Below, piece after piece: positions 1-64,000 of a stretch of DNA of 64,000 bases. Made by a program: the position numbers and the translations under genes. The notes beneath the pieces are model-generated. The model had not been told where the DNA came from and searched no databases. It saw nothing but the letters and a program-made list of their open reading frames with translations. How positions within the stretch are numbered: position 1 is the stretch's first letter; each line of letters starts with the position of its first letter. The stretch spans positions 21,652 through 85,651 of the forward strand of contig DASYGV010000094.1 in NCBI GenBank assembly GCA_035999335.1. Direction: 5' to 3'. The DNA is from Thermoanaerobaculia bacterium. Lineage in GTDB: Bacteria > Acidobacteriota > Thermoanaerobaculia > Gp7-AA8.

Positions 1-1363
1 CGGTCGCCGTGTCAGGACCCGCGCTCGTGATCGAGCCGGTGTAGGTGATGTTGTTCCCGGCCGCGACCGGGTCAGGGGAGTCCGTGGCCGTGACGCCGAG
101 GTTCGCGTCTGGAGTGACGTACGCCGTGTCTTCTGTCTCGACGTTGTTCGCGTTGTTCGGATCGGAGACGCCGCTACTGGCGCTGAAGACCGTCGACACC
201 GTCCCGTCGTTGATGCCGAGAACCTCCATGGCCGCGCGTGCGACGACGGTGAAGACCGATGACGCGCCGTTGGCGAAGCTCGGGTTCGTACAGGTGAATG
301 TCGGCGCGGCGTTGACGGACGGCAGCGTGCAGTTCCATCCCGCCGGAACCACTGCCGACTGAAAGCGCAGCGTTCCGCTGTTGAACGAATTCAGCGTCGC
401 GTTCGGAGCCGTGTCCGGTCCGTCGTTTTCGATCGTGACGGTGTACGTGATGTCGTTGTCGGGCGTGACTGGGTCGGGCGAGTCCGTCACCGCGATGGTC
501 ATGTCCGCGTCCGGAGTCGTGTAAAACGTGTCTTCCTGCTCCGTGTTGTTCAAGTCATTCGTGTCGTCCCCGGTGCCGTTCACGCCGAAGACGGTCGACA
601 CCGTGCCGTCGTTGATGCCGAGAACTTCGTCCTGCGCCTGCACGACCACCGTGAAGTTGACCGTGCTCGGAGCGAAGCTCGGATTCGAGCAGGTGAACGT
701 CGGCACGCCGTTGACCGCGGGTAGCGTGCAGTTCCATCCCGGCGGCGCGGTGGCCGACTGAAACCGCAGCGTCCCACTGTTGAACACGTTGAAGTTCACG
801 CTCGTCGCCGTGTCGGGCCCCCCGTTCGTCACCGGGATCGTGTAGGTGATGTTCCCGTCGGGGAAGACCGGATCGGGCGAGTCCGTAACGGTGAGCGACA
901 AGTCGATCTGCGGCGTGTCGTAATTCGTCGTCGCTGCCTTCGAATTGTTTGCGGCGTTCGCATCTGGTGTTGTGCCCGAGGTGGTGAAGGTCGTGCTGAA
1001 GCTGCCGTCAGGGAAGTTGATGAGAGACGGGACGACCTGCACCGTCATCGTGAACACCACCGTGCTCGGAGCCCACGATGGATTGATGCAGCTCACGGCC
1101 GCCCCGAAGGTGAAGCAACTAAACCCCGCGGGGGTGACGGTGTTCATGTAAGTGATCTCGCCGGGGAGGTTCACGTTGAACCCACCGTTTACGGCCGGAT
1201 CGGGGCCGTGATTCGTCATCGTGATCGTGTAGGTGAGCGTGGAACCGGGAGTGATCGGATCAGGCGCGTCGGCGACCGACACGACCTCCTGATCGGCGGA
1301 CTGTGCAAACGCGACTGCGGGGAGAAGAAGGCACACGAGCACTGCACGACGCAGAATCGTCAT
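1..1363 (-). CDS. DUF11-type repeat surface protein, N-terminal part (3' end runs off the left edge)
   Basis: Absent from the ORF track because it is open at the window edge. Reverse translation from the ATG at 1363..1361 gives MTILRRAVLVCLLLPAVAFAQSADQ (signal peptide). Repeated units follow with LTYTITMTNHGPDPA and ITYTIPVTNGG motifs typical of the DUF11 conserved repeat. Period is about 400 bp, with copies near 45, 445, 848 and 1240. Plus-strand ORFs 45-362, 528-761 and 945-1151 are antisense shadows. Confidence 0.75.
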   Translation of the reverse strand, partial: MTILRRAVLVCLLLPAVAFAQSADQEVVSVADAPDPITPGSTLTYTITMTNHGPDPAVNGGFNVNLPGEITYMNTVTPAGFSCFTFGAAVSCINPSWAPSTVVFTMTVQVVPSLINFPDGSFSTTFTTSGTTPDANAANNSKAATTNYDTPQIDLSLTVTDSPDPVFPDGNITYTIPVTNGGPDTATSVNFNVFNSGTLRFQSATAPPGWNCTLPAVNGVPTFTCSNPSFAPSTVNFTVVVQAQDEVLGINDGTVSTVFGVNGTGDDTNDLNNTEQEDTFYTTPDADMTIAVTDSPDPVTPDNDITYTVTIENDGPDTAPNATLNSFNSGTLRFQSAVVPAGWNCTLPSVNAAPTFTCTNPSFANGASSVFTVVARAAMEVLGINDGTVSTVFSASSGVSDPNNANNVETEDTAYVTPDANLGVTATDSPDPVAAGNNITYTGSITSAGPDTAT

Positions 1364-1448
1364 CACGGCAGAAAGCTCCTCTCTGACCTGATCGCGTGAA
1401 CTGTCAGCAAAGTCCCTCACGCACGGTTACAATCGGAGAGAACCTTAC

Positions 1449-1478
1449 TCAGCACCCAGCACTCAGCACCCAGCACTT
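1449..1478. repeat. Tandem CAGCAC(C/T) heptamer block, a single arm of the 30629-30710 hairpin family
   Basis: ctcagcacccagcactcagcacccagcact lies upstream of the sigma factor gene. The same heptamer units form both arms of the hairpin at 30629-30710. Confidence 0.6.
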
Positions 1479-1490
1479 CATCTCACTCCC

Positions 1491-2045
1491 ATGTCCGAGG
1501 TCACCCAACTTCTTCGAGAATGGAGCAGCGGGAGGCAGGAGGCCCGCGACGAGCTCCTCGGCCTGGTCTACGAGCCGTTGCGCGCGATCGCGGGACGCCA
1601 TCTCCGCCGCGAGCGCGAGGGGCATACGCTCCAGCCGACGGCACTGGTCAACGAGCTCTATCTGAAGCTCGTCGATCAGAGAAAAGTCGCGTGGGCCGAC
1701 CGCGCGCACTTCTTCGCCGTCGCCGCGCAGGTCATGCGGCGCATCCTCGTCGACCACGCGCGGCGGAAAAAGAGCGACAAGCGCGGCGGGGACATGATCG
1801 CGGTCACGATCGGCGCGGCGCTCGATCTCGCGGCCACGGAGAACATCGACGTCGTCGCGCTCGACGTCGCCCTGGAAAACCTGACTGCGATCTTTCCGCA
1901 GCAGGCCCGCATCGTGGAGCTCCGTTTCTACGCCGGTCTCACCATCGATGAGACCGCGGCCGTCCTCGGCATCTCTCCAGCGACGATCAGCCGCGAGTGG
2001 ACCATGGCACGGGCCTGGCTTCGGCGCGAGCTGGGTTCGCGATGA
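1491..2045 (+). CDS. ECF-type RNA polymerase sigma factor (kinase-associated ECF class)
   Basis: 184 aa. The N-terminus MSEVTQLLREWSSGRQEARDELLGLVYEPLRAIA and TLQPTALVNELYLKL match the ECF family that pairs with Ser/Thr kinases. The C-terminal region-4 helix-turn-helix is LTIDETAAVLGISPATISREW. The stop codon overlaps the kinase start (ATGA at 2042-2045). Confidence 0.9.
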   Translation: MSEVTQLLREWSSGRQEARDELLGLVYEPLRAIAGRHLRREREGHTLQPTALVNELYLKLVDQRKVAWADRAHFFAVAAQVMRRILVDHARRKKSDKRGGDMIAVTIGAALDLAATENIDVVALDVALENLTAIFPQQARIVELRFYAGLTIDETAAVLGISPATISREWTMARAWLRRELGSR

Positions 2046-4216
2046 CGACATTTTGGGACGAGGTCCGGGACCTCTTTCACGCGGCCTCCGAGACGCCGCC
2101 GGAACAACGCACGACGTTGCTCGCGAACGCCGACGCCGAAGTGCGTAAGGAAGTGGAGTCGCTCCTCGCGGCGCACGATCAGCCGGGCGAGTTTCTCGAT
2201 CGCTCCGTGTGGGACTTCATCGACGCGCACGAAGGAGCGCGGCTCGCGGGCTCGCTGATCGGACCGTATCGCATCGTGCGGCCGCTGGGGCACGGCGGGA
2301 TGGGCACGGTGTTCCTCGCGATCCGCGACGGCGGCGACTTCACGCAACGCGTGGCGATCAAGCTGGTGCGCGGGGGCGAGATGCTCGTGCAGCGCTTCCG
2401 GCAGGAGCGCCAGATCCTGGCCGGTCTCGATCATCCGAACATCGCCCGGCTCATCGACGGAGGCACGACCAGCAACGGTCTTCCGTACCTGGTGATGGAG
2501 TACGTCGACGGCACGCCGATCGACGAGTTCGCGCGCGGGCTGACCATCGCAGAGAAACTGCGGCTCTTCCTGCAGCTCTGCGACGCCGTGGAGTACGCGC
2601 ATCGCAGTCTGATCATTCATCGCGACATCAAGCCGGGGAACGTGCTCGTGACCGCGGACGGTACGCCGAAGCTGCTCGATTTCGGCATCGCCAAGCTGGC
2701 GTCGCCGGAGACGCGTCCGGACGCGACGGCCACGCGTCTGATGACGCCGGACTATGCGAGCCCGGAACAACTCCTCGGCCGCCACGTCACGACGGCGACG
2801 GACGTCTACTCCCTCGGTGTGCTGCTGTTCGAGCTGCTCACCGACGCGAAACCGTTCGTCGCGGACAAGCGCACTCCGGCCACCGAGGCTGCGCGCGCGA
2901 GCACGGTTGCGCGCTCGTTGCGTGGAGATCTCGACACGATCCTCGCGTGCGCGCTCGACCTCGATCCGCAGCGCCGCTACGGCTCGATCGAGCGTTTCGC
3001 GGACGACGTTCGCCGCCATCTCAGCGGGCATCCGGTGCTCGCGCGCCCGGCGACGTTCAGCTATCGCGCGTCGAAGTTCGTGCGGCGCAACAAGCTGATG
3101 GTCGCCGCCGGCGCGGCGATCGCGGTGGTGACGGCGATCGCGTTCGCGACGACGCTGCATCAGAAGCGGATCGCGGAGCGGCGCTTCGACGAAGTGCGCT
3201 CGCTCGCGCGTGCGGTGGTCTTCGAGCTGCACGATGCCATCGCGCCGCTGCCAGGATCGACGGCCGCGCGCGAATTGCTGGTGCGCCGCGCGCTGGTGTA
3301 TCTCGACAACCTCGCGGCCGAGGCTTCGGACAACGTGGAGCTGCGGACGGAGCTCGCGGGGGCGTATCTGAAGATCGGCGACGTGCAGGGCCTGCCGTAT
3401 CGCGCGAACCTCGGCGACACGGCGGGCGCGATGACGAGCTATCGCAAGGCGCTGAGGATCGCGGAGGGAACCGACTCTGCGGCACTGCTCGCTGACCTGC
3501 ACGATCGCATCGGTTTCGTCGAGCAGCGCGCGCTGCGTTGGGACGAAGCGCTGGCCGCGCACGTGCGTGCCCGCGAGATTCGCGAGACACTTCCGCCGAC
3601 TCCCGAGCTCGCGCGCACGTGGACCGCGATCGGCGACTGCCGATACATCGGCCACCGTTCGCCGACGGCGCAACAGGCGTACGAAGGCGCGCTCGGCGTG
3701 CTCGCGCGGCTTCCGAGCTCTCCCGACGCGTTGATCGAGACCGGGCGCGCGAATCAGCGCCTCGGCGGCTTCTTCAGCGGCGCGATGGTTCACGATCTCC
3801 CGCGCGCGATCCGCCATCACGACGCGGCATTGAAAGCGCTTGAGCAACGCTGCGCGCTCGATCCGTCCGACGCCGTCGCGCGCCGCAACTTTGCCGATCA
3901 GATGGTCATGAAGGCGACGGCGCAGAACAGGATGAAGGACGGCGCGGGCGCGCTCGCGTCGACGGAGCGTGCGCTCGAGCTGCTGCGCGAGCTGGCCGCG
4001 GCGGACCCGAAGAACGCGGAGGGCCAGAAGGATCTCGCGTTCGCCCACGGCGAGCAGGCGCAGGCGCTCGTCCACCTCGGACGCCTCGACGACGCGCGGC
4101 GCGCGTACCGGCGCGCGATCGAGATCCACGAACAGCGCCTCGCGATCGACCCTTCGAGCGAGGAAGACCGGCGCGATCTGAAGCGGCTTCAGGGGCAATT
4201 GGAGAAGATGAAATAG
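2042..4216 (+). CDS. Ser/Thr protein kinase with one TM helix and a C-terminal TPR-like domain
   Basis: Hanks kinase motifs are GHGGMGTVFLA, VAIK, HRDIKPGNVL, DFG and SPE. A TM segment is LMVAAGAAIAVVTAIAFATTL. The C-terminal half is helical and repeat-like. Start is set at the ATG at 2042 (MTTFWDEV), coupled to the sigma factor stop, not at the track start of 1997. Confidence 0.9.
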   Translation: MTTFWDEVRDLFHAASETPPEQRTTLLANADAEVRKEVESLLAAHDQPGEFLDRSVWDFIDAHEGARLAGSLIGPYRIVRPLGHGGMGTVFLAIRDGGDFTQRVAIKLVRGGEMLVQRFRQERQILAGLDHPNIARLIDGGTTSNGLPYLVMEYVDGTPIDEFARGLTIAEKLRLFLQLCDAVEYAHRSLIIHRDIKPGNVLVTADGTPKLLDFGIAKLASPETRPDATATRLMTPDYASPEQLLGRHVTTATDVYSLGVLLFELLTDAKPFVADKRTPATEAARASTVARSLRGDLDTILACALDLDPQRRYGSIERFADDVRRHLSGHPVLARPATFSYRASKFVRRNKLMVAAGAAIAVVTAIAFATTLHQKRIAERRFDEVRSLARAVVFELHDAIAPLPGSTAARELLVRRALVYLDNLAAEASDNVELRTELAGAYLKIGDVQGLPYRANLGDTAGAMTSYRKALRIAEGTDSAALLADLHDRIGFVEQRALRWDEALAAHVRAREIRETLPPTPELARTWTAIGDCRYIGHRSPTAQQAYEGALGVLARLPSSPDALIETGRANQRLGGFFSGAMVHDLPRAIRHHDAALKALEQRCALDPSDAVARRNFADQMVMKATAQNRMKDGAGALASTERALELLRELAAADPKNAEGQKDLAFAHGEQAQALVHLGRLDDARRAYRRAIEIHEQRLAIDPSSEEDRRDLKRLQGQLEKMK

Positions 4217-4290
4217 GACGAATAGGACCAATAGGACGAATAAGACAAGCACAGTCGTCCTATCGGTCCTATCGGCCTATTTTGTCCTAT
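4213..4290. repeat. Hairpin built from ATAGGAC-containing 9-nt units (inverted arms 4213-4247 and 4256-4290)
   Basis: ataggacgaataggaccaataggacgaataagaca pairs with tcgtcctatcggtcctatcggcctattttgtcctat. The kinase stop TAG (4214-4216) lies in the left arm. The TTG start proposed for the next gene lies in the right arm. Confidence 0.8.
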
Positions 4291-7062
4291 GATCCCTCAC
4301 TCGAAACCGTGCCCGTCCCCGATCGCTATCGCTCTTCGTTCTCCCCGTCCACGCTTCAGACGCTCGAGATGCACAGCGCGCGTTTCCGCGTCAGCGATCC
4401 GTTGTTCTTTCGCAACGCGTACACCGCGGACGTGACGGAGAACGAGCGGCGGACGTTTCGTCCGATCCTCATCGTCAGCCCCGGCGCGGACCGCTTCACG
4501 ATGATGCGCTGCGCCTGTCAGGCGTTCATGCGGCCGAACGATCTCTGCCGCCACATCGCGATGTTGATCGTGCAGATGAGCGGCGAGGACGGTGTGCTCC
4601 CCGCGGAGAGGTTCGAGCATAGCGTCTGGCGCGCGATCGGATTTGCATCCTTCAGCGAAGGGCGCGCGATCGAGGACCGGATCGCGATGGATCCGCGCGA
4701 GCAGCTCCTGCGCAAGTACTCGCTCACACCCGGCGAGCAGCAACTCCTCGAGCGCGGCGCCGGCTCCGCTCGCCTCCTGTTCGAGAGCTCGCCGTGGTAC
4801 CGGTGGAGCAAGGAGATGTTCGTGCGCGCAGCCGACGCGAAGCTCGAGTTTCGCGACGGCGGTTTCCAACTGCATACCGGGATACCGGTACCTGCCGCGG
4901 CGGTGGAGCACATCGTCGGATACGCGCCCGAGATCGTCACGGCCAGCGGCTTCGAGATTGCACCGCAGACACTGACGCCGTCGCTGCGCATCGAGATCAC
5001 GCGCGCACGGGCGCTGAGGTTCTCGCCCGTGCTTCTCGGCAGCGCCGGCGTCGTGCACGACCGCGCTCTTCTTCCTCGCTTCGGCAAGTACTTCCTCGTC
5101 GGAAACCGTCTCGCGTCGCCCGCGGCCGCGCAGCCGATGTTCGCGGAGCGCGCGGAGAGCGGACAGGCCGCGCTCTTCGAAGTGCGTGCGAGCGCTGGGC
5201 TGCCGTACGACCGCGAGAGCGTGATCGCCGAGAACGAGGTGTTCGCGTTCGTCGAGCGGCATCACGGCGAGCTCGCGAAGATGCCGGACTCGCTTGCACC
5301 CGAGCCGGTGCGGAACGCGAAACCGGTGCGGCTGGATGGGGAGGTGATCTTTGATTTCGCCCCGGCGGAGAGTCGTCCAGTCGTCGAGTCGACGAGTCGA
5401 CAAGCAGAAGAAACCTCGACGACTCGGCGACTTGACGACTCGACGACTCTGCTCGAGATCGAGATCACTTTCCTAGCGGGCGACGACTCCATCTCCGCAG
5501 CCGACATCGCACGTGCGCGGCGCGAGGGCATTCGCGCGCTCATCCGCGGCAACCTCTGGATCGACGTCACCGATCCGCAGTTCGCGTGGCTCGACGATGC
5601 GACCATCGGTCCGCGCGGACACGTGCTCGTCACGAAGCTCGAGCTGCTGCGCATCCGCGGCTCGCTGCGCGGGAAGGCGATCTTTCGCGGAGATCCTGCG
5701 TGCGAGAGCGTCTTCCGACTCTTCGACGCAATCCAGACCGACACCGACGCGCCCTCTCCCTCGGAACTCGGACTCGATCTGTACGCGTATCAGCAGACCG
5801 GCTATCAATGGTTGTGGCTCCTGCAGCAGAACGGCTTCGGCGGGCTGCTCTGCGACGACATGGGCCTCGGCAAGACGCATCAGGCCATCGCGCTCATCGC
5901 TGCTCTCACGCAGGCCGATCCCTCGCTCTCCGTCCTCGTCGTCTGTCCCACCTCGCTCATCCATCACTGGAAAGACAAGCTCGCGCGCTACATGCCGAAC
6001 GTGTCGGTCACTCTGACGACGTACGGCCTCGTGCGCTCGCGCATCGAGCAGTTCCGCGGCCGGCGCTTCGATCTCGTCGTCCTCGACGAGATGCAGACCA
6101 TCAAGAACGCCGACACCGCGACGCACCACGCGCTCCGCGCGATCGAGAAGCGCATCGCCATCGGACTCACCGGCACGCCGATCGAGAATCACGAGGGCGA
6201 GCTGAAAGTGCTCCTCGACTTCGTCGTGCCGGGCTACCTGCCAAAGCGTGTCGATGATCGTACGACGCTGCAGCGACTCGTGCGTCCCTTCGTCCTGCGC
6301 CGCACGAAAGCCCAGGTGTTGACGGAGCTGCCGCCGAAGATCGTCGACAAACGCTACTGCGAGCTCACCGGCGAGCAGCGCGCGCTCTACCGCCGCGTGA
6401 TCGAAGCGCGCGCGAAGCCGTTGCGCGCGCAGCTCCGCGCCGGCGGCGTCGTGTCGTACGTGCACATCTTCGCAGCGCTGAACTACCTCAAGCAGATCTG
6501 CAATCATCCTGCGTCCGCCGGCGGTGGGTTCGGCGCGAGCGATGTTCCCTCGGGCAAGTGGGAGTTGTTCACCGAGCTCCTCGAAGAGTGCATGAGCAGC
6601 GGCCTGAAGGTCGTCGTGTTTTCGCAGTACCTGTCGATGCTCGACCTCATCGAGAAGCACCTGGTCGTGAACGACGTCGGCTACGCGTCGATCCGCGGCG
6701 GAACGCGGGATCGCGGAGACGAGATCGCGCGGTTTCAGGACGACGAGGATTGCCGCGTCTTCACCGCGAGTCTCCGCGCGGGCGGACTCGGCATCGATCT
6801 CACCAGCGCGTCGGTGGTCATTCACTACGACCGCTGGTGGAACCAGGCCCGCGAGGATCAGGCCACCGACCGCGTGCATCGCCTCGGCCAGAACAAAGGC
6901 GTGCAGGTGATCAAGCTGATCTCACGCAACACGATCGAGGAGAAGATCGACGCGCTGATCGAGCGCAAGGCCGCACTGGCCATGGATCTCATTCGCCCCG
7001 ACGATCCGTCGCTCGTCAAACAGTTCACGCGAGACGAGCTCGATGAGCTCCTGGCTGATTAG
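4282..7062 (+). CDS. SNF2-family helicase with an N-terminal SWIM zinc finger
   Basis: SWIM motif is CACQAFMRPNDLCRH (CxCx12CxH). SNF2 N-domain motif is LCDDMGLGKTHQAIALI with DEMQTIKN. Helicase C motif is YDRWWNQAREDQATDRVHRLGQNKGVQV. The start is uncertain: the TTG at 4282 sits inside a hairpin arm, and a downstream Met is possible. Confidence 0.85.
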   Translation: MSYDPSLETVPVPDRYRSSFSPSTLQTLEMHSARFRVSDPLFFRNAYTADVTENERRTFRPILIVSPGADRFTMMRCACQAFMRPNDLCRHIAMLIVQMSGEDGVLPAERFEHSVWRAIGFASFSEGRAIEDRIAMDPREQLLRKYSLTPGEQQLLERGAGSARLLFESSPWYRWSKEMFVRAADAKLEFRDGGFQLHTGIPVPAAAVEHIVGYAPEIVTASGFEIAPQTLTPSLRIEITRARALRFSPVLLGSAGVVHDRALLPRFGKYFLVGNRLASPAAAQPMFAERAESGQAALFEVRASAGLPYDRESVIAENEVFAFVERHHGELAKMPDSLAPEPVRNAKPVRLDGEVIFDFAPAESRPVVESTSRQAEETSTTRRLDDSTTLLEIEITFLAGDDSISAADIARARREGIRALIRGNLWIDVTDPQFAWLDDATIGPRGHVLVTKLELLRIRGSLRGKAIFRGDPACESVFRLFDAIQTDTDAPSPSELGLDLYAYQQTGYQWLWLLQQNGFGGLLCDDMGLGKTHQAIALIAALTQADPSLSVLVVCPTSLIHHWKDKLARYMPNVSVTLTTYGLVRSRIEQFRGRRFDLVVLDEMQTIKNADTATHHALRAIEKRIAIGLTGTPIENHEGELKVLLDFVVPGYLPKRVDDRTTLQRLVRPFVLRRTKAQVLTELPPKIVDKRYCELTGEQRALYRRVIEARAKPLRAQLRAGGVVSYVHIFAALNYLKQICNHPASAGGGFGASDVPSGKWELFTELLEECMSSGLKVVVFSQYLSMLDLIEKHLVVNDVGYASIRGGTRDRGDEIARFQDDEDCRVFTASLRAGGLGIDLTSASVVIHYDRWWNQAREDQATDRVHRLGQNKGVQVIKLISRNTIEEKIDALIERKAALAMDLIRPDDPSLVKQFTRDELDELLAD

Positions 7063-7146
7063 GGCGCAGGGGCAGAGCGCAGGGCGCAGGAGAACCGGCC
7101 TTCGATGCTCTCGTCAGTGCTCCTGCGCCCTGCCCTCTGGGCCCTG
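7061..7146. repeat. Hairpin of GGGCGCAGG-type units immediately after the SNF2 stop
   Basis: Left arm agggcgcaggggcagagcgcagggcgcaggag (7061-7092) pairs with right arm ctcctgcgccctgccctctgggccct (7121-7146). It starts at the TAG stop. Confidence 0.75.
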
Positions 7147-7293
7147 ATTTGTGATCTCCGTCACGCTCTCTTTCCGTATGAGAGTCTTTAATGACTGCCT
7201 CTTTTCAGATCGACGTCCGGATCTCTCGTCCGGACACAAACAAATCGCAGGCGTAAGCGCGTGTGGGCGCGCAAAACACCCGGAGGTTCTCAT

Positions 7294-8859
7294 ATGCGGA
7301 CGGCGTATACGGCGGTAGCCGTGTTTCTTCTATTGGCATTCGGTGCCGCGGCAGGCACCATCACATCTCTCGATCCTGCATCCATCCCCCATCGTGGCGG
7401 CGAGTTCTTCCTGACGGTCTACGGCTCGGGCCTCGGCGACAAGATCACGTTCGACGGAGCGCCCGGCAGATTCGATCTCGAGATCAGCGCCAGCGACACC
7501 GGCTACGTGATCGTCTGGATTCCCCAGGAGATCGTGAACGATGCCGGGACCTACAACGTGACGGCCGGCGATTCGAACAAGGCGACCCTCACGGTCACGA
7601 AGCCGGGAAGTCCGAAGCTCTCGCTGCATCTGCCGGAGCTGCTCAATGCGCTGGCGAAGTCGCGTCTCGGCACGAAGATCGAGTACGAATTCAACACCAC
7701 CGGCGGCGAAGGAACGATCAACGTGGAGTGCGATCCGAAGTCGGGCTCGACGTTCCCGTACGGCAAGTCGAGCATCCGCTGCGTCGCGAGCGATCAAGCC
7801 GGCAATCGTGCCGATGGCGTCATCGACGTGAACGTGTGGGATGGCACCGCGCCGGTGCTCGAATACCCGAAGTCGTTCGAGGTCCAGGCCGAAAACGACG
7901 AAGGCGCGGTCGTGCAGTACACGACGCGAGCGGTCGATGACGTCGACGGCGAGCTGCGCGTCGTCTGTTCGAAGGAATCGGGGAAGGTTTTCCCTCCCGG
8001 CCGGACGACCGTGAATTGCGAAGCGGTCGACGAAGCGCTCAATCCCGCCTTCGGATCGTTCGACGTGTTCGTGCACCCGCGCGACATCGGCCGTCTCGAG
8101 CTGAAGGTCCCGGACAAAGTCGTGGAAGTCGCACAGAGCGAGGCGGGCGCCGAAGTCTTCTTCGAAGTTCTGGCGTACGGCAGCGCGGATCCCGATCCGG
8201 TGGTCACGTGCAAGCCGCCGTCGGGCTGGTTTTTCCCGATGAAGAAAACGAGGGTGTACTGCAGCGCGGAGGACGATTTCGGCCAGCGTGCGGAAGGAGC
8301 CTTCGACGTCGAAGTGATCGACAGACTCGGGCTGCGTATGCCTGACGTGACGGCCGAGGCCACGAGCTCGAACGGTACGGAAGTGTCGTGGGAGCCGGTG
8401 GCCGAGGATTGGTCGAATGCGATCACCTGCTCGCCGTCCTCCGGTTCGCTGTTCGACCTCGGCGCGACCTCCGTCGACTGCGAGTCGACGGACGCGAAGG
8501 GCCGCCGCGCGGGCGGCAAGTTCACCGTGAATGTGGTCGACACGATCGCTCCGCACATCGGCCGCGTTCGCGCGAACGCGGGTGCGGTGGACGCGCAGCG
8601 GAATGTCGTGCCGGTGGAGGTCGCGGTCGACGCGATCGACGTGGCCGACGCGATGCCGCGTTGCTCGATCGCGACGCTCATCGCCGACGGCGCCGCGTTC
8701 GATTGGCGCGTGAAGTCCGAGCTCGAAGTCGAGGTCGGCGCCGACACGAGCCGTCCGTTCCGCATCCAGGTGAGCTGCGTCGACGCATCCGGCAATCGCT
8801 CGACGGACAGCGTCGCGGTGTCGCTCCAGGGCACCGGCCGCCGCCGCGCGACTCGGTAA
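7294..8859 (+). CDS. Secreted protein with multiple HYR (hyalin repeat) Ig-like domains
   Basis: GGAGG at 7282-7286 lies 7 nt before the ATG at 7294. Signal peptide is MRTAYTAVAVFLLLAFGAAAG. A recurring pattern CxPxSGSxFPxGxTxVxCxAxDxxGN appears about four times. Confidence 0.75.
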   Translation: MRTAYTAVAVFLLLAFGAAAGTITSLDPASIPHRGGEFFLTVYGSGLGDKITFDGAPGRFDLEISASDTGYVIVWIPQEIVNDAGTYNVTAGDSNKATLTVTKPGSPKLSLHLPELLNALAKSRLGTKIEYEFNTTGGEGTINVECDPKSGSTFPYGKSSIRCVASDQAGNRADGVIDVNVWDGTAPVLEYPKSFEVQAENDEGAVVQYTTRAVDDVDGELRVVCSKESGKVFPPGRTTVNCEAVDEALNPAFGSFDVFVHPRDIGRLELKVPDKVVEVAQSEAGAEVFFEVLAYGSADPDPVVTCKPPSGWFFPMKKTRVYCSAEDDFGQRAEGAFDVEVIDRLGLRMPDVTAEATSSNGTEVSWEPVAEDWSNAITCSPSSGSLFDLGATSVDCESTDAKGRRAGGKFTVNVVDTIAPHIGRVRANAGAVDAQRNVVPVEVAVDAIDVADAMPRCSIATLIADGAAFDWRVKSELEVEVGADTSRPFRIQVSCVDASGNRSTDSVAVSLQGTGRRRATR

Positions 8860-8868
8860 TTCTCCATT

Positions 8869-8895
8869 GGGGGGCGGGCTTCCAGCCCGCCCCCT
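8869..8895 (+). terminator. GC-rich stem-loop after the HYR gene
   Basis: ggggggcgggc ttcca gcccgcccccT starts 10 nt after the TAA stop and is followed by a pyrimidine-rich tract. Confidence 0.6.
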
Positions 8896-9088
8896 GCCTT
8901 TGTCCTCTCTTCGTCGCTCTCCTCTCCTTCATTCTTCCCTGCATCGCCAGCGCGCGCATGACTCGCGGTTGCACCGGACGCGAACCGCTGCTTTACTGTC
9001 TCGCGCGAGCTCTGCTTCATCGCGTCGCGAGCAAGGCTAGTGAAACGGAGCAGAAAGGCTGAGACGGAAAGTGCAAAGAGCTAAAGAC

Positions 9089-9634
9089 ATGAAAGCAAAA
9101 CAACGTGACGAGCTCCTCAGAGTATTGAAGGGCCGTTTCGAGAAGAACATGAGCCGCCATAAAGGTCTTGAATGGGCGAAAGTACAAGCAAGGCTGGAAG
9201 CGAATCCTGAAAAGCTGTGGTCACTCAATGAAATGGAACGAACCGGCGGCGAACCGGATGTTGTTGGTCATGATAAGAAGACGGACGAATACATCTTCTA
9301 CGATTGTTCTGCGGAAAGTCCTGAAGGCCGCAGAAGTGTTTGTTACGACCGTGAAGGACTGGAGTCGAGGAAGGAAAATAGACCGGCGAATAGCGCTATT
9401 GACATGGCTGTCGCCATGGGGATTGAGCTTTTGACGGAAAAAGAGTATCGGGAGTTGCAGCAACTTGGAAAATTCGATGCGAAAACATCGAGCTGGGTGA
9501 AAACGCCTCCTGCTATTAGAGAGCTCGGCGGCGCCCTCTTTGCTGATTTCCGCTACGGCAATGTCTTCGTGTATCACAACGGTGCGCAGTCCTACTATGG
9601 CGCCAGGGGTTTCCGTGGCTCGCTGAGGGCCTGA
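9089..9634 (+). CDS. DUF4256 domain protein
   Basis: MKAKQRDELLRVLKGRFEKNMSRHKGLEWAKVQARLEANPEKLWSLNEMERTGGEPDVV matches my recollection of the DUF4256 family N-terminus. The gene and its flanks are visibly AT-richer than the rest of the window. The track start (GTG at 9071) is an alternative. Confidence 0.7.
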   Translation: MKAKQRDELLRVLKGRFEKNMSRHKGLEWAKVQARLEANPEKLWSLNEMERTGGEPDVVGHDKKTDEYIFYDCSAESPEGRRSVCYDREGLESRKENRPANSAIDMAVAMGIELLTEKEYRELQQLGKFDAKTSSWVKTPPAIRELGGALFADFRYGNVFVYHNGAQSYYGARGFRGSLRA

Positions 9635-9655
9635 AGCTGCGCCCTACGTCTTTCG

Positions 9656-12148
9656 ATGCCGGTTAGAATGGCCGCGAGAGAGATGCACAAGGACATCCAC
9701 ACCCCACCCCACTCCGTCCATCTTCGCGAAGGCATCGAGTCCTTCCTCCGCTACGCGAAAGGCCGCGTTTGGGCCGAGGCCACGGAGCGCGAGCGGCTGC
9801 ACGCGCTGGCGGCGGCCGTGCAGCGTCCCGCGCTCGACGCGATGCGCGAGAGCGAGCGCCGCTATCGCGAGCAGGACTCCAAACGCCTCTACTACCTGTC
9901 CATGGAGTTCCTCATGGGCCGCGCCCTCGGGAACAACCTCACGAACCTCGGCATCTACGACGACGCGAAGGCCGTGCTCTCCGACCTCGGCGACGATCTC
10001 GAAGAGCTACAGGCGCTGGAGCCCGACGCCGCGCTCGGCAACGGCGGCCTCGGACGTCTCGCTGCGTGCTTCCTCGACTCCCTCGCCACGCTCGACCTTC
10101 CCGGCTTCGGCTACGGCATCAACTACGAGTTCGGTCTGTTCCGCCAGACCTTCGTCAACGGATACCAGCTCGAGAAGCCCGACCACTGGCTCGACGCCGG
10201 CTCGCCGTGGCTCATCGAGCGTCCCGACGAAGCGGTGATCATCCCCGTCTTCGGCTCCATCACCCCCACCACGGAGGGCGGCACATACGTGCCGAAGTGG
10301 ATCGACTACAAGCTCATCGTCGGCGTGCCGCACGACATGCCGATCGTCGGCTATGGCGGACGCACCGTGAACGTGTTGCGGCTCTTCTCCGCGCGCGCGT
10401 CCGATCAATTCGACATCGGCATCTTCAATACCGGCGATTACATCCGCGCCGTACACGAGAAGATCACCGGCGAGTCGATCTCGAAAGTGCTCTATCCGTC
10501 CGACACCATCGCCGCGGGCAAAGAGCTCCGTCTCATGCAGGAGTACTTCCTCGTCGCGTGTTCGGTGAAGGACATCTTCCGCCGCTACCGCAAACAGCAC
10601 GAGGCGTACAGCGACCTCGCGTTGCACGTGGCCATCCAGATGAACGACACGCATCCCGCGCTGACGGTCGCGGAGCTGATGCGCATCTTCGTCGACGAAG
10701 AGCGGATGCCGTGGGAGGAAGCGTGGGCCATCACCGTCGCGACATGCAGCTACACAAACCACACGCTGCTCCCTGAGGCGTTGGAGAAGTGGTCGTTCGA
10801 GCTGATGCAGCGCATGCTGCCGCGGCACTTGCAGATCATTCAGGAGATCAATCGCCGCGTCGTCGCGGAAGTGGAGCATCGCTTCCCAGGCGAGATCTTC
10901 ATGCAGCACAACGTGGCCATCATCGCCGACGGCGAGGTGCGCATGTCGAACCTGGCGATGGCCGGCAGCCACTCCGTCAACGGCGTCGCCGAGCTGCACT
11001 CGAAGCTCGTGAAGACGTCGCTCGCGCCTGACTTCTACAAACTCCATCCGGAGCGCTTCAACAACAAGACCAACGGCGTGACGCCGCGTCGCTGGTTAAT
11101 GCACGCGAACCGTCCGCTCGCGTCGCTGATCACGAAGACGATCGGCGACGGATGGGTGCTCGATCTCGATCGTCTGCGCGAGCTCGAGCACTACGCCGAG
11201 GATGCTGCGCTGCTCGAGAAGCTCGATAGCGTGAAGCGACGCAACAAGTCAGCGCTCGCGAGGTTGTCGAAGGAGCTGACCGGCGTCACCGTCGATCCGC
11301 TGTCGATGTTCGACGTGCAAGTCAAGCGCATCCACGAGTACAAGCGGCAGCTCCTCAACGCGCTGCACGTGATCCAGCGCTACTGGGCGATCGTCGAGGA
11401 CGGCGAGATTCCGCAACAGGCGCGCACGGTGATCTTCGCGGGCAAGGCGGCGCCGGGCTACTGGATGGCGAAGCTGATCATCAAGCTGATTCACTCGATC
11501 GGCGAGGTCGTGAATGCCGACCCGCGCACGCGCGATCTGCTACGGGTGATCTTCCTGCCGGACTATCGCGTGTCGCTGGCCGAGGCGATCATGCCGGCCG
11601 CGGAGCTCTCGGAGCAGATCTCGACGGCGGGGAAAGAAGCGTCGGGCACGGGCAACATGAAGCTCGCGCTCAACGGCGCGCTGACGATCGGCACGCTCGA
11701 CGGCGCGAACATCGAGATCCGCGACGAAGTGGGGGAGGAGAACATCTTCATCTTCGGACTGAAGTCCGAGGAGGTCGGTGCGCTGCTCGCGAACGGCTAC
11801 GACCCGCAGCGGTACTTGTCCGAGCACCGCTGGATGGCGCGCGCGATCGACTCGATCGCCGCCGGGCACTTCTCTCGCGGCGACAAGGACATCTTCCGCC
11901 CGATCGTCGGCAAACTCCTGTCGACGCGGGACGAATACGTGCACCTTGCCGATCTGCCTGAATACGTCGCGCGTCAGGAGGAAGTCGATCGCGCGTACCG
12001 CGACCGCCATCGATGGAACCGAATGTCGCTGCTGAACATCGCGAGGATGGGCAAGTTCTCCTCGGACCGCACGATCCGTGAATACGCGCGCGACATCTGG
12101 CACATCCGCCCCGCGGTCATCGGCGCGTTCGCGCACCCGCTGGAATAG
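9656..12148 (+). CDS. glgP: Glycogen/alpha-glucan phosphorylase
   Basis: 830 aa. The PLP-lysine motif is EASGTGNMKLALNGALTIGTLDGANIE. Other GT35 phosphorylase blocks are LGNGGLGRLAACFLDS, TNHT and RIHEYKRQ. Confidence 0.95.
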   Translation: MPVRMAAREMHKDIHTPPHSVHLREGIESFLRYAKGRVWAEATERERLHALAAAVQRPALDAMRESERRYREQDSKRLYYLSMEFLMGRALGNNLTNLGIYDDAKAVLSDLGDDLEELQALEPDAALGNGGLGRLAACFLDSLATLDLPGFGYGINYEFGLFRQTFVNGYQLEKPDHWLDAGSPWLIERPDEAVIIPVFGSITPTTEGGTYVPKWIDYKLIVGVPHDMPIVGYGGRTVNVLRLFSARASDQFDIGIFNTGDYIRAVHEKITGESISKVLYPSDTIAAGKELRLMQEYFLVACSVKDIFRRYRKQHEAYSDLALHVAIQMNDTHPALTVAELMRIFVDEERMPWEEAWAITVATCSYTNHTLLPEALEKWSFELMQRMLPRHLQIIQEINRRVVAEVEHRFPGEIFMQHNVAIIADGEVRMSNLAMAGSHSVNGVAELHSKLVKTSLAPDFYKLHPERFNNKTNGVTPRRWLMHANRPLASLITKTIGDGWVLDLDRLRELEHYAEDAALLEKLDSVKRRNKSALARLSKELTGVTVDPLSMFDVQVKRIHEYKRQLLNALHVIQRYWAIVEDGEIPQQARTVIFAGKAAPGYWMAKLIIKLIHSIGEVVNADPRTRDLLRVIFLPDYRVSLAEAIMPAAELSEQISTAGKEASGTGNMKLALNGALTIGTLDGANIEIRDEVGEENIFIFGLKSEEVGALLANGYDPQRYLSEHRWMARAIDSIAAGHFSRGDKDIFRPIVGKLLSTRDEYVHLADLPEYVARQEEVDRAYRDRHRWNRMSLLNIARMGKFSSDRTIREYARDIWHIRPAVIGAFAHPLE

Positions 12149-12215
12149 GACTCATAGGACGTATGGGACCCATAGGACGAGGTCCTATGAGTCTTATAAG
12201 TCCTATTTGTCCTAT
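12144..12215. repeat. ATAGGAC-unit hairpin between the convergent glgP and TetR genes
   Basis: Arm aataggactcataggacgtatgggacccataggac (12144-12178) pairs with gtcctatgagtcttataagtcctatttgtcctat (12182-12215). The glgP TAG stop and the TetR TAG stop (cta at 12212-12214) each lie inside an arm. Confidence 0.85.
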
Positions 12216-12826
12216 GAAAGCCCGTTCACGACGGCCTCGAACGCCGCCAGCACGTTTTGGTCCGTGAACGGGTGCGTCGTTTCTCCGCTGCGCTCGCTCA
12301 TGATCCGGTCGCGGACCATTCCCTCCGCGCTGCCGAGCATCGCCGAACAGAGCACGCGCGCGTCGATGTCCTTGCGGATCGATCCGTCCTCGCGGCCGCG
12401 CTCGATCTGCGCGTTCACCACGGTCATGAACTGCGCGAATCCCTTCGACAGATGCACCTCGGGGATGTTGCCGCGCATGCGCCGTCCCTCGAAGAGGAAC
12501 AGGAACCCGATGTCGTGATCGCGGTTGAAGGCCCGGATCATCAGTGTCAGCAGGCGGAGGATGGCGTCGCGGCCGTGCTTCGCGTCGGCGATGTACTCCT
12601 CGACGATCGAGTTCAGCCCCGTCCACGACTCGTTGAAGATCGCCTCGAGCAGTCCCGCTTTGCCGCCGAAGTAGCGGATCAACTGCGACTCCGAACTCCC
12701 GGCCTCCCGCGCGATTGCCGAGGTGGACGTCTGCTCGTATCCATGTTTCGCGAAAAGCATCTTTCCTGCGTTGAGGAGACGCGTGCGCGAGGTTTGGGTG
12801 TTGTCTGCCGATTCCTGGACGCTCAC
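12212..12826 (-). CDS. TetR/AcrR family transcriptional regulator
   Basis: The N-terminal helix-turn-helix is RTRLLNAGKMLFAKHGYEQTSTSAIAREAGSSESQLIRYFGGKAGLLEAIF. 204 aa. Confidence 0.9.
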   Translation of the reverse strand: MSVQESADNTQTSRTRLLNAGKMLFAKHGYEQTSTSAIAREAGSSESQLIRYFGGKAGLLEAIFNESWTGLNSIVEEYIADAKHGRDAILRLLTLMIRAFNRDHDIGFLFLFEGRRMRGNIPEVHLSKGFAQFMTVVNAQIERGREDGSIRKDIDARVLCSAMLGSAEGMVRDRIMSERSGETTHPFTDQNVLAAFEAVVNGLS

Positions 12827-12948
12827 GGCGTGCAGCCTACTGCCACTCTCCGCCGAGGGTCAAGGTAGTATTACTACCAACGTTGGGCTACACTTTGCGC
12901 CTCTTTTTCCCATAGCATTTCCATCAAACTTTTCCGGGAGGGTTTTTC

Positions 12949-15900
12949 ATGCGCCTGCTCCTCCGCGTCCTGGCCGCACTCTGCCTGTGCGCGCCGCTCC
13001 TTGCCTCGGAATACGACGACTGCGATGCGAACTTCATCGCCGCCATCGGTTCGAGCGCGTACCAGTTCTCGCCCGCGCACGACGGCGAGCTCGGGACGGT
13101 TCGCCTCTTCAGCATCCTCTCGTACCAGCGCGCGGCGCACGAGCGACGCTTCGGCAGTGCGCTGTGGCAACTTCGCATCGATCGCGCCGACGACGGCACG
13201 CGCGTGCTCACGCTCGACGGCCGCTCATTCATCGGCGCCGAGGGGGTGGCGGTCGCGGAGCTGTACTGGGATGGGCGCGATGACGCCGGCCGGCCGGTGC
13301 CTCCGGGCAAATACAGATACACCTTCGTCGCGCGCTACTCACGAAACGCGATGACGTACGACGCCGCGTTCGACGGCGACGAGGCGCTCGCGTCGATGGA
13401 CGAGGTGATCGTCGACTACAACCTGCCCGCGAGGAAGTCGCGCGACCTTCGCTTCAGCACGAACGCAACGAGCTGCCAGATCCAGCAGCACGCGCCGATG
13501 GAATCGGGCTTCGCGTACAACTTCTATTACGGCTCCACGCACGCGCACTCGAACTGGTCGGACGGCGGACAGCCGACGTCGAACTGCAGCTCCGGCAATG
13601 CGTACGGTAGCGGGAACTTCACGCCCGCGGACGTCTTCGGCTACGCGCGCAACACCGCGCAGCTCGACTTCTGGGTCGTCAACGAGCACAACCACCTCAT
13701 CCAGGACGCGATCGCGACGAACAACCCTCCCGTCACCGAGGCGAAGGTGCGGCAGCGGTATCAGGACGGATTGAGCGCGGCGAACGCCGCCACCGTGAGC
13801 GGATCGTTCGTCGCGCTGTACGGAATGGAGTGGGGCGTTTCGTCCAACGACGATCAGGGCCACGTGACGCTGATCGAGACGCCGCAGCTCTTCGGCTGGG
13901 AAACGTGCACGGGCTGCAACGGCCCGTCCATCGAGTGCACGCCCGGCACGAGCTGCTACTTCGACGTCTTCACGCCGAAGCGCTTCGGATACCTTGCGAT
14001 GTACGCCGCCTCTGTGGCAAATCCCTCCAGCGCCGGCGCGCTGGGCATCTTCAATCACCCGGGATCCGGCAACTTCGACTCGTTTGCATTCAACGCAAAC
14101 GCGGACAACGCCATGCAGGGCATCGCCGTGCGCAGCGGTCTCGCGTTTGCCACCGCCGCGGATTGCGCGACGGCGAACGTCGGCGCGACCGACTACTCGC
14201 AGCGCTGGAAGGAAGCGCTCAACCTCGGCTTCCATCTCGCACCCGCGGCCGATCACGACTCGCACTGCAACAACTACGGCATGGCCCTGCCGACGCGCAC
14301 GGTCTACCTCGCGCCGACGTTGACGAAAGCGAACCTGCTGGCCGCGCATCGCGCGCGGCGCTTCTATGCGACCGAAGATCCGAACGCGCAGCTCGTGTTC
14401 CGAACCAGCGACAACGTGCACGTGATGGGCGAGGTCTTCAACGCCGCGGGTGGCGCGACGCTCGTTGCGAACCTCTATGATCCCGACGGCGAATCGATCT
14501 CGACGCTCGAGATCTGGCGCGGTCAGATCGGCGGCGGCGTCCCCGCATCGCCGTACGCGACGTATTCGAATCAATCCACGGCGACGATCATTGAGTCGCT
14601 CACATCCGGCACGTATTACTACTACGTCCACGCGGTACAGGCCGACGGTCACGATCTCTGGTCCGCGCCGATGTGGATCACCTACCAGAGCGGCGGCGAC
14701 ACGACGGCGCCAACGACGTCGATCACCGCGCCCGCAAATGGCGCGATCGTGAGCGGCACGACGAACGTCACAGCTACGGCCAGCGACAACGTCGGCGTCA
14801 CGCGCGTCGAGTTCTTCCTCGACGGCGCGCTGCAGTCGTCCGACACGACCTCGCCCTACGCGTGGAGTTGGAACACCACCGGCACGTCGAACGGCGCGCA
14901 TGCGCTGACGACGAAGGCGTACGACGCTGCAAACAACATCGGCACGTCGTCCGCGGTGAACGTGACGGTGAGCAACGGCGGCGGCGGCTCGTCCGCGGAC
15001 GTCGCGGGCTGGAAGATCACGCAGGCCAACTCGACGGCCGAGTACACGCTCCCCGCGGGCACCACCATCCCCGCCGACGGCTATCTCGTCGTCGCCCGCC
15101 AGGCCGACAAACCCGCGTTCCAGACCTTCTGGGGCGTGACCCTCGGCGCAAACGTGACGTTCCTCAACTCCGCCGGCGCGATGCCGGTGATCAACGGCAG
15201 CGAAAACTACTCGCTCCGCAATGCGCTGAACGTGCTCGTCGACGGCCCGAGCGCGTCGCAGCCCGCGGCTGCCGCGCGCAGCGTGCAGCGCGTCGACCCG
15301 TGCGGCGCGACTTGGAACACGGTCGTCGAGTCGTCCGCGAACGCGGGCAGCGGCGCGGGTACGGGTTGCGGCGGCGGCGTGAAGATCAACGAGCACTCCG
15401 ACGCCAGCGGCACCGGCAACTTCATCTACGAGTTCATCGAGCTGCACAACGACTCGGCGGGTGGCGGCGATACGACCGCGCCGACGGCGTCGATCACCGC
15501 GCCCGCGAACGGTGCGGTCGTGAGCGCGACCGTGAGCGTCACCGCGAGTGCGAGCGACAACGTCGGCGTGACGAAGGTCGAGTTCCTGCTCGACGGCGTG
15601 CTGCAGTCGACGGACACGACGTCGCCGTACGCATGGAGCTGGAACACAACCACGGCGACGAACGGATCGCACTCTCTGGTCGCGAAGGCGTACGACGCCG
15701 CGAACAACATCGGCACGTCGAGCACGGTGAACGTCACGGTGAGCAACGGCACGCCGATCAACATCGGCAACTACCGCATCGTGCAAGCCAACTCCGCACT
15801 CACGTACATCATCCCCGCCGGCACGACGATCCCGTCGAAGGGCTACGTGATCGTCGGACGCAACGCGACGAAGGCGCAGTTCGAATCCTTCTGGGGCGTG

Positions 15901-16236
15901 ACCCTCGGCGCAAACGTGATCTATCTCAACGGCGCCGACACGATGCCGCAGATCAATGGCAGCGAGACCTACGACCTCCGCGACGCGAGCAACGTTCGCG
16001 TCGACGGACTGACCGTGGCGATGTCCAGCGCCGGCGGCGAGTCGCTCAAGCGCCTCAACGGCTGCGGCAGTCCGAGCAGCGCCTCGAGTTGGAGCCGCAC
16101 CGCGTCCTCGACCGGCAACCCCGGCGCCGGCGGCCCCGCGCCATGCAACAAGGGCGTCTTCATCAACGAGTTCTCCGACGCCCTCGGCACCGGCAACTTC
16201 ATCTACGAATTCGTCGAGCTCTACAACGACAAGTAA
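12949..16236 (+). CDS. Large secreted protein: PHP-type metallohydrolase domain followed by two Ig-like plus lamin-tail-domain modules
   Basis: Signal peptide is MRLLLRVLAALCLCAPLLA. PHP-like His clusters are GSTHAHSNWSDGG, VVNEHNHL, FNHPG and ADHDSHC. Ig-like modules carry SDNVGVTRVEFFLDG...SPYAWSWNT. Lamin-tail signatures are INEHSDASGTGNFIYEFIELHN and INEFSDALGTGNFIYEFVELYN. Confidence 0.75.
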   Translation: MRLLLRVLAALCLCAPLLASEYDDCDANFIAAIGSSAYQFSPAHDGELGTVRLFSILSYQRAAHERRFGSALWQLRIDRADDGTRVLTLDGRSFIGAEGVAVAELYWDGRDDAGRPVPPGKYRYTFVARYSRNAMTYDAAFDGDEALASMDEVIVDYNLPARKSRDLRFSTNATSCQIQQHAPMESGFAYNFYYGSTHAHSNWSDGGQPTSNCSSGNAYGSGNFTPADVFGYARNTAQLDFWVVNEHNHLIQDAIATNNPPVTEAKVRQRYQDGLSAANAATVSGSFVALYGMEWGVSSNDDQGHVTLIETPQLFGWETCTGCNGPSIECTPGTSCYFDVFTPKRFGYLAMYAASVANPSSAGALGIFNHPGSGNFDSFAFNANADNAMQGIAVRSGLAFATAADCATANVGATDYSQRWKEALNLGFHLAPAADHDSHCNNYGMALPTRTVYLAPTLTKANLLAAHRARRFYATEDPNAQLVFRTSDNVHVMGEVFNAAGGATLVANLYDPDGESISTLEIWRGQIGGGVPASPYATYSNQSTATIIESLTSGTYYYYVHAVQADGHDLWSAPMWITYQSGGDTTAPTTSITAPANGAIVSGTTNVTATASDNVGVTRVEFFLDGALQSSDTTSPYAWSWNTTGTSNGAHALTTKAYDAANNIGTSSAVNVTVSNGGGGSSADVAGWKITQANSTAEYTLPAGTTIPADGYLVVARQADKPAFQTFWGVTLGANVTFLNSAGAMPVINGSENYSLRNALNVLVDGPSASQPAAAARSVQRVDPCGATWNTVVESSANAGSGAGTGCGGGVKINEHSDASGTGNFIYEFIELHNDSAGGGDTTAPTASITAPANGAVVSATVSVTASASDNVGVTKVEFLLDGVLQSTDTTSPYAWSWNTTTATNGSHSLVAKAYDAANNIGTSSTVNVTVSNGTPINIGNYRIVQANSALTYIIPAGTTIPSKGYVIVGRNATKAQFESFWGVTLGANVIYLNGADTMPQINGSETYDLRDASNVRVDGLTVAMSSAGGESLKRLNGCGSPSSASSWSRTASSTGNPGAGGPAPCNKGVFINEFSDALGTGNFIYEFVELYNDK
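14692..16233 (+). repeat. Tandem intragenic duplication (two modules of about 770 bp: 14692-15455 and 15462-16233)
   Basis: The protein blocks GGDTTAPTTSITAPANGAIVSG...FIYEFIELHND and GGDTTAPTASITAPANGAVVSA...FIYEFVELYNDK align end to end. Confidence 0.8.
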
Positions 16237-16250
16237 GCCCCGATCGAGTT

Positions 16251-16279
16251 CCCTCTCCCCCGCTCGGCGGGGGAGAGGG
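16251..16279 (+). terminator. Stem-loop after the 12949-16236 gene
   Basis: ccctctcccccg ctcg gcgggggagaggg begins 15 nt after the stop. Confidence 0.6.
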
Positions 16280-16373
16280 TTAGGGTGAGGGGCGCCGTTC
16301 GCGACACATCCGTTCACAACACGTTCTCCAACACGGCGTTGTCTCCCCGCCGATCGCGCCCCATCATCCATCC

Positions 16374-16919
16374 ATGCTCCCACGCCGCGACTTCCTCACC
16401 ACCGTCGCCGCCGCCGTTGCGGGCGCCGCACTCGCGCCGGCCACGCTCGCCGAATGCCGCGCCACCTCCGCGGCGACGCAAGGCCCGTTCCGGCGCGCGA
16501 ATGCGCCGTTCATCAACGACCTCCGTCGCGAAGGCGGCTCCCCGATCGTCGTCGCCGGCACGGTCCGCGACGCGCGCACCTGCAAGCCGGTCGCGGGCGC
16601 GCTCCTCGACGTCTGGCAGGCCGACCATCACGGCAAATACGACGTCGATTACCGCGGCGACGAGATCTTCGGCCGCGCACGCATCCGCGCCGGCAAGGAC
16701 GGCGCGTTCTCCTTCACCACGATCCGTCCCGCGCCCTACGGCCAGCGCCCCGCGCACATCCACTTCATCGTCTCCGCCGAAAGCCGTCGATCGCTCGTCA
16801 CGCAGCTCTACTTCGAAGGCGATCCCTACCTCGACAAAGACCCGCAGCAATCCGTCTTTCCCGATCTCATCACGCGCGTCCGTAACGGACGCTGTGCATT
16901 CGACGTCTACCTGACATAA
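16374..16919 (+). CDS. Intradiol ring-cleavage dioxygenase family protein with a Tat signal
   Basis: Twin-arginine leader is MLPRRDFLTTVAAAVAGAALA. Dioxygenase core motifs are GTVRDARTCKPVAGALLDVWQADHHGKYD and RPAHIHF. Confidence 0.8.
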   Translation: MLPRRDFLTTVAAAVAGAALAPATLAECRATSAATQGPFRRANAPFINDLRREGGSPIVVAGTVRDARTCKPVAGALLDVWQADHHGKYDVDYRGDEIFGRARIRAGKDGAFSFTTIRPAPYGQRPAHIHFIVSAESRRSLVTQLYFEGDPYLDKDPQQSVFPDLITRVRNGRCAFDVYLT

Positions 16920-16935
16920 CGTCAGGAGGCATCGA

Positions 16936-18027
16936 ATGCTCGAAGTGATCCTCGCCGTCGCGATCGACGTGTGGCCCGGCTTCGACCCGCAGAAGATCCC
17001 GATCGCCATCTACGACGGGAAGCGGACGACTCTTCATCACCATCCATCGCCGCCGCCGGAGCTCACCAGTGGCGTGTTCGAAGGCCGCCACCCGTCCGTC
17101 ACCGGCAACAGCAGCGTCACCCTCGGCGGCGTCGAGACCGCGACGGTCCTTGCACAGAACCCGACCCCCGGCCTCATCGCGCACGAGCAATTCCACGTGT
17201 ATCAGCGGACGAAGCATCCGAAGTGGATTGCCAACGAGGTCGAGCTCTTCACCTATCCGATCGACGATGCCGAGGCGCTGGCGTTGCTGCGGCGCGAGAC
17301 GGATGCGCTGCGTGCAGCTTTGGATGGCAACAAGTCCGCGGCGCAGCTCGCGCTGGAGCTGCGAAGGCAACGATTCGCGAAGATCGGCGCGAACGCCGCT
17401 GCGTACGAACGCGGTTCGGAGCTCAACGAAGGACTCGCGACGTACGTGCAACATCGCATCGACGGCGGGCCGGTCGTGCTCAACGATACGCCGGCCGAGG
17501 CCGTTCGGGATCGTGTTTATCAGTCCGGACTCGCGCTGGCGTTGCTGCTCGACCGTTACGATCCGAAATGGCGCGAGACGCTCGAGAACGGCGACCCGCG
17601 CTCGCTCGATGAGCTCCTCGCCGCGGCGATCCTTCCGAACGTCGACGTCGCCGCGGAGGTCCGCGAAGTCGGCGTGCGGCGCGAACAGCGTAAGCGCGAG
17701 TTTCTCGATCAACCGGGATGGACGGTCGTCATCACCGCGGGCGATCAGCCGTTCTTCCCTTCGCGCTTCGACCCGTTGAACGTGCACGTCGTCGGCAAAG
17801 GCGAAGTCCTCCACACGCGTTTCCTCCAACTGAACGGCATCGAGATCCTCGGACGTTCCGCACTCACCGAAGCCGCGGGCGAGCATCCGCTGTTCAGCGG
17901 CGTGCGCCGCGTCACCCTCACTGGCTTCAAGACGAAACCGGAAGTGAAAGACGATCGCCTCGTCGCGGACGGCGTGACCGCGGACCTACGTGGCGCGACA
18001 GTCGAGATCTATACTCGGGACGAGTGA
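16936..18027 (+). CDS. Putative gluzincin metallopeptidase (HExxH plus NEGxAxY)
   Basis: HEQFHVYQ is followed downstream by LNEGLATYVQ. There is no other recognisable family signature. Confidence 0.5.
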   Translation: MLEVILAVAIDVWPGFDPQKIPIAIYDGKRTTLHHHPSPPPELTSGVFEGRHPSVTGNSSVTLGGVETATVLAQNPTPGLIAHEQFHVYQRTKHPKWIANEVELFTYPIDDAEALALLRRETDALRAALDGNKSAAQLALELRRQRFAKIGANAAAYERGSELNEGLATYVQHRIDGGPVVLNDTPAEAVRDRVYQSGLALALLLDRYDPKWRETLENGDPRSLDELLAAAILPNVDVAAEVREVGVRREQRKREFLDQPGWTVVITAGDQPFFPSRFDPLNVHVVGKGEVLHTRFLQLNGIEILGRSALTEAAGEHPLFSGVRRVTLTGFKTKPEVKDDRLVADGVTADLRGATVEIYTRDE

Positions 18028-18797
18028 CCGACCTCCACACCACCACCGCTCCCGTGCTCGACGCCCACGGCACGGTCGTCCTCGTGCACGGCATCGGCGA
18101 GCACTCCGGCCGCTACGCGCACGTGATCGACGCGCTCAACCGCGCGCGGTGGTCCGTCGTCGCGTACGACCAGCGCGGCCACGGCCGATCTCCAGGTCCG
18201 CGCGGCGTGTTGCCGCGGGAAGACACGCTGCTCGAAGATCTCGCGCAGATCCTCGACGAGACGAAGGCGAAGCCCCTCGTCCTCCTCGGACACAGCATGG
18301 GCGGCCTCGTCGCCGCGCGCTTCGTCGCCGACGAGCGCCGCCCGGTCGATGCGCTCGTGCTCTCGTCGCCCGCGTTGAAGCTCAGGCTGAAGCTTGCGGA
18401 TCGCATCAAGCTGGCGCTCGGCACGGCCCTCGCGCCGGACGCCGCGCTCAGCAACGGCTTCAATGCGTCGAAGCTCTCCCACGATCCGGAAGTCGTGCGC
18501 GCGTACCGGAACGATCCCCTCGTTCACGACAAAGTCGGTCCACGACTCGCGAACTTCATCATCGACTCCGGCCGCATCGTCCGCAGGCGCGCCTCGCAAT
18601 GGCGCGTGCCGACCTTGTTGATGTGGGCCGGCCACGACCGCGTCGTTGACGCGGACGGCAGCCGCGAGTTCGCCGCTGCCGCGCCGCGCGACGTCGTCAC
18701 CACGCGCGAGTTCCCCAAGCTGTATCACGAGATCCTCAACGAGGGGGATGCGAGCGTTTTCGAGACGATGTTGAATTGGTTGCCGGTCGTACAATGA
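18024..18797 (+). CDS. Alpha/beta hydrolase (lysophospholipase / monoacylglycerol lipase-like)
   Basis: VVLVHGIGEHSGRYAHVIDAL, the nucleophile elbow GHSMGG, and a C-terminal YHEILNE. Start is taken as the GTG at 18024, overlapping the upstream TGA (GTGA). The track ORF from 17718 carries an Arg-rich spurious extension. Confidence 0.8.
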   Translation: MTDLHTTTAPVLDAHGTVVLVHGIGEHSGRYAHVIDALNRARWSVVAYDQRGHGRSPGPRGVLPREDTLLEDLAQILDETKAKPLVLLGHSMGGLVAARFVADERRPVDALVLSSPALKLRLKLADRIKLALGTALAPDAALSNGFNASKLSHDPEVVRAYRNDPLVHDKVGPRLANFIIDSGRIVRRRASQWRVPTLLMWAGHDRVVDADGSREFAAAAPRDVVTTREFPKLYHEILNEGDASVFETMLNWLPVVQ

Positions 18798-18813
18798 CCT
18801 CTGGTCCAAGATC

Positions 18814-19371
18814 GTGTTCCGCCGGCTCGTCCTCGCCGTGATTCTTCTTACGCCCGTCGCCGAAGCGCGCGAGCGCGCGGTCCTGATCTATCCGCGAGAG
18901 CGCGTGTGGTTCCGGCGGCTCTTCTACACCTCGCACCAGCGCGAGCTGCGCGCGCGCATCGCGGAAAAGTACGACACGACCATTCACGAACAGGTCGCGA
19001 ATGAAGACGCGTTGTTCGAAACCGACGTCGAAGGCGCGACCCTTCTCGTCCTTTCCGCGCACGGCGATCCCTTCTCGATGTACTTCGCGGATCGCAAAGA
19101 CCGCACGCTCGACTCGACCGATCGCGCGAGGCTCGAGCAATTCTTCGGCCGGCTCGATCCCTTTGCCACGATCGTCCTGCAGAGTTGCCACACCGGGCGC
19201 GGTTTCGCGCATCTCGTCAAAGAAGTCGCCGGTCCGCACCGACGCGTTATCGCCGCGCGCGGCGTGATTCCGAGGGACGGGTTGCGCGTCACCTCGGTGG
19301 CGCCTTTCGACGTCACGATCGACTGTGACGATGGCGAGCGTCGGTGGGATTGCACCGTGCGGTTGCGCTGA
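18814..19371 (+). CDS. Small secreted protein with a caspase/CHAT-like His-Cys dyad
   Basis: Signal-like N-terminus is MFRRLVLAVILLTPVAEA. LLVLSAHGDP and IVLQSCHTGRG resemble the clan CD peptidase dyad (SHG ... QxCxG). Confidence 0.4.
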   Translation: MFRRLVLAVILLTPVAEARERAVLIYPRERVWFRRLFYTSHQRELRARIAEKYDTTIHEQVANEDALFETDVEGATLLVLSAHGDPFSMYFADRKDRTLDSTDRARLEQFFGRLDPFATIVLQSCHTGRGFAHLVKEVAGPHRRVIAARGVIPRDGLRVTSVAPFDVTIDCDDGERRWDCTVRLR

Positions 19372-19397
19372 GCGGGTTTGAGATATCTTCGCGCCCG

Positions 19398-21731
19398 ATG
19401 CGATTCAAGAAGAGCCGCTTTGGGCCGCGCCTCGTCGAGGCCGCGCGCGCCGCGCGGCATTACCGCGACGTCCACGTCTTCATCGGCGGCACCGGCGCCG
19501 TCGGCGGGTCGTCCGCGCTGCAGATGGTCGAGATGCTCGAAGAGATGATGACCATCAACCCGCCTGCCTCTCCGGACGACGTCCCGGTCCTCATCGTCAC
19601 CGGCCGCAGCGACGACGAGGTGCACTCCTTCGAATCGCGGCTCAAGCGCGTCACGCGCACCCGGTGGGGCGCCGGCGCCGCACCGCGGCACTTCGAGCAC
19701 GGATTCCTCAGTCCCGGCGGCGTGTACGTCGCGGTCTCGAAGTTCGAGCTCAAGCCGATCCCAGGGCTGGAGATCGTCACCGACGCCGACATCCATCATC
19801 GCGCCGAGGCCGTCGACGAGTTCCTCCGCGTCGCCGGTCTCGATCGGACCATGAGCCATGACGCCATCGCCGAAGGACTCATGCGCTACGTGCGCGCGTC
19901 GCGTCCGATCACCTCCTTCCTCGAGGACCGTCTCGTGCGCCTGAGCGACTACGGACCGAAGCCGTTCCGCTCCGTCCTCCTCGGATTTCCCCTGCCGAGC
20001 ATCCTCGCGTACCAGACCGGTGGACTCGGAGTGGTCGCCGACACCCTTGGACTCGACGCGCGTTTCACCAGCGACGTGAAGAGCGCGTTCGAATCGACGT
20101 TCGCCGACGACCTCGCGGCCGTGAGCGAGAACTGGGGCGCGCGCGTGCTCGTCGCACACACCACCGGCGTCGGCGGCATGTACGACGAGACTCCTGACGG
20201 CGATACGACGCTGCGCCTCGGCTTCGCGCACGCCGCGCGCGACGAATTTCTCCGGACCAAACACAACGAGGCCGTGAACCTCACGCAGAACTACGCGCAG
20301 CGCGGCGTACTGATGCTCGTCACGGCCGCCGCGATCGGCATCGACGAGGTGCGCATGCGCGAGCGCATTCCGCTGCACGGCGGCATCGTGAAGGCGCTGC
20401 GCGACGCGCCGCACGAGCTCTTCCGCGGCTCGCGCGAGCGCAAGCAGTTCGTGCAGGTCTTCAAGCCGACGACGTTGAAGCTCGACGAAACGCGCGCGAA
20501 ACCTCTGCACTTCAAACGCGGAGAAGAGCTTCGCCCGTCGTGGGTCATCCGCAGCGGCGAGAACGGTTTCTTCAGCGTCGCCAACGCCGACGCGCTCTAT
20601 CGCGTGATGAAGGTGGCCTCGGTGAGCGAGCTCGGACACGTTCTCGCGACCGTCGGCCTCCTCGGCGACGACCCGAACCGGCCGTGGTTCGAGGACGGGA
20701 TCTGCTACTACACCGAGACCGACAACGCGCGGCCGGTGTTCGATTTTCTCTATCAGCCCGTACTGCTCGACGCGCAACTGAGCGGCATCGATCCGATGGC
20801 GCTGCAGGACCTCGGCTCGGCGAAGCATCAGGCCGAGCTGCACACGCTCGGATTGCTGATCCTCCTGCATCGTCTGCGGACGCTCGACGTCGAGGCGATC
20901 GAGGAGTATCCGGACGAGTCGTTCAATGCCAGGAAGTTCTTTCTCGAGAGCTCGCGCGCACTGACGTTCCGCGACGTCGACGGATGGGACGTCGACACGC
21001 TCGCACGCGATCTTCGCACGCTCGTCACCGCGGAGAAGCCCGGCCAGCTCCTGCCGCTCAAGCCGCTCATCGATCCCGGCCAGTTCGGCGCGCGCGACGA
21101 GGCGCATCTCGCGGTGATGAAGGTCGTGCTTGACGCGGTGTTCGCCGTGCCGTCGCTCGGATCGCCGATCGTCGTCGAAGACGATCACGGCACGCCGATC
21201 GTACGCAGCGGCTACTGGCTCGCCCCGCTCGGCGCCATCGTCACGCACGAAAATTCGCTGCAGCAGCTTTTCGAATCGGGCAATGAAGACTTCCAGATGG
21301 CGGTGAACGGGTTCATCGACCTGCGGCCAATCGCCATCGTGTCATCCGCGAAGTTGCCGTCGGAGCTCACGCCCGGCTCGGTCACGACGCATCGCGACGC
21401 CGCGTCGTTCGCCGCGCGGCTGGCGACGCTGGAGCCGTATTCGTTCTTTGCGACGTGCGGACTGATCGCCGTCGTCCACCGCTTGAGAGCTCTCGGCGCG
21501 ATGCTCGGTCAGGCGCGCACGGACCTCGGCACGATGCAGGACTGGATCTGGACGATGCGCCGCGACGCGCGCGGTCACACGTACGTGGTGCCCGGCGTCG
21601 TCGAAGCGTTGCGCATGATCGCGGAAGGGCAGGAGAAAACCACCGGCACGGAATGGCTCGACGGCATCTGGGGCTACGAGCGCCGGCTCCCCGCGCAACG
21701 CGCGGAAGAGATCGTCCGCACACGCACATGA
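19398..21731 (+). CDS. Large uncharacterised protein with an N-terminal Rossmann-type GxGxxG motif
   Basis: 777 aa from the ATG at 19398 (MRFKKSRF). VHVFIGGTGAVGGSSA is a dinucleotide-binding-like loop. The rest is unrecognised. The opposite-strand 754-aa ORF is Arg-rich shadow. Confidence 0.6.
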   Translation: MRFKKSRFGPRLVEAARAARHYRDVHVFIGGTGAVGGSSALQMVEMLEEMMTINPPASPDDVPVLIVTGRSDDEVHSFESRLKRVTRTRWGAGAAPRHFEHGFLSPGGVYVAVSKFELKPIPGLEIVTDADIHHRAEAVDEFLRVAGLDRTMSHDAIAEGLMRYVRASRPITSFLEDRLVRLSDYGPKPFRSVLLGFPLPSILAYQTGGLGVVADTLGLDARFTSDVKSAFESTFADDLAAVSENWGARVLVAHTTGVGGMYDETPDGDTTLRLGFAHAARDEFLRTKHNEAVNLTQNYAQRGVLMLVTAAAIGIDEVRMRERIPLHGGIVKALRDAPHELFRGSRERKQFVQVFKPTTLKLDETRAKPLHFKRGEELRPSWVIRSGENGFFSVANADALYRVMKVASVSELGHVLATVGLLGDDPNRPWFEDGICYYTETDNARPVFDFLYQPVLLDAQLSGIDPMALQDLGSAKHQAELHTLGLLILLHRLRTLDVEAIEEYPDESFNARKFFLESSRALTFRDVDGWDVDTLARDLRTLVTAEKPGQLLPLKPLIDPGQFGARDEAHLAVMKVVLDAVFAVPSLGSPIVVEDDHGTPIVRSGYWLAPLGAIVTHENSLQQLFESGNEDFQMAVNGFIDLRPIAIVSSAKLPSELTPGSVTTHRDAASFAARLATLEPYSFFATCGLIAVVHRLRALGAMLGQARTDLGTMQDWIWTMRRDARGHTYVVPGVVEALRMIAEGQEKTTGTEWLDGIWGYERRLPAQRAEEIVRTRT

Positions 21732-22246
21732 TCTCTTCACGTCGCTTGTCCTGGCTCGGATTCGCCGTAATTCTCTTGCACAACCTCGAGGAAGCCATCA
21801 CTGCGCCGGCGTGGATCGCAATGCATGCATCTGAACTGAAGGCTCGATTCGGCCTCGACCGAATCCCCGCTGCGGATGCCGGAGCTTTCTACACGAGCCT
21901 AACTGTGCTCACTATTGTGATCCTGTTCTGGATCGTCGCGGCCAGCCGCGCGGCGGAGCGGAGTTTCGGTATGTACAGTCTGAACTTTCTGTTCGCCGTG
22001 TTCTTCTGCAATGCGCTCGTCCCGCATGTCGCGGGTGCGGTGCTTCTCGGAAGCTATGTGCCGGGTGTGTGGACGGCGGTGTTGCTCGTCATCCCGTTCA
22101 CGGTCGTGTGGTCGATTCGTGCGTTTCGCGAAGGATGGATCAGTGCAAAAGGATTCATTATGGCAATTGCGGCCGCGGCCATTTTCTACGCTGTAGCTGC
22201 TATTCCGCTGCTCGGCTTGGGCGATGCAGCGCCGATGCGTCCGTGA
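21728..22246 (+). CDS. HXXEE domain membrane protein
   Basis: MISSRRLSWLGFAVILLHNLEEAIT contains the HxxEE motif, followed by 4-5 hydrophobic helices. The ATG at 21728 overlaps the upstream TGA (ATGA). Confidence 0.7.
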   Translation: MISSRRLSWLGFAVILLHNLEEAITAPAWIAMHASELKARFGLDRIPAADAGAFYTSLTVLTIVILFWIVAASRAAERSFGMYSLNFLFAVFFCNALVPHVAGAVLLGSYVPGVWTAVLLVIPFTVVWSIRAFREGWISAKGFIMAIAAAAIFYAVAAIPLLGLGDAAPMRP

Positions 22247-22309
22247 CACGCCATTGGTTGCATTTCGATCGCACGGCAGCGCAAACTGCGGCGTGGGTCG
22301 GAGACCGCG

Positions 22310-23191
22310 GTGATCAAACCCAGAATCATTACGTCATTACTGACCAAGGATCAGGAGTTTCAGGTCCTGCAGGCCGCGGATGCCGAGCGCGCTGTGGCGC
22401 GGGCAGGTTTTGATCTGGAGCTCATTTATGCGCGAAATAACGCCCCGCTGCAGGTGGAGCAACTCTATCGGTTCATTCATGCTCCGGCGGCGACGCGGCC
22501 GGTCGCCATCGTGGTCCAGGCGGTGTCCGGTGACGGACTGGCCCGCGTAGCGCACGACGCGGTCGCGGCCGGGATCGGATGGGTGTTGCTGAACCGGGAT
22601 CCCGACTACATCGACGCACTGAGAGCGACGCACGCGAAGCTGCCCATCTCCGTCGTTACGATCGACCAGCTGGCCGTCGGCCGGATCCAGGGCAAGCAAT
22701 TCCGATCGCTCCTGCCCAAAGGCGGCGACGTTTTGTATGTTCGAGGTCCATCCGACAGTTCCGCCGCCATCCAACGTCTCGATGGCATGCAGGAGACGAT
22801 TGCCGGGGCAAACATCACGGTCCAGACGGTCAGCGCGGAGTGGACCGAGGTCAGTGGCGAAAGGGCCGTGCAGTCGTGGCTGCGCCTTTCGAGCTCTCAG
22901 GCACAAAAGATCGACGTCGTCGGCGCACAAAACGACGCGATGGCCATCGGCGCTCGCAAAGCGATCGTCGCCAGCCGTCCCGAATGGGAGCGCATCCCGT
23001 TTACCGGCTGCGACGGCCTGGTCGAAGGAGGGCAGCGACTGGTCAACGAGCGGATGCTCGCGGCCACGATCGTTCTCCAGCCGGCAACCGGTCCGGCGAT
23101 CGATCTCGTCGCCGCTCACTTGCGTCACGCCAAACCGGCGCCTCGTCGAATCGTTTTGCCGGCGCGTTCCTATCCAACGGACGTCGGATGA
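22310..23191 (+). CDS. Periplasmic-binding-protein/LacI-fold sugar-binding domain protein
   Basis: 293 aa with the alternating beta-alpha pattern of this fold (VAIVVQAVSGD, WVLLNRD, YVRGPSDSSAAIQR, DVVGAQNDAMAIGA). No clear signal peptide or helix-turn-helix. Confidence 0.55.
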   Translation: MIKPRIITSLLTKDQEFQVLQAADAERAVARAGFDLELIYARNNAPLQVEQLYRFIHAPAATRPVAIVVQAVSGDGLARVAHDAVAAGIGWVLLNRDPDYIDALRATHAKLPISVVTIDQLAVGRIQGKQFRSLLPKGGDVLYVRGPSDSSAAIQRLDGMQETIAGANITVQTVSAEWTEVSGERAVQSWLRLSSSQAQKIDVVGAQNDAMAIGARKAIVASRPEWERIPFTGCDGLVEGGQRLVNERMLAATIVLQPATGPAIDLVAAHLRHAKPAPRRIVLPARSYPTDVG

Positions 23192-23919
23192 ACCGACTGC
23201 TCCTCGTTCTCGAGCTGAACGATCAGAACGGCATCACCGCTGCTGCGATTGTCGACGGGAAGTCGGGCGACGACCGATGCGCCGGCCGTCTCGACGGCAC
23301 GAGCGACAAGGCGTTCGTCGTACCTGTGCACCTGCGCAAATCGGCGTCGTCCGCGGCTCAGGCTCGCCAAGCGATGAAGGTTCCCTGATCCGTGAAGCCT
23401 CAGTTGCAACGCCATGACGCCATCGCCTCTCAATAGCTTCGTGAGCGATCGGATGAGCGCGTACCCGATGGAAGGCGGAATGTATTGAAAGACGAGAAGC
23501 GAACAGACGAAGTCGAAGGATGGGCCGGCCGATGCGGTGACATCGTCACACGACTGGAACGTGATGTTGTGTAGGCCTGCTCGTTCGGCGTTTTGTCGCG
23601 CGTGGGAAAGCATGGTCGGCGCGACGTCACAAGCCAACACGTGCCCGGCCCGCCTCGCCAAAGGCAACGTCAGACGTCCCGCTCCGCAGCCGAAGTCGAC
23701 GACGGAATCCAACCGCACGTCGCGCGAGAAGAGCGTAGCGATCGCAGCAAGCAGCGCCGCGATGTCGTCTTCCCCTGTCTTGAAGAATGCATCGTTGGCG
23801 ACAGCGTTGCTTTCGACTCCGGCCTCGCCGTGGTCCGCGAGAAGCGCGAAATACGGTTCGTGGCGTGCGACTTCCTCCCATTTCGCCGCGTAGTCGTCGT
23901 CCGGCTTCTTCATCCGCAT
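23170..23919 (-). CDS. Class I SAM-dependent methyltransferase
   Basis: Motif I is VVDFGCGAGRLTLPLA, followed by VLACDVAPTML. 249 aa. Confidence 0.8.
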   Translation of the reverse strand: MRMKKPDDDYAAKWEEVARHEPYFALLADHGEAGVESNAVANDAFFKTGEDDIAALLAAIATLFSRDVRLDSVVDFGCGAGRLTLPLARRAGHVLACDVAPTMLSHARQNAERAGLHNITFQSCDDVTASAGPSFDFVCSLLVFQYIPPSIGYALIRSLTKLLRGDGVMALQLRLHGSGNLHRLASLSRGRRRFAQVHRYDERLVARAVETAGASVVARLPVDNRSSGDAVLIVQLENEEQSVHPTSVG

Positions 23920-23930
23920 TCAGGATACGC

Positions 23931-24818
23931 GTGGTAAAAACTCCGTGCGTGTCCGATCGCACACGACTCCTCCTCCTCGCGCTGACCGTGCTGCTCGCTC
24001 CGCTCGCCTCGGCACGCATTCGCGTGGTGCGCCATCCGGCGGTGCCGTGCTCGTTTTCGCTCCTCCCCGCGTGGGGCGCGACGCCCGTGCCGGCGGCGGG
24101 GCTCACGCGTGGGATCGTGTTCGTCTACGGCCAGACCGCGGAGTGCGCGCAGTGGAACGGCTACTCATCGGTCGACTGGGTGACGGTCGAAGCGGCGCCG
24201 CTGGACGCGCAGCCGGCCGCGTACGTCACGGTCGAGCCGAACCTCGGCACGGAGTCACGAACGACAAAGGTGATCATCGCAGGCATTCGTCTCGTGCTGA
24301 CGCAGGAAGGCGCGCCGGCGATCGTGAACCCGAGTCTCGTCACGAACGGCGCGTTCCACACCGGCATCGCAAACTGGATCTGGTACGACGGACGCTTTCC
24401 GAACGGCCGCGGCACGGCGTCGTGGTCGGGACTCGACGCGAGCGGCAGTCCCGCCTCGGGATCGATCCTGCTGCGCGACGACGGTCCCGGACTCGCGTTT
24501 CAGCGGCTGCAGTGCATCCCGGTGAGCCGCAACACGCTCTACCGCTTCGGCGCGAAGGTGCGCACCGGCGCGGCGAGGGAGCGCGGCGAAGGAACGATCG
24601 CGATGTTCACCTACCCGTCGCCCGACTGCTCGGGCGACTTCACGAACGGCACGAACGGCCTCGTCTCGCCCGCCGAGCCGGGCGTGTGGCAGGAGTTCTC
24701 GTTCACGATGCGCACCGGCTCACGCACCGAGGCAGTGATCCTCGTCCTCGCCAGCGGCGCGCTGATGCCGCCGTTCGAGACGTGGTTCGATGACGTGTAC
24801 GTCGTCCTCGGGGAGTAG
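23931..24818 (+). CDS. Secreted protein with a C-terminal carbohydrate-binding-like jelly-roll
   Basis: The signal peptide RTRLLLLALTVLLAPLASA follows the GTG at 23931 (the GTG at 23949 is an alternative). The C-terminal half (VTNGAFHTGIANWIWYDG...ASGSILLRDD...WFDDVYV) resembles CBM4/9-type modules. Confidence 0.5.
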   Translation: MVKTPCVSDRTRLLLLALTVLLAPLASARIRVVRHPAVPCSFSLLPAWGATPVPAAGLTRGIVFVYGQTAECAQWNGYSSVDWVTVEAAPLDAQPAAYVTVEPNLGTESRTTKVIIAGIRLVLTQEGAPAIVNPSLVTNGAFHTGIANWIWYDGRFPNGRGTASWSGLDASGSPASGSILLRDDGPGLAFQRLQCIPVSRNTLYRFGAKVRTGAARERGEGTIAMFTYPSPDCSGDFTNGTNGLVSPAEPGVWQEFSFTMRTGSRTEAVILVLASGALMPPFETWFDDVYVVLGE

Positions 24819-24820
24819 TG

Positions 24821-24984
24821 TGTGGAGTGCGGCAGCATAGCGAAGCGATGCTGCCGCTTTCGATTGCGGCAGCGTCGAGCTGCCGCGGGTGGGGGCCGTC
24901 GCTCGACGCATCGGCAATCAAAAAGCGGCAGCTGACGCCGCGCGAGGGCTTCATTCGACGCGAGAGTGCCGCTGCCGCACTCCA
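24821..24984. repeat. Composite palindromic element with GTGGAGTGCGGCAGC / GCTGCCGCACTCCAC termini
   Basis: 164 bp that exactly fills the gap between convergent stop codons (24816-24818 and 24988-24990). Internal sub-hairpins are built from gctgccgc/gcggcagc. Confidence 0.8.
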
Positions 24985-24987
24985 CAT

Positions 24988-25836
24988 CTATGACGCCGGA
25001 TTCGGCGGTGCGAGTCGCGACAGCTCCGGCGCATGCAGACGCGGCCCCGCGTAGCCGCGGACTTCGCCGAAGCGCGAACCTTCCTCCCACTCCGTGCGCG
25101 CGGCGGCGATCTCCTCGGGGGTGCGCGCGACGAAGTTCCACCACATCAGCACCGTCTCCGGAAATGGGACGCCGCCGAGGAGGAGGAAGCGGGCGCCGCT
25201 TGCGCTCTGCACGTTGATGTCCGTGCGGCCGACGTCGAGGTAATAGAGCGTGTTGACGGCGAGTGGCTGTCCTTCGAGCGTTGCGTCGCCGTCGAGGAGA
25301 AACAGTCCGTGTTCGAACGTCGCGTCGAGCGGCATGTCGAGTTGGGAGTGCGCGTGCACGCGTACGTCGGCGCCGAGGCCGGGCTCGTAGAAGATCTCCG
25401 CGAAGCCGCCGCGATACTCGCGCCGCGGCACCTCCGGCACGTGCGTGAACGACGGAGCGCCGTGACGCTCCTCCTCGCGTTGCGCGATCCACAACTGCAC
25501 GCCATTGAGCCGACCGATGTTCGACGTAGGAGTTTCTTCGGCGTGCGCGATGCCGCTGCCTGAGCTCATGATGTTGACCGCGCCGGGCCGCGCGATCGCT
25601 TCGAATCCGAGGCTGTCGCGATGCAGCACCTCGCCTTCGAGCAGCCATGACACGGTCTGAATGCCGATGTGCGGATGCGGCGCGACGTCCATCGCCCGAT
25701 CGCTGGTGAACGACAACGGTCCGTAGCGGTCGAGAAAACACCACGCGCCGATGAGCCGATGTGCGCGCACCGGCAGCGCGCGCCAGATCTGGAGCGCGCC
25801 GACGTGGGTGGAGCGGGCGGGATAGGTTTCGATCAT
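24988..25836 (-). CDS. Pirin family protein
   Basis: HPHIGIQTVSWLLEGEVLHRDSLG is the pirin cupin motif. Start is taken at the ATG at 25836 (MIETYPARS), which abuts the upstream stop. The track start at 25860 is an alternative. Confidence 0.85.
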   Translation of the reverse strand: MIETYPARSTHVGALQIWRALPVRAHRLIGAWCFLDRYGPLSFTSDRAMDVAPHPHIGIQTVSWLLEGEVLHRDSLGFEAIARPGAVNIMSSGSGIAHAEETPTSNIGRLNGVQLWIAQREEERHGAPSFTHVPEVPRREYRGGFAEIFYEPGLGADVRVHAHSQLDMPLDATFEHGLFLLDGDATLEGQPLAVNTLYYLDVGRTDINVQSASGARFLLLGGVPFPETVLMWWNFVARTPEEIAAARTEWEEGSRFGEVRGYAGPRLHAPELSRLAPPNPAS

Positions 25837-27812
25837 CACTTCAGGTACGTCGAGAACCACTCCACATACCGCTTGTCCACATCGCTCTGATGCGTCGGGT
25901 CGTCAGGGGAGTGGCCGCTGAGCGGATAGGCGATGAACTTCGTCGTGACGCCGTTGTCCTTCAGCGCGCGGTACATCGCGAAGGACTGCGTGATCGGCAC
26001 GCGCGCGTCGCCGGTGTTCGAGAGGACCAGCGTCGGCGTGCGCACCTTCCCCGCGTACGTGATCGGCGATTGCTCGAGATAGAACTTCATGTTCTCGTCG
26101 CGGTAGGGCGAGCCCCACGAGTACGCGCGCTGCACGTTGAAGTCGCCGAGGTTGTATTGATCGAGCATGCTGTTCACGGCGGCGCCGGAGACCGCGGCGT
26201 CGAACGCGGTCGGGTAGTGCGCGATCAGCCAGGACGTCATGTAGCCGCCGTAGGACCAGCCGCCGACGGCCATCCGTTCCGAGTCGATGCTGAAGCGCTT
26301 CTTCACTTCCTCGACGCCGGCCATGACGTCGCGGCCGGGGCCTGCGCCCGCGTCCTTCGTGATGGCGACCGTGACGCGCTCGCCGAGGTTGTCGCTGCCG
26401 CGGTAGTTGGGCTGGAAGACGATCCAGTCCTGCGCGGCGAGGATCTGCGGGAGGAAAGAAAACGTTGTCGTCGACGCCGAGCGCGGTCCGCCGTGGATGT
26501 AGAGCACGAGCGGATATTTCTTCGCCGGGTCGTAGCGTGGCGGCGTGACCACGACCCCATCGAGAGCGAAGCCTTCATTGTCGAACTTGACCCGCTGCGA
26601 GCGTCCGAGCTCGATCTTCTCGAACGCGCCGTTGAAGTCCGTCAGGCGGCGCGGCTTCGCGTTCGCGTTCTCGAGGTAGTACAGCTCGCGCGGGCGGTTC
26701 GGCGTCGAGCCGGTGAAGGCGATCGCGCCGTTGCGGGCGATGTTCGCGTCGATGTTGTAGCCGGAGGTCGGCTCGACGTCGCCGAGGTCGAGCTTGCGCG
26801 GCGTGCCGGTGAGCGGCTGCAGCCAGAGCGAGGTCATGGTCTCGTCGTGCGCGCCCACGAGCAGTGACTTGCCGTCCGGCATCCAGAACGCGCGAAGGAG
26901 ATTGCGGTCGAGGTCCTTCGTCAGCTCCACGCCGCTGCCGCCATTCGAGCTGACCGTCCAGATACGGTTCTCGTTCTGCCGCACGCCGTCGTTCGCGTGC
27001 GTGTAAGCGACGAGCTTTCCGTCCGGGGAGAGGATTTGCTGCGTCTCCTGCAAGCTCGCTTGCGTAAGTCGGCGAATGTTTCCGCTGTCAACATCGATGA
27101 GCGCGATGCGCACCGTGTCGCCCTTGCCCGAGTGCGGGTTGTCCATGCGCGCGAAGGCGATGGACTTGCCGTCCGACGACCAGCTGATCGGCGACGGGAG
27201 CGCGCCGGGTGGACGCGCGATCGGCAGCGACCAGTCGCCCGAGGTCAGGCGCTTCGCTTCGCCGCCCGTCGACGGGACGAGCCACAGGTGGGAGGGGAGC
27301 ACCGTCGCGCTGATCAGAAAATCATCGTCGTCGATCTCGAACGCCTTGTTGTGCTTTTCGGCGTCGCTCTTTTTGGACAATTCGTCCGCGGTAACGTACG
27401 CGATGCGCGCGCCGTTGGGCTCCCACGCGAACTGCTGGACGCCGTTCGCGGCCTTGGTGATCCTCCGCGGATCGCCGCCGTTCATCGGCGCAACCCAGAC
27501 CTGGCGCTTGCCGTCGTGCATCGCCAGGAACGCGAGGCTCGTCCCGTCGGGCGACCAGCGCGGTTGCGCGACGCCGCGGCGATCGAAGGTGATCGTGCGA
27601 TGGGTCGCGGTTGCAACGTCGACCAGCGCGAGCTCGGTGTCGTAGCGGTTTTCCTCGAGATTCGCCCGGGAAACGACGACGGCGATCCGTTTGCCGTCCG
27701 GCGCGATCTGCGGATCGCTGACGCTGACGATGCGCGCGCGGTCGGCGAACTGGAGGAGCTCCGCGGCCGCAGGGAGGGCGAGCAGCAGAAGGAGGACGGC
27801 GAGGCGTTTCAT
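25836..27812 (-). CDS. S9 family serine peptidase (beta-propeller plus prolyl oligopeptidase-type catalytic domain)
   Basis: Signal peptide is MKRLAVLLLLLALPAAA. Propeller repeats are SPDGKRIA, SPDGTSLAF and WSSDGKSIAF. The nucleophile motif is GGWSYGGYMT. Late Asp and His residues are present (GDARVP, SGHS). Confidence 0.9.
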   Translation of the reverse strand: MKRLAVLLLLLALPAAAELLQFADRARIVSVSDPQIAPDGKRIAVVVSRANLEENRYDTELALVDVATATHRTITFDRRGVAQPRWSPDGTSLAFLAMHDGKRQVWVAPMNGGDPRRITKAANGVQQFAWEPNGARIAYVTADELSKKSDAEKHNKAFEIDDDDFLISATVLPSHLWLVPSTGGEAKRLTSGDWSLPIARPPGALPSPISWSSDGKSIAFARMDNPHSGKGDTVRIALIDVDSGNIRRLTQASLQETQQILSPDGKLVAYTHANDGVRQNENRIWTVSSNGGSGVELTKDLDRNLLRAFWMPDGKSLLVGAHDETMTSLWLQPLTGTPRKLDLGDVEPTSGYNIDANIARNGAIAFTGSTPNRPRELYYLENANAKPRRLTDFNGAFEKIELGRSQRVKFDNEGFALDGVVVTPPRYDPAKKYPLVLYIHGGPRSASTTTFSFLPQILAAQDWIVFQPNYRGSDNLGERVTVAITKDAGAGPGRDVMAGVEEVKKRFSIDSERMAVGGWSYGGYMTSWLIAHYPTAFDAAVSGAAVNSMLDQYNLGDFNVQRAYSWGSPYRDENMKFYLEQSPITYAGKVRTPTLVLSNTGDARVPITQSFAMYRALKDNGVTTKFIAYPLSGHSPDDPTHQSDVDKRYVEWFSTYLK

Positions 27813-27868
27813 GAGAGGGAAGTATATGAAGTGTGTGAGGTGGTTCGCGAAATGCACAAGGAACGGTC

Positions 27869-29119
27869 ATGCGCATCCCGGTGGCGCTGCTTCTGGTCCT
27901 TCTCGCGAGTGCCGCGTACGGCGACGTCTTCCGCATCCTCGACGATCCGCGCGACGCCGCGCAGGCGCGCGTCGACGTCATTCAACAGGCCGAGCGCGAG
28001 ATTCACGCGCTGTATTTTCTGGCCCGCAACGACCGCATCACCTTCGCCGCGCTGGCGCTTCTTCGCGACGCGCGGCGCCGCGGCGTCCCGAGCGTACAAC
28101 TCGTCGTCGACGCGAACTACCACCGCATCCCGAAGGCCGTCCTCGCGCACCTGCGCGACGAGGGCGTCGAAGTGCGCGTCTATCACCCGTTCACGCTGCG
28201 CCATCCGAGCTGGCTGTTCCACCGCATGCACGAGAAGGTCGTCGTCGTCGACGGCGAGCGGTACATCACCGGCGGACGCAATCTCGCCGAGGCGTATTTC
28301 GGGATGGCGAAGAAGAACTACGTCGACCGCGACGTCTACGTCGAAGGCGCGTCCGCCGAGCATGCCGACCGTCACTTCGAGAACGTCTGGTCGAGCGCAC
28401 ACGTCGCCGCATTGAAAGTGAGCGTCTCGAAGGAAGAGAAGCAGTTCGCCGCACGGGTGCTCGACGAAGCGTTGTGCGGCGACTTCGTGACGTTGAACAC
28501 AGGGCGTGACTGGTCCGAGGGGTTGAAAGACGTGGACGCCGTCAACTTCTGGCACGACCCCGTCGACGACGGCACCCGCGTGGCCGTCCGTCTCGGCGAC
28601 GCGATCCGGAACGCGAAGACGTCCATCGTCATCGAGTCGCCGTACCTCATCCCGTCGAAGAACCTCCTCGCGCTGCTCGAGAAGAAGTTGAAGGAGGGTG
28701 TGTACGTGCAGATCGTAACGAACTCGCTGCGGTCGACGGACGGCTTGCTGCCGCAGGCGGCGTATCTCAAGTTCCGGAGACGCCTCGCGCGCGCGGGCAT
28801 CGACGTCCGCGAGTACAAGGGGCCGGACCCGTTGCACGCGAAGAGCGCCGTCATCGACGGCCGCATCGTCCTGGTCGGCTCGTACAACCTTTCCAATCGC
28901 TCCGAGAACCTCAACACCGAGGTGATGTGCATGGCCGAGGACGAGGAGCTCGCGCAGGAGCTCCTCGCGTCGATCGATCTCCACCTGCAGAACGCGTGGA
29001 AGATCCGCGGCAACGGCCAGCCGCCGCGGAGGGAGCGGTATCCGAACGTGTCGCGCGCGAAGGTGCTGCGCGCATGGGCGTGGCGGCTGCTCCTGCCGAT
29101 CGTAGAGAAACAGTTGTGA
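27869..29119 (+). CDS. Phospholipase D family protein (two HKD motifs), secreted
   Basis: The two HKD motifs are HEKVVVVDG and HAKSAVIDGRIVLVGSYNLSNRS. N-terminal signal is MRIPVALLLVLLASAAYG. Confidence 0.85.
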   Translation: MRIPVALLLVLLASAAYGDVFRILDDPRDAAQARVDVIQQAEREIHALYFLARNDRITFAALALLRDARRRGVPSVQLVVDANYHRIPKAVLAHLRDEGVEVRVYHPFTLRHPSWLFHRMHEKVVVVDGERYITGGRNLAEAYFGMAKKNYVDRDVYVEGASAEHADRHFENVWSSAHVAALKVSVSKEEKQFAARVLDEALCGDFVTLNTGRDWSEGLKDVDAVNFWHDPVDDGTRVAVRLGDAIRNAKTSIVIESPYLIPSKNLLALLEKKLKEGVYVQIVTNSLRSTDGLLPQAAYLKFRRRLARAGIDVREYKGPDPLHAKSAVIDGRIVLVGSYNLSNRSENLNTEVMCMAEDEELAQELLASIDLHLQNAWKIRGNGQPPRRERYPNVSRAKVLRAWAWRLLLPIVEKQL

Positions 29120-29160
29120 TCTAGGTGCCGGACGACTGCGCCGTCCGGCACCACGTTCGA

Positions 29161-30558
29161 TCAGAATCCTGTCCCGGTCGTACAGCTGGGCATCCTGGTT
29201 CTTCCGATGCCGACGACGTTGTCTCCTCCAATTGATTTCTGAACGAGAAGCGCTGATCCCGGCGGGTTCGTGTGCGCGTACTTCCAGTGCCACTCGATGA
29301 TCGGCGACACGCGCACGCCCGCGTATTCGAGCTGCTCCACGAACTGATACCTGCCTCGCGCGGTCTCGCCGTCCTGCAGGATCCCGTTCGTGAATCCCGC
29401 TCGTACGAACCCGCCCCCCACGGTGTGCGACGGCGTGTCGACGGCCCAGACCGTGCCGAACTTCCCCGGGATGAGATCTTCGTCGTTGTCGTTGCCGTCG
29501 TCGTTGACCATCTTGCCGCAATTCGCTGCGTCGACGGCGCCGACGAATTTGCCCGTGCTGTCGAAGACGAGATCGCGGATCTCACGCTTGCGGGCCCAGT
29601 TGAACGACTCCCGCTTTCCACCGACCGGATCGATCTTCGGGCTGAAGTCGCGCTGGTAGATTCCCTCGGGTTTGATCTTCCCTTTGAAGACGATGCCGCC
29701 GAACGCGAGAAGATTGTCGAGGTGCCGGTGGCCGGCGCGGTCGATGTCGGCCTGATCGGCGCGCAAGCGGTTGTCCACCTTTCCGTCGGGGTTCCCTTCG
29801 ATCGTGCCGTTGGGCTTCTGTTTGATGGCGTCCTGATAGAACAGCAACATGCTTTCGCGGCGCAGACCCAGGCTGGTGAGGCGCCGTCCGGAGTTCGCCT
29901 TGACCTCTTTCTGGTCGAGGACCGCGCCGATTGCGTTGTTGATGAACGTCTCGACCTCGACGGTGAAGACGGTGATGTCGTAACGTCCCGCCTCCGCCTC
30001 CTGATTGCCGACCTTCGTCGCGACGATGGAGACGTCCTTCGGCGCCGCGCTCACATTGCCGCCGTGGATCGTGATCTTGTTTCCGTTCCTGACCGTGGTC
30101 TTCGTCTTCGTGCGCATCGCATCGAAGAACGCCGTACCGCCGCCCGGCTTCGTGACGATCTCGAGCTCCGCCGTCTCCTGCAGCGGATTGACCAGCACGA
30201 TCAGCTCTTTCGTTCCACCCGGCACGTTCTTGTTCGGGTCCGGATTCGACGTGATTCGCGCGGCGACGACGGAGTCAAAGCTGCGACTCCGGCTGTCGAA
30301 GGCGACGTAGGGACCGAGAGGCGGCGGGTTCGGCGGATCGAAGCCGCCGCCGATGATGATCGGCCCGGGCACGGTGCATGTGCCGAGGAACGTCTCGACC
30401 AGCACGCCCTGACTGACGTCGTAACGCAGGCAGCTATTGCTCGCGTCACAGATTCCGCCCTGCAGGAAACAGTTGGTCGAACTGAGAGACTGTGCGCCGG
30501 CAGACAAGGAAAAGACTAACAGCGAAAGTACGATGGTGATTTTTATGGTGGACTTCAT
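29161..30558 (-). CDS. Secreted hypothetical protein (orphan)
   Basis: This is the real C-terminal part of the 1394-aa track ORF. The ATG at 30558 gives MKSTIKITIVLSLLVFSLSAGAQS. Composition is balanced, unlike the Arg-rich upstream extension, which is antisense to fadE. The 5' end is visibly lower in GC. Confidence 0.65.
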   Translation of the reverse strand: MKSTIKITIVLSLLVFSLSAGAQSLSSTNCFLQGGICDASNSCLRYDVSQGVLVETFLGTCTVPGPIIIGGGFDPPNPPPLGPYVAFDSRSRSFDSVVAARITSNPDPNKNVPGGTKELIVLVNPLQETAELEIVTKPGGGTAFFDAMRTKTKTTVRNGNKITIHGGNVSAAPKDVSIVATKVGNQEAEAGRYDITVFTVEVETFINNAIGAVLDQKEVKANSGRRLTSLGLRRESMLLFYQDAIKQKPNGTIEGNPDGKVDNRLRADQADIDRAGHRHLDNLLAFGGIVFKGKIKPEGIYQRDFSPKIDPVGGKRESFNWARKREIRDLVFDSTGKFVGAVDAANCGKMVNDDGNDNDEDLIPGKFGTVWAVDTPSHTVGGGFVRAGFTNGILQDGETARGRYQFVEQLEYAGVRVSPIIEWHWKYAHTNPPGSALLVQKSIGGDNVVGIGRTRMPSCTTGTGF

Positions 30559-30628
30559 GATTGCTCCCTTCGCCGGAACTACGGAGGGGAGGTCATGGCG
30601 GGTTGTCGGAAAACATAGTGGGAGAGAT

Positions 30629-30710
30629 AGTGCTGAGTGCTGGGTGCTGAGTGCTGAGTCGCCCACCCTGCGTGACTCCACACAGCACTCAGCACCCAGC
30701 ACCCAGCACT
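30629..30710. repeat. Hairpin of GTGCTG(A/G) / CAGCAC(C/T) heptamers
   Basis: Left arm agtgctgagtgctgggtgctgagtgctgag (30629-30658) pairs with right arm cagcactcagcacccagcacccagcact (30683-30710). It lies in the divergent region between the 29161-30558 gene and fadE. Confidence 0.8.
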
Positions 30711-30780
30711 GTGGAAACAACGTCGCGCCTGATGAATAGCCGTTCATAATGCGGTGTTTCCACCCGGTAGGAGGCGCATC

Positions 30781-33273
30781 TTGCAGTTCTTCAACTCCAT
30801 TCACGGTCTCTACCTCCAGAGCTACACGGCGCTCTGGATCCTCGGCGCGGTCGTCGCGATCCTCACCCTCGGTTTCGTCGGCGCACCGCTGATTCTGTGG
30901 GCGTTGCTCGGCGCGATACTGCTGATCGGCTTCGGCGCGCCGATCTGGCTCCTCGCGGCGTACGCCGTCGTGATGGCGATCTTTCTCATCACACCCATCC
31001 GTCGCGCGCTCGTGTCGAGCATCGTCATGAAGATCCTCGGACCGATCATGCCGACGATCTCGGAGACCGAGCGGACGGCCATCGAGTCGGGCTCGGTGTG
31101 GGCGGAGGCGGAGCTCTTCTCCGGCAAGCCGGATTTCGCGAAGCTGATGAGCGAGCCGTATCCGACGCTCACCGCCGAGGAGCAGGCGTTCGTGGACGGA
31201 CCGGTGAACGAGCTTTGTTCGGTCATCGACGACTGGGAAGTGTGGGAGTCGCGCGAGCTGTCGCAGGAGACCTGGGACATCATCAAGCGCGAACGCTTCC
31301 TCGGCATGATCATCCCGAAGGAGTACGGCGGTCTCGGATTCTCCGCGCTGGCGCACAGCGAAGTGATCATGAAGCTGGCCACGCGCTCGATCCCCGCGTG
31401 CATCACGGTCATGGTGCCGAACTCCCTCGGCCCCGCGGAGCTGCTGATGCACTACGGGACGGACGAGCAGAAGAAGCGCCTGCTGCCGCGGCTCGCGTCG
31501 GGTGAAGACATCCCCGCGTTCGCGCTGACGGAGCCGGGCGCGGGTTCGGACGCGGGGGCCATTGCGTCCAATGGCACGCTCTTCAAGGGCGACGACGAAC
31601 AGCTCTACATCCGACTCAATTGGAACAAGCGCTACATCACCCTCGCGGCGATCGCGACGCTCCTCGGCGTCGCATTCAAGTTGCGCGATCCGGAGAACCT
31701 CCTCGGCAAGGGCGAAGACCTCGGCATCACCTGCGCGCTGGTCCCGACGAATCTTCCGGGCGTCGTCATCGGACGCCGCCACGATCCGCTCGGCACGCCG
31801 TTCTACAACTGCCCGACGCAGGGACACGACGTCGTCGTTCCGGTCGACGCGGTCGTCGGCGGCGTGGAAGGATGTGGCAAGGGCTGGCGGATGCTGACCG
31901 AATCGCTCGCGGCGGGACGCGGCATCTCGCTTCCCGCGCAGTCGACGGGCGGCGGGAAGCTTGCCACGCGCGTGATCAGCGCGTACGCGTCGGTGCGCAA
32001 GCAGTTCGGTCTGCCGATCGGCAAGTTCGAAGGGATCGAGGAGCCGGTGGCGCGCATCGCGGGCTTCAACTATCTCCTCGAGGCGATGCGCCGCTACACG
32101 CTCGGCGCGATCGATCAGGGCATCAAGCCCGCGGTCGTGACGGCGATCGCGAAGTACAACGCCACCGAGATCGGCCGGCGGGTGATCAACGATGCGATGG
32201 ACGTCGCCGGCGGCTCGGGCATCTCGCGCGGACCGCGCAACTTGCTCTCGCATTACCACATCGCCATGCCGATCGGCATCACCGTCGAAGGAGCGAACAT
32301 CCTCACGCGCACGCTGATCATCTTCGGACAGGGCGCGCTGCGTGCGCACCCGTTCGCGCTCGCGGAAATCGAAGCGATCGGTGCCCGCGACCTGAAGGCG
32401 TTCGACCGCGCGTTCTGGGGTCACATCGGCCACATCGTCCGCAACCTCTCGCGTGCGGTGGTGCTGTCGCTCACGCGCGGCGCGCTCGCGGGCAGTCCGG
32501 TTGGCGGTGCCACGGCGCGGTACTACCGCAAGCTGGGCTGGGCGTCGGCGACGTTCGCGATCCTGGCCGACGTCGCCATGGGCGCGCTCGGCGGATCGCT
32601 GAAGCTGAAGGAAAAGCTCACGGGCCGCTTTGCGGATGCGCTGTCGTGGATGTACATCGGTACCGCGGTACTCCGCCGCTACGAGGCCGAAGGGCGCCCC
32701 GGCGAAGACCTGCCGTTCGTGCACTTCACGATGAATCACGCGCTGTACGAGATCCAGAAGTCGTTCGAGGGCATTCTCGGCAACCTGCCGGTGCCGGGTC
32801 TGACGTGGCTGTTCGCCGGACCGCTGCGCATCTGGTCGGACCTGAACGCGCTCGCCGGCGAGGCGAACGACAAGCACACGCACAAGATCGCGTCGCTGAT
32901 CCTCACCGACAGCGCGCAGCGTCTGCGCCACACCGACGGCATTTACATGCCCGACAATGAAGTCGAGCAGCTCGGCCTCCTCGAGGAGGCATTCCGCGTG
33001 GTGAAGCGCGCGGAAGGCATCGACAAGAAAGTGCGCGCCGCGGTGAAGGCGAAAACGCTGGAGAAGGCGAAGGGCCGCGCGCTGTACGACGCGGCGCTGG
33101 CGAAGAATGTGATCACCGCCGAGGAGCATGCGGTGCTGCTGCGCTCCGAGGAACTTCGCGCGGCTGCGATCCAGGTGGATGACTTCTCGCAGGAGGAGTA
33201 CCTGAACCACAGCGCGCGCGGGATCGTCGGCGTGGAGAACGTCGACGACGGGGACGAGGCGAGCGTGGCGTAA
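30781..33273 (+). CDS. fadE: Long-form acyl-CoA dehydrogenase (FadE type, membrane-anchored N-terminus)
   Basis: Collinear with E. coli FadE as I recall it: FSGKPDFAKLMSEPYPTLTAEEQAFVDGPVNE, NSLGPAELLMHYGTDEQKKRLLPRLA, FALTEPGAGSDAGA, WNKRYITLAAIATLLG, ITVEGANILTRTLIIFGQGA. AGGAGG lies 6 nt upstream of the TTG at 30781. The track start (GTG at 30754) is an alternative. Confidence 0.93.
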   Translation: MQFFNSIHGLYLQSYTALWILGAVVAILTLGFVGAPLILWALLGAILLIGFGAPIWLLAAYAVVMAIFLITPIRRALVSSIVMKILGPIMPTISETERTAIESGSVWAEAELFSGKPDFAKLMSEPYPTLTAEEQAFVDGPVNELCSVIDDWEVWESRELSQETWDIIKRERFLGMIIPKEYGGLGFSALAHSEVIMKLATRSIPACITVMVPNSLGPAELLMHYGTDEQKKRLLPRLASGEDIPAFALTEPGAGSDAGAIASNGTLFKGDDEQLYIRLNWNKRYITLAAIATLLGVAFKLRDPENLLGKGEDLGITCALVPTNLPGVVIGRRHDPLGTPFYNCPTQGHDVVVPVDAVVGGVEGCGKGWRMLTESLAAGRGISLPAQSTGGGKLATRVISAYASVRKQFGLPIGKFEGIEEPVARIAGFNYLLEAMRRYTLGAIDQGIKPAVVTAIAKYNATEIGRRVINDAMDVAGGSGISRGPRNLLSHYHIAMPIGITVEGANILTRTLIIFGQGALRAHPFALAEIEAIGARDLKAFDRAFWGHIGHIVRNLSRAVVLSLTRGALAGSPVGGATARYYRKLGWASATFAILADVAMGALGGSLKLKEKLTGRFADALSWMYIGTAVLRRYEAEGRPGEDLPFVHFTMNHALYEIQKSFEGILGNLPVPGLTWLFAGPLRIWSDLNALAGEANDKHTHKIASLILTDSAQRLRHTDGIYMPDNEVEQLGLLEEAFRVVKRAEGIDKKVRAAVKAKTLEKAKGRALYDAALAKNVITAEEHAVLLRSEELRAAAIQVDDFSQEEYLNHSARGIVGVENVDDGDEASVA

Positions 33274-33322
33274 ACGCAGAAAGATGGTAGGGGAAAGCCG
33301 CTCCGCGGCCTCTCCTCTATGA

Positions 33323-35503
33323 ATGGCTTCCAGTCCGGAGCTCACGCTCGAGCACCTGCGTCCGTATGTGTCGGTCCTCTTCTACGACCTGCGCACGGCC
33401 GTGCACTCGGCCGATGAGTTTTTCCTGATCGTCGAAGCAAATCTTGCCCCGTCCATCGGAGAGGCGCATGAGAAGGGCGGTCGACTCGGGAAGATCGTTC
33501 CGATCCGGAGGAAGAAAGCGGGGCGCTGGGAGATGGTCGGCTGCTGGTATCCGGTGGAGACTCTGCCCAGTTGGGTCGAACGCGTCGATGATCCCACTCT
33601 CACCTTCTATGACGTTCGGCATCACTTAGTCCTCTTCGGGATCGGCCATGACCGCCGTCGCGACGAACCCTATTCCGCGATCGTCTGCACCGATGCGCCG
33701 GTGAAGAAGAAGCTGATCGCGTTGATGGACGAGCTGGGAGTACGCCGGCTTCCGGAGGAGGAGCTCGTTCCGAGTTTTCTGCGCGGAGAAGCGCATCGCG
33801 CGTGGCTTCACGGCGTACACCATCCGGTGCCGACCAAAGCGAGCTCCAAGGTGCTCATCGGACCCGATCTGCGCGAGGCGATCGATCCGATCGACGATCA
33901 GACGTTTCGTCTCAGCGCCGCGCTTTCCGACACGCGGTCGGCGAAGATCACCGCGGACTTCAGACACGACCTTCCTCCGGACTCACCTCTGCGCGACCTG
34001 TCGTCGGTCGATGCCATCGGCCGCCCGCCCATCGGTAAACGCAACGAGTCGGTCGGCGTCTCGCTCAGCCGCGGCACGCTGTGGACCGGCATGAGCAAGG
34101 ACTTCAGCCATTTCCTCTACGAGCTCGACGAGCTTTGCGCGCAGGTGGCCGAGTTTCGCGATGCACGCAGTACTACGGCGGACAGCGGCTATCAGCAGCG
34201 CGGCTACAACATGCTGGCCCGCCCGGAAGAGGGCCTGAATCTCGATGCCCTCGGCGAAGCCGTGGATTTCTCGATGGAGCTGCCGCAGCCGAGCGAGGAA
34301 GAACAGCAGGACGAGACCAACGAGCGCGTGCGTGTGCTGTACGCGTGGCGCGAGCGCGGCGAGTTTCTCGTCAACGGCGCGGAAAACGAGCGGCTCTTCC
34401 TCGACGCGCTGTACGACGGGAAAAAGATCGCGAGAATCCGCCTGCAACCGATCCTCGGTGATCGCGGAAAAGCGAAGCTCGAGGTCAACGTCGACAAGTG
34501 GGAAGTCGAGTTGACGGCGCCCGAGCGCGACATCCTCGAGCACGTTTTGCAAGGTTCCGCTGAGCGGACCAAGGTCTGGTACAGCAAGGGCTACACGGTG
34601 CAGGGCGAAGAAGTCTTCCGCCTCGAGTTCCGCGATCTCCCTTTCACGTCGTGGAAGTGGATGCCCTTCCGTTTGGACCGCAAAGAAAACCCCATTAGGT
34701 ACGAGATCAAGCGCGAGAAACCGGGCAAATCCGGATTGTGGGACTTCGACTGGAAGGGATGCTCTCTGTTCGAGTTCGTGCTCAACAACATCGAGCCGCT
34801 GTTCCGCCCGGGCAAACACGAGTGGTTCCTGATCTGCGACGACGGCTCGGGCGAGGTCGCGGACTTCGTCTATCTCGACCCGGAGATCAAGCGGCTGCGG
34901 TTGATCCACGTCAAGGCCGCGGGCAGCGAGGAGGTTGAGAGGACCGATCGGGACACCGGCGAAGTCACGCTGAACGTGCGCCGGATCGCGCCGGCGAAGT
35001 ACGAGGTCGTCCTCGGGCAGGCCACGAAGAATCTCCGCTTTCTCGAGCCGCGGCTGCTTGCGGAACGCCTCGATACCGGCGGCTCGAGCAACATGGAGAA
35101 GCTGACGTGGATCTCCGGTAAACGCGTCGAGAATCGCGAACGTGCGATCAAGGCTCTGCGCGGCATGGGTGCGTATCTCGATCGCGGACTGATCGTCCTG
35201 CAACCGCATATGAGCCGCTCTGTCTGGACGAAAGCGGAAGAGGATCTGTGGGCGGACAAACTCGGCGACGCCGACCGCATCCAGTTGCTGCGCCTGAGGA
35301 TGCTGCTCGCCGCTACGGGCGATGCCTGTCGCCGTTTCGGCGCGATTTTCGAAGCGTGGGGCGTCAACGACGGGAAGGACGACGACGCGGCGTTCCCGCG
35401 GAGCGACCTCCGGGCGCCCCCAGCAGCATCCGGGCGCTCTCGGGCACGGTCTCCATCTCGACGCGGAAAGTCGCGGCGTTCCACCGTTGCAGGTAAGGGC
35501 TGA
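33323..35503 (+). CDS. Uncharacterised 726-aa protein with a C-terminal PD-(D/E)xK-like nuclease signature
   Basis: FLICDDGSGEVADFVYLDPEIKRLRLIHVKA resembles the D...E(V)xD...(I)HVK arrangement of restriction-endonuclease-fold domains. The N-terminal two thirds are unrecognised. The last roughly 45 aa are Arg-rich and overlap the convergent helicase. Confidence 0.6.
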   Translation: MASSPELTLEHLRPYVSVLFYDLRTAVHSADEFFLIVEANLAPSIGEAHEKGGRLGKIVPIRRKKAGRWEMVGCWYPVETLPSWVERVDDPTLTFYDVRHHLVLFGIGHDRRRDEPYSAIVCTDAPVKKKLIALMDELGVRRLPEEELVPSFLRGEAHRAWLHGVHHPVPTKASSKVLIGPDLREAIDPIDDQTFRLSAALSDTRSAKITADFRHDLPPDSPLRDLSSVDAIGRPPIGKRNESVGVSLSRGTLWTGMSKDFSHFLYELDELCAQVAEFRDARSTTADSGYQQRGYNMLARPEEGLNLDALGEAVDFSMELPQPSEEEQQDETNERVRVLYAWRERGEFLVNGAENERLFLDALYDGKKIARIRLQPILGDRGKAKLEVNVDKWEVELTAPERDILEHVLQGSAERTKVWYSKGYTVQGEEVFRLEFRDLPFTSWKWMPFRLDRKENPIRYEIKREKPGKSGLWDFDWKGCSLFEFVLNNIEPLFRPGKHEWFLICDDGSGEVADFVYLDPEIKRLRLIHVKAAGSEEVERTDRDTGEVTLNVRRIAPAKYEVVLGQATKNLRFLEPRLLAERLDTGGSSNMEKLTWISGKRVENRERAIKALRGMGAYLDRGLIVLQPHMSRSVWTKAEEDLWADKLGDADRIQLLRLRMLLAATGDACRRFGAIFEAWGVNDGKDDDAAFPRSDLRAPPAASGRSRARSPSRRGKSRRSTVAGKG

Positions 35504-37694
35504 GCAGGCGATCGTGCTTGTCGATCAGCACGGACGACGCACTGCGCATCGCCTCGTCCGGTGCGGGTGGAATCTTCGTGCCGTCGGCGAGGTCGCGAAG
35601 CAGTCTCTCAATTTCAGGCATCGCCATCCGCTCGACGAAGATCGCGATCGAAGCCGTCGTTACGCTTGCGCCCCAGTGCCGGAGCGCAAGGAGCAGTGAG
35701 AGCTGTCCGCGATAAGCGAGCCACGGCAGCAGCAACACGCCGGTGCCGTACGGAATGATCGACCTCGTTCGCAGGCCGAGGGTGTCGTATTCGGCGATGC
35801 CTTCGGCGTAGAGCTTCTGGGCCTCCTCGTCGAGTTTCACTTTGCGCGGCTTTTTGATCGTGCCGTCGTACAGCTTCTTCATCCGCGACACGACGGCCTG
35901 CGATGGCGGAATCGGACTTCCGCTGAACAGCGGCGCCTGTCCCGTCGCCGAAGGTGCCACGCGAATGACCTTCATCGCGCGCGAGATGCTGGTGATCGTC
36001 CACGTACGCCGGGCGTAGATGATCCGGTCCCCGACCGCGTACAAATGCGCGGTCGGGACGGTGCCGAGCATTTCCCCTTCGCCGGTCTGCACGCGATAGT
36101 CGTCGCCGCTTTGGAAAGCCGCGTAGAAGCGATGATCGTCCATCATCCGGCGCGCGGTGACGGTGAGGCGGTAATCCGCGTCGGTGCGCTCGAGCAAATC
36201 GGCCTGTAGGAGCCGCGCGAACAGCAGGATGAGATGTCCGTCCTTGTCGGCTGCTTTGCGCAGCGCGTAGAACGGCCCGTTCTCGATCAGCGTTTCCTGC
36301 ACTTCCTTCATCGTCACCGATCCGTTCTGCTGTGCGGCGAGCGACAGGATCTGCTGGATCAGCGTCGACAGATGTGCGGCGCGGCGATCGGGCGGCTCGT
36401 ATGCTTTCTCCTGCACGAGCGAGATCTGCGCGAGCGCCTGGAACGTCGGCAGGTGAAGCTCGGTCAGCGGCGAGCTTCGCGCGCGCGGCCGTGCGTCGCG
36501 GACGTACATGATCAGCCGGCCGATCTGTCCGTGCCTTCGCCCCGATCGCCCGAGGCGCTGATGCAGTGCGGAGACGGAGCTCCCGGGATCGATCTGTCCG
36601 ACCTGCGTGATCATCCCGATGTCGATTCCGAGCTCTAAGGTCGGCGTGCAAACGATCACCGCGCGTTTGTCTTTATCGCGGATCGCCTCTTCCGCCCGGT
36701 GGCGTTCCTCCGGCGCGAGCGAGCCGTGATGCGGATAGAACTCGACGTCGCCGTTTCCTTCCGCCGCGAGCTCGCAGAGACGATGTGCGAACCGTTCCGC
36801 CTCTTTTCGCGAGTTCACGAAGATCAAGCCCTTCGCCTTTTCACCGCGCTTGCCGGTCGCGTACAGATTCCGGAAGTCGGCATAGACCTGCCGGGCGATG
36901 GCCTCGCCGCGCGCGTCGGCCTTCATGTCCGTTGGATCACCCGGATCGGCATAGCCACGCAGCGAATACTCGAGTTTGTGTTTCCATTCATCGTCGAGCA
37001 GGAAGCGCACCGACGCCGCGGCGTTCGGACGGAGATGTTCGCGCACTTCTTTCTCCGTCTGTTGATTGAACGTGGCCGAGAGCGCGAGTCGCGGCACTTT
37101 GCGGTCCGCGATCATGTCGACTCGATTGAGCTGCGCGAGGAGTTGCACGCCGCGCGGGTTGTTGAAGAAAGCATGGAACTCGTCGATGACGATGCAGCGC
37201 AACGCGCCGAAGAACGTCTGCAGCAGGCCGGAGCGGTTGATGAACATGCTCTCGAGCGACTCGGGTGTGATGACGAGAACGCCTCCCGGAGTCGACTCGA
37301 ATCTTCGCTTCCCGGCGGTGTTCGCACGCCCATGCCACGGCGTAACGGCATACCGTTCGGTGTCGATCAATCCGTCGCTGAGGCGGTTCGCCTGTTGATC
37401 GATCAGAGCGACCAGCGGGCAGATGTACAGCACCTCGGCGCCGCCTGCGGGCTCTTTCGCCTCGTCCAGCACCGTCGACACCGGCATGAACACGGCCTCG
37501 GTTTTTCCGGAAGCGGTTGGCGCGGAGATCACGAAATCGAGCCCGCTCGGCTCACGCAGTTCATCCAAGAGGACCGGGATGACCTTGCGCTGAATTGGGC
37601 GCAGGTCCGTCCACCGTTTCTTCCCGACCCACTTCTGAACTCGATCCGATAGCGCGCCGAATGCTTTGCCCCGAACCTTTTGCTTGGTAGCCAT
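35364..37694 (-). CDS. Lhr-like DExH-box superfamily 2 helicase
   Basis: Motif I is ISAPTASGKTEA, motif II is VIDEFH, and motif III is LSATF. Also present are HHGSL, TPTLELGIDIG and QRLGRSGRR. Start is set at the ATG at 37694 (MATKQKVRG). The track start at 37760 adds 22 Arg/Gly-rich residues. Confidence 0.85.
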   Translation of the reverse strand: MATKQKVRGKAFGALSDRVQKWVGKKRWTDLRPIQRKVIPVLLDELREPSGLDFVISAPTASGKTEAVFMPVSTVLDEAKEPAGGAEVLYICPLVALIDQQANRLSDGLIDTERYAVTPWHGRANTAGKRRFESTPGGVLVITPESLESMFINRSGLLQTFFGALRCIVIDEFHAFFNNPRGVQLLAQLNRVDMIADRKVPRLALSATFNQQTEKEVREHLRPNAAASVRFLLDDEWKHKLEYSLRGYADPGDPTDMKADARGEAIARQVYADFRNLYATGKRGEKAKGLIFVNSRKEAERFAHRLCELAAEGNGDVEFYPHHGSLAPEERHRAEEAIRDKDKRAVIVCTPTLELGIDIGMITQVGQIDPGSSVSALHQRLGRSGRRHGQIGRLIMYVRDARPRARSSPLTELHLPTFQALAQISLVQEKAYEPPDRRAAHLSTLIQQILSLAAQQNGSVTMKEVQETLIENGPFYALRKAADKDGHLILLFARLLQADLLERTDADYRLTVTARRMMDDHRFYAAFQSGDDYRVQTGEGEMLGTVPTAHLYAVGDRIIYARRTWTITSISRAMKVIRVAPSATGQAPLFSGSPIPPSQAVVSRMKKLYDGTIKKPRKVKLDEEAQKLYAEGIAEYDTLGLRTRSIIPYGTGVLLLPWLAYRGQLSLLLALRHWGASVTTASIAIFVERMAMPEIERLLRDLADGTKIPPAPDEAMRSASSVLIDKHDRLLSPYLQRWNAATFRVEMETVPESARMLLGAPGGRSAGTPRRRPSRR

Positions 37695-37822
37695 GGGGCC
37701 CTCGAAAGAGGAGAGGCCACCGCAAGGCAATTCCCTACCCCTGCGACACCCCTGTAGCATCCCACAGTCGGCGGGCGATCGCCTTGTTGAAACGCATTCG
37801 CGCGGGCGGCATCTGAGCTGTC

Positions 37823-38269
37823 ATGCGCAGGATGATCTTGCTCTCGCTTCTCCTCATGACGTTCACCGCCGTCGCTGACGAGCCGGTGAACGAGACCCTG
37901 TTCGGCACGGCGGTGAAGGGCTACGACGTCGTCGCGTACTTCACGGACGGCAAGCCGGTCGAAGGCTCGAGCGACCACGAGGTCGAATGGCACGGCGCGA
38001 CATGGCGCTTCGCGTCGGCGCGGAACAAGGAATTGTTCGCGAAGGACCCGCCGAAGTACGCGCCTCAATACGGCGGCTTCTGCGCGTTCGGCGTGAGCCG
38101 CGGGTACGCGGTGGGGATCGATCCCGCGGCGTGGAAGATCGTCGATGGGAAGCTTTACCTGAACTACAACCGCGACGTGCAGGCCGAGTGGGTGAAGGAC
38201 ATCCCCGGATTCATCGCCAAAGCGGACGCGAATTGGCCGAAAATCGTCGCGGAGAAAAAGAAGCAATGA
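37823..38269 (+). CDS. YHS domain protein, secreted
   Basis: The signal peptide MRRMILLSLLLMTFTAVA is followed by AVKGYDVVAYFTDGKPVEGS...WHGATWRFASARNKELF...YGGFCAFGV. Confidence 0.75.
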   Translation: MRRMILLSLLLMTFTAVADEPVNETLFGTAVKGYDVVAYFTDGKPVEGSSDHEVEWHGATWRFASARNKELFAKDPPKYAPQYGGFCAFGVSRGYAVGIDPAAWKIVDGKLYLNYNRDVQAEWVKDIPGFIAKADANWPKIVAEKKKQ

Positions 38270-38694
38270 CGACATCGTCGGTAGTGCTGCACTCGCGCGG
38301 TTCGTTTCGTACGGAAGTGGAGGCGGGGCCGCATCGCTTCGTGCTCGACGAGCCGGCCGACGTCGGCGGCGGGGGCGAAGGTCCGACGCCGTACGACATG
38401 CTCGCCTCGGCCCTCGGCGGCTGCACGGCGATGACGCTGAACTTCTACGCGAAGCGCGAGAAGATTCCGCTCGAAGGCGTGGACGTCACGGTCACGCACG
38501 ATCGCCAGCACGCGAAGGACTGCGCGGACTGCAGCACGCAGCAGGGATACATCCACCGGTTCCGCGTCGAGCTGCGGCTTCTCGGCGAGCTGACGCAGGA
38601 GCAGCGCGAGAAGCTGCTGACGATCGCGGCAAGGTGTCCGGTGGCGAAGACGCTGGAGTCGGAGATCAAGGTGGACAAGGTGCTGGTCGCGTAA
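38266..38694 (+). CDS. OsmC/Ohr family protein
   Basis: GEGPTPYDMLASALGGCTAMTL and the C-terminal ARCPVAKTL are OsmC hallmarks. The ATG at 38266 overlaps the upstream TGA. Confidence 0.85.
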   Translation: MTTSSVVLHSRGSFRTEVEAGPHRFVLDEPADVGGGGEGPTPYDMLASALGGCTAMTLNFYAKREKIPLEGVDVTVTHDRQHAKDCADCSTQQGYIHRFRVELRLLGELTQEQREKLLTIAARCPVAKTLESEIKVDKVLVA

Positions 38695-38721
38695 CACGCT
38701 TCGCGTTGTACGATCGCGTCC

Positions 38722-39939
38722 GTGGATCTCTTCATCGATCCGGCGATCGCGCTCGGGCTCGGGCTGCTGGTCGGGCTGCAGCGGGAGAGCAGGAACATTC
38801 GCGCGGCGGGGCTGCGCACGTTTGCGCTGGTCACGCTCGCCGGCGCGCTTGCGGCGCAGTTCGGGGTATGGATCGTGGCGGTCGGCTTTCTCGGCGTCAC
38901 GGCCCTGGCCGTCGTGAGTCACTACACGACGACCCTCCACGACGGCGACGGGGGCATGACCACCGAGGTTGCGTTGCTGGCGATGTATCTCGTCGGCGTG
39001 TGCGTCGTGCTCGGCGATCGCAGGCTCGCGGTCGTCCTCGGCGGAACGATCGCGGTGCTGCTGCAGGCGAAGGCGCCGTTCCGCAACGTGCTGCAGCGGC
39101 TGGGCGAAGACGACATTCACGCGATCATCAAATTCGCGCTGCTGTCGCTCGTGATCCTTCCCGTTCTTCCGAACGAAGCCTTCGGTCCGTGGGGTGTCTT
39201 CAACCTCTTCGAGATCTGGCTGCTGGTGGTGCTGATCGTCGGCATCAACCTGGCCGGCTACATCGCCTACCGATTCATCGGCGCGCGCAGCGGCGCACTC
39301 CTCGGCGGTCTCCTCGGCGGCGTGATCTCGAGCACCGCCACCGCTGTCGGCTATTCGCGCCGTACGAAAGAGGATTCCGACGCCGCGCCGCTCGCGTCGG
39401 TGGTGATCATGATCGCGACCGCGGTCGTCGGGATCCGCGTGCTGATCGAAGTTGCGGTCGTCGCGCCGCGCATCTTCGCGCAGGTCGTGATTCCGATCGG
39501 CATCGTGCTGGCCGCCGCGGTCCTGCTGTCGATCGCGGTGTGGTGGCGCGTCGCGCGTCGGCCGGCGGACATGCCGGAGCAGAAGAACCCGACGATGCTT
39601 CGCGCGGCGCTGCTGTTCGCCGCCGTGTATGCGCTGGTGTTGCTGGCCGCGGAGTGGGTGACGCGCTCGCTCGGCAGCGGCGCGCTCTACTACGTGGCCG
39701 TCGTCGCGGGCTTGACGGACGTCGATGCGATCACGCTGTCCACCGCGAAGATGGCAGGGGCGAAACAGCTACCGGTGGACGACGCGTGGCGCGTGATCCT
39801 GATCGCGTTCGTATCGAATCTCGCGTTCAAGGCGGCGATCGTCGCAGCGCTCGGATCGCGAGCTCTGTTGTGGCGGATTCTGCTGTTGTTCGCGCTCCTC
39901 GGAGCTGTGGCGGGAGCGGTCATTCTCTTGTATCCGTAG
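38722..39939 (+). CDS. MgtC/SapB-family membrane protein with a DUF4010-type C-terminal domain
   Basis: GLGLLVGLQRE near the N-terminus and about 10 TM helices. 405 aa. Confidence 0.7.
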   Translation: MDLFIDPAIALGLGLLVGLQRESRNIRAAGLRTFALVTLAGALAAQFGVWIVAVGFLGVTALAVVSHYTTTLHDGDGGMTTEVALLAMYLVGVCVVLGDRRLAVVLGGTIAVLLQAKAPFRNVLQRLGEDDIHAIIKFALLSLVILPVLPNEAFGPWGVFNLFEIWLLVVLIVGINLAGYIAYRFIGARSGALLGGLLGGVISSTATAVGYSRRTKEDSDAAPLASVVIMIATAVVGIRVLIEVAVVAPRIFAQVVIPIGIVLAAAVLLSIAVWWRVARRPADMPEQKNPTMLRAALLFAAVYALVLLAAEWVTRSLGSGALYYVAVVAGLTDVDAITLSTAKMAGAKQLPVDDAWRVILIAFVSNLAFKAAIVAALGSRALLWRILLLFALLGAVAGAVILLYP

Positions 39940-39941
39940 TA

Positions 39942-40014
39942 TGGAGTGCGGAGGCAGCGCCTCCGCTTTCCTATTCACGCGATTGGAAGCGGCGGCCTTG
40001 CCGCCGCACTCCAC
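39942..40014. repeat. Palindromic element TGGAGTGCGGAGGC...GCCGCCGCACTCCA
   Basis: 73 bp filling the gap between the convergent stops of the MgtC-like gene (39937-39939) and the last eCIS gene (40017-40019). Confidence 0.8.
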
Positions 40015-40016
40015 AC

Positions 40017-41381
40017 CTAAACCTTCTTCGCCAGCGGATCGAACTTCCAGCGCAGGTCCGTGAACGTGCCTCCGCCGCCCGTGGCGGTGGTGCCCCACAT
40101 CGCGAGCGGTGCGTAATGCTCGTCCACTCCGTGCGGCGCGAGTGCGTGCGGGTTTTCGACGGGGCCGGGCCAGATCACATCGCCGGTCGCGGTGCGCGTG
40201 GGGATCAGCCAATAGTCGCCCGTGCGGTAGCCGCCTTTCGGCGTGTCGACGTGCGAGAACTGCACTTCCACTCCGTCCGACAGCTCGATCCACTGGTTCT
40301 CCTTCACCGGCTCCGGTGGTGCAGCCCAGCGGCGGAGGATGGGATTCAGTTTCGGATCGTCGCCGGCGTTGTCCGCGGGCTGCGCATTCAGCGTCACGGT
40401 CATGCGATGGCGGTCGACCTCGATCACCTGCAGCAGCGGATGCACTTTGCGGCGAAGCGTGATCTCGTCATCGACGACCTCCACCCAGTCGTTCTTCCGG
40501 ATCGCCGTTCGGTCGTCGCGGCCGAGGGACTCGAGCTTCACGGTCGTGCCGTCGATCGGCGCGCGGACGGCATAGACGATGGCCGCGTTGTCCTGCGACC
40601 ACTTGAACGTCGCCGGCTTGTCCGTGGCCGGATCGGCGAAGTCGTGAATCTCGACGCGATACAAACGGTTCTCCGCGCCGCGATACCGAGCCTCGGGCGA
40701 GATCGTGCACGGCTCGAGCTTCTGGTTGATGATCGCTCGCGCCTTCATCCGCGCGCTGCTGCGGAGAAGCAGATTCAGCGCGAGGTAGTTCGCGTCGTAC
40801 GGCTCGATCTTCAGATCCTTCGCGAGGTCGATCACCGGCTTCGAGGGCATATACCGGATCTGCCACGTCACGACCGCGCGGCTCGCGGTGTCGGGTCCGA
40901 GGAGCGCGACCTCGCGGATCGAATCGTCTTCCGCGGACGAGATGTGCCGTTCCCACACCGCGAGGTAGAGCAATCGCTCGACGCGGTTGGGATTATCGTC
41001 CTTCGCCGGCCAGTACGAGTCGGCGTGCGCGGTGATACGGATGCCGTCGCCGAGCTTCTTCTGCAGCTCGGGATCGCCGATGACGTCCCAGAAATCCATC
41101 GGCGGCATGTTCACGCAGCGGATGCCGTCGACGTAGTAATGACCCCACGCGACGCGGAACGGGGACTTCGTCGGATCGTCTTTCTCGGGAACGATCTTGA
41201 ACCCGTTGCCCACGCCGCCGTGCGCGCCGATGACGTCGGCGCCGAGGCCGCGAAGAAACCGCAACGTCGACTCGGTCTGCTCGTTCCAGTCGGAGTCGAG
41301 CTGCACGCGTCCCATCTGCTGGAGCACGCGCGAGACGCGGTCGCGGTAGTGGGTGGGGTTCAGTGAGAAATCGCCGTGCAT
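40017..41381 (-). CDS. eCIS-linked conserved hypothetical, last gene of the operon (possibly the DUF6519 family)
   Basis: AGGAG lies 7 nt upstream of the ATG at 41381. The N-terminus MHGDFSLNPTHYRDRVSRVLQQMGRVQLDSDWNEQ is a motif I recall from genes at the distal end of phage-tail-like clusters. The family name is from memory and unverified. The track ORF start at 41894 is a spurious extension. Confidence 0.6.
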   Translation of the reverse strand: MHGDFSLNPTHYRDRVSRVLQQMGRVQLDSDWNEQTESTLRFLRGLGADVIGAHGGVGNGFKIVPEKDDPTKSPFRVAWGHYYVDGIRCVNMPPMDFWDVIGDPELQKKLGDGIRITAHADSYWPAKDDNPNRVERLLYLAVWERHISSAEDDSIREVALLGPDTASRAVVTWQIRYMPSKPVIDLAKDLKIEPYDANYLALNLLLRSSARMKARAIINQKLEPCTISPEARYRGAENRLYRVEIHDFADPATDKPATFKWSQDNAAIVYAVRAPIDGTTVKLESLGRDDRTAIRKNDWVEVVDDEITLRRKVHPLLQVIEVDRHRMTVTLNAQPADNAGDDPKLNPILRRWAAPPEPVKENQWIELSDGVEVQFSHVDTPKGGYRTGDYWLIPTRTATGDVIWPGPVENPHALAPHGVDEHYAPLAMWGTTATGGGGTFTDLRWKFDPLAKKV

Positions 41382-41391
41382 GATCGGTCTC

Positions 41392-43473
41392 CTAATCCGC
41401 GTAAATGATTCCGGTGTCCATTCCGGCAGGGGTGGCGTGCTCGAGCCGCAGGCGCAGGTTGGCGATGCGCTGCGGCAGGAAGAGGTCGTGGAACGCGCCC
41501 ATCTCCGATTCGTCGTCCGCGCCGCGGGTGATCTCCTCCGCGCAGTCGAACGCGAGCTCCGCGTAGTCGGGCTTCCCGAAGCGCACGCTCGTGAACGTCG
41601 GTTCCACGCGCCGCACCTCGGCGGCGACGACCATCGGCGGCTTGCCTTTGGTCTTCTCGAGAATGAGATCGGGCTGACAGTGATAGCGCTTCGGCGTGCG
41701 CGATTTTCGCGGCACCCAGCAGAAGCGGATGCAGCCGATCTGGCGCCGCACGACGCGCACGATCCCGGTGAAGATCGAGTTCTCGCCGAGCTCGATCGCG
41801 TGTGTCTCGATGCGGCCGAAGACCGTGCAGCGGACGATGCGCAGCGTGGCCCACGCGTACGACGCGCCGGGACCGACGACGGCCTCGCGATCATCTGAAG
41901 TCGCGTCGACGATCGAGTCGCTGATCGAGATGCGCAGCGGCTCCGACTCCGTGGTCTCGTCCATCACCGCGATCGTGCCGAGGATCGTGCGCTCGATGGT
42001 CACGCGTCCCTTGAGATTGCGCAGGTCGAGACTCGACTCGTCCGGTGCGGCAGGGCTGCAGTCGGGACGCACCGTCCAACCCGGCACGAGCGTCGAACGG
42101 CGGATGACCAGCCGCGCGTTCACCGGCTTCTCGCCTTTCCCCTCGACGCGCAGCGGACGTCCGACGACGAGGATGCCGTCGAGGGTGAAGCGCGATTTTT
42201 CGTTCAGCGTGACGCTCAGCGCCTCGCCGCGCGACGGGTGATAGTCGAGCACGTGGATCACGGGACGGCAGCGGTTCGCGGCGCGCAGTTGCAGCGTGTG
42301 CTGTTCCGCGATCTCGACGTCGAAGGACTCGGTGTAGAAGCCGCTGTCTACGATCTCGATGACCGCGTGCCGCGGTTTCTCTTCTTCCCAGAGCGCAATC
42401 GCCTCGGCGATCGTCGTCATCTTCTCGGCGGTTCCGACGCGATAAATCTTCGCGTCGCGCGGCTGCGTGATCACGCGCTGCGATTCGTGCGCGCCGACGT
42501 CGTCGCTGAAGCCGTAGCGATACGACACCCACATCGCGTCGGGCTCTTTCGAGACGGCGATGCGTCCGAGCTTCGGATCGACCGCGACCTTGCCGTCGGG
42601 CGGCCGGTATTCCCAGTCGGTCAGATCGGCGACGATGATGTTCTCGACCGGCACCGGATTCACCGGATCGTCGATCCAGATGACGAAGCTCTTCGCTGTG
42701 CCGTCTTCGTCGATGCCGTAGTAATCGCTGGTGCGTTTCTCCAGCGCGCGGCGGCGGATTGCGGTCGGCACGTGGATCTCGCTCGCGATCGTCGCGAGAT
42801 CGGGCTCGCGCCGCGCCTCGGTGAAGATCGGCGCGTCGTTGCCGAGGGCGCTGAAGGTGTAGAAGAAGTAGCCGCCGCCGCGTTGTACGAAATACGCGGG
42901 CGCGTGCGTGACCGTGAACGAGCGCAAACGCCACAGCCACGCCGCCGCGGTCGGGATGTTGTGCCAGCCGTCGGGATTCGGCGGGTTGATGCCGCGGACG
43001 TCGACGGTGTGCGCGAGGGTATCGAACGCGCCGTTGAGGAGATCGAGCGACTCTTCGTTGCGAAGATCGATGAAGCGTCCGCGCTCGTTGAGATGATTGA
43101 TCGATTGCGTGCGTCCGAGGAGCCTGTAGTACTCGACCGCGCGGGCGGGGAAGCCGCCGACGTCGTTCGCGAGCTCTTCGAGCTGCGCGAGCGTGCCGCG
43201 ACGGCGAAGGTCGCGCAGGTAATTCGCGACCGCGCGCCGCGGCGTCTTGCTCGCGAACACGACTTCATATCCGACCAGGTCGCCGATGTACGGCACGACC
43301 CAGTCCTCGCAGGTCTCGATGAACCAGTTCTCGTAGAGCTGAGCGATGTCTTCCTCGACGAGGTTCACCTGTTCGGAGATCGCGCGCAGGAGATCGCGCA
43401 GCGCGTGACGGTGTTCCTCATCGCGCTGGCGGTAGACGACCGGGAGGAGGTCGAACAGGCGGTCGATGTTCAT
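41392..43473 (-). CDS. Baseplate wedge protein, P2 gpI-like N-terminus (Afp12/Pvc12 equivalent) with a long C-terminal extension
   Basis: MNIDRLFDLLPVVYRQRDEEHRHALRDLLRAISEQVNLVEEDIAQLYENWFIETCEDWVVPYIGDLVGY matches the phage tail protein I / tail-domain pattern. Start is at the ATG at 43473. The track start at 43617 reads through a repeat element. Confidence 0.75.
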   Translation of the reverse strand: MNIDRLFDLLPVVYRQRDEEHRHALRDLLRAISEQVNLVEEDIAQLYENWFIETCEDWVVPYIGDLVGYEVVFASKTPRRAVANYLRDLRRRGTLAQLEELANDVGGFPARAVEYYRLLGRTQSINHLNERGRFIDLRNEESLDLLNGAFDTLAHTVDVRGINPPNPDGWHNIPTAAAWLWRLRSFTVTHAPAYFVQRGGGYFFYTFSALGNDAPIFTEARREPDLATIASEIHVPTAIRRRALEKRTSDYYGIDEDGTAKSFVIWIDDPVNPVPVENIIVADLTDWEYRPPDGKVAVDPKLGRIAVSKEPDAMWVSYRYGFSDDVGAHESQRVITQPRDAKIYRVGTAEKMTTIAEAIALWEEEKPRHAVIEIVDSGFYTESFDVEIAEQHTLQLRAANRCRPVIHVLDYHPSRGEALSVTLNEKSRFTLDGILVVGRPLRVEGKGEKPVNARLVIRRSTLVPGWTVRPDCSPAAPDESSLDLRNLKGRVTIERTILGTIAVMDETTESEPLRISISDSIVDATSDDREAVVGPGASYAWATLRIVRCTVFGRIETHAIELGENSIFTGIVRVVRRQIGCIRFCWVPRKSRTPKRYHCQPDLILEKTKGKPPMVVAAEVRRVEPTFTSVRFGKPDYAELAFDCAEEITRGADDESEMGAFHDLFLPQRIANLRLRLEHATPAGMDTGIIYAD

Positions 43474-43494
43474 GGGAGGTCTCCGTGAGCACGC

Positions 43495-43600
43495 GGAGCG
43501 CCGGCTTCCAGCCGGCCGGTCCGCCGGCATCCTGCCGGCCTTTTCGGTGCATCGTGCCGCCTGGAAGGCGGCGGAGCGGCCGGCTGGAAGCCGGCGCTCC
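43495..43600. repeat. Palindromic element GGAGCGCCGGCTTCCAGCCGGCC...GGCCGGCTGGAAGCCGGCGCTCC
   Basis: 106 bp intergenic between two baseplate genes. Long terminal inverted repeats flank an inner hairpin (ccggcatcctgccgg). Confidence 0.8.
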
Positions 43601-43617
43601 GATAGGAGGCGCTCCAA

Positions 43618-46600
43618 TCACTCTTCATCTTCGATCTCCGTGAGGATGAACAGGTCCGCGAGCTCCGGCGGGATGTACGCGATCTGTGTGAGCTTCGGGA
43701 CGATCGCGTTCACGCCTTCGATGTCCGGTGTACCGAAGCCGCCCTTCTCGCCGGTGAGGTCGATGACTTCGTCCTGCGCGATCGAGCCGAAGAGATCGAG
43801 GTCGACATACGTCACGCCCTCGACTCCCTGGATCGCGGCCACGGCCTCGGCCGGGAAGACGACTTGTCCGAAGTCGCGGCGGTCGTACGAGAAAATGTCG
43901 AGCAGCTTCGCGCGGACCTTCGGTCCGACCGACGTCCAGAGATAGTCGGGATGCACGCGCACTTTCGCGCTGCCGGCGATGACGAGCTTTTCGCGCGGTT
44001 GCACGACGAACGGCTGGTACGGATCGCCGAACCGGCGCAGGGCCTCGACGAGGTTGCGATAGAGATCGGAGTTGACGTCGATCTCGATGTCGCCCGTGCC
44101 GCCGACGGTGACGTGGACGATCTGGCGGCGACCGTCGGTGATCTCGACGGCGACGGCCTTGCTGATTCCGCCGAACGTGCGCGCGAAGTCGGCGTAGTCG
44201 CGCACGGAGACGATGCGTCCCATTGCCTGCAATGAGACCGGGATGCTGCGGCGCGCGTCGTCGCGCGACTCCGGATCCGCGCCGCCGCTCGCGGCGAGCG
44301 GGTTGATCACGTCTTTCACACCGAGCGGGCGCGAGATCGCAGTGGCGATCCGATTCGCGCGGACGTTGCCGGGCTTGCCGATGCCGCTGCGATAAAGCGC
44401 GCGCACGTTGTCGGGACCGGTCGGCAGACGCGAGCCTTCGCGGCCATTGCCGAAGGTCACCGAGACCTTGCCGTCGTCGGCCGTCTTCGTGATGAACACG
44501 CGATCCTGGGCGCCGGTGCCGAAGAACGTGTCCGTCTCGTGCCAGAGGATGTCGTTCACGCGCACGGCCAGCGTCGACTGCACGCCTTCGACCGTCGGCG
44601 CGCTGACGAACGTGAGCGGCGTCTGGTGGAGCGTGAACGTCTGCAGCGCCTTCGCGCCGTCGCCGGCGCCGAGGATCTCCGCGCGCGTGTCGCCGTGCGT
44701 TGCTTTGACGACGTTTGCGTAGACCTTCGCGGTCGAGCGTTTGTACCGGTACTTCATCCCCTCGGGCGCGAGCACGAGCGTGCTGTATGCGCTGCCGCCG
44801 GCGCCGGAATCGGGATGCAGCTCGATCGTCGCGACCATCGCCAGCTCGCTCGAGATCACGCCGGCCGTGCCGGGGATGTCGACGCGCTCGCCGCTGACGA
44901 TCACCCATCGTCCCGGCTCGAGACCTTCGACGACGGCGTCGAGGTCGATGCGCGTCGGACCTTCGTTGCCGTTCCCGTTTGCCGTCGGCTCACCGATCGG
45001 ACGATCGACGGGCTGCTGCGCGAGCGGGAGCTCCTCGCTCTCGAGCAGCACTGTGGTGGGCCGGATGATCGCGAGGTTGCCGACGTTGTTTCCGGCAGGA
45101 AAGTTCGCCCAGTCTCGATCGAACGACAGTCGCGTCGTCTTGCCGCTCATGACGTACGCCGTGCGCGTGCCCGTTTCGACGTCGCGGACCTTGCACACCA
45201 GCGTCGGGGCGACGCTCGTGCTGGGCGCATTCTGTCGCCGCTGCACCAGCGCGTAGCTTCCGCCGCGGACGGCGTCGGCCGGCGAATCGAGATACATCGT
45301 CGAGTTCTCTTCGCTGACGTCGAGGATGGTGGGCATGCCCTCCGGCATCGGCTCTTCGAAGAGCGTCGTCGGCGCGTTGTAGCCGAAGACCGAGGAGCGG
45401 CGGCGGAGGACGTGCATGCTCTGGAACTGCGCGAAGGGGACCGTGCCCGCCGTCGACGCTGCAAGCGCGGCGTGGAACATTCCGGAGACCTGCGGGATGA
45501 ACGAGCCGACGAGCCGCGGCAGGAAATCGGAGCTTGGCTGCAGAGACGTCTGGAGCGAACGGCTGTACTGCCATTTGCTCTTCGGCGCGAGCGCGGACGG
45601 AGCCGCGAGGTTCTTCACGATCGCGCTGACCTTCCACGGCTGCGTCGACGGCGTGATGACGACGTCCGTGTCGTCCGCGGTGATCGCGTCGCGCACGGGT
45701 CCGACATCGTCGATCCACGGCAGCAGTTGGAAGAGCGTGTTGCGCCCGCCGCCGAGGAGGATGTGGTCGACGATCCACTGCAGCACGGTCTCCCGCGGCG
45801 GAGGTGGGATGACGATCGCTTCTTCGGATCCCTTCGTTTTCTTTCTGGTTTTCTTCTCGAGCGGCGCGGGAGCCGGCATTTCCTCGCTGAGCGCCGCGAC
45901 CGCCGCCGCGTACACGTTCAGGTAGTACGGCCGCACCGGATCGAGTGCGACGCTTGTGCGGTCATTTTCGGTGTCGATGGTCGTTTTCATCGCGCGACGC
46001 ATCGCGTGAACGGGCGCGCCGGCGCGTGTGAAGACGAAGAGCAGCGGATCGCCGGCGTTGAGACGCGTGGTCGTTCCCTTGATCCAGACGTTCTCGAGGG
46101 TGAGGACGTTGTCGATCGTGATCGCCTGCGGTTTGCCAAGGCGCGGCTTGAGCGCGTTCCACACGCCGCGCGCTTCGAAGTCCTCGGAGGTCTCGAAGAC
46201 CTGCGGCTTCTCGTCCGCGCCGGGAGTGCTCTGCGCTTTCGAGCCCGCGGGGATGATTGTCTTCGTCGTCGCATCGACCGTGTAGGCGAGGTAGACGCTC
46301 GACGAGACGCCGGGCTTCAGTTTGTATCCGACGAGGCGTCCGAGCTCGAGGATCGAGCGGCGCTCGGTGGCGGTGCGGAGGAAGCCTTCGTTTGCGATGC
46401 GCTCCTGGTAGAAGGTGAGCACGTCGCCGACGGTGGCCCAGGCGTCGAGGAACGCGATCGCGGGATCGTCGGTCTCGCGCGTAGTCAGCGCGGGGATGGT
46501 GCTGAGGCGTCCGATCATGTCCTCGAGGAATGATCCGTGAGTGCCGATGCGATAACGCAGCGCGGAAAGGCCGGGACGGTTCTGCACCGGAATGTGCGGA

Positions 46601-46638
46601 CCGGCGCCGGAAAGACACGCGCAGCAGCCGCAGTTCAT
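43618..46638 (-). CDS. Baseplate J-like protein, paralog 2 (putative baseplate assembly protein)
   Basis: GGAGG lies 8 nt upstream of the ATG at 46638. The N-terminus is MNCGCCACLSGAGPHIPVQNRPGLSALRYRIGTHGSF. Next comes DDPAIAFLDAWATVGDVLTFYQERIANEGFLRTATERRS, the gpJ-type N-domain. The C-terminal J-like block is VSVRDYADFARTFGGISKA. Confidence 0.8.
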   Translation of the reverse strand: MNCGCCACLSGAGPHIPVQNRPGLSALRYRIGTHGSFLEDMIGRLSTIPALTTRETDDPAIAFLDAWATVGDVLTFYQERIANEGFLRTATERRSILELGRLVGYKLKPGVSSSVYLAYTVDATTKTIIPAGSKAQSTPGADEKPQVFETSEDFEARGVWNALKPRLGKPQAITIDNVLTLENVWIKGTTTRLNAGDPLLFVFTRAGAPVHAMRRAMKTTIDTENDRTSVALDPVRPYYLNVYAAAVAALSEEMPAPAPLEKKTRKKTKGSEEAIVIPPPPRETVLQWIVDHILLGGGRNTLFQLLPWIDDVGPVRDAITADDTDVVITPSTQPWKVSAIVKNLAAPSALAPKSKWQYSRSLQTSLQPSSDFLPRLVGSFIPQVSGMFHAALAASTAGTVPFAQFQSMHVLRRRSSVFGYNAPTTLFEEPMPEGMPTILDVSEENSTMYLDSPADAVRGGSYALVQRRQNAPSTSVAPTLVCKVRDVETGTRTAYVMSGKTTRLSFDRDWANFPAGNNVGNLAIIRPTTVLLESEELPLAQQPVDRPIGEPTANGNGNEGPTRIDLDAVVEGLEPGRWVIVSGERVDIPGTAGVISSELAMVATIELHPDSGAGGSAYSTLVLAPEGMKYRYKRSTAKVYANVVKATHGDTRAEILGAGDGAKALQTFTLHQTPLTFVSAPTVEGVQSTLAVRVNDILWHETDTFFGTGAQDRVFITKTADDGKVSVTFGNGREGSRLPTGPDNVRALYRSGIGKPGNVRANRIATAISRPLGVKDVINPLAASGGADPESRDDARRSIPVSLQAMGRIVSVRDYADFARTFGGISKAVAVEITDGRRQIVHVTVGGTGDIEIDVNSDLYRNLVEALRRFGDPYQPFVVQPREKLVIAGSAKVRVHPDYLWTSVGPKVRAKLLDIFSYDRRDFGQVVFPAEAVAAIQGVEGVTYVDLDLFGSIAQDEVIDLTGEKGGFGTPDIEGVNAIVPKLTQIAYIPPELADLFILTEIEDEE

Positions 46639-46652
46639 CGTTTGCCTCCGTT

Positions 46653-46759
46653 GTGGAGTGCGGCGGCAAGGCCGCCGCTTTCGAATACCGTCCGGTAGTC
46701 GGCGACAGTTGCGGTCTTGCCGCGGTCTTTGAAAGCGGCGGTCTTGCCGGCGCACTCCA
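46653..46759. repeat. Palindromic element GTGGAGTGCGGCGGCAAGGCCGCCGC...GCCGGCGCACTCCA
   Basis: 107 bp intergenic between the two J-like baseplate genes. It belongs to the same terminal-motif family as 24821-24984 and 39942-40014. Confidence 0.8.
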
Positions 46760-46762
46760 TAG

Positions 46763-49399
46763 TCAGCGTCCACCTCGCACGTTTCGGAACGACAAAATCC
46801 CGTTTTCTGGCGATACCGGATCGTTGTCGAGCCGGGCGATCTCGTTGGGTTGTAGCGCCGGATCCCCGCCCCCCATCCGCTCGAGCCGCACGACGTGCAC
46901 CTCGGCCACGCCGTCGACGGCCATGACCGCGGCGATGATGCGGCTGACGTAGACGGACTCGCCGAAGAGGAGCTTGTCGGGATGGAAGAACTTTTTCAGC
47001 GCGTCCTTGACCGCGGCGAGGACGTGCGCGCGGAGGTACTTCGGTTTCACGCAGAGATCGAGCTCGAGCCGGATCGGAACGGATCGCGCGGGACCGACGC
47101 GCAGGTCGTGACCCATGCGCCGATAGCGCTCGAGATTGTTCGCGACCTCGTCGCGGAGAACGTCGCTCAGTTCGGGCGTGGCGAACGGATCGACGTGCAC
47201 GCCGGCCTCGTACCAGCTTCCGCTCCACACCAGCGACGCGGCCGCGCCCTGCACACGCGGGTTGCGCATGGGGTAGCGAAGATACTGCGCGAGCGTCGCG
47301 TAATCCTCGCCGGTGATGGCGCGCTGAAGGTCTTTGCGGAACGCCATCGGCGCGAGCATCTTCACCTCCGACACCGGCTCGGGATCGACGGCGCCGGTGG
47401 ACGGCAGCGGATTGCGCACTTTCGCGATGAGGTCGTTTTTCCCCGCGCGGAAGATGATGTGCACGATCGATTCGGCGCCGACGAGTCCCATGCGACCGTT
47501 GCCGTAGCGGTACGTCGCTTCGAACTTCATCCCGACGTCGACAGTGCGGCCGGCGTCGCCGTCGCCGAAGCGAAGATGTGCCGCGCCGTCGTCGTCGATC
47601 TCCGCGACGAAGTGCGGATCGTCGCCGTAGCTGTCGAGGAGATCGGGCTGAGGCAGCCAGGTGATGTGCGGATCGCCTCCGTGGATCGGCGGCGCCTCGC
47701 TCTCGAGCGTTGCCGCCGGCAACGCGGACCGCGGATGCTGTTTGAGCAAGACTGTCGCGGGCGCGTCCTTCATAAAGGGATGGTTCAACGGCTGCGCGAA
47801 TGTGAGCGGCGCGGTCTTCAGCCGCGGACGATAGCGTCCCGCAAGGAATGCGATCTCGGAGAGATCGTCTTCTCCTTCGCACACTTCGTTCACCGGCTGC
47901 TCGGGAACGGGATCGAGCTCTTCGCCGAAGATCGTGAGGCCGTGATCGACGAGGAGGATGTTCCCGCGCGCGACGGCGAGCGGCTCGACGTAATCGCATT
48001 GCGGCGCGGTGCCGATCGCGGAGACGCAGAGCATGAACGGCATCGCGTCCTCGCGCGACCACTCGACCTCGACGACCGGCTGCTCGGGGTCCGGTAGCCG
48101 GTCGATCGATCTCGTGATCTTCGTGATGCGCACGACGTGACGATGCGTGCGGTCGGCGTCGGGTGAAGGTAAGGGTTGATCGAGCGTCGCGGTACCCGCG
48201 CAGGCGAGCTCCTCGAAGAGGAGGAAATCGCCGACGGCGAGGTCGTCGAGCACGCGCGGGCGGTCGGGCGGGGGTGGGGGCGGGGGGCAGTTCTCGTCGT
48301 CTAGGAGTGCGGTGGCGATAGCCGCCGCTCTGGTAGGGTGGGTGGGCGGCGCTGCGGACGTACCAGAGCGGCGACTCGCCGTCGCCGCACTCCTAGATTC
48401 CACCTCCACCGGGTCCTCTTCGATGAACGCATCCACGAGCGTCGCGCGCGTCGCTCCCTTCGGGATGCAGCACTCCTGATTGCCCCAGGTGTAGATGCGG
48501 ATCTCGTTGTGCGCGAGGCGGATCTTCATCGACTTGCGCGCGTCCAGCGGCTCGAACGCGAGCCATCCCGAGGCCTTCTCCACCTCGTGCATCTCGAGCA
48601 CGGTTTCGGTCACGATTTCCGAGTAGCGGGTCACGAAGAAGATCTCGTCCAGCGGCAAGTCGCCGTTGGCCGCGGCCTGGAGGAAGAGGAACGCGCGAGC
48701 GTTGCAGCCGTCGTGCATCGGGTAGTCGACGAGCCGCGCGTGACGACGCACGGAAATGCGCTGGCGCGCGGTGTCGAGATACGCCTCGGTCGCGACCGCG
48801 TCCTGGTAGTAGCTGAGGTAATCGCCGACGTACGCGAGCAGCTCGACGATCGCGATGCCGACGTCGGGCACGTGGCGTTCGCGCCAGTCCGGCATCAGCA
48901 GCGCGAGACGGTCGAGGATGAGCTGCCGGAACGTCGCGTAGTCTTTCGCGAGGTAACTGATCGCGGGCCGTGCATAGTCCGGCGGCGGACAGGCGTCGTC
49001 CTGCTTGCAGTCGATCTCCGCGGGGCAGTCGATCTTGAACGAAAAGTCGAGGCACCGGTAGCGCGGATCGAGCGACGGCACGTCGACGAAGCAGAGCGTG
49101 TACGTCGAGAAGTCGCCCTCGCGATCGAGCTCGATGCCGAGGCAGTCCTGTTCGTAGGTGTCGTCGGTGTCGTGGGGATCGATGTCGATCGCCTTGATGT
49201 CCGTGATGCGACGGCCGCCGCGGATCTCGATGTGCCGCAGCGCGGCATCCTCGTCCTTCTGCAGAAACTCCGGAGGGATCCCGGTGAGGAAGTGGACGCA
49301 GAGATGCTTGCCGGTCACGTCGACGTAGTCGACGCCGTTCTTGCCGCGATCGCGAATGAGCTGGCGGCGCGACTCGTCGCGGCAGGTGAGATCGCTCAT
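46763..49399 (-). CDS. Baseplate J-like protein, paralog 1 (Afp11/Pvc11 equivalent), carrying an in-frame repeat insertion
   Basis: ISYLAKDYATFRQLILDRLALLMPDWRERHVPDVGIAIVELLAYVGDYLSYYQDAVATEAYLDTA is the gpJ N-domain. The C-terminal block is ITGEDYATLAQYL...VYVSRIIAAVMAVDGV. The ATG at 49399 overlaps the gp25-like stop. Confidence 0.8.
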   Translation of the reverse strand: MSDLTCRDESRRQLIRDRGKNGVDYVDVTGKHLCVHFLTGIPPEFLQKDEDAALRHIEIRGGRRITDIKAIDIDPHDTDDTYEQDCLGIELDREGDFSTYTLCFVDVPSLDPRYRCLDFSFKIDCPAEIDCKQDDACPPPDYARPAISYLAKDYATFRQLILDRLALLMPDWRERHVPDVGIAIVELLAYVGDYLSYYQDAVATEAYLDTARQRISVRRHARLVDYPMHDGCNARAFLFLQAAANGDLPLDEIFFVTRYSEIVTETVLEMHEVEKASGWLAFEPLDARKSMKIRLAHNEIRIYTWGNQECCIPKGATRATLVDAFIEEDPVEVESRSAATASRRSGTSAAPPTHPTRAAAIATALLDDENCPPPPPPPDRPRVLDDLAVGDFLLFEELACAGTATLDQPLPSPDADRTHRHVVRITKITRSIDRLPDPEQPVVEVEWSREDAMPFMLCVSAIGTAPQCDYVEPLAVARGNILLVDHGLTIFGEELDPVPEQPVNEVCEGEDDLSEIAFLAGRYRPRLKTAPLTFAQPLNHPFMKDAPATVLLKQHPRSALPAATLESEAPPIHGGDPHITWLPQPDLLDSYGDDPHFVAEIDDDGAAHLRFGDGDAGRTVDVGMKFEATYRYGNGRMGLVGAESIVHIIFRAGKNDLIAKVRNPLPSTGAVDPEPVSEVKMLAPMAFRKDLQRAITGEDYATLAQYLRYPMRNPRVQGAAASLVWSGSWYEAGVHVDPFATPELSDVLRDEVANNLERYRRMGHDLRVGPARSVPIRLELDLCVKPKYLRAHVLAAVKDALKKFFHPDKLLFGESVYVSRIIAAVMAVDGVAEVHVVRLERMGGGDPALQPNEIARLDNDPVSPENGILSFRNVRGGR
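48301..48396. repeat. 96-bp palindromic element CTAGGAGTGCGG...CCGCACTCCTAG inside the baseplate J coding sequence
   Basis: About 85% identical to the intergenic copy at 51772-51868. The 96 bp equal 32 codons and read as SRSAATASRRSGTSAAPPTHPTRAAAIATALL on the minus strand with no stop. Confidence 0.85.
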
Positions 49400-49755
49400 G
49401 CGACCCTCCTCTCGAACGTGTCGGTGCGCACTTCCCCGGTGCGCTTGAGCGCGTATTTGATCGTGATGCGCAGGGTCGAGTCTTCCGACGTCACATCGAG
49501 TGCGAGCAGATCGAGGACGTCGCCGAGGTATTGCTGGATTGCCGCGCGCATCGTGAATTGCAGCGCGGCCGCGAGCTCCGGACTGTTCGGCGCGAAGATG
49601 AGCTGCATCAGGCCGCTGCCGAATTCGGGACGGTTCACGCGCTCGCCCGCGTTCGTGAAGAGGAGCTGCTCGAGCATGTCCCTCACGTGCGCGGCGTCAT
49701 TGCATTCGGCCGTGCGTCCGCGGGTGTCGATGTGGAATGGGAAGTCGATGTTCAT
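49396..49755 (-). CDS. GPW/gp25-family baseplate wedge protein (Afp9 equivalent)
   Basis: 119 aa. FPFHIDTRGRTA...VRDMLEQLLFTNAGERVNRPEFGSGL fits the gp25 lysozyme-fold family pattern. Confidence 0.8.
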   Translation of the reverse strand: MNIDFPFHIDTRGRTAECNDAAHVRDMLEQLLFTNAGERVNRPEFGSGLMQLIFAPNSPELAAALQFTMRAAIQQYLGDVLDLLALDVTSEDSTLRITIKYALKRTGEVRTDTFERRVA

Positions 49756-49776
49756 CGCATCCTCATTGGATATTGA

Positions 49777-50094
49777 TCACTGACCGAGCGCGCGGGTTTG
49801 GCCGGGGATGATGATCAAAGGCACGCCGTTCGGAACCGTGATCGCCTGGCTGTCGGCGAGGATCAACGGCTGCCCGTTCGACAGCACGCGCGTCGAGCCG
49901 GTCATGAACTGCGCGGTGACGCACGGCTGCGGCGACGCGGTCGCGAACGGACATCCGGCGATCACGTACGGCGACGTCATGAGCACGGTCGGCTGGCCCA
50001 TCGCCGTCACGCGCGGGTTGGGCACGGTCGGCATGGCGCGTCCCATGTGCACGCATTGCACGGTGTCGACGGCAGTCACGAGCGGTCCGGGCAT
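49777..50094 (-). CDS. PAAR-like / DUF4280-like spike tip protein (Afp10 equivalent)
   Basis: 105 aa in the position between the spike and gp25 genes. The pattern VQCVHMG...GQP...AGCPF...PC...GSTRVLSNGQPL...GQ resembles DUF4280. Confidence 0.6.
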   Translation of the reverse strand: MPGPLVTAVDTVQCVHMGRAMPTVPNPRVTAMGQPTVLMTSPYVIAGCPFATASPQPCVTAQFMTGSTRVLSNGQPLILADSQAITVPNGVPLIIIPGQTRALGQ

Positions 50095-50107
50095 GGGTCT
50101 CCTTTGA

Positions 50108-50632
50108 TCACACGATCGTCAGTGCGCCGTTGTTGATGGTGACGGTGGGGCCGATCATCGTGATCGATCCCCCCTTGCCGTTGTCGATGTAGATGCCGGT
50201 GTCGTTGACGGTGATGGACGCGCCGGTGAGCGACTTGAGGATGATTCCGCCGGTCGGTCCGGGGAGGTCGCTGATGATCACGCGGTTCTGCAGCGTGGTC
50301 TGCATGACGATGCTGGGGCTGACGGGATTGTTCGTGATCGAAGCCTTGGTCGCGTCGGTCGGCAGTTCGGCCTCGATGCCCCAGAAGCAGCCGCTCCAGA
50401 TCGGCTTGTCGGGATCGCCGCCTTCGAACTCGACCCAGACGCCGGATCCGATCTGAGGCACGAACGAGGTACCCATCAGTTTTCCGGCGAGCGGGTAACA
50501 GGGCATGCACCAGCTCGTGGGCAGCAGCGAAGAGACCGCGGGGACGGACGCGAGGATGCGGCCGATGCCCATCGGGTCGAGGTTGTTCAGCACCGTGCCG
50601 CGGTGCTTGCCAAAGAACTTGTGCACGCTCAT
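50108..50632 (-). CDS. gpV/gp5-type baseplate spike protein (OB-fold plus beta-helix needle)
   Basis: FGKHRGTVLNNLDPMGIGRILASVP...GSGVWVEFEGGDPDKPIWSGCFW is the classic Phage_base_V motif. The C-terminal region has repetitive beta-strands. Confidence 0.85.
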   Translation of the reverse strand: MSVHKFFGKHRGTVLNNLDPMGIGRILASVPAVSSLLPTSWCMPCYPLAGKLMGTSFVPQIGSGVWVEFEGGDPDKPIWSGCFWGIEAELPTDATKASITNNPVSPSIVMQTTLQNRVIISDLPGPTGGIILKSLTGASITVNDTGIYIDNGKGGSITMIGPTVTINNGALTIV

Positions 50633-51759
50633 ACCGGGACCCTCGGTGTAATCGACACGAGACCGTTGCGGACGAGCGAGAAGTTCTGTTTGTACTCGCC
50701 CCGCTTGATGGTGTGGGTGACGCTCTTGACGAAGTAGAGACCGTCGAACGCCGGGCCTGCGCCGCGTACGCCGACGAGCTTGCGCGCCTTGAGCACGCGA
50801 CCGTATCGCGCGACGTCGAGCGTGCCGCTCGCGGACGCGGCGTCGGCGCTCTGCGACGCGCGCGCGAGCGCCGCGAGGATCGCCTGCGCGGGATTGCGGC
50901 GCGCGGAGTCGCGGTCGATCTCGATGTTCTTCGGGATCGGCGGCACGAGTCCGAGGGGAGGTGAGAGCGGGTTGACGTTCGGGATCGGGATGGGGATGCC
51001 GACCTTCAGCTCCTTCGGAAAGATCATCACGATCGGCAGCGTCGCGTCCTCGGCGTCGAAGTTGAAGCTCATCGACTCGACGTTCGTCTCCGCGTCCATG
51101 TTCGTGTTCAGCGCCGGCTGCGGCACGCCGATGCGGATCGACGGCCCCCAGTACGCGACGCTCTGCAGCGGCAACGGACCGGGATCGACGTAGAACTCGT
51201 AGCCGGAGAGCTCGGCGAGGTATTTGATGTAGTCGAGGTCCGTTCCTTGCTGCCGCGGGATCTCCTCGGTGGGGATGGGAACGTCGGGGATGATCGCGGG
51301 AAGGACGATCGGCGTGACGCCGAAGATCATGTACTTCGCGAGCATCGCCATCACGCGCACGTTCGCGGGCATGGCCGGGTAGGGAAGACCGTCGAGCGGG
51401 AGATAGCTCATCAGCTTCGAAAGGTCTTCGCCGGTAACGGTGAGCGTCGACTGGCTGCCGCCGTCCCCGCCGCCGACTTGCTGATGCGTGATGACGCCGT
51501 CCATCAGCACGTCCGGCATTCCGTTGATGATCACGAGGATGACGACGCGCATGATCGGCAACTGCGATCCGCCGCCGAGGAGGAAGAGCGTATGCAGCGG
51601 AGATTTCGTGGAGAGCGTGAACGAGAGTTGAAACACGCTCGCGCCCTGCGTGTTGCTGGTGACGCTGACCGAGGTGAGAGCCTCCAGTACCGCGCGCGGC
51701 ACGGGAACCGGCACCCCAGGGCCGATCATGAGCTGGAGGTAGAAGGGAGGATTAGGCAT
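50629..51759 (-). CDS. gpD-like (late control D / VgrG N-terminal-like) baseplate hub protein
   Basis: 376 aa. The C-terminal GLYFVKSVTHTIKRGEYKQNFSLVRNG matches the gpD family ending. It sits directly upstream of, and overlaps, the gpV-like gene. Confidence 0.7.
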   Translation of the reverse strand: MPNPPFYLQLMIGPGVPVPVPRAVLEALTSVSVTSNTQGASVFQLSFTLSTKSPLHTLFLLGGGSQLPIMRVVILVIINGMPDVLMDGVITHQQVGGGDGGSQSTLTVTGEDLSKLMSYLPLDGLPYPAMPANVRVMAMLAKYMIFGVTPIVLPAIIPDVPIPTEEIPRQQGTDLDYIKYLAELSGYEFYVDPGPLPLQSVAYWGPSIRIGVPQPALNTNMDAETNVESMSFNFDAEDATLPIVMIFPKELKVGIPIPIPNVNPLSPPLGLVPPIPKNIEIDRDSARRNPAQAILAALARASQSADAASASGTLDVARYGRVLKARKLVGVRGAGPAFDGLYFVKSVTHTIKRGEYKQNFSLVRNGLVSITPRVPV

Positions 51760-51771
51760 GGGGTGCCCCTT

Positions 51772-51868
51772 CTAGGAGTGCGGCGGCGTCGAGCCACCGC
51801 TCTGGTAGGGTGGGTGGTCGGCGCTCCGGACGTACCAGAGCGGTGGCTCGACGCCACCGCACTCCTAG
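51772..51868. repeat. 97-bp palindromic element CTAGGAGTGCGG...CCGCACTCCTAG (intergenic copy)
   Basis: Lies between the LysM-like gene stop and the gpD-like gene start. It shares the central ctggtagggtgggtgg..cggcgc..cggacgtaccag core with 48301-48396. Confidence 0.85.
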
Positions 51869-51869
51869 A

Positions 51870-52208
51870 CTAAACATTCACTCCCTCCGGTAACGCGATC
51901 GCGAGCCTTCGCCCGATCGTCTCCGTCAATTCGTCCGGTCGCATCGCGCGGTTCGCGTCGGCGATGCGCCAGAAGAGCTCCGGATCGCCGAGGTAGCGAG
52001 CGGCGATGTGGTCGAGGCGCTCGCCCTGCATGACCATGTGCTCGCCGATGATCGACAGGCGCTCCGGCAGCGGCACGAATCGGCGGCGCACGTAAGCGTG
52101 GGTCTCGCCGTCGATCTCGATCTTCGCGATCTCGAGTCCGGCGTAGCGGCTGGTCGGACCGAACGGCGACAGCGGAATGACGAATTGCAGCGCGAGCACG
52201 TCGCTCAT
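51870..52208 (-). CDS. LysM-like / tail protein X-like small protein
   Basis: HMVMQGERLDHIAARYLGDPELFWRIADANRAMRPDELTETIGRRLAIALP fits the LysM/gpX pattern. 112 aa. It overlaps the upstream gene by 4 nt. Confidence 0.65.
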   Translation of the reverse strand: MSDVLALQFVIPLSPFGPTSRYAGLEIAKIEIDGETHAYVRRRFVPLPERLSIIGEHMVMQGERLDHIAARYLGDPELFWRIADANRAMRPDELTETIGRRLAIALPEGVNV

Positions 52209-52855
52209 GGGATCGCTCCTACTCCGATGTCTTTCAGCGCGCCGGACGGCGGGATCTTCGCGAAGGTCTCCTTGACGCGCTGATAGGCGAGATAGATCGA
52301 GCTGCCGCGGTGATCGAAGCCGAGGTCGGTGACGCTCAGTACGCGCATGCCGAGGCTCACTTTTGCGCGGATGGGATTGAGCTTCGTGTCGAACGCCTCC
52401 TCGGTGATCGAGAAGTCGGTGATGCGCACCGGCACGATGCGCGACGCGCTCCAGACGAACAGCACGAGCGGCTGTTCCATCGGCAGGATCTCGAGCACGC
52501 CGCTCGCGGCGAGCGCGTGATTCGAGAGGAGTTGCGTCGTCGTCGGATAGAGGATCATCTCCAACGCGGAGAGCTCGGGGAAGATGCCGGACTGCAGCAC
52601 CGTCGCCCCGGGCTTCGCGACTTCGAGTTGATCGGTCGCGTCGATCTCCGCGTCGATCTTCAGCGTCTCGACCGCGGGTCCCTTGAGGCGCAGCACTTCC
52701 GAGCGATCGCCGGATTCGCCTCCGGTGGCCTGCACCGCCAGCGTGCGCGCGAGCGAGTCGGGTGTGTACTGCATGACGATCACGCGCGCGATGTTCGACG
52801 TGAGCGGATCGAGCAGCACGAGGCCGGCCTTGAGCGTGGAAGGAGTAATGGTCAT
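52205..52855 (-). CDS. CIS tube-fold protein (tube initiator, Afp7/Pvc7 N-domain-like)
   Basis: LKAGLVLLDP...VIVMQYTPDSLARTL and LVLFVWSASRIVPVRITDFSITEEAFDTKLNPIRAKVSLGMRVL fit the contractile-injection tube-protein pattern (xFxFNPxxL ... PVxIxSLxIxExxF). Confidence 0.65.
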   Translation of the reverse strand: MTITPSTLKAGLVLLDPLTSNIARVIVMQYTPDSLARTLAVQATGGESGDRSEVLRLKGPAVETLKIDAEIDATDQLEVAKPGATVLQSGIFPELSALEMILYPTTTQLLSNHALAASGVLEILPMEQPLVLFVWSASRIVPVRITDFSITEEAFDTKLNPIRAKVSLGMRVLSVTDLGFDHRGSSIYLAYQRVKETFAKIPPSGALKDIGVGAIP

Positions 52856-52862
52856 CGGCGCC

Positions 52863-54302
52863 TCACTTGATCTCCTCGCAGAGCGTCACTGGCATGTCGA
52901 ACTTCTTCAGCGTCTCCGGTTGGATCTTCTGGGGCCCGGCGCAGTCGGTCCGCTTCGAGGAGAAGAGCTGGGCCTCCTTGGTGTACTTCGCCCGGGCGGC
53001 CGTGTACTCGCTCCATCGCGCCAGGAAATCCTTGTCGAGGGTGCCGGTCTGTCCGTCGAACTGCGGAACGGGATGCGTGCGCACGTACTCGATCAGATCG
53101 AGTCCGTGTTGACCCTCATGGAAGCGCGTGGAGGTCGTGCCGGCGAACTTGTCCTCGGGTGTGGTGCCGCGGCCGTAGCCGGCCGGATCGCTCGGCCCCC
53201 CGCCCGGACCGTAGACGGTCTTGATGAAGACCGTCGTGCGGGGTGGCGTAACGGTGAAGCTCTGGACGATGTTGGTGTTCGTATCGATCGTGTGCTCGAG
53301 CTGCGAGTCGACGAACTTGATGCCGGTGTACGCGTGATTGCGGTAGTTCTCGTCCTTCGAATACTCATCGGGGTCGACGCGAACGTCCGTGCCGCCGATC
53401 TGGAACGCGGCCGAGCCGCTCGGCTCGACCGTTGCCGTGACCGGAATGGGCGTCGTGATGCCCTGCAGCTGCACGATGCGTTGGATCTGCTTCTGCACTT
53501 TCGGATCGACGGCGCTCCGGACGTAGTCCTGCAGTTCGTCCGGTGAAAGCGATCGCAGACGCTCCATGAGCGCGGCGCTGCTGAAGTCGGCGTCGGTGAG
53601 CGTGAGGGCCTCGACTTCACGGCGGTTCGCGCCGCTGAAGTTGTCCCAAAGCCGATCGCGCCCGATCGCGGCAACGATGTCCATCCGCTCGGGCGACCTT
53701 CGCAACAGCGTGTTGATCGAGCGCTCGTCGAGGAACGTCGTCCAGCCGTGCAGCATGTCCTCGATGAGCCAGACCTTCGTGTCCTTGTCGAAAGGCGTGT
53801 CGAACTCTTTCTCGCGCGAGACGCACGCGCGGGCCATGTTGTCGCTGAAGAGACTCTTCTGCGGTCCCTTTCTCTCCTTCATGCCGTCGACGTATTTCTT
53901 CAGGTCCTCGAAGGGAAAGGCCTCCAGTCCGAAGAGGCGTGGAACGAACAGGACGACGTCGAGGAACGTGCTCCACGCGGAGAGTTGGATCTGCGGCCGC
54001 TGCTCGACGACGTGTTGCAGTTCGTGATCGAGCAGCGCCATGCCGTGCGCCGTGGACGGCGCGTACATCCCGCGCCCGAACGCGATGTCGCTGCCGAACG
54101 TCCACGCGCGCGCGTCGAAGGATTCCGCCGAGCGTGCTGCGTGCTCATCGTCGTGCACGCGCACGCGGCTGAAGTCGTGCTGGAAGCGGGACTCGAATCG
54201 CGCGCGCACCGGTGCATCGAGCGGCTTGCCGGGCGAGCGGAGCACGTCACTGGCGCTCCACGGTGCCGCGGAAGGCCGTTGCCGTTGCGCGAACGCGCTC
54301 AT
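52863..54302 (-). CDS. DUF4157 (HExxH) protein with a C-terminal domain carrying a second HExxH; putative eCIS cargo
   Basis: Start is the ATG at 54302, overlapping the upstream TGA. GKPLDAPVRARFESRFQHDFSRVRVHDDEHAARSAESFDARAWTFGSDIAFGRGMYAPSTAHGMALLDHELQHVVEQ is a canonical DUF4157. The C-terminal domain has FHEGQHGLD. The track ORF start at 55007 is a spurious Arg-rich extension. Confidence 0.8.
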   Translation of the reverse strand: MSAFAQRQRPSAAPWSASDVLRSPGKPLDAPVRARFESRFQHDFSRVRVHDDEHAARSAESFDARAWTFGSDIAFGRGMYAPSTAHGMALLDHELQHVVEQRPQIQLSAWSTFLDVVLFVPRLFGLEAFPFEDLKKYVDGMKERKGPQKSLFSDNMARACVSREKEFDTPFDKDTKVWLIEDMLHGWTTFLDERSINTLLRRSPERMDIVAAIGRDRLWDNFSGANRREVEALTLTDADFSSAALMERLRSLSPDELQDYVRSAVDPKVQKQIQRIVQLQGITTPIPVTATVEPSGSAAFQIGGTDVRVDPDEYSKDENYRNHAYTGIKFVDSQLEHTIDTNTNIVQSFTVTPPRTTVFIKTVYGPGGGPSDPAGYGRGTTPEDKFAGTTSTRFHEGQHGLDLIEYVRTHPVPQFDGQTGTLDKDFLARWSEYTAARAKYTKEAQLFSSKRTDCAGPQKIQPETLKKFDMPVTLCEEIK

Positions 54303-54886
54303 GCGTGGCCTCCTGCGAACCGCACGATCAGAATCGCGAGCGCGCTCAGCGCGCAGATCCACTGCGCCTCGGAGACGCCGAGCCAGCGCCGGCGCTCGTC
54401 GTCGCGGAAGTATTCGAGCGTGAACCGCGCGATTGCGTACGCGATGACGTAGAACGCGAAACCGTAGATCGCCGTTAAGGCGGCGATGACGAACAGCGTC
54501 GCCGATTCGACGTATTGCACGCGCACGCGTCCGACGCGTCCGTGACAACAACCCGCGCTCGCGCAACCGATGCGCCCGATCGCCTGCGCGATCGCGAGCG
54601 CGAGCGCGAGCAGATCGAGCGCGGAGGGAAGCATCACCATCGTCGCTGCGACGGTCGCGAGCTGATAGTGCAGGAACGAGAACGACTCGACGCCGAACAG
54701 CACCTTGGTCATCGCCGCGAGGAACAGCGCGACGCACACGGCGAACGCGGCGACCGCGATCCACAACAGCGGCGTGAGTCCCGCGCGCGTGGCGAAGAGC
54801 GTCGTGACCGCGATGCCCGTCACGCTGCCGCCGAGGACGCAGGTGCGGTAGGAGAGCAAGCTCACGCGGGACATGGCGGCGGCCAC
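54299..54886 (-). CDS. Short Lgt-family (prolipoprotein diacylglyceryl transferase-like) membrane protein
   Basis: Five to six TM helices. AIGRIGCASAGCCHGR and LEYFRDDERR resemble the Lgt GR(I/L)GCxxxGCCxG and EFFR motifs. At 195 aa it is shorter than canonical Lgt. The start is ambiguous (54886 or 54874). Confidence 0.6.
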   Translation of the reverse strand: MAAAMSRVSLLSYRTCVLGGSVTGIAVTTLFATRAGLTPLLWIAVAAFAVCVALFLAAMTKVLFGVESFSFLHYQLATVAATMVMLPSALDLLALALAIAQAIGRIGCASAGCCHGRVGRVRVQYVESATLFVIAALTAIYGFAFYVIAYAIARFTLEYFRDDERRRWLGVSEAQWICALSALAILIVRFAGGHA

Positions 54887-57654
54887 TCCTTCTTCTTCTC
54901 TTCGTCCTCGATTTCGCTGTCTTTTTCTTTTTCTTTGTCTTCCTCTGGAGGCTGTGGCACTTTTTCGCCGCGCAGGACCTTCGTTGCCTCGGTGGAGTTG
55001 TTTTCAAACTCCATTTCGGAGTTCCACCCGTGGTACTTCAACGGACCTAGTTCCTTGCAAAGTGCTCCGAGCTTTCCCTGAAAGTGGACGCGCGCGAGCA
55101 AGTCCTCGCCGACGATGATGGCGAGCTCCTGGACCGCGTCGTAAGCCTGCGCGTAGCTGCCGCCGAGGTAGGGCGGCTTCTCTTTTCCCCAATCGCGGCG
55201 CATCACCACGCGGCGCGTGAAGTACTCGGTCAAGCCCTCCTTCGCGAAGTGCTTGAGGTTGTCCGTGTTGGGATGGGCGAGTGCATGCACCATCTCGTGC
55301 AGCATCGTCTCCGGCGAATCGCGCCGCGTCTGGACCGTGATCCTGTTCGTGTCGCGGTCATGGAAACCCTGCACGGTTTCCTCGAACGCGGTGCAGTACT
55401 CGTATCTTTTCTGCAGGGGCACTGATTCGGGTTGGCGGCTCATGCAGTCTTCGTAGACTTCCTTCATCGGATGCGCGGTCTCGACGATCTCTGTTTCTTT
55501 CGCGGGCGCGGCCCGCTCGTCCGTGAAGTACTTCCCGTACACATCGTGAATCCATTGATATGCGGAGCTCCGGCCGCCTTTTCCGCGAAGCTTCTCCGTA
55601 CTCTTTTCGGTCTTTACGTTCGAAGACAGAGTCGTTTCGGGCAAGTCTTCGCCGAACTGCACGACCTCGAACTTTTCGGCCATCGGCTTGCTGCTGTTCT
55701 CGAATTCGGCGTTGAGCTTCTCGAGGTCCGGCCTTTGCGGCGGCTTTTCTTTTTCGGTCGACAGGAACTCGACCGGATAGGCGAGCGGGTATCGGCGCAT
55801 GTAGAACCGCCAGAGCGCCTCTTTTTGGGACGTGAATTTGTCGAGCAGGTCCGCGTGCGGAATGGCGCCTTTCGGGCCGAGGATCAATTCGAGGTCGGGG
55901 CTCTCGGAACGCTCGAGCAGACCGAGGATCTGCACCTGATCATTGTCCTCGGGACCGTTGTCGAGCATCTGCCGGATGAGGATGGTCTTGCGGCGAACGG
56001 TGAGGTAGTAATCGGACTGGCCTTCGCCCCATGCTTCCGAAACGTCGCGCGCGCGCTTCGCGGCCGTGTCCGTCTGCAGCGTTCCCTTGGCCGTGTCGAC
56101 GCCTTGCAGATATTCCTGCATTTCCTCAGGAGTGGAGCTGCAGCTCTGCAAACGCAGGCTCGATTTGAGCCTCGGCATCGCGTTCGCGCGAACGTCGCGC
56201 GCCCAGTGCCGAAGCCTTGGCCAGAGTCCGAGGACCGCATGCACCGCTGCGTCGTCGGCATCGTGCTCGAGTGCCGTCGTCGCCGCGTCACTCTTGGTCA
56301 GGACCTCCGGGGCGCCTTCCTGCTGTGCGACGTGCGCGAGCTCGTGCGCGAGGAGCGCGTCACCGACGAGCGTGCCCGGCGCGTATTCGCCGTTCGCGAA
56401 TGCGATGTCGTTGCCGATCGTGAACGCGCGCGAGCGGATGCGCGCGGCCTCGGACGCCGCGTCCGCGCCGGTGTGGATGCGCACGCCGGAGAAGTCGCGC
56501 CCGAACGCCTGGCCCATGCGCGAGGCGACGCCGGCGTCGAGCGGGCGTCCGGCGCCCGCGTCGAGTGCTACGTTCGTAGCAGGCGCGGGTGCGCCGTCGC
56601 GCGATTTGCGGAAGAGACTTCCGATCGCGCCCTTGATCATGCCTCCGACGCTGATGCGGATCTTGCCGCCGGCGAGGAGCTCCATCAGGTCCGGCGGCAC
56701 GCCGGCGACGCTGCCGGTCCTGGCCCAGATGCGGATCGATTCCGCGAGGCGCTCGGTGATGCGCGGGATGTACGCGCGCGCGTGCCGCACCTGCGCGTCG
56801 GGCTCGATCCAGCGGCGGATGGAGACCTCGAGTTGCCGCGTGCTCATCGAACGGATGCGCGGGCGCCATTGCTCGAGGAGCGGGCAACCGTCCGTGGATC
56901 GTCCGAGGTTGCCGATCTCCTCGCGCGAGGTCTCGCAGATCGCCGCGTCGAGCAACGCCACGAATTCCGAGCGCCGCATCTGGCCCGCGGCGGGCGAAGC
57001 GGAGTCTTCGACGATCAGGCGATGCGCCTCTTCCTCGCCGGTCGCGGGCTCTTCGTCTTCGCGCTTGCGCCGCACGAGACGCTCGGCGACCGGCGCGATC
57101 GCAGGCGGCGGCGCGAACGCGGGACCCTGCGCGACCACCAGGTCGGCGATGCGATCCGCGGCGCGTTCGTGAGCGTCGTCCGCGGGACCGACGCCGCTCG
57201 GCAGCGCGGTCCCGCTGCGCTGTTGCATGACGTGCGCGAGCTCGTGCGCGAGGAGGCGCCGGCCGCTGGTCGTGTGCGGCGCAAAACGGCCGGCGCCGAA
57301 GACGATGTGTGTGCCGGACGTGTACGCTGCGGCGTTGATCTCTTTCGCCGATTCCGCGGCGTGCGTGTCGGTGTGGACGCGAACGTCCGCGAGGCTGCGG
57401 CCGAAGCGGCTCTCCATCGACGCGCGCGTCTCGGCGTCGAGCGGATGTCCCGCGGATCCGAGGATGTTGCCGACGCTGCGCGGAACCTCGGTGTCCGTTT
57501 CGCCGAGGGCGTGGCGCTGGACTTTCTTTTTCTTCTTCTCGTCCGCGCACGGGCCGCACGATCCGCCGCATCCGCACTTGCGCTGCACGACGATCGGCGC
57601 GCGGCGTTTCACGTCGGAGTCTGGGGTGCGGAGGGCGTGCTGTTTCTCTTGCAT
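54862..57654 (-). CDS. Double-DUF4157 protein with a C-terminal gluzincin-like domain; putative eCIS toxin cargo
   Basis: The N-terminus is QHALRTPDSD...[15 protein letters not shown]. The first DUF4157 is GHPLDAETRASMESRFGRSLADVRVHTD...[12 protein letters not shown]. The second is GRPLDAGVASRMGQAFGRDFSGVRIHTG...[12 protein letters not shown]. The C-terminal domain has MLHEMVHALAH followed by KEGLTEYF, then a Lys/Glu-rich tail. Confidence 0.8.
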   Translation of the reverse strand: MQEKQHALRTPDSDVKRRAPIVVQRKCGCGGSCGPCADEKKKKKVQRHALGETDTEVPRSVGNILGSAGHPLDAETRASMESRFGRSLADVRVHTDTHAAESAKEINAAAYTSGTHIVFGAGRFAPHTTSGRRLLAHELAHVMQQRSGTALPSGVGPADDAHERAADRIADLVVAQGPAFAPPPAIAPVAERLVRRKREDEEPATGEEEAHRLIVEDSASPAAGQMRRSEFVALLDAAICETSREEIGNLGRSTDGCPLLEQWRPRIRSMSTRQLEVSIRRWIEPDAQVRHARAYIPRITERLAESIRIWARTGSVAGVPPDLMELLAGGKIRISVGGMIKGAIGSLFRKSRDGAPAPATNVALDAGAGRPLDAGVASRMGQAFGRDFSGVRIHTGADAASEAARIRSRAFTIGNDIAFANGEYAPGTLVGDALLAHELAHVAQQEGAPEVLTKSDAATTALEHDADDAAVHAVLGLWPRLRHWARDVRANAMPRLKSSLRLQSCSSTPEEMQEYLQGVDTAKGTLQTDTAAKRARDVSEAWGEGQSDYYLTVRRKTILIRQMLDNGPEDNDQVQILGLLERSESPDLELILGPKGAIPHADLLDKFTSQKEALWRFYMRRYPLAYPVEFLSTEKEKPPQRPDLEKLNAEFENSSKPMAEKFEVVQFGEDLPETTLSSNVKTEKSTEKLRGKGGRSSAYQWIHDVYGKYFTDERAAPAKETEIVETAHPMKEVYEDCMSRQPESVPLQKRYEYCTAFEETVQGFHDRDTNRITVQTRRDSPETMLHEMVHALAHPNTDNLKHFAKEGLTEYFTRRVVMRRDWGKEKPPYLGGSYAQAYDAVQELAIIVGEDLLARVHFQGKLGALCKELGPLKYHGWNSEMEFENNSTEATKVLRGEKVPQPPEEDKEKEKDSEIEDEEKKKEWPPPCPA

Positions 57655-57663
57655 CGTTCGCCC

Positions 57664-59295
57664 TCAGGAAGCGGGGATGAGCAGCCGTTTGCCGATCGGC
57701 AGCAACGTGTCGGGAGGAAGTCCGGGATTGGCGCGGCGGAGCGACGACAGCGGGATCTCCCACATCTTCGCGATCTCCCACAGCGTCTCGTCCTTGATGA
57801 CCTCGTGGTAGAAGACGTTGCGGATGATGACGAAGGAGTCCGGCTCCTCGTCGACGCTGTGGTGGCGCTCTCCTTCCCCGCGGAAGATTTGATCGAGGAT
57901 GTTCGCCTCGGCGATGCCGCAGCGGCGTGCGATCGACTTGAGCGTCTCGCCTTTCTTGATGTCGTAGTACGAGCTGAAAGCCGAATCGATCATGCCGGGC
58001 GCATCGATCGGCTCGACGCCAGCCTCGCCTTTGCGGATGCCGAGGCTGTTGCGCTTCGTCGAATGCTCGCGGCGGATGCGATTCTCGACGTCGACGGCCG
58101 ACTCCTTCCCCTTCGGCGTCTGCGTGTGACGGCTCGCGAAGAACGTATCGAACGCGTGCTCGGTCATCACGTGGCCGCAGAGCTCGTGCGCGAAGATCAG
58201 CCACGGCGGATCGCGAAGGATCTGCGAGCGTCCGCTGCCGGAGAGCGGACTCGTGGCCGCGGCCCCTTCGATCTTGTCGTGCTCGCGTCCGGAGACGCCG
58301 ATGTGCGTTTCGGTTCGTGCGCCGCGCGGCCCGAGGGTCATGCCTTGGCCGCGGTCTTCGGTGCCGGACACGTTGATCGTCTCGGTCTTCCCGGCCTCCT
58401 CTCCCGGCGCTGTGAACGAATCGCCGGTGTGAAGGTGGACATCGGGCGCGCCGTCCGCGGTGATGTCGCAGAGGCATTTGCAGGAGACCGGTTTGCCGCT
58501 GCGGCGGAACGAAGTGCGCTTCATCTCGTCGCGGCAGAAGGCCTCGCGGTTCGGCGACGAGAGGACGCCGCTCGCGGAGTCGATCTTCCAGCCGCCGCCG
58601 GGGCACAACGTGTCGATCCAGGTCTGCGCGAGCTGCGCGTTCGTGAGAACAGGCAGCGCGGGATCGCGGCCGGCCGGCTGGTTGGGCGCGTCCTTTCCCG
58701 CGTCTGCGACGGTCATCTTGCGCTGCACGCGGCCGGCGTCTCCGCCCTGCTGCCCGACGTGTGCGAGCTCGTGCGCGAGAAGACGCCGTCCCGCTTCCGT
58801 GTGCGGCGCGTATTCGCCGTGATTGAAGACGATGTGCGAGCCGACGGTGTACGCGCGCGCAGTTACCGCACGGGCCGACTCCGCGGCTTCGGCATCGTCG
58901 TGCACGCGAATGGCGGCGAGTGACCGGGGGGCCGGCGCCTCGCCGGCCGTACCGCCGGCCCCCGGCCTGCGAGGCGCCGGCGCGACGGCCGCCGAGGCGG
59001 CGGCACCCCAGTTGTCCGCTTCCTGCTCGAATGCATCGCCAACCTCGCCGACGGCGAGCTTTTGCGGTCCAACCGACGGGACGCGCGTGAAGTCGTGCGC
59101 GAACCGCGGCTCGAAGAACGCACGCGTGTCGGAGTCGAGCGGACGTCCCGGCGTCGCGAGCACCCGCCGCACGGGCGCTGTCGCTTCGCCGCGGCAGGAG
59201 CGACACGCTCCGCCGCAACCGCACTTGCGTTGCACGGTCAGACCGGTGCTTCGGTCGGAGTCAGAAGTGCGGCGGGCGTGCTGATGCTCGTTCAT
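57664..59295 (-). CDS. DUF4157 / HExxGH-domain / double-LysM protein, tandem paralog A
   Basis: The N-terminus is QHARRTSDSD...[15 protein letters not shown]. Next comes [23 protein letters not shown], then [16 protein letters not shown]...[12 protein letters not shown]. The middle domain has FAHELCGHV and VENRIRREH. Two C-terminal LysM-like repeats are YDIKKGETLKSIARRCGI and HEVIKDETLWEIAKMWEI. Confidence 0.8.
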   Translation of the reverse strand: MNEHQHARRTSDSDRSTGLTVQRKCGCGGACRSCRGEATAPVRRVLATPGRPLDSDTRAFFEPRFAHDFTRVPSVGPQKLAVGEVGDAFEQEADNWGAAASAAVAPAPRRPGAGGTAGEAPAPRSLAAIRVHDDAEAAESARAVTARAYTVGSHIVFNHGEYAPHTEAGRRLLAHELAHVGQQGGDAGRVQRKMTVADAGKDAPNQPAGRDPALPVLTNAQLAQTWIDTLCPGGGWKIDSASGVLSSPNREAFCRDEMKRTSFRRSGKPVSCKCLCDITADGAPDVHLHTGDSFTAPGEEAGKTETINVSGTEDRGQGMTLGPRGARTETHIGVSGREHDKIEGAAATSPLSGSGRSQILRDPPWLIFAHELCGHVMTEHAFDTFFASRHTQTPKGKESAVDVENRIRREHSTKRNSLGIRKGEAGVEPIDAPGMIDSAFSSYYDIKKGETLKSIARRCGIAEANILDQIFRGEGERHHSVDEEPDSFVIIRNVFYHEVIKDETLWEIAKMWEIPLSSLRRANPGLPPDTLLPIGKRLLIPAS

Positions 59296-59304
59296 CGTTC
59301 GTCC

Positions 59305-60885
59305 TCAGGAAGCGGGGATGATCAGCCGCGCGCCGTTGGGCGCCGCGCCTGTCGCGGGAAGTGTCGGGTTCGCACGGCGGAGTGACGCGAGCGGGATCCC
59401 CCACGTTTTGGCGATGTCCTCGACCGTCTCGCCGCTCAGGACGTCGTGGTAGAAGACGCCCCGGATGAAGAGAACTTCGTTTTTCGGAATCGCGGCATCA
59501 GCGTTCTTGAAGCGGTCGCCTTCCCCGCGAAAGATGTCCCACGTGATGCGGAACGTCGCAATGCCGAAGCGCGCGGCCACGGTGCGCAGCGTGTCGCCGG
59601 CCAGCGGCGTGACGTACGAGCCGCGGATGACGATGCTGGCCGACGGGTCGTTCGGGTCTTCGACGCGCGCATCTCCCTGACGGATGCCGAGGTTGTTCGC
59701 CACCGTCGAATGCTCGCGGCGAATCCGGTTCTCGACGTCGACGGCCGACACCGTTCCGCTCGGGGTCTGCACGTGTGATCCCCTGCCGAATGCGCTGTTC
59801 GCGCGAGGCCCGACGACGTGGCCGCAGACCTCGTGCGCGAAGATGATCCACGGCGGGTCCTGCAGCAGTTGTCCTCGGCCGCTCCCACCAGCGGGTGCCG
59901 TCGCGCCCGCGCCGCGCACACCCCACCCCGCGCGCCCGGAGATGCCGACGTGCGTTTCCGTGCGCTTCCCCTCGGGATCGAGCGTCGCGCCCTGACCCTC
60001 CTTCGTCACATCGTGCTTCTCGGTATTCGTCCTGTCCTTGTCCGGCGCCTCGAAGACGTCTCCGGTGTGCAGCCAGACCGACGGCGAGCCGGGTGCGGTG
60101 ATGTCGCAGAGACACTTGCACGACACCGGATGCTTGCTGCCCGCGTAGCCGGGCGTCGCCGGAGCGGTCCCGTCGGTCGTCGGGCCGCCTCCGCAGAACG
60201 CGGCCCGGTTCGCAATCGAGAGAACACCCAAGCCCGGGTCCACGGTCCATCCGTGCGATCCGCAGAGCGAGTCGATCCAGCTCTGTACGAGCTGCGCGTT
60301 CGTGAGCTTCGGTTGACTCTGGGAGAACGTCGCCGGGTCGAAGACGCCTAGCGATCGTTGCAGCGTTCCAACATTCTGTTGACCGACGTGCGCGAGCTCG
60401 TGCGCGAGAAGACGACGTCCCGCTTCCGTGTGCGGCGCGTATTCGCCCTGATTGAAGACGATGTGCGAGCCGACGGTGTACGCGCGTGCGGTCACCGCGC
60501 GCGCCGACTCCGCGGCTTCCGCATCGTCGTGCACGCGAATGGCGGCGAGCGACCGGGGGGCCGGCGCCTCGCCGGCCGTACCGCCGGCCCCCGGCCGGCG
60601 AGGCGCCGGCGCGACGGCCGCCGAGGCGGCGGCACCCCAGCGGTCCGCTTCCTGCTCGAACGCGTTGCCTGCCTCACCGACGGCGAGTTTCTGCGGCGCC
60701 TGCGTCGCGGCGACGCGCGTGAAGTCGTGGCCGAAGCGCGGCTCGAAGAACGCGCGCGACGCGGAATCGAGCGGACGTCCCGGCGTTGCGAGCACACGCC
60801 TCACGGATGGCGGCGCATCGTTGCCGCAGGAATGACACTTGCCGCCGCAGCCGCATTTGCGCTGAAGCGTGGCCGCGGCCATCAT
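59305..60885 (-). CDS. DUF4157 / HExxGH-domain / double-LysM protein, tandem paralog B
   Basis: Same architecture as paralog A: [68 protein letters not shown] and two LysM-like repeats. The ATG at 60885 overlaps the upstream TGA. Confidence 0.8.
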
Positions 60886-61139
60886 TTCGCGCCTCCCACG
60901 CCGCCGTACACCGAGCCCGCGATCGACGTGCCGAGTTGTTGGACGTCGTTCGCCAAGGAGATCCGCGGCGCGCGCACGCTCGGCACGGCGATGCCTCGAG
61001 CGAGCGCTGGCGAGATGCCGCCGCTTGCGATTAGCCTTGCGAGCTCCGCCTCGATCGCCGCCTGCAATCGCGGACGATCGGCGGCGCGCACGTTGACGCC
61101 GTCGAGCACGAGGCGGTCGATGTGCAGGCGGACGCTCAT
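60882..61139 (-). CDS. 85-aa conserved-looking hypothetical coupled between the ATPase and the cargo genes
   Basis: [37 protein letters not shown]. It has ATGA overlaps at both ends (61136-61139 and 60882-60885), which argues that it is translated. Confidence 0.55.
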
Positions 61140-63274
61140 AAGACAGCCATCCAGCGGAAGTCGGCCTCGTTGATCGGCTTCTGCAGCTTGCGCATCTCCG
61201 TCCGCGCGGCCTCGAGCACGATCGGCATGGTCACGTTCGTGCCGCGGTCGGCGGCGAGGAACGCCGCGTTGAGGACGATGTTGTGCACACTCCCGCCGGT
61301 GAGGTTCAGCTTCGCGAGGCGATCGAGATCGAGCTCGTCCGTCGGAGTTTCAGGCGGGAACGCGCGACGCCAGATCGCCCGCCGCTCTTCGGGGCCGGGG
61401 AAGGGAAACTGCACGATGAAGCGCAGGCGGCGCATGAACGCGGGGTCGAGCGCGTCCTTCAGGTTCGTCGCGAGGATCGCCAGACCGCGATACGACTCCA
61501 GCCGTTGCAGGAGGAAGTTGATCTCGATGTTCGCGAAGCGGTCCTGGCTGTGCTGGACCTGCGTGCGCTTGCCGAACAGCGCGTCGGCCTCGTCGAAGAA
61601 GAGGATGCCGTTCGAGTCGTCGGCGGCGGTGAAGAGCTGCTGCAGGTTCTTCTCCGTCTCGCCGACCCACTTGCTCACGACCGACGAGAGATCGATGCGA
61701 TGCAGCGCGAGCCCGAGCTCGTTCGCGATGACCTCGGCCGCCATGGTTTTGCCCGTGCCGCTCTCACCCGAGAACAGAGCGCTGATACCGAAGCCGCGGT
61801 TCATCTTCGCGCGGAAGCCCCACTCGTCGTACACGCGGCTGCGTCCCGCGACGTGCGCGGCGATCTGCTGCAGCAACTCTTTTTCGACCGCGGGGAGGAC
61901 GAGATCGTCCCAACGCGCTTTCGCGTCGATGCGTTGCGCGAGCGAGTCGATGTGCAGGCGCGTCTGCAGTCCGGCGAACGACCAGAGGCGATCGCTGAGC
62001 GGTCCCTCGGCCTCGTCGTCCTGCGCCTGCGCGACGATGCGGCGGATCGCGGCGACGCTGAGATTGAACTGACCGGCGAGACGCGACGCGTCGCCGTCGT
62101 GATCTTCGCCGAGGAGTGTGGTCCAGACTTCGCGCTGCTCGGCGGGCGTCGGCTTGTCGACGTCGAACGTGTGCGAGCCCTGCGGCACCGGCCATGTCTC
62201 CTTCGCGTCGACGAACAACACGCCGCCGCCGCGAGCGAGGAAGCGCTTGAGCGGCGTCGCATGCGCCTCGGCGTTGCGATCGACTTCGCGTGCGTCGAGG
62301 TAGAGCGCGATCGGGAGCAGCAGCGTCTCGCGCTGCCAGAGTCGCGAGAGCGTTTCGAGCTCTCCCGGTTGCACGGGGAGCATGTCGGCGGAGAGGCGAT
62401 AGAGCGTGAGGCCGAGTCGATGCGACGCGGCGCGCGCGACGAGCTGCTTGCTCTCCGCGTCGCGTCCGAGGAGCTGGAGCGGACGGAGGCGGGGCTGATC
62501 GTGTTGCAGCGCGCGGAGGACCAAATCGACGACCGCGGCCTGCGACGCCGGCAGCTCGTCGTCGTGCACCGGCTCGGAAAGCGGCATCACGAACGACGCG
62601 ATGCGGTCGTCGAGATGGCTGAGACCTTTGATGTAGTTGACGACGCGCTCGTCCGCGCGCATTGCACTCGTCGTCAGCGGCTGCGTGCCGGCGGGGCCGA
62701 TGTCGATGAAGCGCCAGTAGCGCAGAGGGCGATCGGGCGAGATCGCGTCCCAGCTCGCGCCTTCGAAGATGGCCATCGCTAGCGCGTACGTCGGGAACGG
62801 ACGGGACTGATCGTCCTGTGCGCGCGCACACAGCGCTGCGATGCGCGTGTCGAGCTCCATCGCCACGCAGAGAAGCAGCACGTCGCGCTCGAAGTTCGTG
62901 AGGCCCGTGCGATGAGCGAGCAGCATCATCGCCGGCGGCGGCTCGCCCGTCTCCGCATCGCGCATTTTCTTTTCGGCCTCGCGGACCTGCTCCGCGGTGA
63001 CGCCGGGAGCGGGTGGAAGCGCGGGACGCGTCGGCCCGGGCTGCGGTGGGGTGGGAGTCGTGCCCGGTGACGTGCGCCGCCACGTCCACCATGACGCGCT
63101 CTCCTCGTTCGTCGTCGTTTCCGTGCGCGGCGTCGCGCGCTGCTCGGCGACGACGAACGGTTGCGTCGACATAGACGGCACGTGTCGTGTGAGCAGGAGC
63201 CGCAGCCACTCGACGGCCGCGGCGAGATATGCGTCATTGCTCTGATGCCACGTCGAGAGATCTCGGGCGTTCAT
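61136..63274 (-). CDS. eCIS-type AAA+ ATPase (Afp15/Pvc15 equivalent)
   Basis: The C-terminal AAA module has Walker A GESGTGKT and Walker [12 protein letters not shown]. It also has SRH-like [20 protein letters not shown]. Start is the ATG at 63274 (MNARDLSTW), overlapping the upstream TGA. The track start at 63676 adds 134 Arg-rich residues. Confidence 0.9.
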
Positions 63275-64000
63275 GGCTGCACCTCGACGCTCTGGTCCGG
63301 ATCGAACTCGAGCTTGTCGCCGGTCTTGACGATGGGAATCGAGTCGACGCCGTCGACACGCAGGCGCACGCGATGGAGACCGGCGACGTCGGGCGCGTCG
63401 AACTTGACCACGGTCGGATCGTCGTTGGTGGCGGGAACGGCGAGCGGCGTCTTCACCGGCTTCGGCGCGCTGCCGTAGATCACGACGATCTGCTGGTCCT
63501 CGCGGATCTGCGGGATCGCCTCGATCGTGACTTCGAAGTCGCCGCCCGGGGCGACGACCTGCGTCGGGCTTACGGCGATGGACGGCGCGAGCGGGAACGA
63601 GACGGAGTTCGTCGCCCAAGCTACGTTGTTCGGCAGCGTGCCGGAGAGCGCGACCGTGTAGATTCCCGCGGGCCATGCCGCGGCGACGCCCGAGCCGCCG
63701 AGCGCTTCCGGGAGCGTGAAAGTCACGCGTCCCGCGTCGACGTGCGTCACCGGGAGATCGACTGCCGCGGTCATGAGCGGATGTCTGACGCGCGCGACGA
63801 GGCCGGACATGTCGAGCCGCTGGCCGTGCAGCTCGACGTCTTCGCCGAGACGTGCGGCGGCGAAGCCGGTGGCGGGCTTGGCGAAGTCGAGCACGGGAAG
63901 CGCGCCGGCGAGCGTGGTGACGCCGGAGTCGTCGGGGCCGCGCTTGAGCACCGGCAGCACGTTGCGCGAGGCGGCCTGGCTTTCGATGAGGAGCACTGTG
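63271..64000 (-). CDS. Hypothetical protein, C-terminal part (5' end beyond the window), beta-sandwich/Ig-like by composition
   Basis: The frame stays open to the window edge, and the track start at 63996 is just the first GTG. Segments such as RVTFTLPEALGG...GIYTVALSG and GGDFEVTIEA...GLHRVRLRVDGVDS look like Ig-like strands. It is translationally coupled to the ATPase. Confidence 0.5.
   Translation of the reverse strand, partial: TVLLIESQAASRNVLPVLKRGPDDSGVTTLAGALPVLDFAKPATGFAAARLGEDVELHGQRLDMSGLVARVRHPLMTAAVDLPVTHVDAGRVTFTLPEALGGSGVAAAWPAGIYTVALSGTLPNNVAWATNSVSFPLAPSIAVSPTQVVAPGGDFEVTIEAIPQIREDQQIVVIYGSAPKPVKTPLAVPATNDDPTVVKFDAPDVAGLHRVRLRVDGVDSIPIVKTGDKLEFDPDQSVEVQP

What the first reader, a model, noticed from the sequence alone, without database searches (positions are those of the whole stretch)
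40017..64000. Baseplate, spike, cargo and ATPase portion of an extracellular contractile injection system, encoded as one minus-strand operon of more than 24 kb
In transcription order the genes are:
- a partial Ig-like protein
- an Afp15-type AAA+ ATPase and an 85-aa protein
- three DUF4157 cargo genes, an Lgt-like membrane protein and a fourth DUF4157 gene
- a tube-fold protein and a LysM-like protein
- a gpD-like hub, a gpV spike and a PAAR-like tip
- gp25 and two baseplate J paralogs
- a gpI-like wedge protein and a terminal protein with the QGRVxLDSDWNE motif.

Nine junctions are ATGA/4-nt overlaps or gaps of 21 nt or less. The three larger gaps are each filled by a palindromic repeat. No capsid, portal, terminase, integrase or lysis genes and no TssB/C/K/M genes are present. 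This argues for an eCIS and against a prophage tail or a T6SS. Sheath, tube, tape-measure-like and cap genes are absent from the window and should lie upstream beyond 64000. An eCIS in this type of high-GC soil genome, with this cargo set, is likely uncharacterised.
Basis: partly seen in the sequence, partly recalled or inferred. Interest (0 to 1): 0.85.

Follow-up and report, generated by a model that had tools for sequence, protein, structure and literature searches.

The report
Phage-tail-like injection system gene cluster
This is the larger part of a gene cluster for a phage-tail-like protein-injection machine in an uncultured soil-type acidobacterium; it belongs to an already catalogued and very widespread type, and its one unusual feature is a dedicated lipoprotein-transferase-like membrane protein next to one of the toxin genes.

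Summary
Window 40017-64000 (minus strand) is one tightly packed operon of 18 genes: cap (C-terminal part), AAA+ ATPase, an 85-aa protein, four DUF4157/eCIS_core cargo proteins, an Lgt-like membrane protein, a split tube-initiator, a split spike, a PAAR-like tip, gp25, two baseplate-J paralogues, a beta-helix wedge protein and a DUF6519 protein.

A metagenome contig 100% identical to the window extends it by 3.2 kb and carries sheath, gp19 tube and the Pvc16_N cap.

Corrections: the "partial Ig-like protein" is the C-terminus of the cap gene, and 14 junctions are tight, not nine.

The host is a Thermoanaerobaculia (Acidobacteriota) MAG. The same architecture recurs in all longer loci among the 80 metagenome loci retrieved. 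It matches the DUF6519 (eBAP5)/Tail_P2_I eCIS subtype catalogued in 2026.

The closest solved relatives (Streptomyces, haloarchaeal) fire inside the cell, so extracellular action is plausible but unproven.

New details: a small Lgt-like subfamily found only in this CIS clade, right after an effector that ends in a C-terminal cysteine; and a REP-like hairpin element read through in frame inside a baseplate gene.

Verdict: a real, new member of a known kind, of moderate interest.

The parts
63271..64000 (-). g1: C-terminal 242 residues of a 412-aa cap (tail terminator) protein, Afp16/Pvc16 type. The gene continues beyond the window.
   Evidence: L001 is 100% identical to the window here. The full ORF, L001:2686-3924, hits Pvc16_N at E 2.5e-32 over residues 13-188. 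The part inside the window has no Pfam hit.
61136..63274 (-). g2: 712-aa Afp15-type AAA+ ATPase (winged-helix domain plus AAA). Presumed cargo loader and assembly factor.
   Evidence: PF22977 WHD E 3.9e-20 and PF00004 AAA E 1.3e-28. It has an ATGA overlap with g1.
60882..61139 (-). g3: 85-aa protein of unknown function that always follows the ATPase.
   Evidence: No family hit. Orthologues sit at the same position in L007, L010, L015, L054, L056, L058 and L089.
59305..60885 (-). g4: 526-aa cargo protein. Domains in order: N-terminal Cys4 motif, eCIS_core (DUF4157), an unassigned middle domain with a FAHEVCGH motif, and LysM.
   Evidence: eCIS_core E 1.9e-27 and LysM E 2e-5. Sequence. It is a paralogue of g5 (88-93% DNA identity over 300-490 nt).
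57664..59295 (-). g5: 543-aa cargo protein, a tandem paralogue of g4. Domains: Cys4 motif, eCIS_core, middle domain, two LysM.
   Evidence: eCIS_core E 2.3e-24 and LysM E 1.6e-14 in two stretches. The start at 59295 is supported by N-terminal homology with g6.
54862..57654 (-). g6: 930-aa cargo protein with two eCIS_core domains and a C-terminal domain carrying an invariant HExxH...EGxTExxTR motif. It ends ...PPPCPA.
   Evidence: eCIS_core E 3.4e-59 in two stretches. CTD alignment A5. AF2 model pLDDT 82.7 and pTM 0.84, with no PDB fold match better than E 0.27.
54299..54886 (-). g7: 191-195-aa polytopic membrane protein of the Lgt (prolipoprotein diacylglyceryl transferase) family. It belongs to a CIS-specific subfamily and overlaps the end of g6.
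   Evidence: PF01790 LGT E 1.7e-11 (44.4 bits, cut-off 24.9), profile positions 105-237 of 240. At least 4 hydrophobic segments. Subfamily of about 37 clusters. Conserved Lgt motifs.
52863..54302 (-). g8: 479-aa cargo protein with an N-terminal eCIS_core domain and an unassigned C-terminal domain.
   Evidence: eCIS_core E 1e-27. ATGA overlap with g7.
52205..52855 (-). g9: 216-aa candidate tube-initiator (the tube-like half of a split Cis7/Afp7).
   Evidence: CIS_tube E 0.043. A profile of 34 orthologues hits 9rce_H (Salmonella eCIS 'peptidoglycan-binding protein') at E 5e-4. There is no hhalign similarity to the locus's own gp19 tube. The position is conserved in 46 loci.
51870..52208 (-). g10: 112-aa LysM/gpX-like baseplate hub protein (the LysM half of a split Cis7).
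   Evidence: PHROG baseplate wedge and hub families E 2.4e-5 and 7.3e-5. Phage_tail_X E 0.021. The profile hits LysM proteins and tCIS All3321 residues 164-220 only weakly.
51771..51869 (.). REP-like palindromic element that fills the 110-nt gap between g10 and g11.
   Evidence: 37-nt arms, 97% complementary. RNA fold -86.2 kcal/mol, z -11.5. Family motif GGAGTGCGGCGGC.
50629..51759 (-). g11: 376-aa gpD/gp27-like hub, the N-terminal part of a split VgrG-like spike.
   Evidence: VgrG_rel E 3.6e-5. In a concatenated query, g11 and g12 align as one stretch to single VgrG-like chains (7aef_q, 9rce_F, 7b5h_AJ).
50108..50632 (-). g12: 174-aa gpV/gp5 OB-fold spike, the C-terminal part of the split spike.
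   Evidence: Phage_base_V E 3.6e-20. ATGA overlap with g11.
49777..50094 (-). g13: 105-aa PAAR-like spike tip.
   Evidence: PAAR_motif E 0.069. A profile of 37 orthologues hits the phiKZ PAAR tip protein 6p1z at E 1.2e-4. Cys and His columns are invariant.
49396..49755 (-). g14: 119-aa gp25-like sheath initiator.
   Evidence: GPW_gp25 E 3.2e-17. Matches 9gtp_V (Streptomyces CIS Cis9) at E 4.4e-7.
46763..49399 (-). g15: 878-aa baseplate J/Cis11-like paralogue 1. It carries a REP-like element at 48303-48397 that is read through in frame.
   Evidence: TIGR02243 E 1.1e-75. The REP copy is 86% identical to the element at 51792-51881. The insert lies in a variable loop that most homologues lack.
46653..46760 (.). 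REP-like palindromic element that fills the 124-nt gap between g15 and g16.
   Evidence: 37-nt arms, 89% complementary. -65.3 kcal/mol, z -7.6.
43618..46638 (-). g16: 1006-aa baseplate J/Cis11-like paralogue 2.
   Evidence: TIGR02243 E 6.2e-71 and Baseplate_J E 3.6e-6. Matches 9gtp_1K (Cis11) at E 1.8e-9. Paralogous to g15, BLASTP E 1e-18.
43474..43617 (.). A different long palindrome that fills the 144-nt gap between g16 and g17.
   Evidence: Sequence. -104.2 kcal/mol, z -9.2.
41392..43473 (-). g17: 693-aa wedge protein at the gpI/Tail_P2_I/Cis12 position, with a right-handed beta-helix domain.
   Evidence: Mu Gp48 E 0.15 at residues 5-62. AF2 pLDDT 70, high for residues about 185-640. Foldseek hits pectin methylesterase at E 3e-4, PL6 lyases, tailspikes, and the T4-type 'baseplate wedge initiator' at E 0.02-0.03. 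More than 7000 homologous clusters, none with a Pfam domain for this region.
40017..41381 (-). g18: 454-aa DUF6519 (eBAP5) protein. It is the proposed tail-fibre baseplate anchor, here without a long receptor-binding extension.
   Evidence: PF20129 E 9e-68. Homologues range from 450 to 1245 aa.
39941..40014 (.). REP-like hairpin directly after the operon's last stop codon, between the operon and the convergent MgtC gene.
   Evidence: Motif pair at 39943 and 40012. -54.8 kcal/mol, z -7.7. The convergent MgtC gene is shown.

Best explanation
The region is the 3' four-fifths of a roughly 28-kb operon. The operon encodes a phage-tail-like contractile injection system (CIS) of the Afp/PVC-like 'eCIS' superfamily, in an uncultured Thermoanaerobaculia (Acidobacteriota) bacterium.

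Shown: the gene content and order. The order is sheath, tube, two small proteins and cap (these lie upstream, with the cap ending inside the window). Then come the AAA+ ATPase, an 85-aa protein, four DUF4157 cargo proteins with an Lgt-like membrane protein among them, a tube-initiator split in two (g9 and g10), and a spike split in two (g11 and g12). Last are the PAAR-like tip, gp25, two Cis11/J paralogues, a beta-helix wedge protein and a DUF6519 (eBAP5) protein.

Inferred from characterised relatives: the baseplate nucleates on the spike-hub complex, and tube and sheath polymerise up to the cap. The ATPase helps load the DUF4157 proteins into the tube lumen through their N-terminal regions. 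A baseplate rearrangement then triggers sheath contraction, which expels the tube, spike and cargo.

The LysM domains on two cargo proteins point to the bacterial cell wall as the substrate. So do the 3D and YkuD domains in relatives and the HExxH motifs.

The DUF6519 protein and the beta-helix wedge protein are the likely surface-binding parts. This favours release from the producer and action from outside (about 55-60%) over firing inside the producer.

The Lgt-like protein is most simply read as the self-protection or partner protein of the effector encoded just upstream.
For: - Family hits for 11 of the 18 genes are above threshold.
- Sheath, tube and cap were found on an identical contig that extends the window.
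- The nearest solved homologues are all CIS components: sheath 8bky/9gtp at E 1.7e-50, 9ezm, Afp3 and Pvc; tube 7b5h and 7adz; gp25 9gtp_V; Cis11 9gtp_1K; spike 7aef_q.
- The full order is conserved in a Thermoanaerobaculia MAG and in every sufficiently long locus among 80 metagenome loci.
- DUF4157 is an eCIS marker, and AlgoCIS DUF4157 cargo sits in the tube lumen and depends on the ATPase.
- DUF6519 equals eBAP5, a fibre anchor placed downstream of a Tail_P2_I-type gene.
- The flanks are ordinary chromosomal genes, with no capsid, terminase or T6SS membrane-complex genes.
- DUF4157 effectors with downstream protective partners are known in the haloarchaeal system.
Against: - No particle, expression or secretion data exist for this organism.
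- The sheath, gp25 and Cis11 proteins match best the Streptomyces CIS, which works in the cytoplasm, and the haloarchaeal CIS, which is membrane-anchored.
- g18 is only 454 aa, essentially the anchor domain alone. Relatives have 800-1245-aa versions.
- No lysis cassette was seen.
- The labels for g9, g10, g13 and g17 rest on sub-threshold or fold-level evidence.
- The 5' end of the operon in this genome was not recovered beyond the sheath C-terminus.
Confidence: 0.85

Rival explanations
1. The gene set is the same, but the machine works inside the producer. It would float free in the cytoplasm or dock to the cytoplasmic membrane and fire there. The outcome would be regulated cell death, as in Streptomyces CIS-Sc, or contact-dependent killing, as in the haloarchaeal T6SS-like CIS or the cyanobacterial tCIS. 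The Lgt-like membrane protein would then serve as the membrane adaptor, analogous to CisA or Hbor_38620.
For: - The best solved matches for the sheath (8bky/8bl4 E 1.7e-50; 9ezm E 2e-46), gp25 (9gtp_V) and Cis11 (9gtp_1K) come from these intracellular systems.
- Two Cis11-type subunits per wedge is a CIS-Sc feature, and haloarchaeal clusters have a 'Cis11a'.
- g7 is the only clearly polytopic membrane protein in the cluster (at least four strongly hydrophobic segments; a few other proteins have single marginal ones).
- Many of its homologues carry an extra soluble C-terminal domain of about 110 aa. This resembles the six-helix anchor with a cytoplasmic domain in haloarchaea.
- g18 lacks a long fibre extension.
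Against: - A DUF6519 (eBAP5) gene is present. The catalogue that defined it takes such genes as fibres of extracellular systems, including in phyla once thought purely intracellular.
- g17 carries a tailspike-type beta-helix.
- The Lgt-like gene is confined to a small subclade, while the rest of the architecture is widespread without it. It therefore cannot be a general anchor.
- The window's copy lacks the soluble domain.
Confidence: 0.3
2. A defective prophage tail or R-type tailocin: a phage tail module that kills by membrane depolarisation and carries no protein cargo.
For: Sheath, tube, gp25, J, gpV and gpD-like genes are shared with P2- and T4-type tails. One relative (L088) has an integrase just downstream of its cluster.
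Against: - The Pvc16_N cap, the Afp15-type AAA+ ATPase and four DUF4157 proteins are eCIS markers absent from phage tails and pyocins.
- There are no capsid, portal, terminase, holin or endolysin genes in about 40 kb of flank.
- No tape-measure gene of phage size is present.
Confidence: 0.03
3. A canonical type VI secretion system.
For: The VgrG-like, PAAR-like and gp25 (TssE-like) components are common to both kinds of system.
Against: - The sheath is a single phage-type Phage_sheath_1/1C protein, not TssB/TssC. The tube is gp19-type, not Hcp.
- No TssJ, TssL, TssM, TssK, TssA or ClpV family was found in any scanned gene of the window or of related loci.
Confidence: 0.01

Closest known systems
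eBAP5 (DUF6519)/Tail_P2_I-type eCIS subtype, catalogued by the Levy laboratory (Nat Commun 2026, PMC12923769)
   Same: A DUF6519 gene sits at the 3' end, directly after a gpI-position wedge gene and the baseplate-J genes. DUF4157 cargo, a Pvc16_N cap and an AAA+ ATPase are present. A beta-helix pectin-lyase fold is associated with the fibre module.
   Different: - The catalogue links eBAP5 mainly with Actinobacteriota, whereas this host is Acidobacteriota (Thermoanaerobaculia).
- Here the beta-helix lies in the wedge protein g17, not in the DUF6519 protein. The DUF6519 protein is short, at 454 aa.
- g17 does not reach the Tail_P2_I Pfam model.
Streptomyces coelicolor CIS-Sc (class IId; PDB 8BKY, 9GTP)
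   Same: It gives the best solved matches for sheath, gp25 and Cis11. Its wedge is built from two Cis11-type subunits plus one further subunit. It has a minimal single-protein cap and no obvious phage-size tape measure.
   Different: - CIS-Sc has one cis11 gene used twice, whereas here there are two diverged paralogues (28% identity).
- CIS-Sc lacks fibre genes and uses the bitopic protein CisA. Here there is a DUF6519 gene and no detected CisA relative.
- Here Cis7 and the spike are each split into two genes.
AlgoCIS of Algoriphagus machipongonensis (PDB 7ADZ, 7AEB, 7AEF)
   Same: The cargo proteins are built as an N-terminal loading region, then DUF4157, then a variable C-terminal domain. 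An Afp15-type ATPase is needed for loading. AlgoCIS gives the second-best tube match (after the Anabaena tCIS) and the best spike match.
   Different: AlgoCIS has a cage-forming Cis11 extension, a complex cap and its own fibre type. Its spike is one polypeptide. It has no Lgt-like gene.
Haloarchaeal T6SS-like CIS (Halogeometricum borinquense; PDB 9EZM)
   Same: It gives the second-best sheath match. It secretes DUF4157 effectors whose toxicity is neutralised by the gene immediately downstream. A conserved polytopic membrane protein is associated with its cluster.
   Different: It is archaeal. Its proposed anchor is a six-helix protein unrelated to Lgt and encoded upstream of the core genes. 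Its membrane-bound mode of action has been demonstrated, whereas nothing has been demonstrated here.
Lgt, phosphatidylglycerol:prolipoprotein diacylglyceryl transferase (PF01790)
   Same: g7 exceeds the Pfam cut-off. It shares invariant columns with bona fide family members: an N-terminal Tyr, GRxGC, GCC, ExxRxD and PxQ..E.
   Different: - Only profile positions 105-237 match. The segment before the FYGG/HGGL region is missing, and phmmer finds no solved Lgt.
- The subfamily is small, about 37 clusters. All ten members examined (nine loci plus the window) lie inside CIS operons, and in eight of the nine pairs whose upstream gene is visible that gene ends in a C-terminal Cys.

Membership tests
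eCIS / Afp-PVC-like contractile injection system superfamily | Phage-type contractile sheath and gp19-type inner tube genes in the same operon | tested here: met
   They are not in the window. They lie on contig L001, which is 100% identical over 11,126 nt and extends the window. Phage_sheath_1 E 1.5e-8 and Phage_sheath_1C E 7.8e-8; Phage_T4_gp19 E 5.6e-41.
eCIS / Afp-PVC-like contractile injection system superfamily | Pvc16_N (DUF4255) cap/terminator protein | tested here: met
   The 412-aa ORF hits Pvc16_N at E 2.5e-32. Its last 242 residues are window 63271-64000.
eCIS / Afp-PVC-like contractile injection system superfamily | Afp15-type AAA+ ATPase | tested here: met
   WHD E 3.9e-20 plus AAA E 1.3e-28 in g2.
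eCIS / Afp-PVC-like contractile injection system superfamily | Baseplate core: gp25, Baseplate_J/Afp11, and a VgrG-like spike with a PAAR tip | tested here: met
   GPW_gp25 E 3.2e-17; TIGR02243 E 1e-75 and 6e-71; Phage_base_V E 3.6e-20. The PAAR assignment rests only on a profile hit at E 1.2e-4.
eCIS / Afp-PVC-like contractile injection system superfamily | DUF4157 (eCIS_core) proteins associated with the operon | tested here: met
   Four genes, E 1e-27 to 3.4e-59.
eCIS / Afp-PVC-like contractile injection system superfamily | No capsid, portal or terminase genes and no T6SS membrane complex nearby | tested here: met
   The flank genes are MgtC, OsmC, YHS, helicases, acyl-CoA dehydrogenase, a kinase, glycogen phosphorylase, an S9 peptidase and PLD. 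The far upstream side of this genome was not available.
eCIS / Afp-PVC-like contractile injection system superfamily | Particles are released from the producer and act from outside on a target cell | not testable with these tools
   This needs culture, electron microscopy or cryo-tomography. The sequence evidence is divided: a DUF6519 fibre anchor on one side, and intracellular nearest solved relatives on the other.
eBAP5/Tail_P2_I baseplate subtype (PMC12923769) | DUF6519 protein encoded downstream of the baseplate genes | tested here: met
   g18 hits PF20129 at E 9e-68 and is the last gene of the operon.
eBAP5/Tail_P2_I baseplate subtype (PMC12923769) | Tail_P2_I-type adaptor gene directly upstream of the fibre gene, instead of Afp12 | tested here: inconclusive
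   g17 is at the right position. Its only hit is the related Mu Gp48 model at E 0.15, and there is no Tail_P2_I hit. Its N-terminal 180 residues were modelled poorly.
Class IId Streptomyces-type cytoplasmic CIS | Absence of fibre genes and presence of a CisA-type bitopic membrane adaptor downstream of the baseplate | tested here: not met
   The gene downstream of the baseplate is a soluble DUF6519 protein with no hydrophobic segment. No direct comparison with the CisA sequence was run.
Canonical T6SS | TssB/TssC sheath, Hcp tube, TssJLM complex, TssK, ClpV | tested here: not met
   None of these families appears in any Pfam or NCBIfam scan of the operon, its upstream extension or the flanks.
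Lgt (PF01790) for g7 | Match to the family model above the curated cut-off | tested here: met
   44.4 bits against a cut-off of 24.9, but covering only profile positions 105-237 of 240. All NCBIfam Lgt equivalog models are far below their cut-offs.
Lgt (PF01790) for g7 | Full seven-helix body including the N-terminal half, and diacylglyceryl transfer to a lipobox cysteine | tested here: inconclusive
   Conserved motif columns are retained, but the region before the FYGG-type motif is deleted. Enzyme activity cannot be tested with these tools.

The most novel reading that the evidence does not exclude
The Lgt-like protein may be an active, CIS-dedicated diacylglyceryl transferase that lipidates the cysteine at the extreme C-terminus of the effector encoded just upstream. 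In the window this effector is g6, which ends ...PPPCPA. This would be a bacterial counterpart of C-terminal protein lipidation. It could tether or mask the toxin in the producer, or target it to membranes after injection.

The evidence does not exclude this:
- The subfamily keeps the motif columns shared with true Lgt enzymes.
- It occurs only inside CIS operons, in the window and nine other loci.
- Eight of nine upstream partners end in Cys within the last four residues.
- Apart from three ORFs on two short contigs recovered through homology to the g6 C-terminal domain, C-terminal-Cys DUF4157 proteins are confined to loci that carry this gene: 8 of 17 against 3 of 35.
Probability: 0.12. Interest if true: 0.8.

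Novelty: new member of a known kind. Interest (0 to 1): 0.35.

Why it matters
It adds a well-resolved example from Acidobacteriota, a dominant but poorly cultured soil phylum, to a recently recognised and very common CIS subtype. It also gives a complete parts list, including corrected gene starts and split tube-initiator and spike genes, that could guide expression or engineering.

The cargo set includes LysM-bearing DUF4157 proteins and a confidently modelled C-terminal domain with a conserved HExxH motif and no solved structural relative. This is a source of untested effectors that probably act on the cell wall.

The Lgt-like gene coupled to an effector ending in cysteine is a concrete, testable lead on how CIS effectors are neutralised or modified in the producer. 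The literature itself lists this as an open question.

None of this changes the general picture of what contractile injection systems are.

Tried and rejected
- Rfam scan of the whole window: no match.
- phmmer of the four-cargo concatenate against the PDB: no hit. phmmer of g7 alone: no hit.
- Profile of g17 orthologues against PDB sequences: only chance-level hits.
- Foldseek of the g6 C-terminal domain model: nothing better than E 0.27 despite pLDDT 82.7. Its metallopeptidase nature therefore rests only on the invariant HExxH...E motif and the strand-then-helix topology.
- hhalign of the g9 profile against the locus's own tube protein: no similarity. 'Tube fold' is not shown.
It was repeated with database homologues.
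- I considered that the N-terminal Cys4 motif ([13 protein letters not shown]) of g4-g6 might be the Lgt-like protein's substrate. I set this aside because it is not a lipobox. With my pattern it was found in only 2 of 33 DUF4157 ORFs of other loci.
- I considered that the palindromes are conserved regulatory elements of the operon. I rejected this. The exact motif occurs only in this genome's own contigs. L090 has no gaps at those junctions, L088 has gaps without palindromes, and L008 has an unrelated palindrome at one junction.
- The JGI gene calls for g5 (502 aa), g11 (366 aa) and the 41-aa ORF in the g15/g16 gap were judged less likely than the starts given here.
- The literature search for an Lgt-CIS link found nothing. 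The search for PF12322 found nothing useful.

Full report
**Observation**

The window has about 65% G+C, so raw ORF lists are noisy. I used third-position GC and start-codon context to resolve the genes. The result is one minus-strand array of 18 genes running from the window end at 64000 down to 40017.

The junctions are as follows:
- seven ATGA overlaps;
- one 13-nt overlap (g6/g7);
- six gaps of 7-21 nt;
- three larger gaps of 110, 124 and 144 nt.

Each large gap is filled by a long palindrome. The predicted RNA hairpins fold at -86, -65 and -104 kcal/mol, far beyond shuffled controls. It undercounts the tight junctions (nine against fourteen) and overcounts the ORFs (22 against 18).

**Gene identities**

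Pfam and NCBIfam hits above threshold:

| Gene | Hit |
|---|---|
| g2 | WHD + AAA |
| g4, g5, g6 (two copies), g8 | eCIS_core (the renamed DUF4157) |
| g4, g5 | LysM |
| g7 | LGT |
| g12 | Phage_base_V |
| g14 | GPW_gp25 |
| g15, g16 | TIGR02243 'putative baseplate assembly protein' |
| g16 | Baseplate_J |
| g18 | DUF6519 |

g15 and g16 are true paralogues (BLASTP E 1e-18, 28% identity).

The remaining labels are weaker:
- **g9.** It scores CIS_tube at E 0.043. A profile of 34 orthologues hits the 217-aa 'peptidoglycan-binding protein' of the Salmonella eCIS baseplate at E 5e-4. It shows no similarity to the locus's own tube protein.
- **g10.** It hits PHROG baseplate hub and wedge families at about 1e-5, and LysM-containing structures only weakly. 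One of these is the LysM end of the tCIS protein All3321.
- **g9 and g10 together** look like a Cis7/Afp7 tube-initiator split into two genes.
- **g11 and g12.** In a concatenated query they align as one continuous stretch to single VgrG-like chains of AlgoCIS, the Salmonella eCIS and tCIS. The spike is therefore also split, in P2 gpD/gpV fashion, and this holds in all relatives.
- **g13.** It is PAAR-like by profile (phiKZ tip protein, E 1.2e-4).

**The wedge protein g17**

g17 has no Pfam family. Its only hit is Mu Gp48 at E 0.15 at its N-terminus. Its family is very large: more than 7000 clusters at 90% identity, almost all labelled 'hypothetical'.

An AlphaFold2 model built on 41 sequences has mean pLDDT 70, with residues about 185-640 well predicted. 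It contains a right-handed beta-helix. Foldseek matches include pectin methylesterase (E 3e-4), PL6 alginate lyases and phage tailspikes. More weakly, it matches T4-type 'baseplate wedge initiator' proteins. 'gpI-like wedge' is therefore plausible by position, but the informative feature is the tailspike-type domain.

An exact-sequence look-up of the ATPase found three JGI metagenome contigs. One of them, L001, is 100% identical to window 52875-64000 and extends 3,194 nt further. The extension encodes the following, in order:
- the C-terminal 285 residues of a sheath protein (Phage_sheath_1 and Phage_sheath_1C);
- a gp19 tube (E 5.6e-41);
- a 206-aa zinc-ribbon protein with a marginal T4_baseplate hit;
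- a 228-aa Gln/Arg/Glu-rich protein;
- a 412-aa Pvc16_N cap.

The prediction 'sheath and tube upstream' is met. The statement 'cap absent from the window' is wrong.

In the nearest genome available, a Thermoanaerobaculia MAG with 55-88% protein identity, the syntenic operon starts at a 526-aa sheath gene preceded by divergently oriented genes.

Downstream of 40017 lie a convergent MgtC gene, OsmC, YHS, a helicase and an acyl-CoA dehydrogenase. The other 38 kb of the window hold ordinary chromosomal genes. There are no phage head, integrase or T6SS genes.

**Host and distribution**

The Lgt-like protein is 100% identical to an NCBI protein from a 'MAG TPA: Thermoanaerobaculia bacterium'. The closest named homologues of g17 come from the same class.

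A metagenome scan with g15 found 147 stretches encoding a relative, of which 80 loci were kept (34-58% identity). Every locus long enough shows the same order: cap, ATPase, (85-aa protein), DUF4157 cargo, g9-g14, two J paralogues, the g17-type wedge and a DUF6519 protein. The architecture is common, mostly in soil-type metagenomes.

**Comparison with known systems**

By sequence, the best solved matches differ by component:
- sheath, gp25 and Cis11: the Streptomyces CIS, then the haloarchaeal CIS for the sheath, then Afp and PVC;
- tube and spike: tCIS and AlgoCIS.

CIS-Sc is cytoplasmic, lacks fibres, needs the membrane protein CisA, and has wedges of two Cis11 plus one Cis12. The haloarchaeal system is membrane-anchored.

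On the other side, DUF6519 was defined in 2026 as eBAP5. It is one of five baseplate-anchor domains of eCIS tail fibres. It characterises a subtype that uses a Tail_P2_I-type adaptor in place of Afp12 and often carries pectin-lyase beta-helices. This locus fits that subtype, with three differences:
- the host is an acidobacterium;
- the beta-helix lies in the adaptor-position protein;
- the DUF6519 protein is short (454 aa, against up to 1245 aa in relatives).

I therefore file the locus as a member of the eCIS-type CIS superfamily and, probably, of the eBAP5 subtype. I leave extracellular against intracellular action open, at about 55-60% against 30%.

**Cargo**

g4, g5 and g6 share an N-terminal [13 protein letters not shown] motif ahead of DUF4157. 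g4 and g5 are recent tandem paralogues that end in LysM domains. Relatives carry 3D, YkuD and glutamine-deamidase domains. This points to the bacterial cell wall as the main substrate; this step is inference.

The C-terminal domain of g6 has invariant HExxH and EGxTExxTR motifs. Its model is confident (pLDDT 82.7) but has no solved structural relative. By analogy with AlgoCIS, the N-terminal regions would be loading signals read by the ATPase, and DUF4157 would be dispensable for loading.

**The Lgt-like protein**

g7 is the only clearly polytopic membrane protein in the operon. Its subfamily is small: about 37 clusters, then a drop from 153 to 44 bits before ordinary Lgt proteins.

All ten examples examined (nine loci plus the window) lie inside CIS operons. 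The upstream gene is visible for nine pairs, counting the partial membrane-protein ORF in L094. In all nine it is a DUF4157 effector. Where gene calls are available, the Lgt-like gene overlaps its end.

The alignment keeps the columns shared with bona fide Lgt family members: Tyr13, GRxGC, GCC, ExxRxD. It lacks the segment before the FYGG-type motif. Many members, though not the window's, add a soluble C-terminal domain of about 110 aa.

The upstream partner ends in Cys within its last four residues in eight of nine pairs. DUF4157 proteins with such a tail number 8 of 17 in loci that carry the Lgt-like gene, against 3 of 35 elsewhere. Those three all lie on two short contigs of the same clade. 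The Fisher test gives p = 0.003, not corrected for relatedness.

My ranking of its role:
- self-protection or partner protein of the effector, following the haloarchaeal precedent of downstream neutralising genes: about 35%;
- membrane adaptor: about 20%;
- enzyme that lipidates the C-terminal Cys: about 12-15%;
- other: the remainder.

No paper in the searchable library links Lgt to contractile injection systems.

**Palindromic elements**

A REP-like family with ends GGAGTGCGGCGGC...GCCGCCGCACTCC has five copies in the window:
- 24822-24985;
- 39941-40014, directly after the operon;
- 46653-46760;
- 48303-48397;
- 51773-51867.

The copy at 48303-48397 lies inside g15 and is translated in frame as about 32 residues. 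It sits in a loop that most homologues lack and that the nearest relatives fill with Pro/Lys-rich low-complexity sequence.

The elements are specific to this genome and are not conserved at these junctions in relatives. I read them as mobile REP/MITE-like insertions in permissive sites. They may incidentally affect mRNA stability or the stoichiometry of downstream products.

**Verdict**

This is a real and well-delimited CIS operon. The type is already catalogued and abundant, so the interest is moderate. It lies mainly in the Lgt-like/C-terminal-Cys effector pair and in the in-frame REP insertion.

Noticed in passing
window 48303-48397 (inside g15, 46763-49399, minus strand): A REP-like palindromic element lies inside the coding sequence of a baseplate-J paralogue. 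It is 86% identical to the intergenic copy at 51792-51881 and folds at -63.5 kcal/mol as RNA. It is read through in frame as about 32 residues, in a loop that most homologues lack.
   Followed up: yes
window 24822-24985, 39941-40014, 46653-46760, 51773-51867: These are further copies of the same REP-like family (ends GGAGTGCGGCGGC / GCCGCCGCACTCC). Four of the five copies in the 64 kb are in or at the end of the CIS operon. The exact motif was found only in contigs of this same genome.
   Followed up: partly
window 54862-54886 (g6/g7 junction), and loci L010, L089, L090, L091, L092, L094: The DUF4157 effector immediately upstream of the Lgt-like gene ends in a cysteine within its last four residues in 8 of 9 pairs. 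The exception is L007. Such tails are otherwise nearly absent from DUF4157 proteins of loci without the Lgt-like gene.
   Followed up: partly
window 60790-60850, 59200-59260, 57530-57590 (N-termini of g4, g5, g6): A conserved four-cysteine motif, [13 protein letters not shown], lies about 80 residues ahead of the DUF4157 domain in three of the four cargo proteins and in some relatives. It may be a zinc knuckle within the presumed loading region.
   Followed up: partly
window 57664-60885: g4 and g5 are tandem paralogues. Stretches of 300-490 nt are 88-93% identical, which suggests recent duplication or gene conversion of a LysM-bearing effector.
   Followed up: no
window 54862-56214 (C-terminal 450 residues of g6): The AlphaFold2 model is confident (pLDDT 82.7, pTM 0.84) and carries an invariant HExxH...EGxTExxTR motif. 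No PDB fold match is better than E 0.27, and only 8 sequence homologues were found in the word-indexed search.
   Followed up: yes
L001 1386-2689 (just beyond the window end): Between tube and cap lie a 206-aa protein with two CxxC pairs (marginal T4_baseplate hit, 26.8 bits) and a 228-aa Gln/Arg/Glu-rich protein. These are candidate assembly or length-determining factors. No phage-size tape-measure gene is present.
   Followed up: no
L008 2433-2584: A relative carries an unrelated palindrome with 45-nt arms at the same g10/g11 junction. That intergenic spot therefore seems to be a recurrent landing site for palindromic elements.
   Followed up: no
L088 13753-14936: In a 79%-identical relative on a 5.08-Mb contig, a tyrosine-recombinase (integrase) gene and a BrnA antitoxin gene directly follow the DUF6519 gene. 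This hints that the cluster can sit at a mobile-element boundary. The window has nothing comparable.
   Followed up: no
window 1-1426 (minus) and 12949-16236 (plus): Two large repeat-rich surface-type proteins. One is a DUF11/CARDB repeat protein running off the window start, with repeats of about 400 nt. The other is a 1095-aa Big_7 plus Lamin-tail-domain protein with repeats of about 770 nt.
   Followed up: no

What the first reader, a model, noticed from the sequence alone, without database searches (positions are those of the whole stretch)
48301..48396. Palindromic repeat element inserted in frame inside the baseplate J gene
The 96-bp element ctaggagtgcggtggcgatagccgccgctctggtagggtgggtgggcggcgctgcggacgtaccagagcggcgactcgccgtcgccgcactcctag is a copy of the intergenic element at 51772-51868. 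It lies inside ORF 46763-49399.

Its length is exactly 32 codons. In the gene frame both terminal CTAG sites are read as tCT AGg and CTC CTA Gac, so no stop is created. The element encodes SRSAATASRRSGTSAAPPTHPTRAAAIATALL and abuts a CPPPPPPPDRP linker. This looks like a MITE/REP-type element that landed in the one permissive frame of a surface loop of a structural protein and has been tolerated or exapted. It could equally be an assembly or annotation trap.
Basis: seen in the sequence. Interest (0 to 1): 0.7.

Follow-up and report, generated by a model that had tools for sequence, protein, structure and literature searches.

The report
Palindromic repeat translated inside baseplate gene
A 96-base palindromic repeat of the REP/REPIN type sits in frame inside a tail-like injection-system baseplate gene of a soil acidobacterium, adding 32 residues to a linker that already varies in length; this is a real but ordinary example of a behaviour already described for such repeats.

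Summary
Window 48301-48396 is a 96-nt palindrome, 88% identical to the copy at 51772-51868. It lies in ORF 46763-49399 (-) as codons 335-366, in the only stop-free frame.

It belongs to a dispersed family. I found 46 more copies (81-109 nt) in Thermoanaerobaculia/Acidobacteriota MAGs and soil metagenomes. Each has two inverted REP-like hairpin units (8-bp stems with compensatory changes) around a variable spacer, which is REPIN architecture.

The closest orthologues (85% and 81% identity) lack the 32 residues. None of 96 homologues carries them. The site is a low-complexity interdomain linker of 2-76 residues. AlphaFold gives low confidence there. Codon-position GC in the insert is non-coding-like. 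Both gene halves keep all invariant residues, and dN/dS is 0.15-0.18.

An independent contig, 100% identical, starts inside the element's loop. That confirms one junction and explains a truncated 496-aa gene call.

A second in-frame copy (O-antigen ligase) and a C-terminal read-through copy exist elsewhere. In 19 of 37 neighbouring genes the terminal CTAG supplies the stop codon.

Both behaviours are already published for REPs. The mobilising enzyme and target rule remain unresolved, and there is no evidence of exaptation.

The parts
48301..48396 (.). Intragenic palindromic element, 96 nt (CTAG...CTAG), flanked by T and A
48309..48328 (.). REP-like hairpin unit of one arm: GCGGTGGC-GATA-GCCGCCGC (7 of 8 pairs), preceded by CTAGGAGT
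   Evidence: the same arm variant occurs in L047
48336..48360 (.). Central spacer (25 nt), shared with the 51772 copy and with L012/L040/L041/L025 but not with the rest of the family
48368..48388 (.). REP-like hairpin unit of the other arm: GCGGCGAC-TCGCC-GTCGCCGC (8 of 8 pairs), followed by ACTCCTAG
   Evidence: the arm is identical to L012
48302..48397 (-). The 32 element-derived codons (residues 335-366) of the baseplate protein
46763..49399 (-). Host gene: 878-aa gp6/baseplate-J-like wedge protein of an eCIS-type cluster
48251..48430 (-). Hypervariable interdomain linker (residues 324-383) that holds the insert. The native CPPPPPPPDRP tract is 48257-48289
51772..51868 (.). Sibling copy, 97 nt, between the stop codon of the 112-aa gene (TAG, 1 nt away) and the RBS/ATG of the 376-aa gene
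46655..46758 (.). Related element (core GGAGTGCG...CACTCC) filling the gap between this gene's stop (46763-46765) and GGAGG+ATG (46636-46638) of the next baseplate gene
39943..40012 (.). Further copy of the wider family (GGAGTGCGG...CCGCACTCC, 70 nt)
24824..24983 (.). Further copy of the wider family (160 nt, several hairpins)

Best explanation
A non-autonomous palindromic repeat of REP/REPIN type inserted into the coding sequence of the gp6-like baseplate wedge gene of an eCIS-type cluster in a Thermoanaerobaculia-like acidobacterium. The element has two inverted REP-like hairpin units around a variable spacer.

Shown:
- It is a normal member of a dispersed family.
- It is absent from the closest orthologues.
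- It is 96 nt, so the downstream frame is kept.
- It is read in the only frame in which the terminal CTAGs are not stop codons.
- It lies in a low-complexity interdomain linker whose length varies from 2 to 76 residues among homologues.
- The rest of the gene looks intact and constrained.

Inferred:
- The 32 extra residues are translated as a disordered extension of the linker and are tolerated (neutral or mildly costly) rather than selected.
- The mRNA carries a strong hairpin at that point, which ribosomes must unwind.
- Copies are made by a trans-acting enzyme, most plausibly a RAYT/TIRYT-type HUH tyrosine transposase acting on the hairpins in single-stranded DNA. That step is not shown.
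For: Family and structure:
- Exact sequence, frame and second copy are confirmed.
- 7 more loci occur in Thermoanaerobaculia/Acidiferrales MAGs and 39 in soil metagenomes, with the same termini, lengths of 81-109 nt and unrelated flanks.
- The nearest relative of the intragenic copy is at another locus (L012, 92% identical), so it is not a local duplicate.
- 84 of 90 arms have a perfect 8-bp stem. There are 7 stem variants. 3 of 8 pairs change on both sides, 99.6% of cells are paired, and 0 of 500 shuffles reach the covariation score. The two arms of one element often carry different variants.

Insertion into the gene:
- P0001 and P0002 lack the segment.
- DNA homology to the L001 orthologue breaks at 48284/48418, with 99 extra nt in the window.
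- No homologue has an SRSA...ATALL peptide. The linker is 2-76 aa, median 43. It is 60 aa here and would be 28 aa without the insert.
- Insert GC by codon position is 0.59/0.88/0.66, against 0.69/0.44/0.85 for the gene.
- The AlphaFold model has mean pLDDT 82. The insert falls at pLDDT 42-55 between domains at 90 or above. The fold matches CIS/T4 gp6 baseplate proteins.

Gene still intact:
- All invariant columns of a 97-sequence alignment are kept on both sides of the insert.
- dN/dS against L001 is 0.15 for the N-terminal half and 0.18 for the C-terminal half.

Assembly:
- An independent contig that is 100% identical carries the half-element joined to the C-terminal half of the gene.

Precedents in the same family and in the literature:
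- L013 has a 96-nt copy read in the same frame inside an O-antigen ligase. L016 reads through a copy to the distal CTAG.
- Intragenic REP dimers encoding 20-30 aa, and REP termini supplying TAG stops, are already described (PMC3733652). REPIN architecture is described in PMC3337134.
Against: - No empty site is available at more than 85% identity, so the insertion is inferred from orthologues and not seen as a polymorphism.
- The extra length relative to L001 is 99 nt, not 96.
- No target-site duplication and no mobilising gene were found.
- Gene-end copies imply a pre-existing CTAG at the target. The reading frames around this copy instead require a net gain that is a multiple of 3, which a simple CTAG target does not give.
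- The N-terminal junction is not confirmed by the second assembly.
- Transcription, translation and function of the full-length protein are untested.
- The tag is CTAG, not the canonical GTAG of RAYT-associated REPs.
Confidence: 0.8

Rival explanations
1. Exaptation. The insert is kept because the longer or altered linker changes baseplate geometry or interactions, or because the mRNA hairpin tunes expression of this low-copy baseplate protein.
For: The gene is intact and constrained. The resulting linker length of 60 aa is within the natural range. A short helix is predicted at residues 357-367. Related elements occupy operon junctions in several orthologous clusters.
Against: The insert has non-coding codon-position GC. 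It is a typical family member with intact REP hairpins. It is absent from every homologue. Its predicted confidence is low. Nothing separates selection from tolerance.
Confidence: 0.1
2. The insertion has inactivated the gene or cluster. The ORF stays open only because stop codons are rare in 65% GC DNA.
For: High-GC genomes give long chance ORFs. The sense-strand RNA hairpin is about -63.5 kcal/mol and could impede translation or attract RNase III. Three repeat elements lie in this operon.
Against: All invariant residues are retained on both sides. dN/dS is 0.15-0.18 in both halves. GC3 is 0.85, typical of coding sequence. Neighbouring eCIS genes are intact. However, dN/dS averages over the time before the insertion.
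Confidence: 0.06
3. Assembly artefact. The element was introduced or misplaced by the assembler at a repeat or palindrome.
For: The JGI contig breaks exactly in the element's loop. Copies often lie at contig ends (L003, L030, L039).
Against: The flanks are colinear with orthologous genes. The second contig carries the same half-element fused to the same coding sequence at 100% identity. The two arms differ in stem variant and loop length, so this is not a fold-back duplicate. Length and frame are exactly compatible with the ORF.
Confidence: 0.03
4. The 32 residues are ancestral coding sequence, and the intergenic copies derive from it.
For: None beyond the sequence similarity itself.
Against: 46 other copies are overwhelmingly intergenic, at unrelated loci in several genomes. 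All homologues lack the segment. The codon-position GC is non-coding-like.
Confidence: 0.01

Closest known systems
REPs / REP dimers / REPINs (Bertels & Rainey 2011, PMC3337134, PMC3116915; GTAG-tagged REPs, Di Nocera et al. 2013, PMC3733652)
   Same: - Two short GC-rich hairpin units lie in inverted orientation around a spacer that differs between copies.
- Total length is about 90-110 nt.
- Copies are mostly extragenic and abut gene ends.
- An xTAG tag at the end of the unit often supplies the TAG stop codon of the flanking ORF.
- Occasional copies lie inside ORFs and encode 20-30 aa, proposed to be neutral when in flexible linkers.
   Different: - The tag is CTAG (or TGT/TAT/TTTT in sister sub-families), not GTAG.
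- It sits 4 nt from the stem.
- No RAYT or TIRYT gene flanked by these units was found in the DNA held.
- The host phylum, Acidobacteriota (Thermoanaerobaculia), is not among those listed for GTAG REPs in that survey.
Rickettsia palindromic elements (RPE; Ogata et al. 2000, 2002, as summarised in PMC10969869)
   Same: A palindromic repeat is inserted in frame in protein-coding genes, adding a peptide at a site compatible with the fold.
   Different: RPEs are about 100-150 bp, CGTC-tagged and frequently intragenic (nearly half of the copies in three of the ten RPE families). Here 2 of 41 unique copies are read through. There is no expected sequence relationship and the host is a different phylum.
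Bacterial MITEs (Correia/NEMIS, ERIC, BOX, Nezha; review PMC10969869)
   Same: A small non-autonomous repeat with identical inverted termini, able to make in-frame fusions and to influence neighbouring genes.
   Different: No target-site duplication and no parent IS with the same ends were found. Conservation lies in sub-terminal hairpins that covary within each arm, which points to an HUH/REP-type element rather than a DDE-type one.

Membership tests
REPIN / REP dimer | [quoted passage not shown] | tested here: met
   All 46 copies with the GCGG hairpin have one unit in each arm.
REPIN / REP dimer | Each REP has its own short palindromic core maintained as a hairpin | tested here: met
   84 of 90 arms have 8/8 pairs. 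99.6% of cells are paired. 3 pairs show changes on both sides, and 0 of 500 shuffles reach the covariation score.
REPIN / REP dimer | Spacer differs between copies but the whole element folds as a hairpin | tested here: met
   Spacers are unrelated outside sub-families. MFE is -0.6 to -1.0 kcal/mol per nt for all 41 unique copies. Shuffle z-scores are -6 and -12 for the two window copies.
REPIN / REP dimer | Many copies per genome, predominantly extragenic | tested here: inconclusive
   There are 5 copies of the wider family in 64 kb and 4 exact-termini copies in one fragmented MAG. 39 of 41 unique copies are not read through. No complete genome was available for a count.
REPIN / REP dimer | Cognate RAYT (or TIRYT) tyrosine transposase gene flanked by the repeats | not testable with these tools
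   No HUH...Y motif ORF occurs in about 360 kb of held DNA. No recurrent transposase family appears among 112 neighbouring ORFs.
GTAG-tagged REP super-family (PMC3733652) | Unpaired GTAG tetranucleotide at one end of the stem-loop | tested here: not met
   The tag is CTAG in this sub-family, and other flanks occur in sister sub-families. This matches 3 of 4 bases of the consensus.
MITE (DDE-transposon derivative) | Terminal inverted repeats | tested here: met
   The 12-nt termini are identical in all copies by search design. T at -1 (45 of 47) and A at +1 (46 of 48) were not imposed by the search.
MITE (DDE-transposon derivative) | Target-site duplication | tested here: inconclusive
   There is no direct repeat outside the palindromic CTAG. 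Gene-end copies fit a pre-existing CTAG, but the frames around the intragenic copy do not.
MITE (DDE-transposon derivative) | Autonomous IS with the same ends | not tested
   Only short-spaced termini were searched. No solo distant pairs occur in held loci.
gp6 / baseplate-J-like wedge protein (host gene) | Family profile match and fold | tested here: met
   TIGR02243 at E 1e-75. PDB sequence hit 9gtp_1K. Foldseek hits 9gtp_1G at E 4e-22, 5iv5 gp6 and 6j0n_J. Pfam Baseplate_J itself is not matched at E<=0.001.

The most novel reading that the evidence does not exclude
The CTAG-tagged sub-family is a gene-end-seeking element of Acidobacteriota that homes to the rare CTAG at stop codons and acts as a portable stop/3'-end module. 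On this reading, the in-frame baseplate copy has been co-opted to lengthen the wedge-protein linker or to throttle translation of a low-stoichiometry baseplate subunit in an injection system.
Probability: 0.06. Interest if true: 0.5.

Novelty: new member of a known kind. Interest (0 to 1): 0.3.

Why it matters
The practical value is for annotation.
- These repeats break assemblies in the middle of genes.
- They truncate gene calls. The same gene is recorded elsewhere as a 496-aa fragment.
- They over-extend neighbouring ORFs. The next baseplate gene lists as 1051 aa instead of 1006 aa.

Biologically, the finding adds an uncultured soil phylum and a structural protein of a contractile injection system to the list of hosts where REP-type palindromes become coding sequence. 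It also gives a defined repeat family with 48 aligned copies. That set could be used to look for the cognate tyrosine transposase in Acidobacteriota. It does not reveal a new mechanism.

Tried and rejected
- Known RNA family: Rfam gave no hit at E<=10 over 47800-52400.
- Viral contigs: the pattern gave no match.
- Mobilising gene: an HUH/Y motif scan of all held DNA found nothing. A Pfam scan of 112 neighbouring ORFs showed only housekeeping families among the recurrent ones. That listing shows only the 25 commonest families, so a single transposase could have been missed.
- Empty site and target rule:
  - The closest homologues of the L013 ligase (68% identical) and of the L007 6-phosphogluconate dehydrogenase (80% identical) are too distant.
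  - A simple T|A join explains the frames at 48301-48396 but not the native stop codons at gene ends.
  - A CTAG or TA duplication explains the gene ends but would leave the ancestral baseplate gene frameshifted.
  - I left this unresolved.
- Weakened hairpin in coding copies: the window copy ranks 34 of 41 for stability, but L013 ranks 10 of 41, so there is no trend.
- Apparent degeneration of one arm: it is a normal stem variant shared with L012.
- Translational bypass, intein or intron: there are no matching take-off/landing codons, the frame used has no stop, and 96 nt has no coding or catalytic capacity (sequence inspection).
- Local copy of the 51772 element: rejected because L012 is closer.
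Full report
**1. Observation**

A 97-nt copy in the same orientation lies at 51772-51868, and the two are 88% identical. The shared 21-mer and the 12-nt termini CTAGGAGTGCGG / CCGCACTCCTAG occur only at these two elements in the window. Chance expectation is 0.00 and 0.25 matches.

ORF 46763-49399 on the minus strand encodes 878 aa. The element supplies codons 335-366, read TCT AGG ... CTC CTA and then GAC. The peptide is SRSAATASRRSGTSAAPPTHPTRAAAIATALL, followed by DDEN and the CPPPPPPPDRP tract. On that strand the other two frames are closed by the TAG inside the terminal CTAGs. Folded as sense-strand RNA with 10-nt flanks, the intragenic copy gives -63.5 kcal/mol (z -6.0). The intergenic copy gives -88.4 kcal/mol (z -12.4).

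**2. The host gene**

The ORF has no Pfam family at E<=0.001. It does match TIGR02243 'putative baseplate assembly protein' at E 1e-75 and, weakly, a 'baseplate protein J-like' chain of PDB entry 9gtp. I built an AlphaFold model from a 97-sequence alignment (mean pLDDT 82, pTM 0.68). It matches the following:
- the Streptomyces coelicolor CIS baseplate chain 9gtp_1G (E 4e-22);
- T4 gp6 (5iv5, 3h2t);
- the PVC baseplate (6j0n_J).

The neighbours are a gp25-like protein, a Phage_base_V spike, a second TIGR02243 protein, four or five eCIS_core (DUF4157) proteins and an AAA ATPase. The gene is therefore the gp6-like wedge protein of an extracellular-contractile-injection-system-type cluster. The nearest named homologues and the repeat-bearing genomes are Thermoanaerobaculia (Acidobacteriota) MAGs.

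**3. A dispersed repeat family**

I scanned for the two termini 55-85 nt apart. This found 7 loci in GTDB species genomes (three Thermoanaerobaculia MAGs and one Ca. Acidiferrales MAG), 39 loci in soil and rhizosphere metagenomes, and none in viral contigs.

- The 48 copies are 81-109 nt long, with 96 the commonest length, and sit in unrelated flanks.
- The base before the element is T in 45 of 47 copies, and the base after is A in 46 of 48. The search did not impose either.
- The closest relative of the intragenic copy is L012 at another locus (92% identical), ahead of the window's own second copy (88%). So it is not a local duplication.
- A wider family shares the core GGAGTGCGG...CCGCACTCC but has other outer bases (TGT/ACA, TAT, TTTT/AAA). 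It has three more copies in the window, at 24824-24983, 39943-40012 and 46655-46758. It also occupies operon junctions in the orthologous clusters L001, L049/L050 and L051.

**4. Architecture**

Each arm reads CTAGGAGT, then an 8-bp stem with a 2-6 nt loop, then TCTGG.

- With the loop length fitted, 84 of 90 arms have 8/8 pairs and 6 have 7/8. Seven stem variants occur (GCGGCGGC, GCGGTGGC, GCGGCGAC, GCGGTAGC, GCGGGAGC, GCGGCAGC, GCGGAGGC), each with the complementary 3' half.
- On an alignment of the 68 distinct arms, 99.6% of cells pair. Three of the eight pairs change on both sides (35 cells), and 0 of 500 shuffles reach the covariation score.
- The two arms of one element frequently carry different variants. 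The inter-arm halves are identical in only 30 of 88 comparisons.

What is maintained, then, is the small hairpin within each arm. The element is two REP-like units in inverted orientation around a spacer that differs between copies and often has its own palindrome. This is the architecture described for REPINs, including the point that spacers differ between copies yet still form a hairpin (PMC3337134). No Rfam family matches.

**5. Evidence for insertion into a tolerant site**

- In a 25-sequence alignment, the two closest full-length homologues (P0001 at 85% and P0002 at 81% identity) have a gap across the segment. More distant homologues have unrelated charged or proline-rich sequence of varying length.
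- At DNA level, homology between the window and the P0001 locus (L001) breaks between 48284 and 48418. The window has 133 nt there and L001 has 34 nt, so the window has 99 extra nt.
- Between the conserved anchors D323 and L384, the linker is 2-76 residues long in 97 homologues, with a median of 43. It is 60 here and would be 28 without the insert. No homologue contains an SRSA...ATALL-type peptide.
- The model has pLDDT 42-55 over residues 331-370, with a short helix at 357-367. This stretch lies between domains at pLDDT 90 or above.
- Codon-position GC in the insert is 0.59/0.88/0.66, against 0.69/0.44/0.85 for the whole gene. The segment has not been shaped as coding sequence.
- The gene keeps every invariant column of the 97-sequence alignment on both sides of the insert. 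dN/dS against the L001 orthologue is 0.15 for residues 1-322 and 0.18 for residues 384-878. That estimate also covers time before the insertion.

**6. Assembly and annotation**

A JGI contig (sample 3300035076, 31.3 kb) is 100% identical to the window over all 11,582 nt fetched. It begins at window position 48344, inside the element's central spacer.

- This independently confirms the junction between the element and the C-terminal half of the gene.
- It shows that an assembler broke at the palindrome.
- It explains why the protein database holds this gene only as a 496-aa C-terminal fragment (P0017).

The two arms differ in stem variant and loop length, so the element is not a fold-back artefact. 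The N-terminal junction has no second witness.

**7. Family behaviour around genes**

Among 41 unique copies, 15 have a length divisible by 3. In these, only the frame that reads xCT AGG at the start is ever open (12 of 15 on each strand). 'One permissive frame' is therefore a family property.

- **Second read-through copy.** L013 1069-1164 is 96 nt and is read in the same relative frame (SRSAVAS...RATALL). It lies inside an O-antigen ligase that JGI called full length (PF04932), in a variable loop between predicted membrane helices.
- **C-terminal read-through.** In L016/L038 an amidohydrolase-like gene reads through a 96-nt copy in another frame and stops at the distal CTAG.
- **Stop codons supplied by the element.** Of 37 gene 3' ends within 400 nt of a copy, 19 use the TAG of the terminal CTAG as their stop. 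Five more have their stop codon one base before the element.
- **Frame bias.** Among genes that reach the element, 19 of 23 are in the immediate-stop frame, where one third would be expected (binomial P = 1.7e-6).
- **Both ends used.** In L004, L006, L007 and L035, both convergent genes stop in the two CTAGs.
- **Native C-termini.** The 6-phosphogluconate dehydrogenase and biotin carboxylase next to such copies run to the end of their Pfam domains, so their C-termini look native.
- **CTAG scarcity.** CTAG is about 20-fold under-represented in the window, with 10 sites against 204 expected. Four of the ten belong to the two elements.

Both behaviours are already described for REPs (Di Nocera et al. 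2013, PMC3733652):
- REP termini supply TAG stop codons to flanking ORFs.
- REP dimers inside ORFs encode 20-30 aa and are probably neutral in flexible linkers.

In-frame palindromes are best known from Rickettsia RPEs (PMC10969869).

**8. Mechanism and its limits**

Shown: family membership, absence from orthologues, a frame-compatible length, a single open frame, a disordered variable site, and an intact, constrained host gene.

Inferred: the protein is made with a 32-residue longer linker and still works, and the insertion is tolerated rather than selected.

How copies are made is unresolved.
- No target-site duplication lies outside the palindromic CTAG.
- No HUH/Y1 motif ORF occurs in the roughly 360 kb of DNA held.
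- No recurrent transposase appears among 112 neighbouring ORFs.
- Covarying sub-terminal hairpins favour a RAYT/TIRYT-type single-strand mechanism. TIRYT genes are known in Acidobacteria (PMC3733652). This is an argument from resemblance only.
- Gene-end copies fit insertion at a pre-existing (T)CTAG(A). The conserved frames on both sides of the baseplate copy need a net gain that is a multiple of 3. A plain T|A join (GAA TAC GAC) gives that, and a CTAG target does not. I could not reconcile the two, because no empty site closer than 80-85% identity exists in the databases searched.

**9. Verdict**

The finding is a new member of a well-known kind. It is useful mainly as an annotation warning and as a defined repeat family for an under-studied phylum. 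It does not point to a new mechanism.

Noticed in passing
window 46655-46758 (and ORF 43618-46773): A related palindromic element fills the gap between the stop of the 878-aa gene (TGA, 46763-46765) and GGAGG plus ATG (46636-46638) of the next baseplate gene. The mechanical ORF list over-extends that gene to 1051 aa through the element, whereas JGI called 1006 aa plus a spurious 41-aa ORF. The same junction carries a related element in L001 7180-7292, L049 near 3800-3914 and L051 3161.
   Followed up: partly
window 24824-24983 and 39943-40012: Two more copies of the wider family (core GGAGTGCGG...CCGCACTCC with TGT/TAT outer bases). Each has TAG triplets 3-5 nt outside both ends, probably the stops of convergent genes.
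   Followed up: partly
whole window: CTAG is about 20-fold under-represented, with 10 sites against 204 expected from base composition. Four of the ten are the ends of the two elements. Unoccupied TCTAGA occurs only 3 times in 299 kb of related loci.
   Followed up: partly
L049 1040-1230 compared with window 49370-49430, L001 and L051: In one orthologous cluster a related element is inserted into the ATGA stop/start overlap between gp25 and the baseplate gene. (G)CGCATGA is present on both sides, which is a possible target duplication or a selected regeneration of RBS plus start.
   Followed up: partly
window 52863-60885 and 61136-63676: There are four or five paralogous proteins with the eCIS_core (PF13699/DUF4157) domain, two of them with C-terminal LysM. 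They include a recent tandem pair (300 nt at 93% identity, 58747-59046 and 60376-60675). An AAA ATPase with a winged-helix domain follows.
   Followed up: partly
window 43494-43601 and 30629-30710: Two other strong inverted repeats are unrelated to this family. One has 46-nt arms just downstream of the second baseplate gene. The other is a palindrome built from AGTGCTG heptamers.
   Followed up: no
L001 2055-2187: The intergenic site that holds the 51772 copy in the window is occupied in the 85%-identical orthologous cluster by different hairpin repeats (CTCTCCCC...GGGGAGAG type). This suggests the junction is a recurrent landing place.
   Followed up: no
P0031 (homologue), linker region: The same interdomain linker is expanded in another homologue by three tandem copies of PDPEYQDKRGYRQEP. 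This is a different route to linker lengthening.
   Followed up: no
L037 2782-2863 and L039 16-109: Two elements share the 12-nt CTAGGAGTGCGG termini but have unrelated interiors with no GCGG hairpins, and they have palindromic flanks. The terminal module may therefore be exchangeable between different palindromes.
   Followed up: no

Follow-up and report, generated by a model that had tools for sequence, protein, structure and literature searches.

The window that we analysed is a 64,000-nucleotide stretch of DNA from a Thermoanaerobaculia (Acidobacteriota) contig. On its minus strand, six genes lie between an AAA+ ATPase gene and a group of tube-initiator and baseplate genes. The upstream anchor, an ATPase of the Afp15/Pvc15/Alg15 type (61136..63274), is followed by A85 (60882..61139), B526 (59305..60885), C543 (57664..59295), D930 (54862..57654), E195 (54299..54886) and F479 (52863..54302). 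The downstream anchor is the tube-initiator-like gene T216 (52205..52855; weak CIS_tube match, E 0.043), also on the minus strand. It is followed there by X112 (51870..52208), a gpX/LysM-like small baseplate protein identified by conserved synteny and a weak Phage_tail_X match (E 0.021).

The six slot genes are as tightly packed as the initial annotation had described, with overlaps of 4–25 nt and gaps of 7–9 nt. A85 overlaps the stop codon of the ATPase by 4 nt, and overlaps of the same length join A85 to B, E to F and T216 to X112. The gaps between B and C and between C and D are 9 nt each, and 7 nt separate F from T216. D and E overlap by 13–25 nt, depending on the choice of start codon for E. 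We placed the start of F at 54302 (MSAFAQ...) and not at the top of its 714-aa open reading frame, and took C as 543 aa, since the 502-aa automatic gene call loses a conserved N-terminal motif. In the source contigs, the gene call for the ATPase gives 712 aa. The six genes had also been described as an island inserted into the operon. GC content at third codon positions (GC3) does not support this, because the values of the cargo genes (0.82–0.89) match those of the structural genes (0.85–0.90).

Structural genes around the slot

Pfam searches of the window identified Phage_base_V (3.6e-20), GPW_gp25 (3.2e-17) and Baseplate_J (3.6e-6). Just upstream on the same source contig, we found a tube protein (Phage_T4_gp19) and a tail cap (Pvc16_N). 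The ATPase of the cluster is a CDC48-like AAA+ protein, not ClpV, with an AAA domain (1.3e-28) and a variant N-terminal winged-helix domain (WHD, 4.3e-20). The operon order of the lineage runs from tube, cap (Pvc16_N) and AAA+ ATPase through an 85-aa core protein and a variable number of DUF4157 genes to the tube initiator, hub, spike and baseplate. The region is probably the slot in which an Afp/PVC-type contractile injection system (CIS) encodes its cargo, the DUF4157 proteins. The sheath gene lies beyond the end of the window; the first gene of the locus (L001) is cut and carries no annotation.

The structural toolkit is the same as in Afp of Serratia and PVC of Photorhabdus: tube, gp25, spike, Baseplate_J, Pvc16_N cap and AAA+ ATPase. 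In those systems, however, the payload genes are found at the 3' end and have no DUF4157, whereas here the baseplate genes come after the ATPase and cap genes, with the cargo between the two groups.

The DUF4157 proteins share a constant N-terminal build

DUF4157 (PF13699), now named "eCIS core domain" in Pfam, forms the constant part at the N-terminus of PVC-type polymorphic toxins (Zhang et al. 2012, PMC3482391) and is described as an eCIS core domain that is fused to toxins (Geller 2021, PMC8213781). The Pfam search recovered it in B, C, D and F, the four proteins in which it had been read from the sequence, with 85.8–197.4 bits against a gathering cut-off of 22 (E 1e-24 to 3e-59 overall; B 1.9e-27, C 2.3e-24, D 3.4e-59 in two stretches, F 1e-27). 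In a six-frame scan of the whole window, only these four open reading frames matched. The scan counted five full copies plus one N-terminal fragment each in B and C, in agreement with the earlier estimate of at least five. The translations show the DUF4157 signature quoted in the initial annotation. Its HExxHxxQ-type metal-binding motif appears as HELAHVGQQ (B and C), HELAHVMQQ and HELAHVAQQ (D) and HELQHVVEQ (F), and the additional motifs HEMVH (D), HE[LV]CGH (B and C) and HEGQH (F) are present as well.

The cargo proteins are built from a presumably disordered N-terminal leader, the constant zincin-like DUF4157 module and a variable C-terminal payload. At the N-terminus of most cargo of the lineage, the leader carries a Cys4 motif (LQRKCxCG...CxxC), found upstream of DUF4157 in 112 of 151 open reading frames compared to 11 of 1085 control segments; F lacks it. 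In the AlphaFold2 (AF2) model of C (pLDDT 85.8), residues 1–32 are predicted to be disordered, with pLDDT below 50 at residues 1–26 and 28–32. The lineage-wide Cys4 leader is a possible loading tag for engineered particles.

Different payloads follow this constant part, as the initial annotation had proposed for DUF4157 proteins inside a CIS operon. Searches of the payloads of B, C, D and F against Pfam, NCBIfam and PDB sequences matched no characterised toxin family, and Foldseek searches returned LysM matches or weak matches only. The three payload domains (that of B and C, that of D and that of F) lie outside the named Tox or Pfam families.

B and C carry a payload linked to cell-wall binding

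B and C are paralogs with the same architecture: Cys4 leader, DUF4157, an unnamed HExCGH payload domain and two LysM-type units. The payload spans residues 192–411 in B (59653–60312) and 214–429 in C (58009–58656). In B, PF13699 aligns at residues 111–172 and carries an insertion of ~58 aa. The pairing of LysM repeats with an HExxGH domain was borne out. LysM (PF01476, cut-off 20.9 bits) matched C with 54 bits in two stretches (1.6e-14) and B with 24.8 bits (2.1e-5). The LysM region of C comprises residues 497–541, and in Foldseek only tandem LysM structures matched the C model (4uz2, probability 1.00), in line with the beta-alpha-alpha-beta fold of LysM. The metal motif of both proteins has the form HExxxH rather than the classic HExxH.

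The payload defines a small unnamed family with the motif HExCGH...ENRIRREH, joined to cell-wall-binding modules and counting 136 representatives among 1.84 billion proteins. Among 67 aligned members, eCIS_core occurs in 50, LysM in 26, OmpA in 2 and PG_binding_1 in 1. Sister loci carry other cell-wall payloads, with 3D and YkuD domains. Peptidoglycan is the likely target of B and C, and the system would then be antibacterial at least in part.

A comparison of the B and C genes in 60-nt windows revealed a block of ~240 nt over the DUF4157 core that is 97–98% identical, against 35–73% over most of the remainder. The longest exact match, 46 nt, lies at 58922..58967 in C and 60551–60596 in B, on the minus strand. 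This block records gene conversion or recombination of the constant region.

One alternative is that the block is a tailocin-like cassette for self-lysis and release, with B and C as cell-wall hydrolases equipped with LysM and E opening the envelope of the producer for particle escape. The LysM modules and the association with peptidoglycan-binding domains fit this idea, as do the polytopic membrane protein within the same block and the statement that released CIS particles exit via cell lysis (PMC8213781). However, the leader and DUF4157 module of B and C recur in over 100 cargo proteins whose payloads are unrelated, and most related loci are entirely without a B/C-type payload. E, moreover, belongs to the Lgt family, is not holin-like, and is tied to D-type and not B/C-type proteins. 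We consider such a cassette very unlikely.

D and F carry further HExxH-type domains

D begins with a Cys4 leader and a first DUF4157 copy (residues 71–148), followed by a helical middle part, a second copy (~367–450), a helical domain and the gluzincin-like domain (HEMVH...EGLTE), and ends in a K/E-rich tail terminating in CPA. The description of this domain as gluzincin-like holds at the level of the motif, HExxH-x15-EGLTE, which is invariant in seven aligned sequences. The evidence from fold is weak: for the AF2 model of D (pLDDT 72), the best Foldseek match was the collagenase T peptidase domain (E 0.41, probability 0.66), and a SprT-like Pfam match to the payload was also weak (E 0.11). 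D-type payloads occur on single- and double-DUF4157 scaffolds alike.

In F, DUF4157 (residues 27–102) precedes a helical domain, and a beta-rich domain containing the HEGQH motif follows. Homologs of its C-terminal region are present in loci L007, L027, L044, L060 and L068.

E195 is a short member of the Lgt family

The presence of an Lgt-like protein in the slot was confirmed: E195, a short polytopic membrane protein, matched PF01790 (LGT) with 44.4 bits (cut-off 24.9; E 1.7e-11), and hhalign against canonical Lgt gave a probability of 99.7% (E 1e-26). It scored far under the NCBIfam Lgt equivalog cut-off (51.7 vs 334 bits). Compared to E. coli Lgt (PDB 5AZB), E195 belongs to the same fold family and retains the two catalytic arginines and the majority of the invariant residues, with equivalents of Y26, R143, G154, Q199, E202, Y235, R239, E243, R246 and D249. 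It is shorter, though (195 vs 291 aa), and has no periplasmic head; the H103-GG region is absent or unaligned, and Cys stands in place of N146 and E151, which is also seen in one Lgt subfamily. An internal loop and a C-terminal domain of ~110 aa that are present in longer relatives are also missing. E. coli Lgt is a housekeeping protein, whereas E195 is encoded in a CIS cargo slot, and in the literature searched we found no paper linking an Lgt-family protein with contractile injection systems.

We identified 46 homologs of E195. In every context examined (nine), the E195-like gene lies directly 3' of a double-DUF4157 gene, usually overlapping and translationally coupled. A candidate for a cognate immunity gene directly downstream is present only for D, namely E195; B, C and F lack one. 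We regard E195, the partner dedicated to D and encoded downstream of it, as most likely an accessory or immunity-type factor. The invariant residues that it retains are no less compatible with an enzyme than with a passive immunity protein.

Could E195 be no immunity protein but an active transferase that lipidates a cargo protein or another substrate within the system? The ten retained Lgt residues, the translational coupling, seen in nine contexts, to the double-DUF4157 gene and the cysteine-rich cargo leaders would agree with this. Against it stand the missing H103-GG region, the low equivalog score, the loss of the loop and C-terminal domain of longer relatives and the frequency of the Cys4 leader in loci without an Lgt-like gene. 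We tested whether the Lgt-like gene is linked to the conserved Cys at the C-terminus of D-type payloads, and this did not hold. We judge this activity quite unlikely, and see a slim chance that E195 is catalytically competent as a lipid transferase and works for this system alone, serving cargo lipidation or enzyme-based protection against its partner. Either role, if true, would add a lipid-modification step to CIS biology. The Lgt-like partner gene is one of the leads from the window.

The slot is conserved and its payloads are polymorphic

Using the ATPase, we found 64 related loci, in which the order ATPase, A85, DUF4157 genes, T216, X112, H376, V174 is conserved. Homologs of T216 (45–80% identical) occupy the same position in 53 loci. 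Fifty loci, from bacteria and archaea, contain both anchors, and in 47 of them one to five DUF4157 genes lie in the same slot (none in 3 loci, one in 9, two in 19, three in 11, four in 5 and five in 3). The mid-operon position of the cargo, which had been called unusual, is so only relative to Afp and PVC; it is the norm among relatives and has been published for Halogeometricum borinquense (PMC11566945).

A85 matched no Pfam or NCBIfam family. By tblastn its homologs were found in 53 loci, and with an HMM in 69 of 74; these 69 are all the loci that extend over the region following the ATPase. Its conserved motif reads LHIERLVLDG...LQAAVEAEL.RLL...LG.QIA.AVYGGIG. The initial annotation had counted A85, its candidate adaptor, among the cargo, but because it is present also where the slot holds no DUF4157 gene, it is a core gene of the whole lineage, coupled to the ATPase that presumably loads the cargo. 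This universal 85-aa gene is a further lead.

[quoted passage not shown] With the near-identical block over the constant domain of B and C, this supports the earlier proposal that B, C, D and F behave as a polymorphic effector array.

Some or all DUF4157 proteins might instead be assembly or structural factors, such as spike or hub adaptors or tape-measure-like lumen fillers, the best candidate being F, which adjoins the tube initiator and has no leader motif. The Pfam name of the domain would suit such a role. The slot directly precedes the tube initiator and hub, which is where tape-measure genes of phages lie, no separate tape-measure gene was identified in the region examined, and F-type C-terminal regions recur in the last slot position (L007, L027, L060 and L068). 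Published examples point the same way: Streptomyces Sle2 (DUF4157) binds spike-complex proteins (PMC13277306), and Tme, a DUF4157 protein related to tape measures, has its gene two positions upstream of the tube initiator (PMC11126660). However, a copy number from 0 to at least 6 and extreme payload diversity are unexpected for a structural part, and in three loci the slot lacks DUF4157 genes altogether. Judged from secondary structure, none of B, C, D and F resembles a long coiled-coil tape measure, and the leader motif shows no positional bias, being present in 35 of 47 last-slot proteins. We find a structural role unlikely and favour cargo.

Comparison with known systems

In AlgoCIS of Algoriphagus machipongonensis, the cargo proteins Cgo1 and Cgo2 reside inside the tube lumen (PMC8894135); the DUF4157 domain is dispensable for loading, which needs the leader and the ATPase (bioRxiv 10.64898/2026.05.27.728243). 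[quoted passage not shown] The payloads, presumably toxic there, would be the metal-site domain with LysM of B and C, the gluzincin-like protease domain of D and the further HExxH-type domain of F. Cgo1 and Cgo2 likewise have a disordered N-terminus, DUF4157 and a variable C-terminal domain, one payload being a predicted metalloprotease, and several cargo genes lie with an AAA+ ATPase gene within the CIS cluster. AlgoCIS differs in lineage and gene order, and the window has four cargo genes, one with two DUF4157 copies, as well as the Cys4 leader, LysM modules and Lgt-like partner gene.

The interspacing region of the H. borinquense CIS/T6SS cluster is also a mid-cluster, non-structural block with DUF4157 toxins and downstream immunity partners (PMC11566945). 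There, each DUF4157 protein is followed by a small toxicity-neutralising partner, whereas in the window only D has an obvious one. That system is archaeal and cell-bound, and its partners are not of the Lgt family as far as the paper states. The layout of the window is real, but usual for this machine family and of a described kind.

The window thus adds a further example of DUF4157-tagged polymorphic CIS cargo, from the poorly studied Acidobacteriota (Thermoanaerobaculia). Its value is that of a catalogue entry with leads, and the current picture is unchanged unless the Lgt-like protein is enzymatically involved. In the literature searched, we did not find an Lgt-like gene after a double-DUF4157 gene, the HExCGH...ENRIRREH family, the Cys4 leader or the 97–98% block shared by B and C.

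The PVC-metallopeptidase and eCIS toxins (PMC3482391, PMC8213781, Danov 2024 PMC11297309) likewise combine a constant zincin-like module (HExxHxxQ) at the N-terminus with toxin domains that recombine at the C-terminus; they occur as several paralogs in one genome, often without immunity genes. They differ in that the three payload domains of the window fall outside the families named so far; these domains are a lead, and the cell-wall-linked one could be a new antibacterial enzyme. Among eCIS toxins, the architecture of DUF4157, LysM and an enzyme has a validated example, EAT14.

A DUF4157 gene block within an injection-system cluster

Six genes on the minus strand fill positions 52863-61139 of the window, bounded on one side by an AAA+ ATPase gene (61136-63274, minus strand) and on the other by a tube-initiator-like gene, T216 (52205-52855, minus strand). 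Starting from the ATPase, they are A85 (60882-61139), B526 (59305-60885), C543 (57664-59295), D930 (54862-57654), E195 (54299-54886) and F479 (52863-54302), numbered by length in amino acids and, for all but the first, shortened below to a letter where convenient. Adjoining genes either overlap by 4 nt or lie 7-9 nt apart; the overlap between D and E is 13-25 nt.

A Pfam search recovered PF13699, the former DUF4157, whose present name is "eCIS core domain", once each in B, C and F and twice in D (E-values 2e-24 to 3e-59). It also recovered LysM in B and C and PF01790 (LGT) in E195, and returned no match for A85. In a six-frame scan of the window with a DUF4157 HMM, matches were confined to the B, C, D and F reading frames and amounted to five full copies plus two N-terminal fragments, one in B and one in C. 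In these two proteins the domain is split after "DFTRV" by ~58 residues bearing an "L.VG...FEQEAD" motif. Together with the tight gene packing, the E-values and HMM copies place the multi-gene DUF4157 block reported in the initial annotation far beyond chance, and that description was correct. One gene start required attention: on the source contigs (L001-L003), C is automatically called at 502 aa, starting 41 codons late and losing the conserved QRKCGCGG leader. The 543-aa start is supported by the recurrence of its junction sequence at the start of D.

The cluster is an Afp/PVC-type contractile injection system (CIS). Downstream of the block, the window encodes a gpX-like protein, a hub-like protein, a Phage_base_V spike and a gp25 wedge, as well as two large proteins, one unannotated and one with Baseplate_J. 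Contig L001 reveals the genes just past the window end: a cut gene is followed by a gp19-type tube protein, a pair of small proteins, a Pvc16_N cap and then the ATPase. We looked for a tape-measure gene for the lineage and identified none; two unannotated small genes (206 and 228 aa) in the tube-to-cap interval (L001:1386-2689) are candidates. Past the baseplate genes, a 625-aa protein (40017-41894, minus strand) matches DUF6519 (3.5e-67) and could represent a distal part of this lineage's system, such as a fibre. Outside the cluster lies a 798-aa Lhr-like DEAD/DEAH helicase (35364-37760, minus strand; DEAD 7.9e-26, Helicase_C, WH_Lhr) that appears unrelated to it. The same genes were found on JGI metagenome contigs. 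Over 98% of its length, E195 is identical to a protein encoded on an 86.5-kb contig of an NCBI Thermoanaerobaculia MAG.

The block occupies a conserved slot

Using the ATPase, we retrieved 64 related loci from reference genomes. The closest ATPases (78-80% identity) came from Thermoanaerobaculia and other Acidobacteriota MAGs. Further loci came from Burkholderiales, Rhodanobacter, Dyella, Luteibacter, Collimonas, Sphingomonas, Cyanobacteria, Chloroflexota, Bacteroidota, Abditibacteriales, one Nocardioidaceae MAG and two methanogen MAGs. Searching these loci with the window proteins (tblastn) revealed nearly everywhere the order ATPase, A85 homolog, DUF4157 genes, T216, X112 (a small gpX/LysM-like baseplate protein), and the next conserved genes H376 and V174. 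We then counted DUF4157 genes in the slot between ATPase and T216 in the 50 loci with both anchors. Three loci had none, nine had one, 19 had two, 11 had three, five had four and three had five; some incomplete loci held six. The four genes of the window come near the top of this range without being exceptional, and the mid-operon site, previously considered unusual, is the rule for this lineage.

[quoted passage not shown] The Streptomyces davawensis gene for Tme, a DUF4157 protein, lies two genes upstream of that for the tube initiator (PMC11126660). The general design, DUF4157 cargo within a CIS cluster, is already well documented.

Nor did the block bear the marks of an island. GC at third codon positions (GC3) was 0.82-0.89 in cargo genes and 0.85-0.90 in structural genes, and on this ground we rejected a compositionally foreign insertion; only the payload half of D was lower (0.77). 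Apart from DUF4157 genes, the only recurrent slot genes were the Lgt-like family and a few Rhodanobacter-type genes, in a survey made noisy by spurious ORFs in GC-rich DNA. Two Acidobacteriota loci carry an extra DUF4157 gene beyond the usual slot, downstream of the tube initiator (L007:20746-21063, where it comes after X112, and L057:20561-21085).

A85, which had been counted as part of the cargo, belongs elsewhere. Its homologs are typically 85 aa long and share a strongly conserved LHIERLVLDG...LG.QIA.AVYGGIG sequence. An A85 HMM matched 69 of 74 loci, that is, every locus covering the region past the ATPase, and the match lay directly behind the ATPase with the sole exception of L021. It was retained even in the three loci whose slot holds no DUF4157 gene. 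From this distribution, A85 is an ATPase-coupled core gene of the lineage, separate from the variable cargo genes. It may act as an adaptor.

A constant module with polymorphic payloads

The proposal that the DUF4157 genes form an effector array with polymorphic payloads proved sound. Across the 59 loci with such genes, including the window, clustering of the C-terminal regions of DUF4157 ORFs gave 18 small clusters and left 70 singletons. The D payload also occurs on scaffolds with a single DUF4157 copy (P0186, P0187, P0189). At the DNA level, B and C are 97-98% identical over ~240 nt of the DUF4157 core and 35-73% identical over most of the remaining sequence. The sequence ATCCCCGCTTCCTGAGGRCGAACGATG is common to the B/C and C/D junctions. 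Such a pattern is expected from recombination on a constant module; it fits the "PVC-metallopeptidase" concept of polymorphic toxins (Zhang et al. 2012, PMC3482391) and agrees with work on eCIS-associated toxins (PMC8213781, PMC11297309). In AlgoCIS, the cargo proteins Cgo1 and Cgo2, each with a disordered N-terminus, DUF4157 and a variable C-terminus, occupy the tube lumen (PMC8894135). AlgoCIS supplies an experimental precedent for the cargo mechanism.

In related loci, a motif of four cysteines, C-x(1-2)-C-x(2-12)-C-x2-C, precedes the first DUF4157 copy by a median of 30 residues, usually in the form LQRKCACGxHTxxGGECxxCxKK..LQR. We found it in 112 of 151 DUF4157 ORFs and 52 of 59 loci, compared to 11 of 1085 control ORF segments. 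B, C and D begin with this leader and F does not; in the AlphaFold2 (AF2) model of C, residues 1-32 are predicted to be disordered. We propose that the leader may be a loading tag of this lineage. It is not mentioned in PMC11297309 or the PROCIS preprint. We also considered whether the leader-less F type could be a position-specific core protein beside the tube initiator. The leader occurred without bias towards any slot position (first, middle or last), however, and F-type payloads occur at other positions, so this idea was not supported.

Payload domains

Three payload types had been distinguished: gluzincin-like, HExxGH with LysM repeats, and HEGQH. In sequence searches against the PDB, the B/C, D and F payloads gave LysM-level matches or none, and isolated payload segments reached at best E 0.04 against Pfam at a permissive threshold.

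The domain shared by B and C (residues ~214-429 of C) had no Pfam, NCBIfam or PDB sequence match, and only 136 relatives emerged when 1.84 billion representative proteins were searched with its profile. Five cysteines, H370-E-x-C-G-H375 and E404-N-x2-R-x-E-H411 are near-invariant. The AF2 model of C was confident (pLDDT 85.8), but a Foldseek search of the full-length model against PDB and BFVD recognized its two LysM units and nothing for the payload; since LysM units dominate the matches, no fold was assigned.

Among 67 aligned members, the B/C payload was accompanied by eCIS_core (50), LysM (26), OmpA (2), PG_binding_1 (1) and RHS repeats (1). DUF4157 proteins of sister loci carry 3D, YkuD and Gln_deamidase_2 payloads (L076:3971-5260 and 8001-8966; L078:4016-5245; L080:675-2609). 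The steady company of peptidoglycan-binding modules, together with the 3D and YkuD payloads, suggests that cargo of this lineage often targets the cell wall. A further B/C-payload homolog with LysM (P0001, L071:10001-11113) is a 370-aa call whose start is the tail of a DUF4157 domain (..HGLTNVLQQ). No structural CIS genes adjoin it, but two eCIS_core genes follow 2.4 kb downstream, and it could be a cargo cassette that is truncated or orphaned.

Past its second DUF4157 copy, D contains a helical domain common to F, followed by an invariant HExxH-x15-EGLTE. Its model was of medium quality (pLDDT 72), with the clostridial collagenase T peptidase domain as top fold match (E 0.41). As the motif is invariant but the fold match weak, "gluzincin-like" is plausible, though unproven. 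The C-terminal end of F is a beta-rich domain with HEGQH, for which PDB sequence and permissive Pfam searches gave no match. All 12 D-type payload orthologs have a cysteine 1-3 residues from the C-terminus (window 54862-54960; L007, L008, L074, L076, L078; P0184-P0189), preceded by a flexible K/E/P-rich linker (..KCK, ..KCT, ..GEC, ..PPPCPA).

The Lgt-like protein

For the polytopic membrane protein E195, sequence searches of the PDB were empty, whether made with the protein itself or with its family profile, and establishing its kinship with Lgt took a profile-profile comparison: residues 11-184 align to E. coli Lgt 24-273 (probability 99.7%, E 1e-26). E195 retains equivalents of Lgt Y26, R143, G154, Q199, E202, Y235, R239, E243, R246 and D249. 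At the N146 and E151 positions it has cysteines, as in a subfamily of Lgt-annotated proteins, and the H103-GG region is absent. E195 scores far under the NCBIfam equivalog cut-offs and is therefore distinct from the housekeeping Lgt. Most of its 46 homologs are 275-332 aa long, with an additional loop and a ~110-aa C-terminal domain, both lost from E195.

In every context examined (the window, L007, L008, L030, L062, L074, L076, L078 and L080), the Lgt-like gene directly follows a double-DUF4157 gene, usually with a 4-nt overlap. We considered, and rejected, the idea that the Lgt-like enzyme lipidates the terminal cysteine of the D-type payload. L081 has a D-type protein without an Lgt-like gene, and the Lgt-like genes of L030 and L062 follow proteins lacking a terminal cysteine; the gene tracks the double-DUF4157 scaffold, not the cysteine. 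By analogy to haloarchaeal toxin-partner pairs, the simplest reading would be an immunity-type role for E195. An enzymatic role of the Lgt-like partner in the injection system seems unlikely, but the conserved catalytic residues are consistent with one. Among the papers that could be searched, none connects Lgt to CIS or DUF4157. In L076 a further Lgt-like gene sits behind a DUF4157-3D protein; the two Lgt-like proteins of this locus are 429 and 321 aa long.
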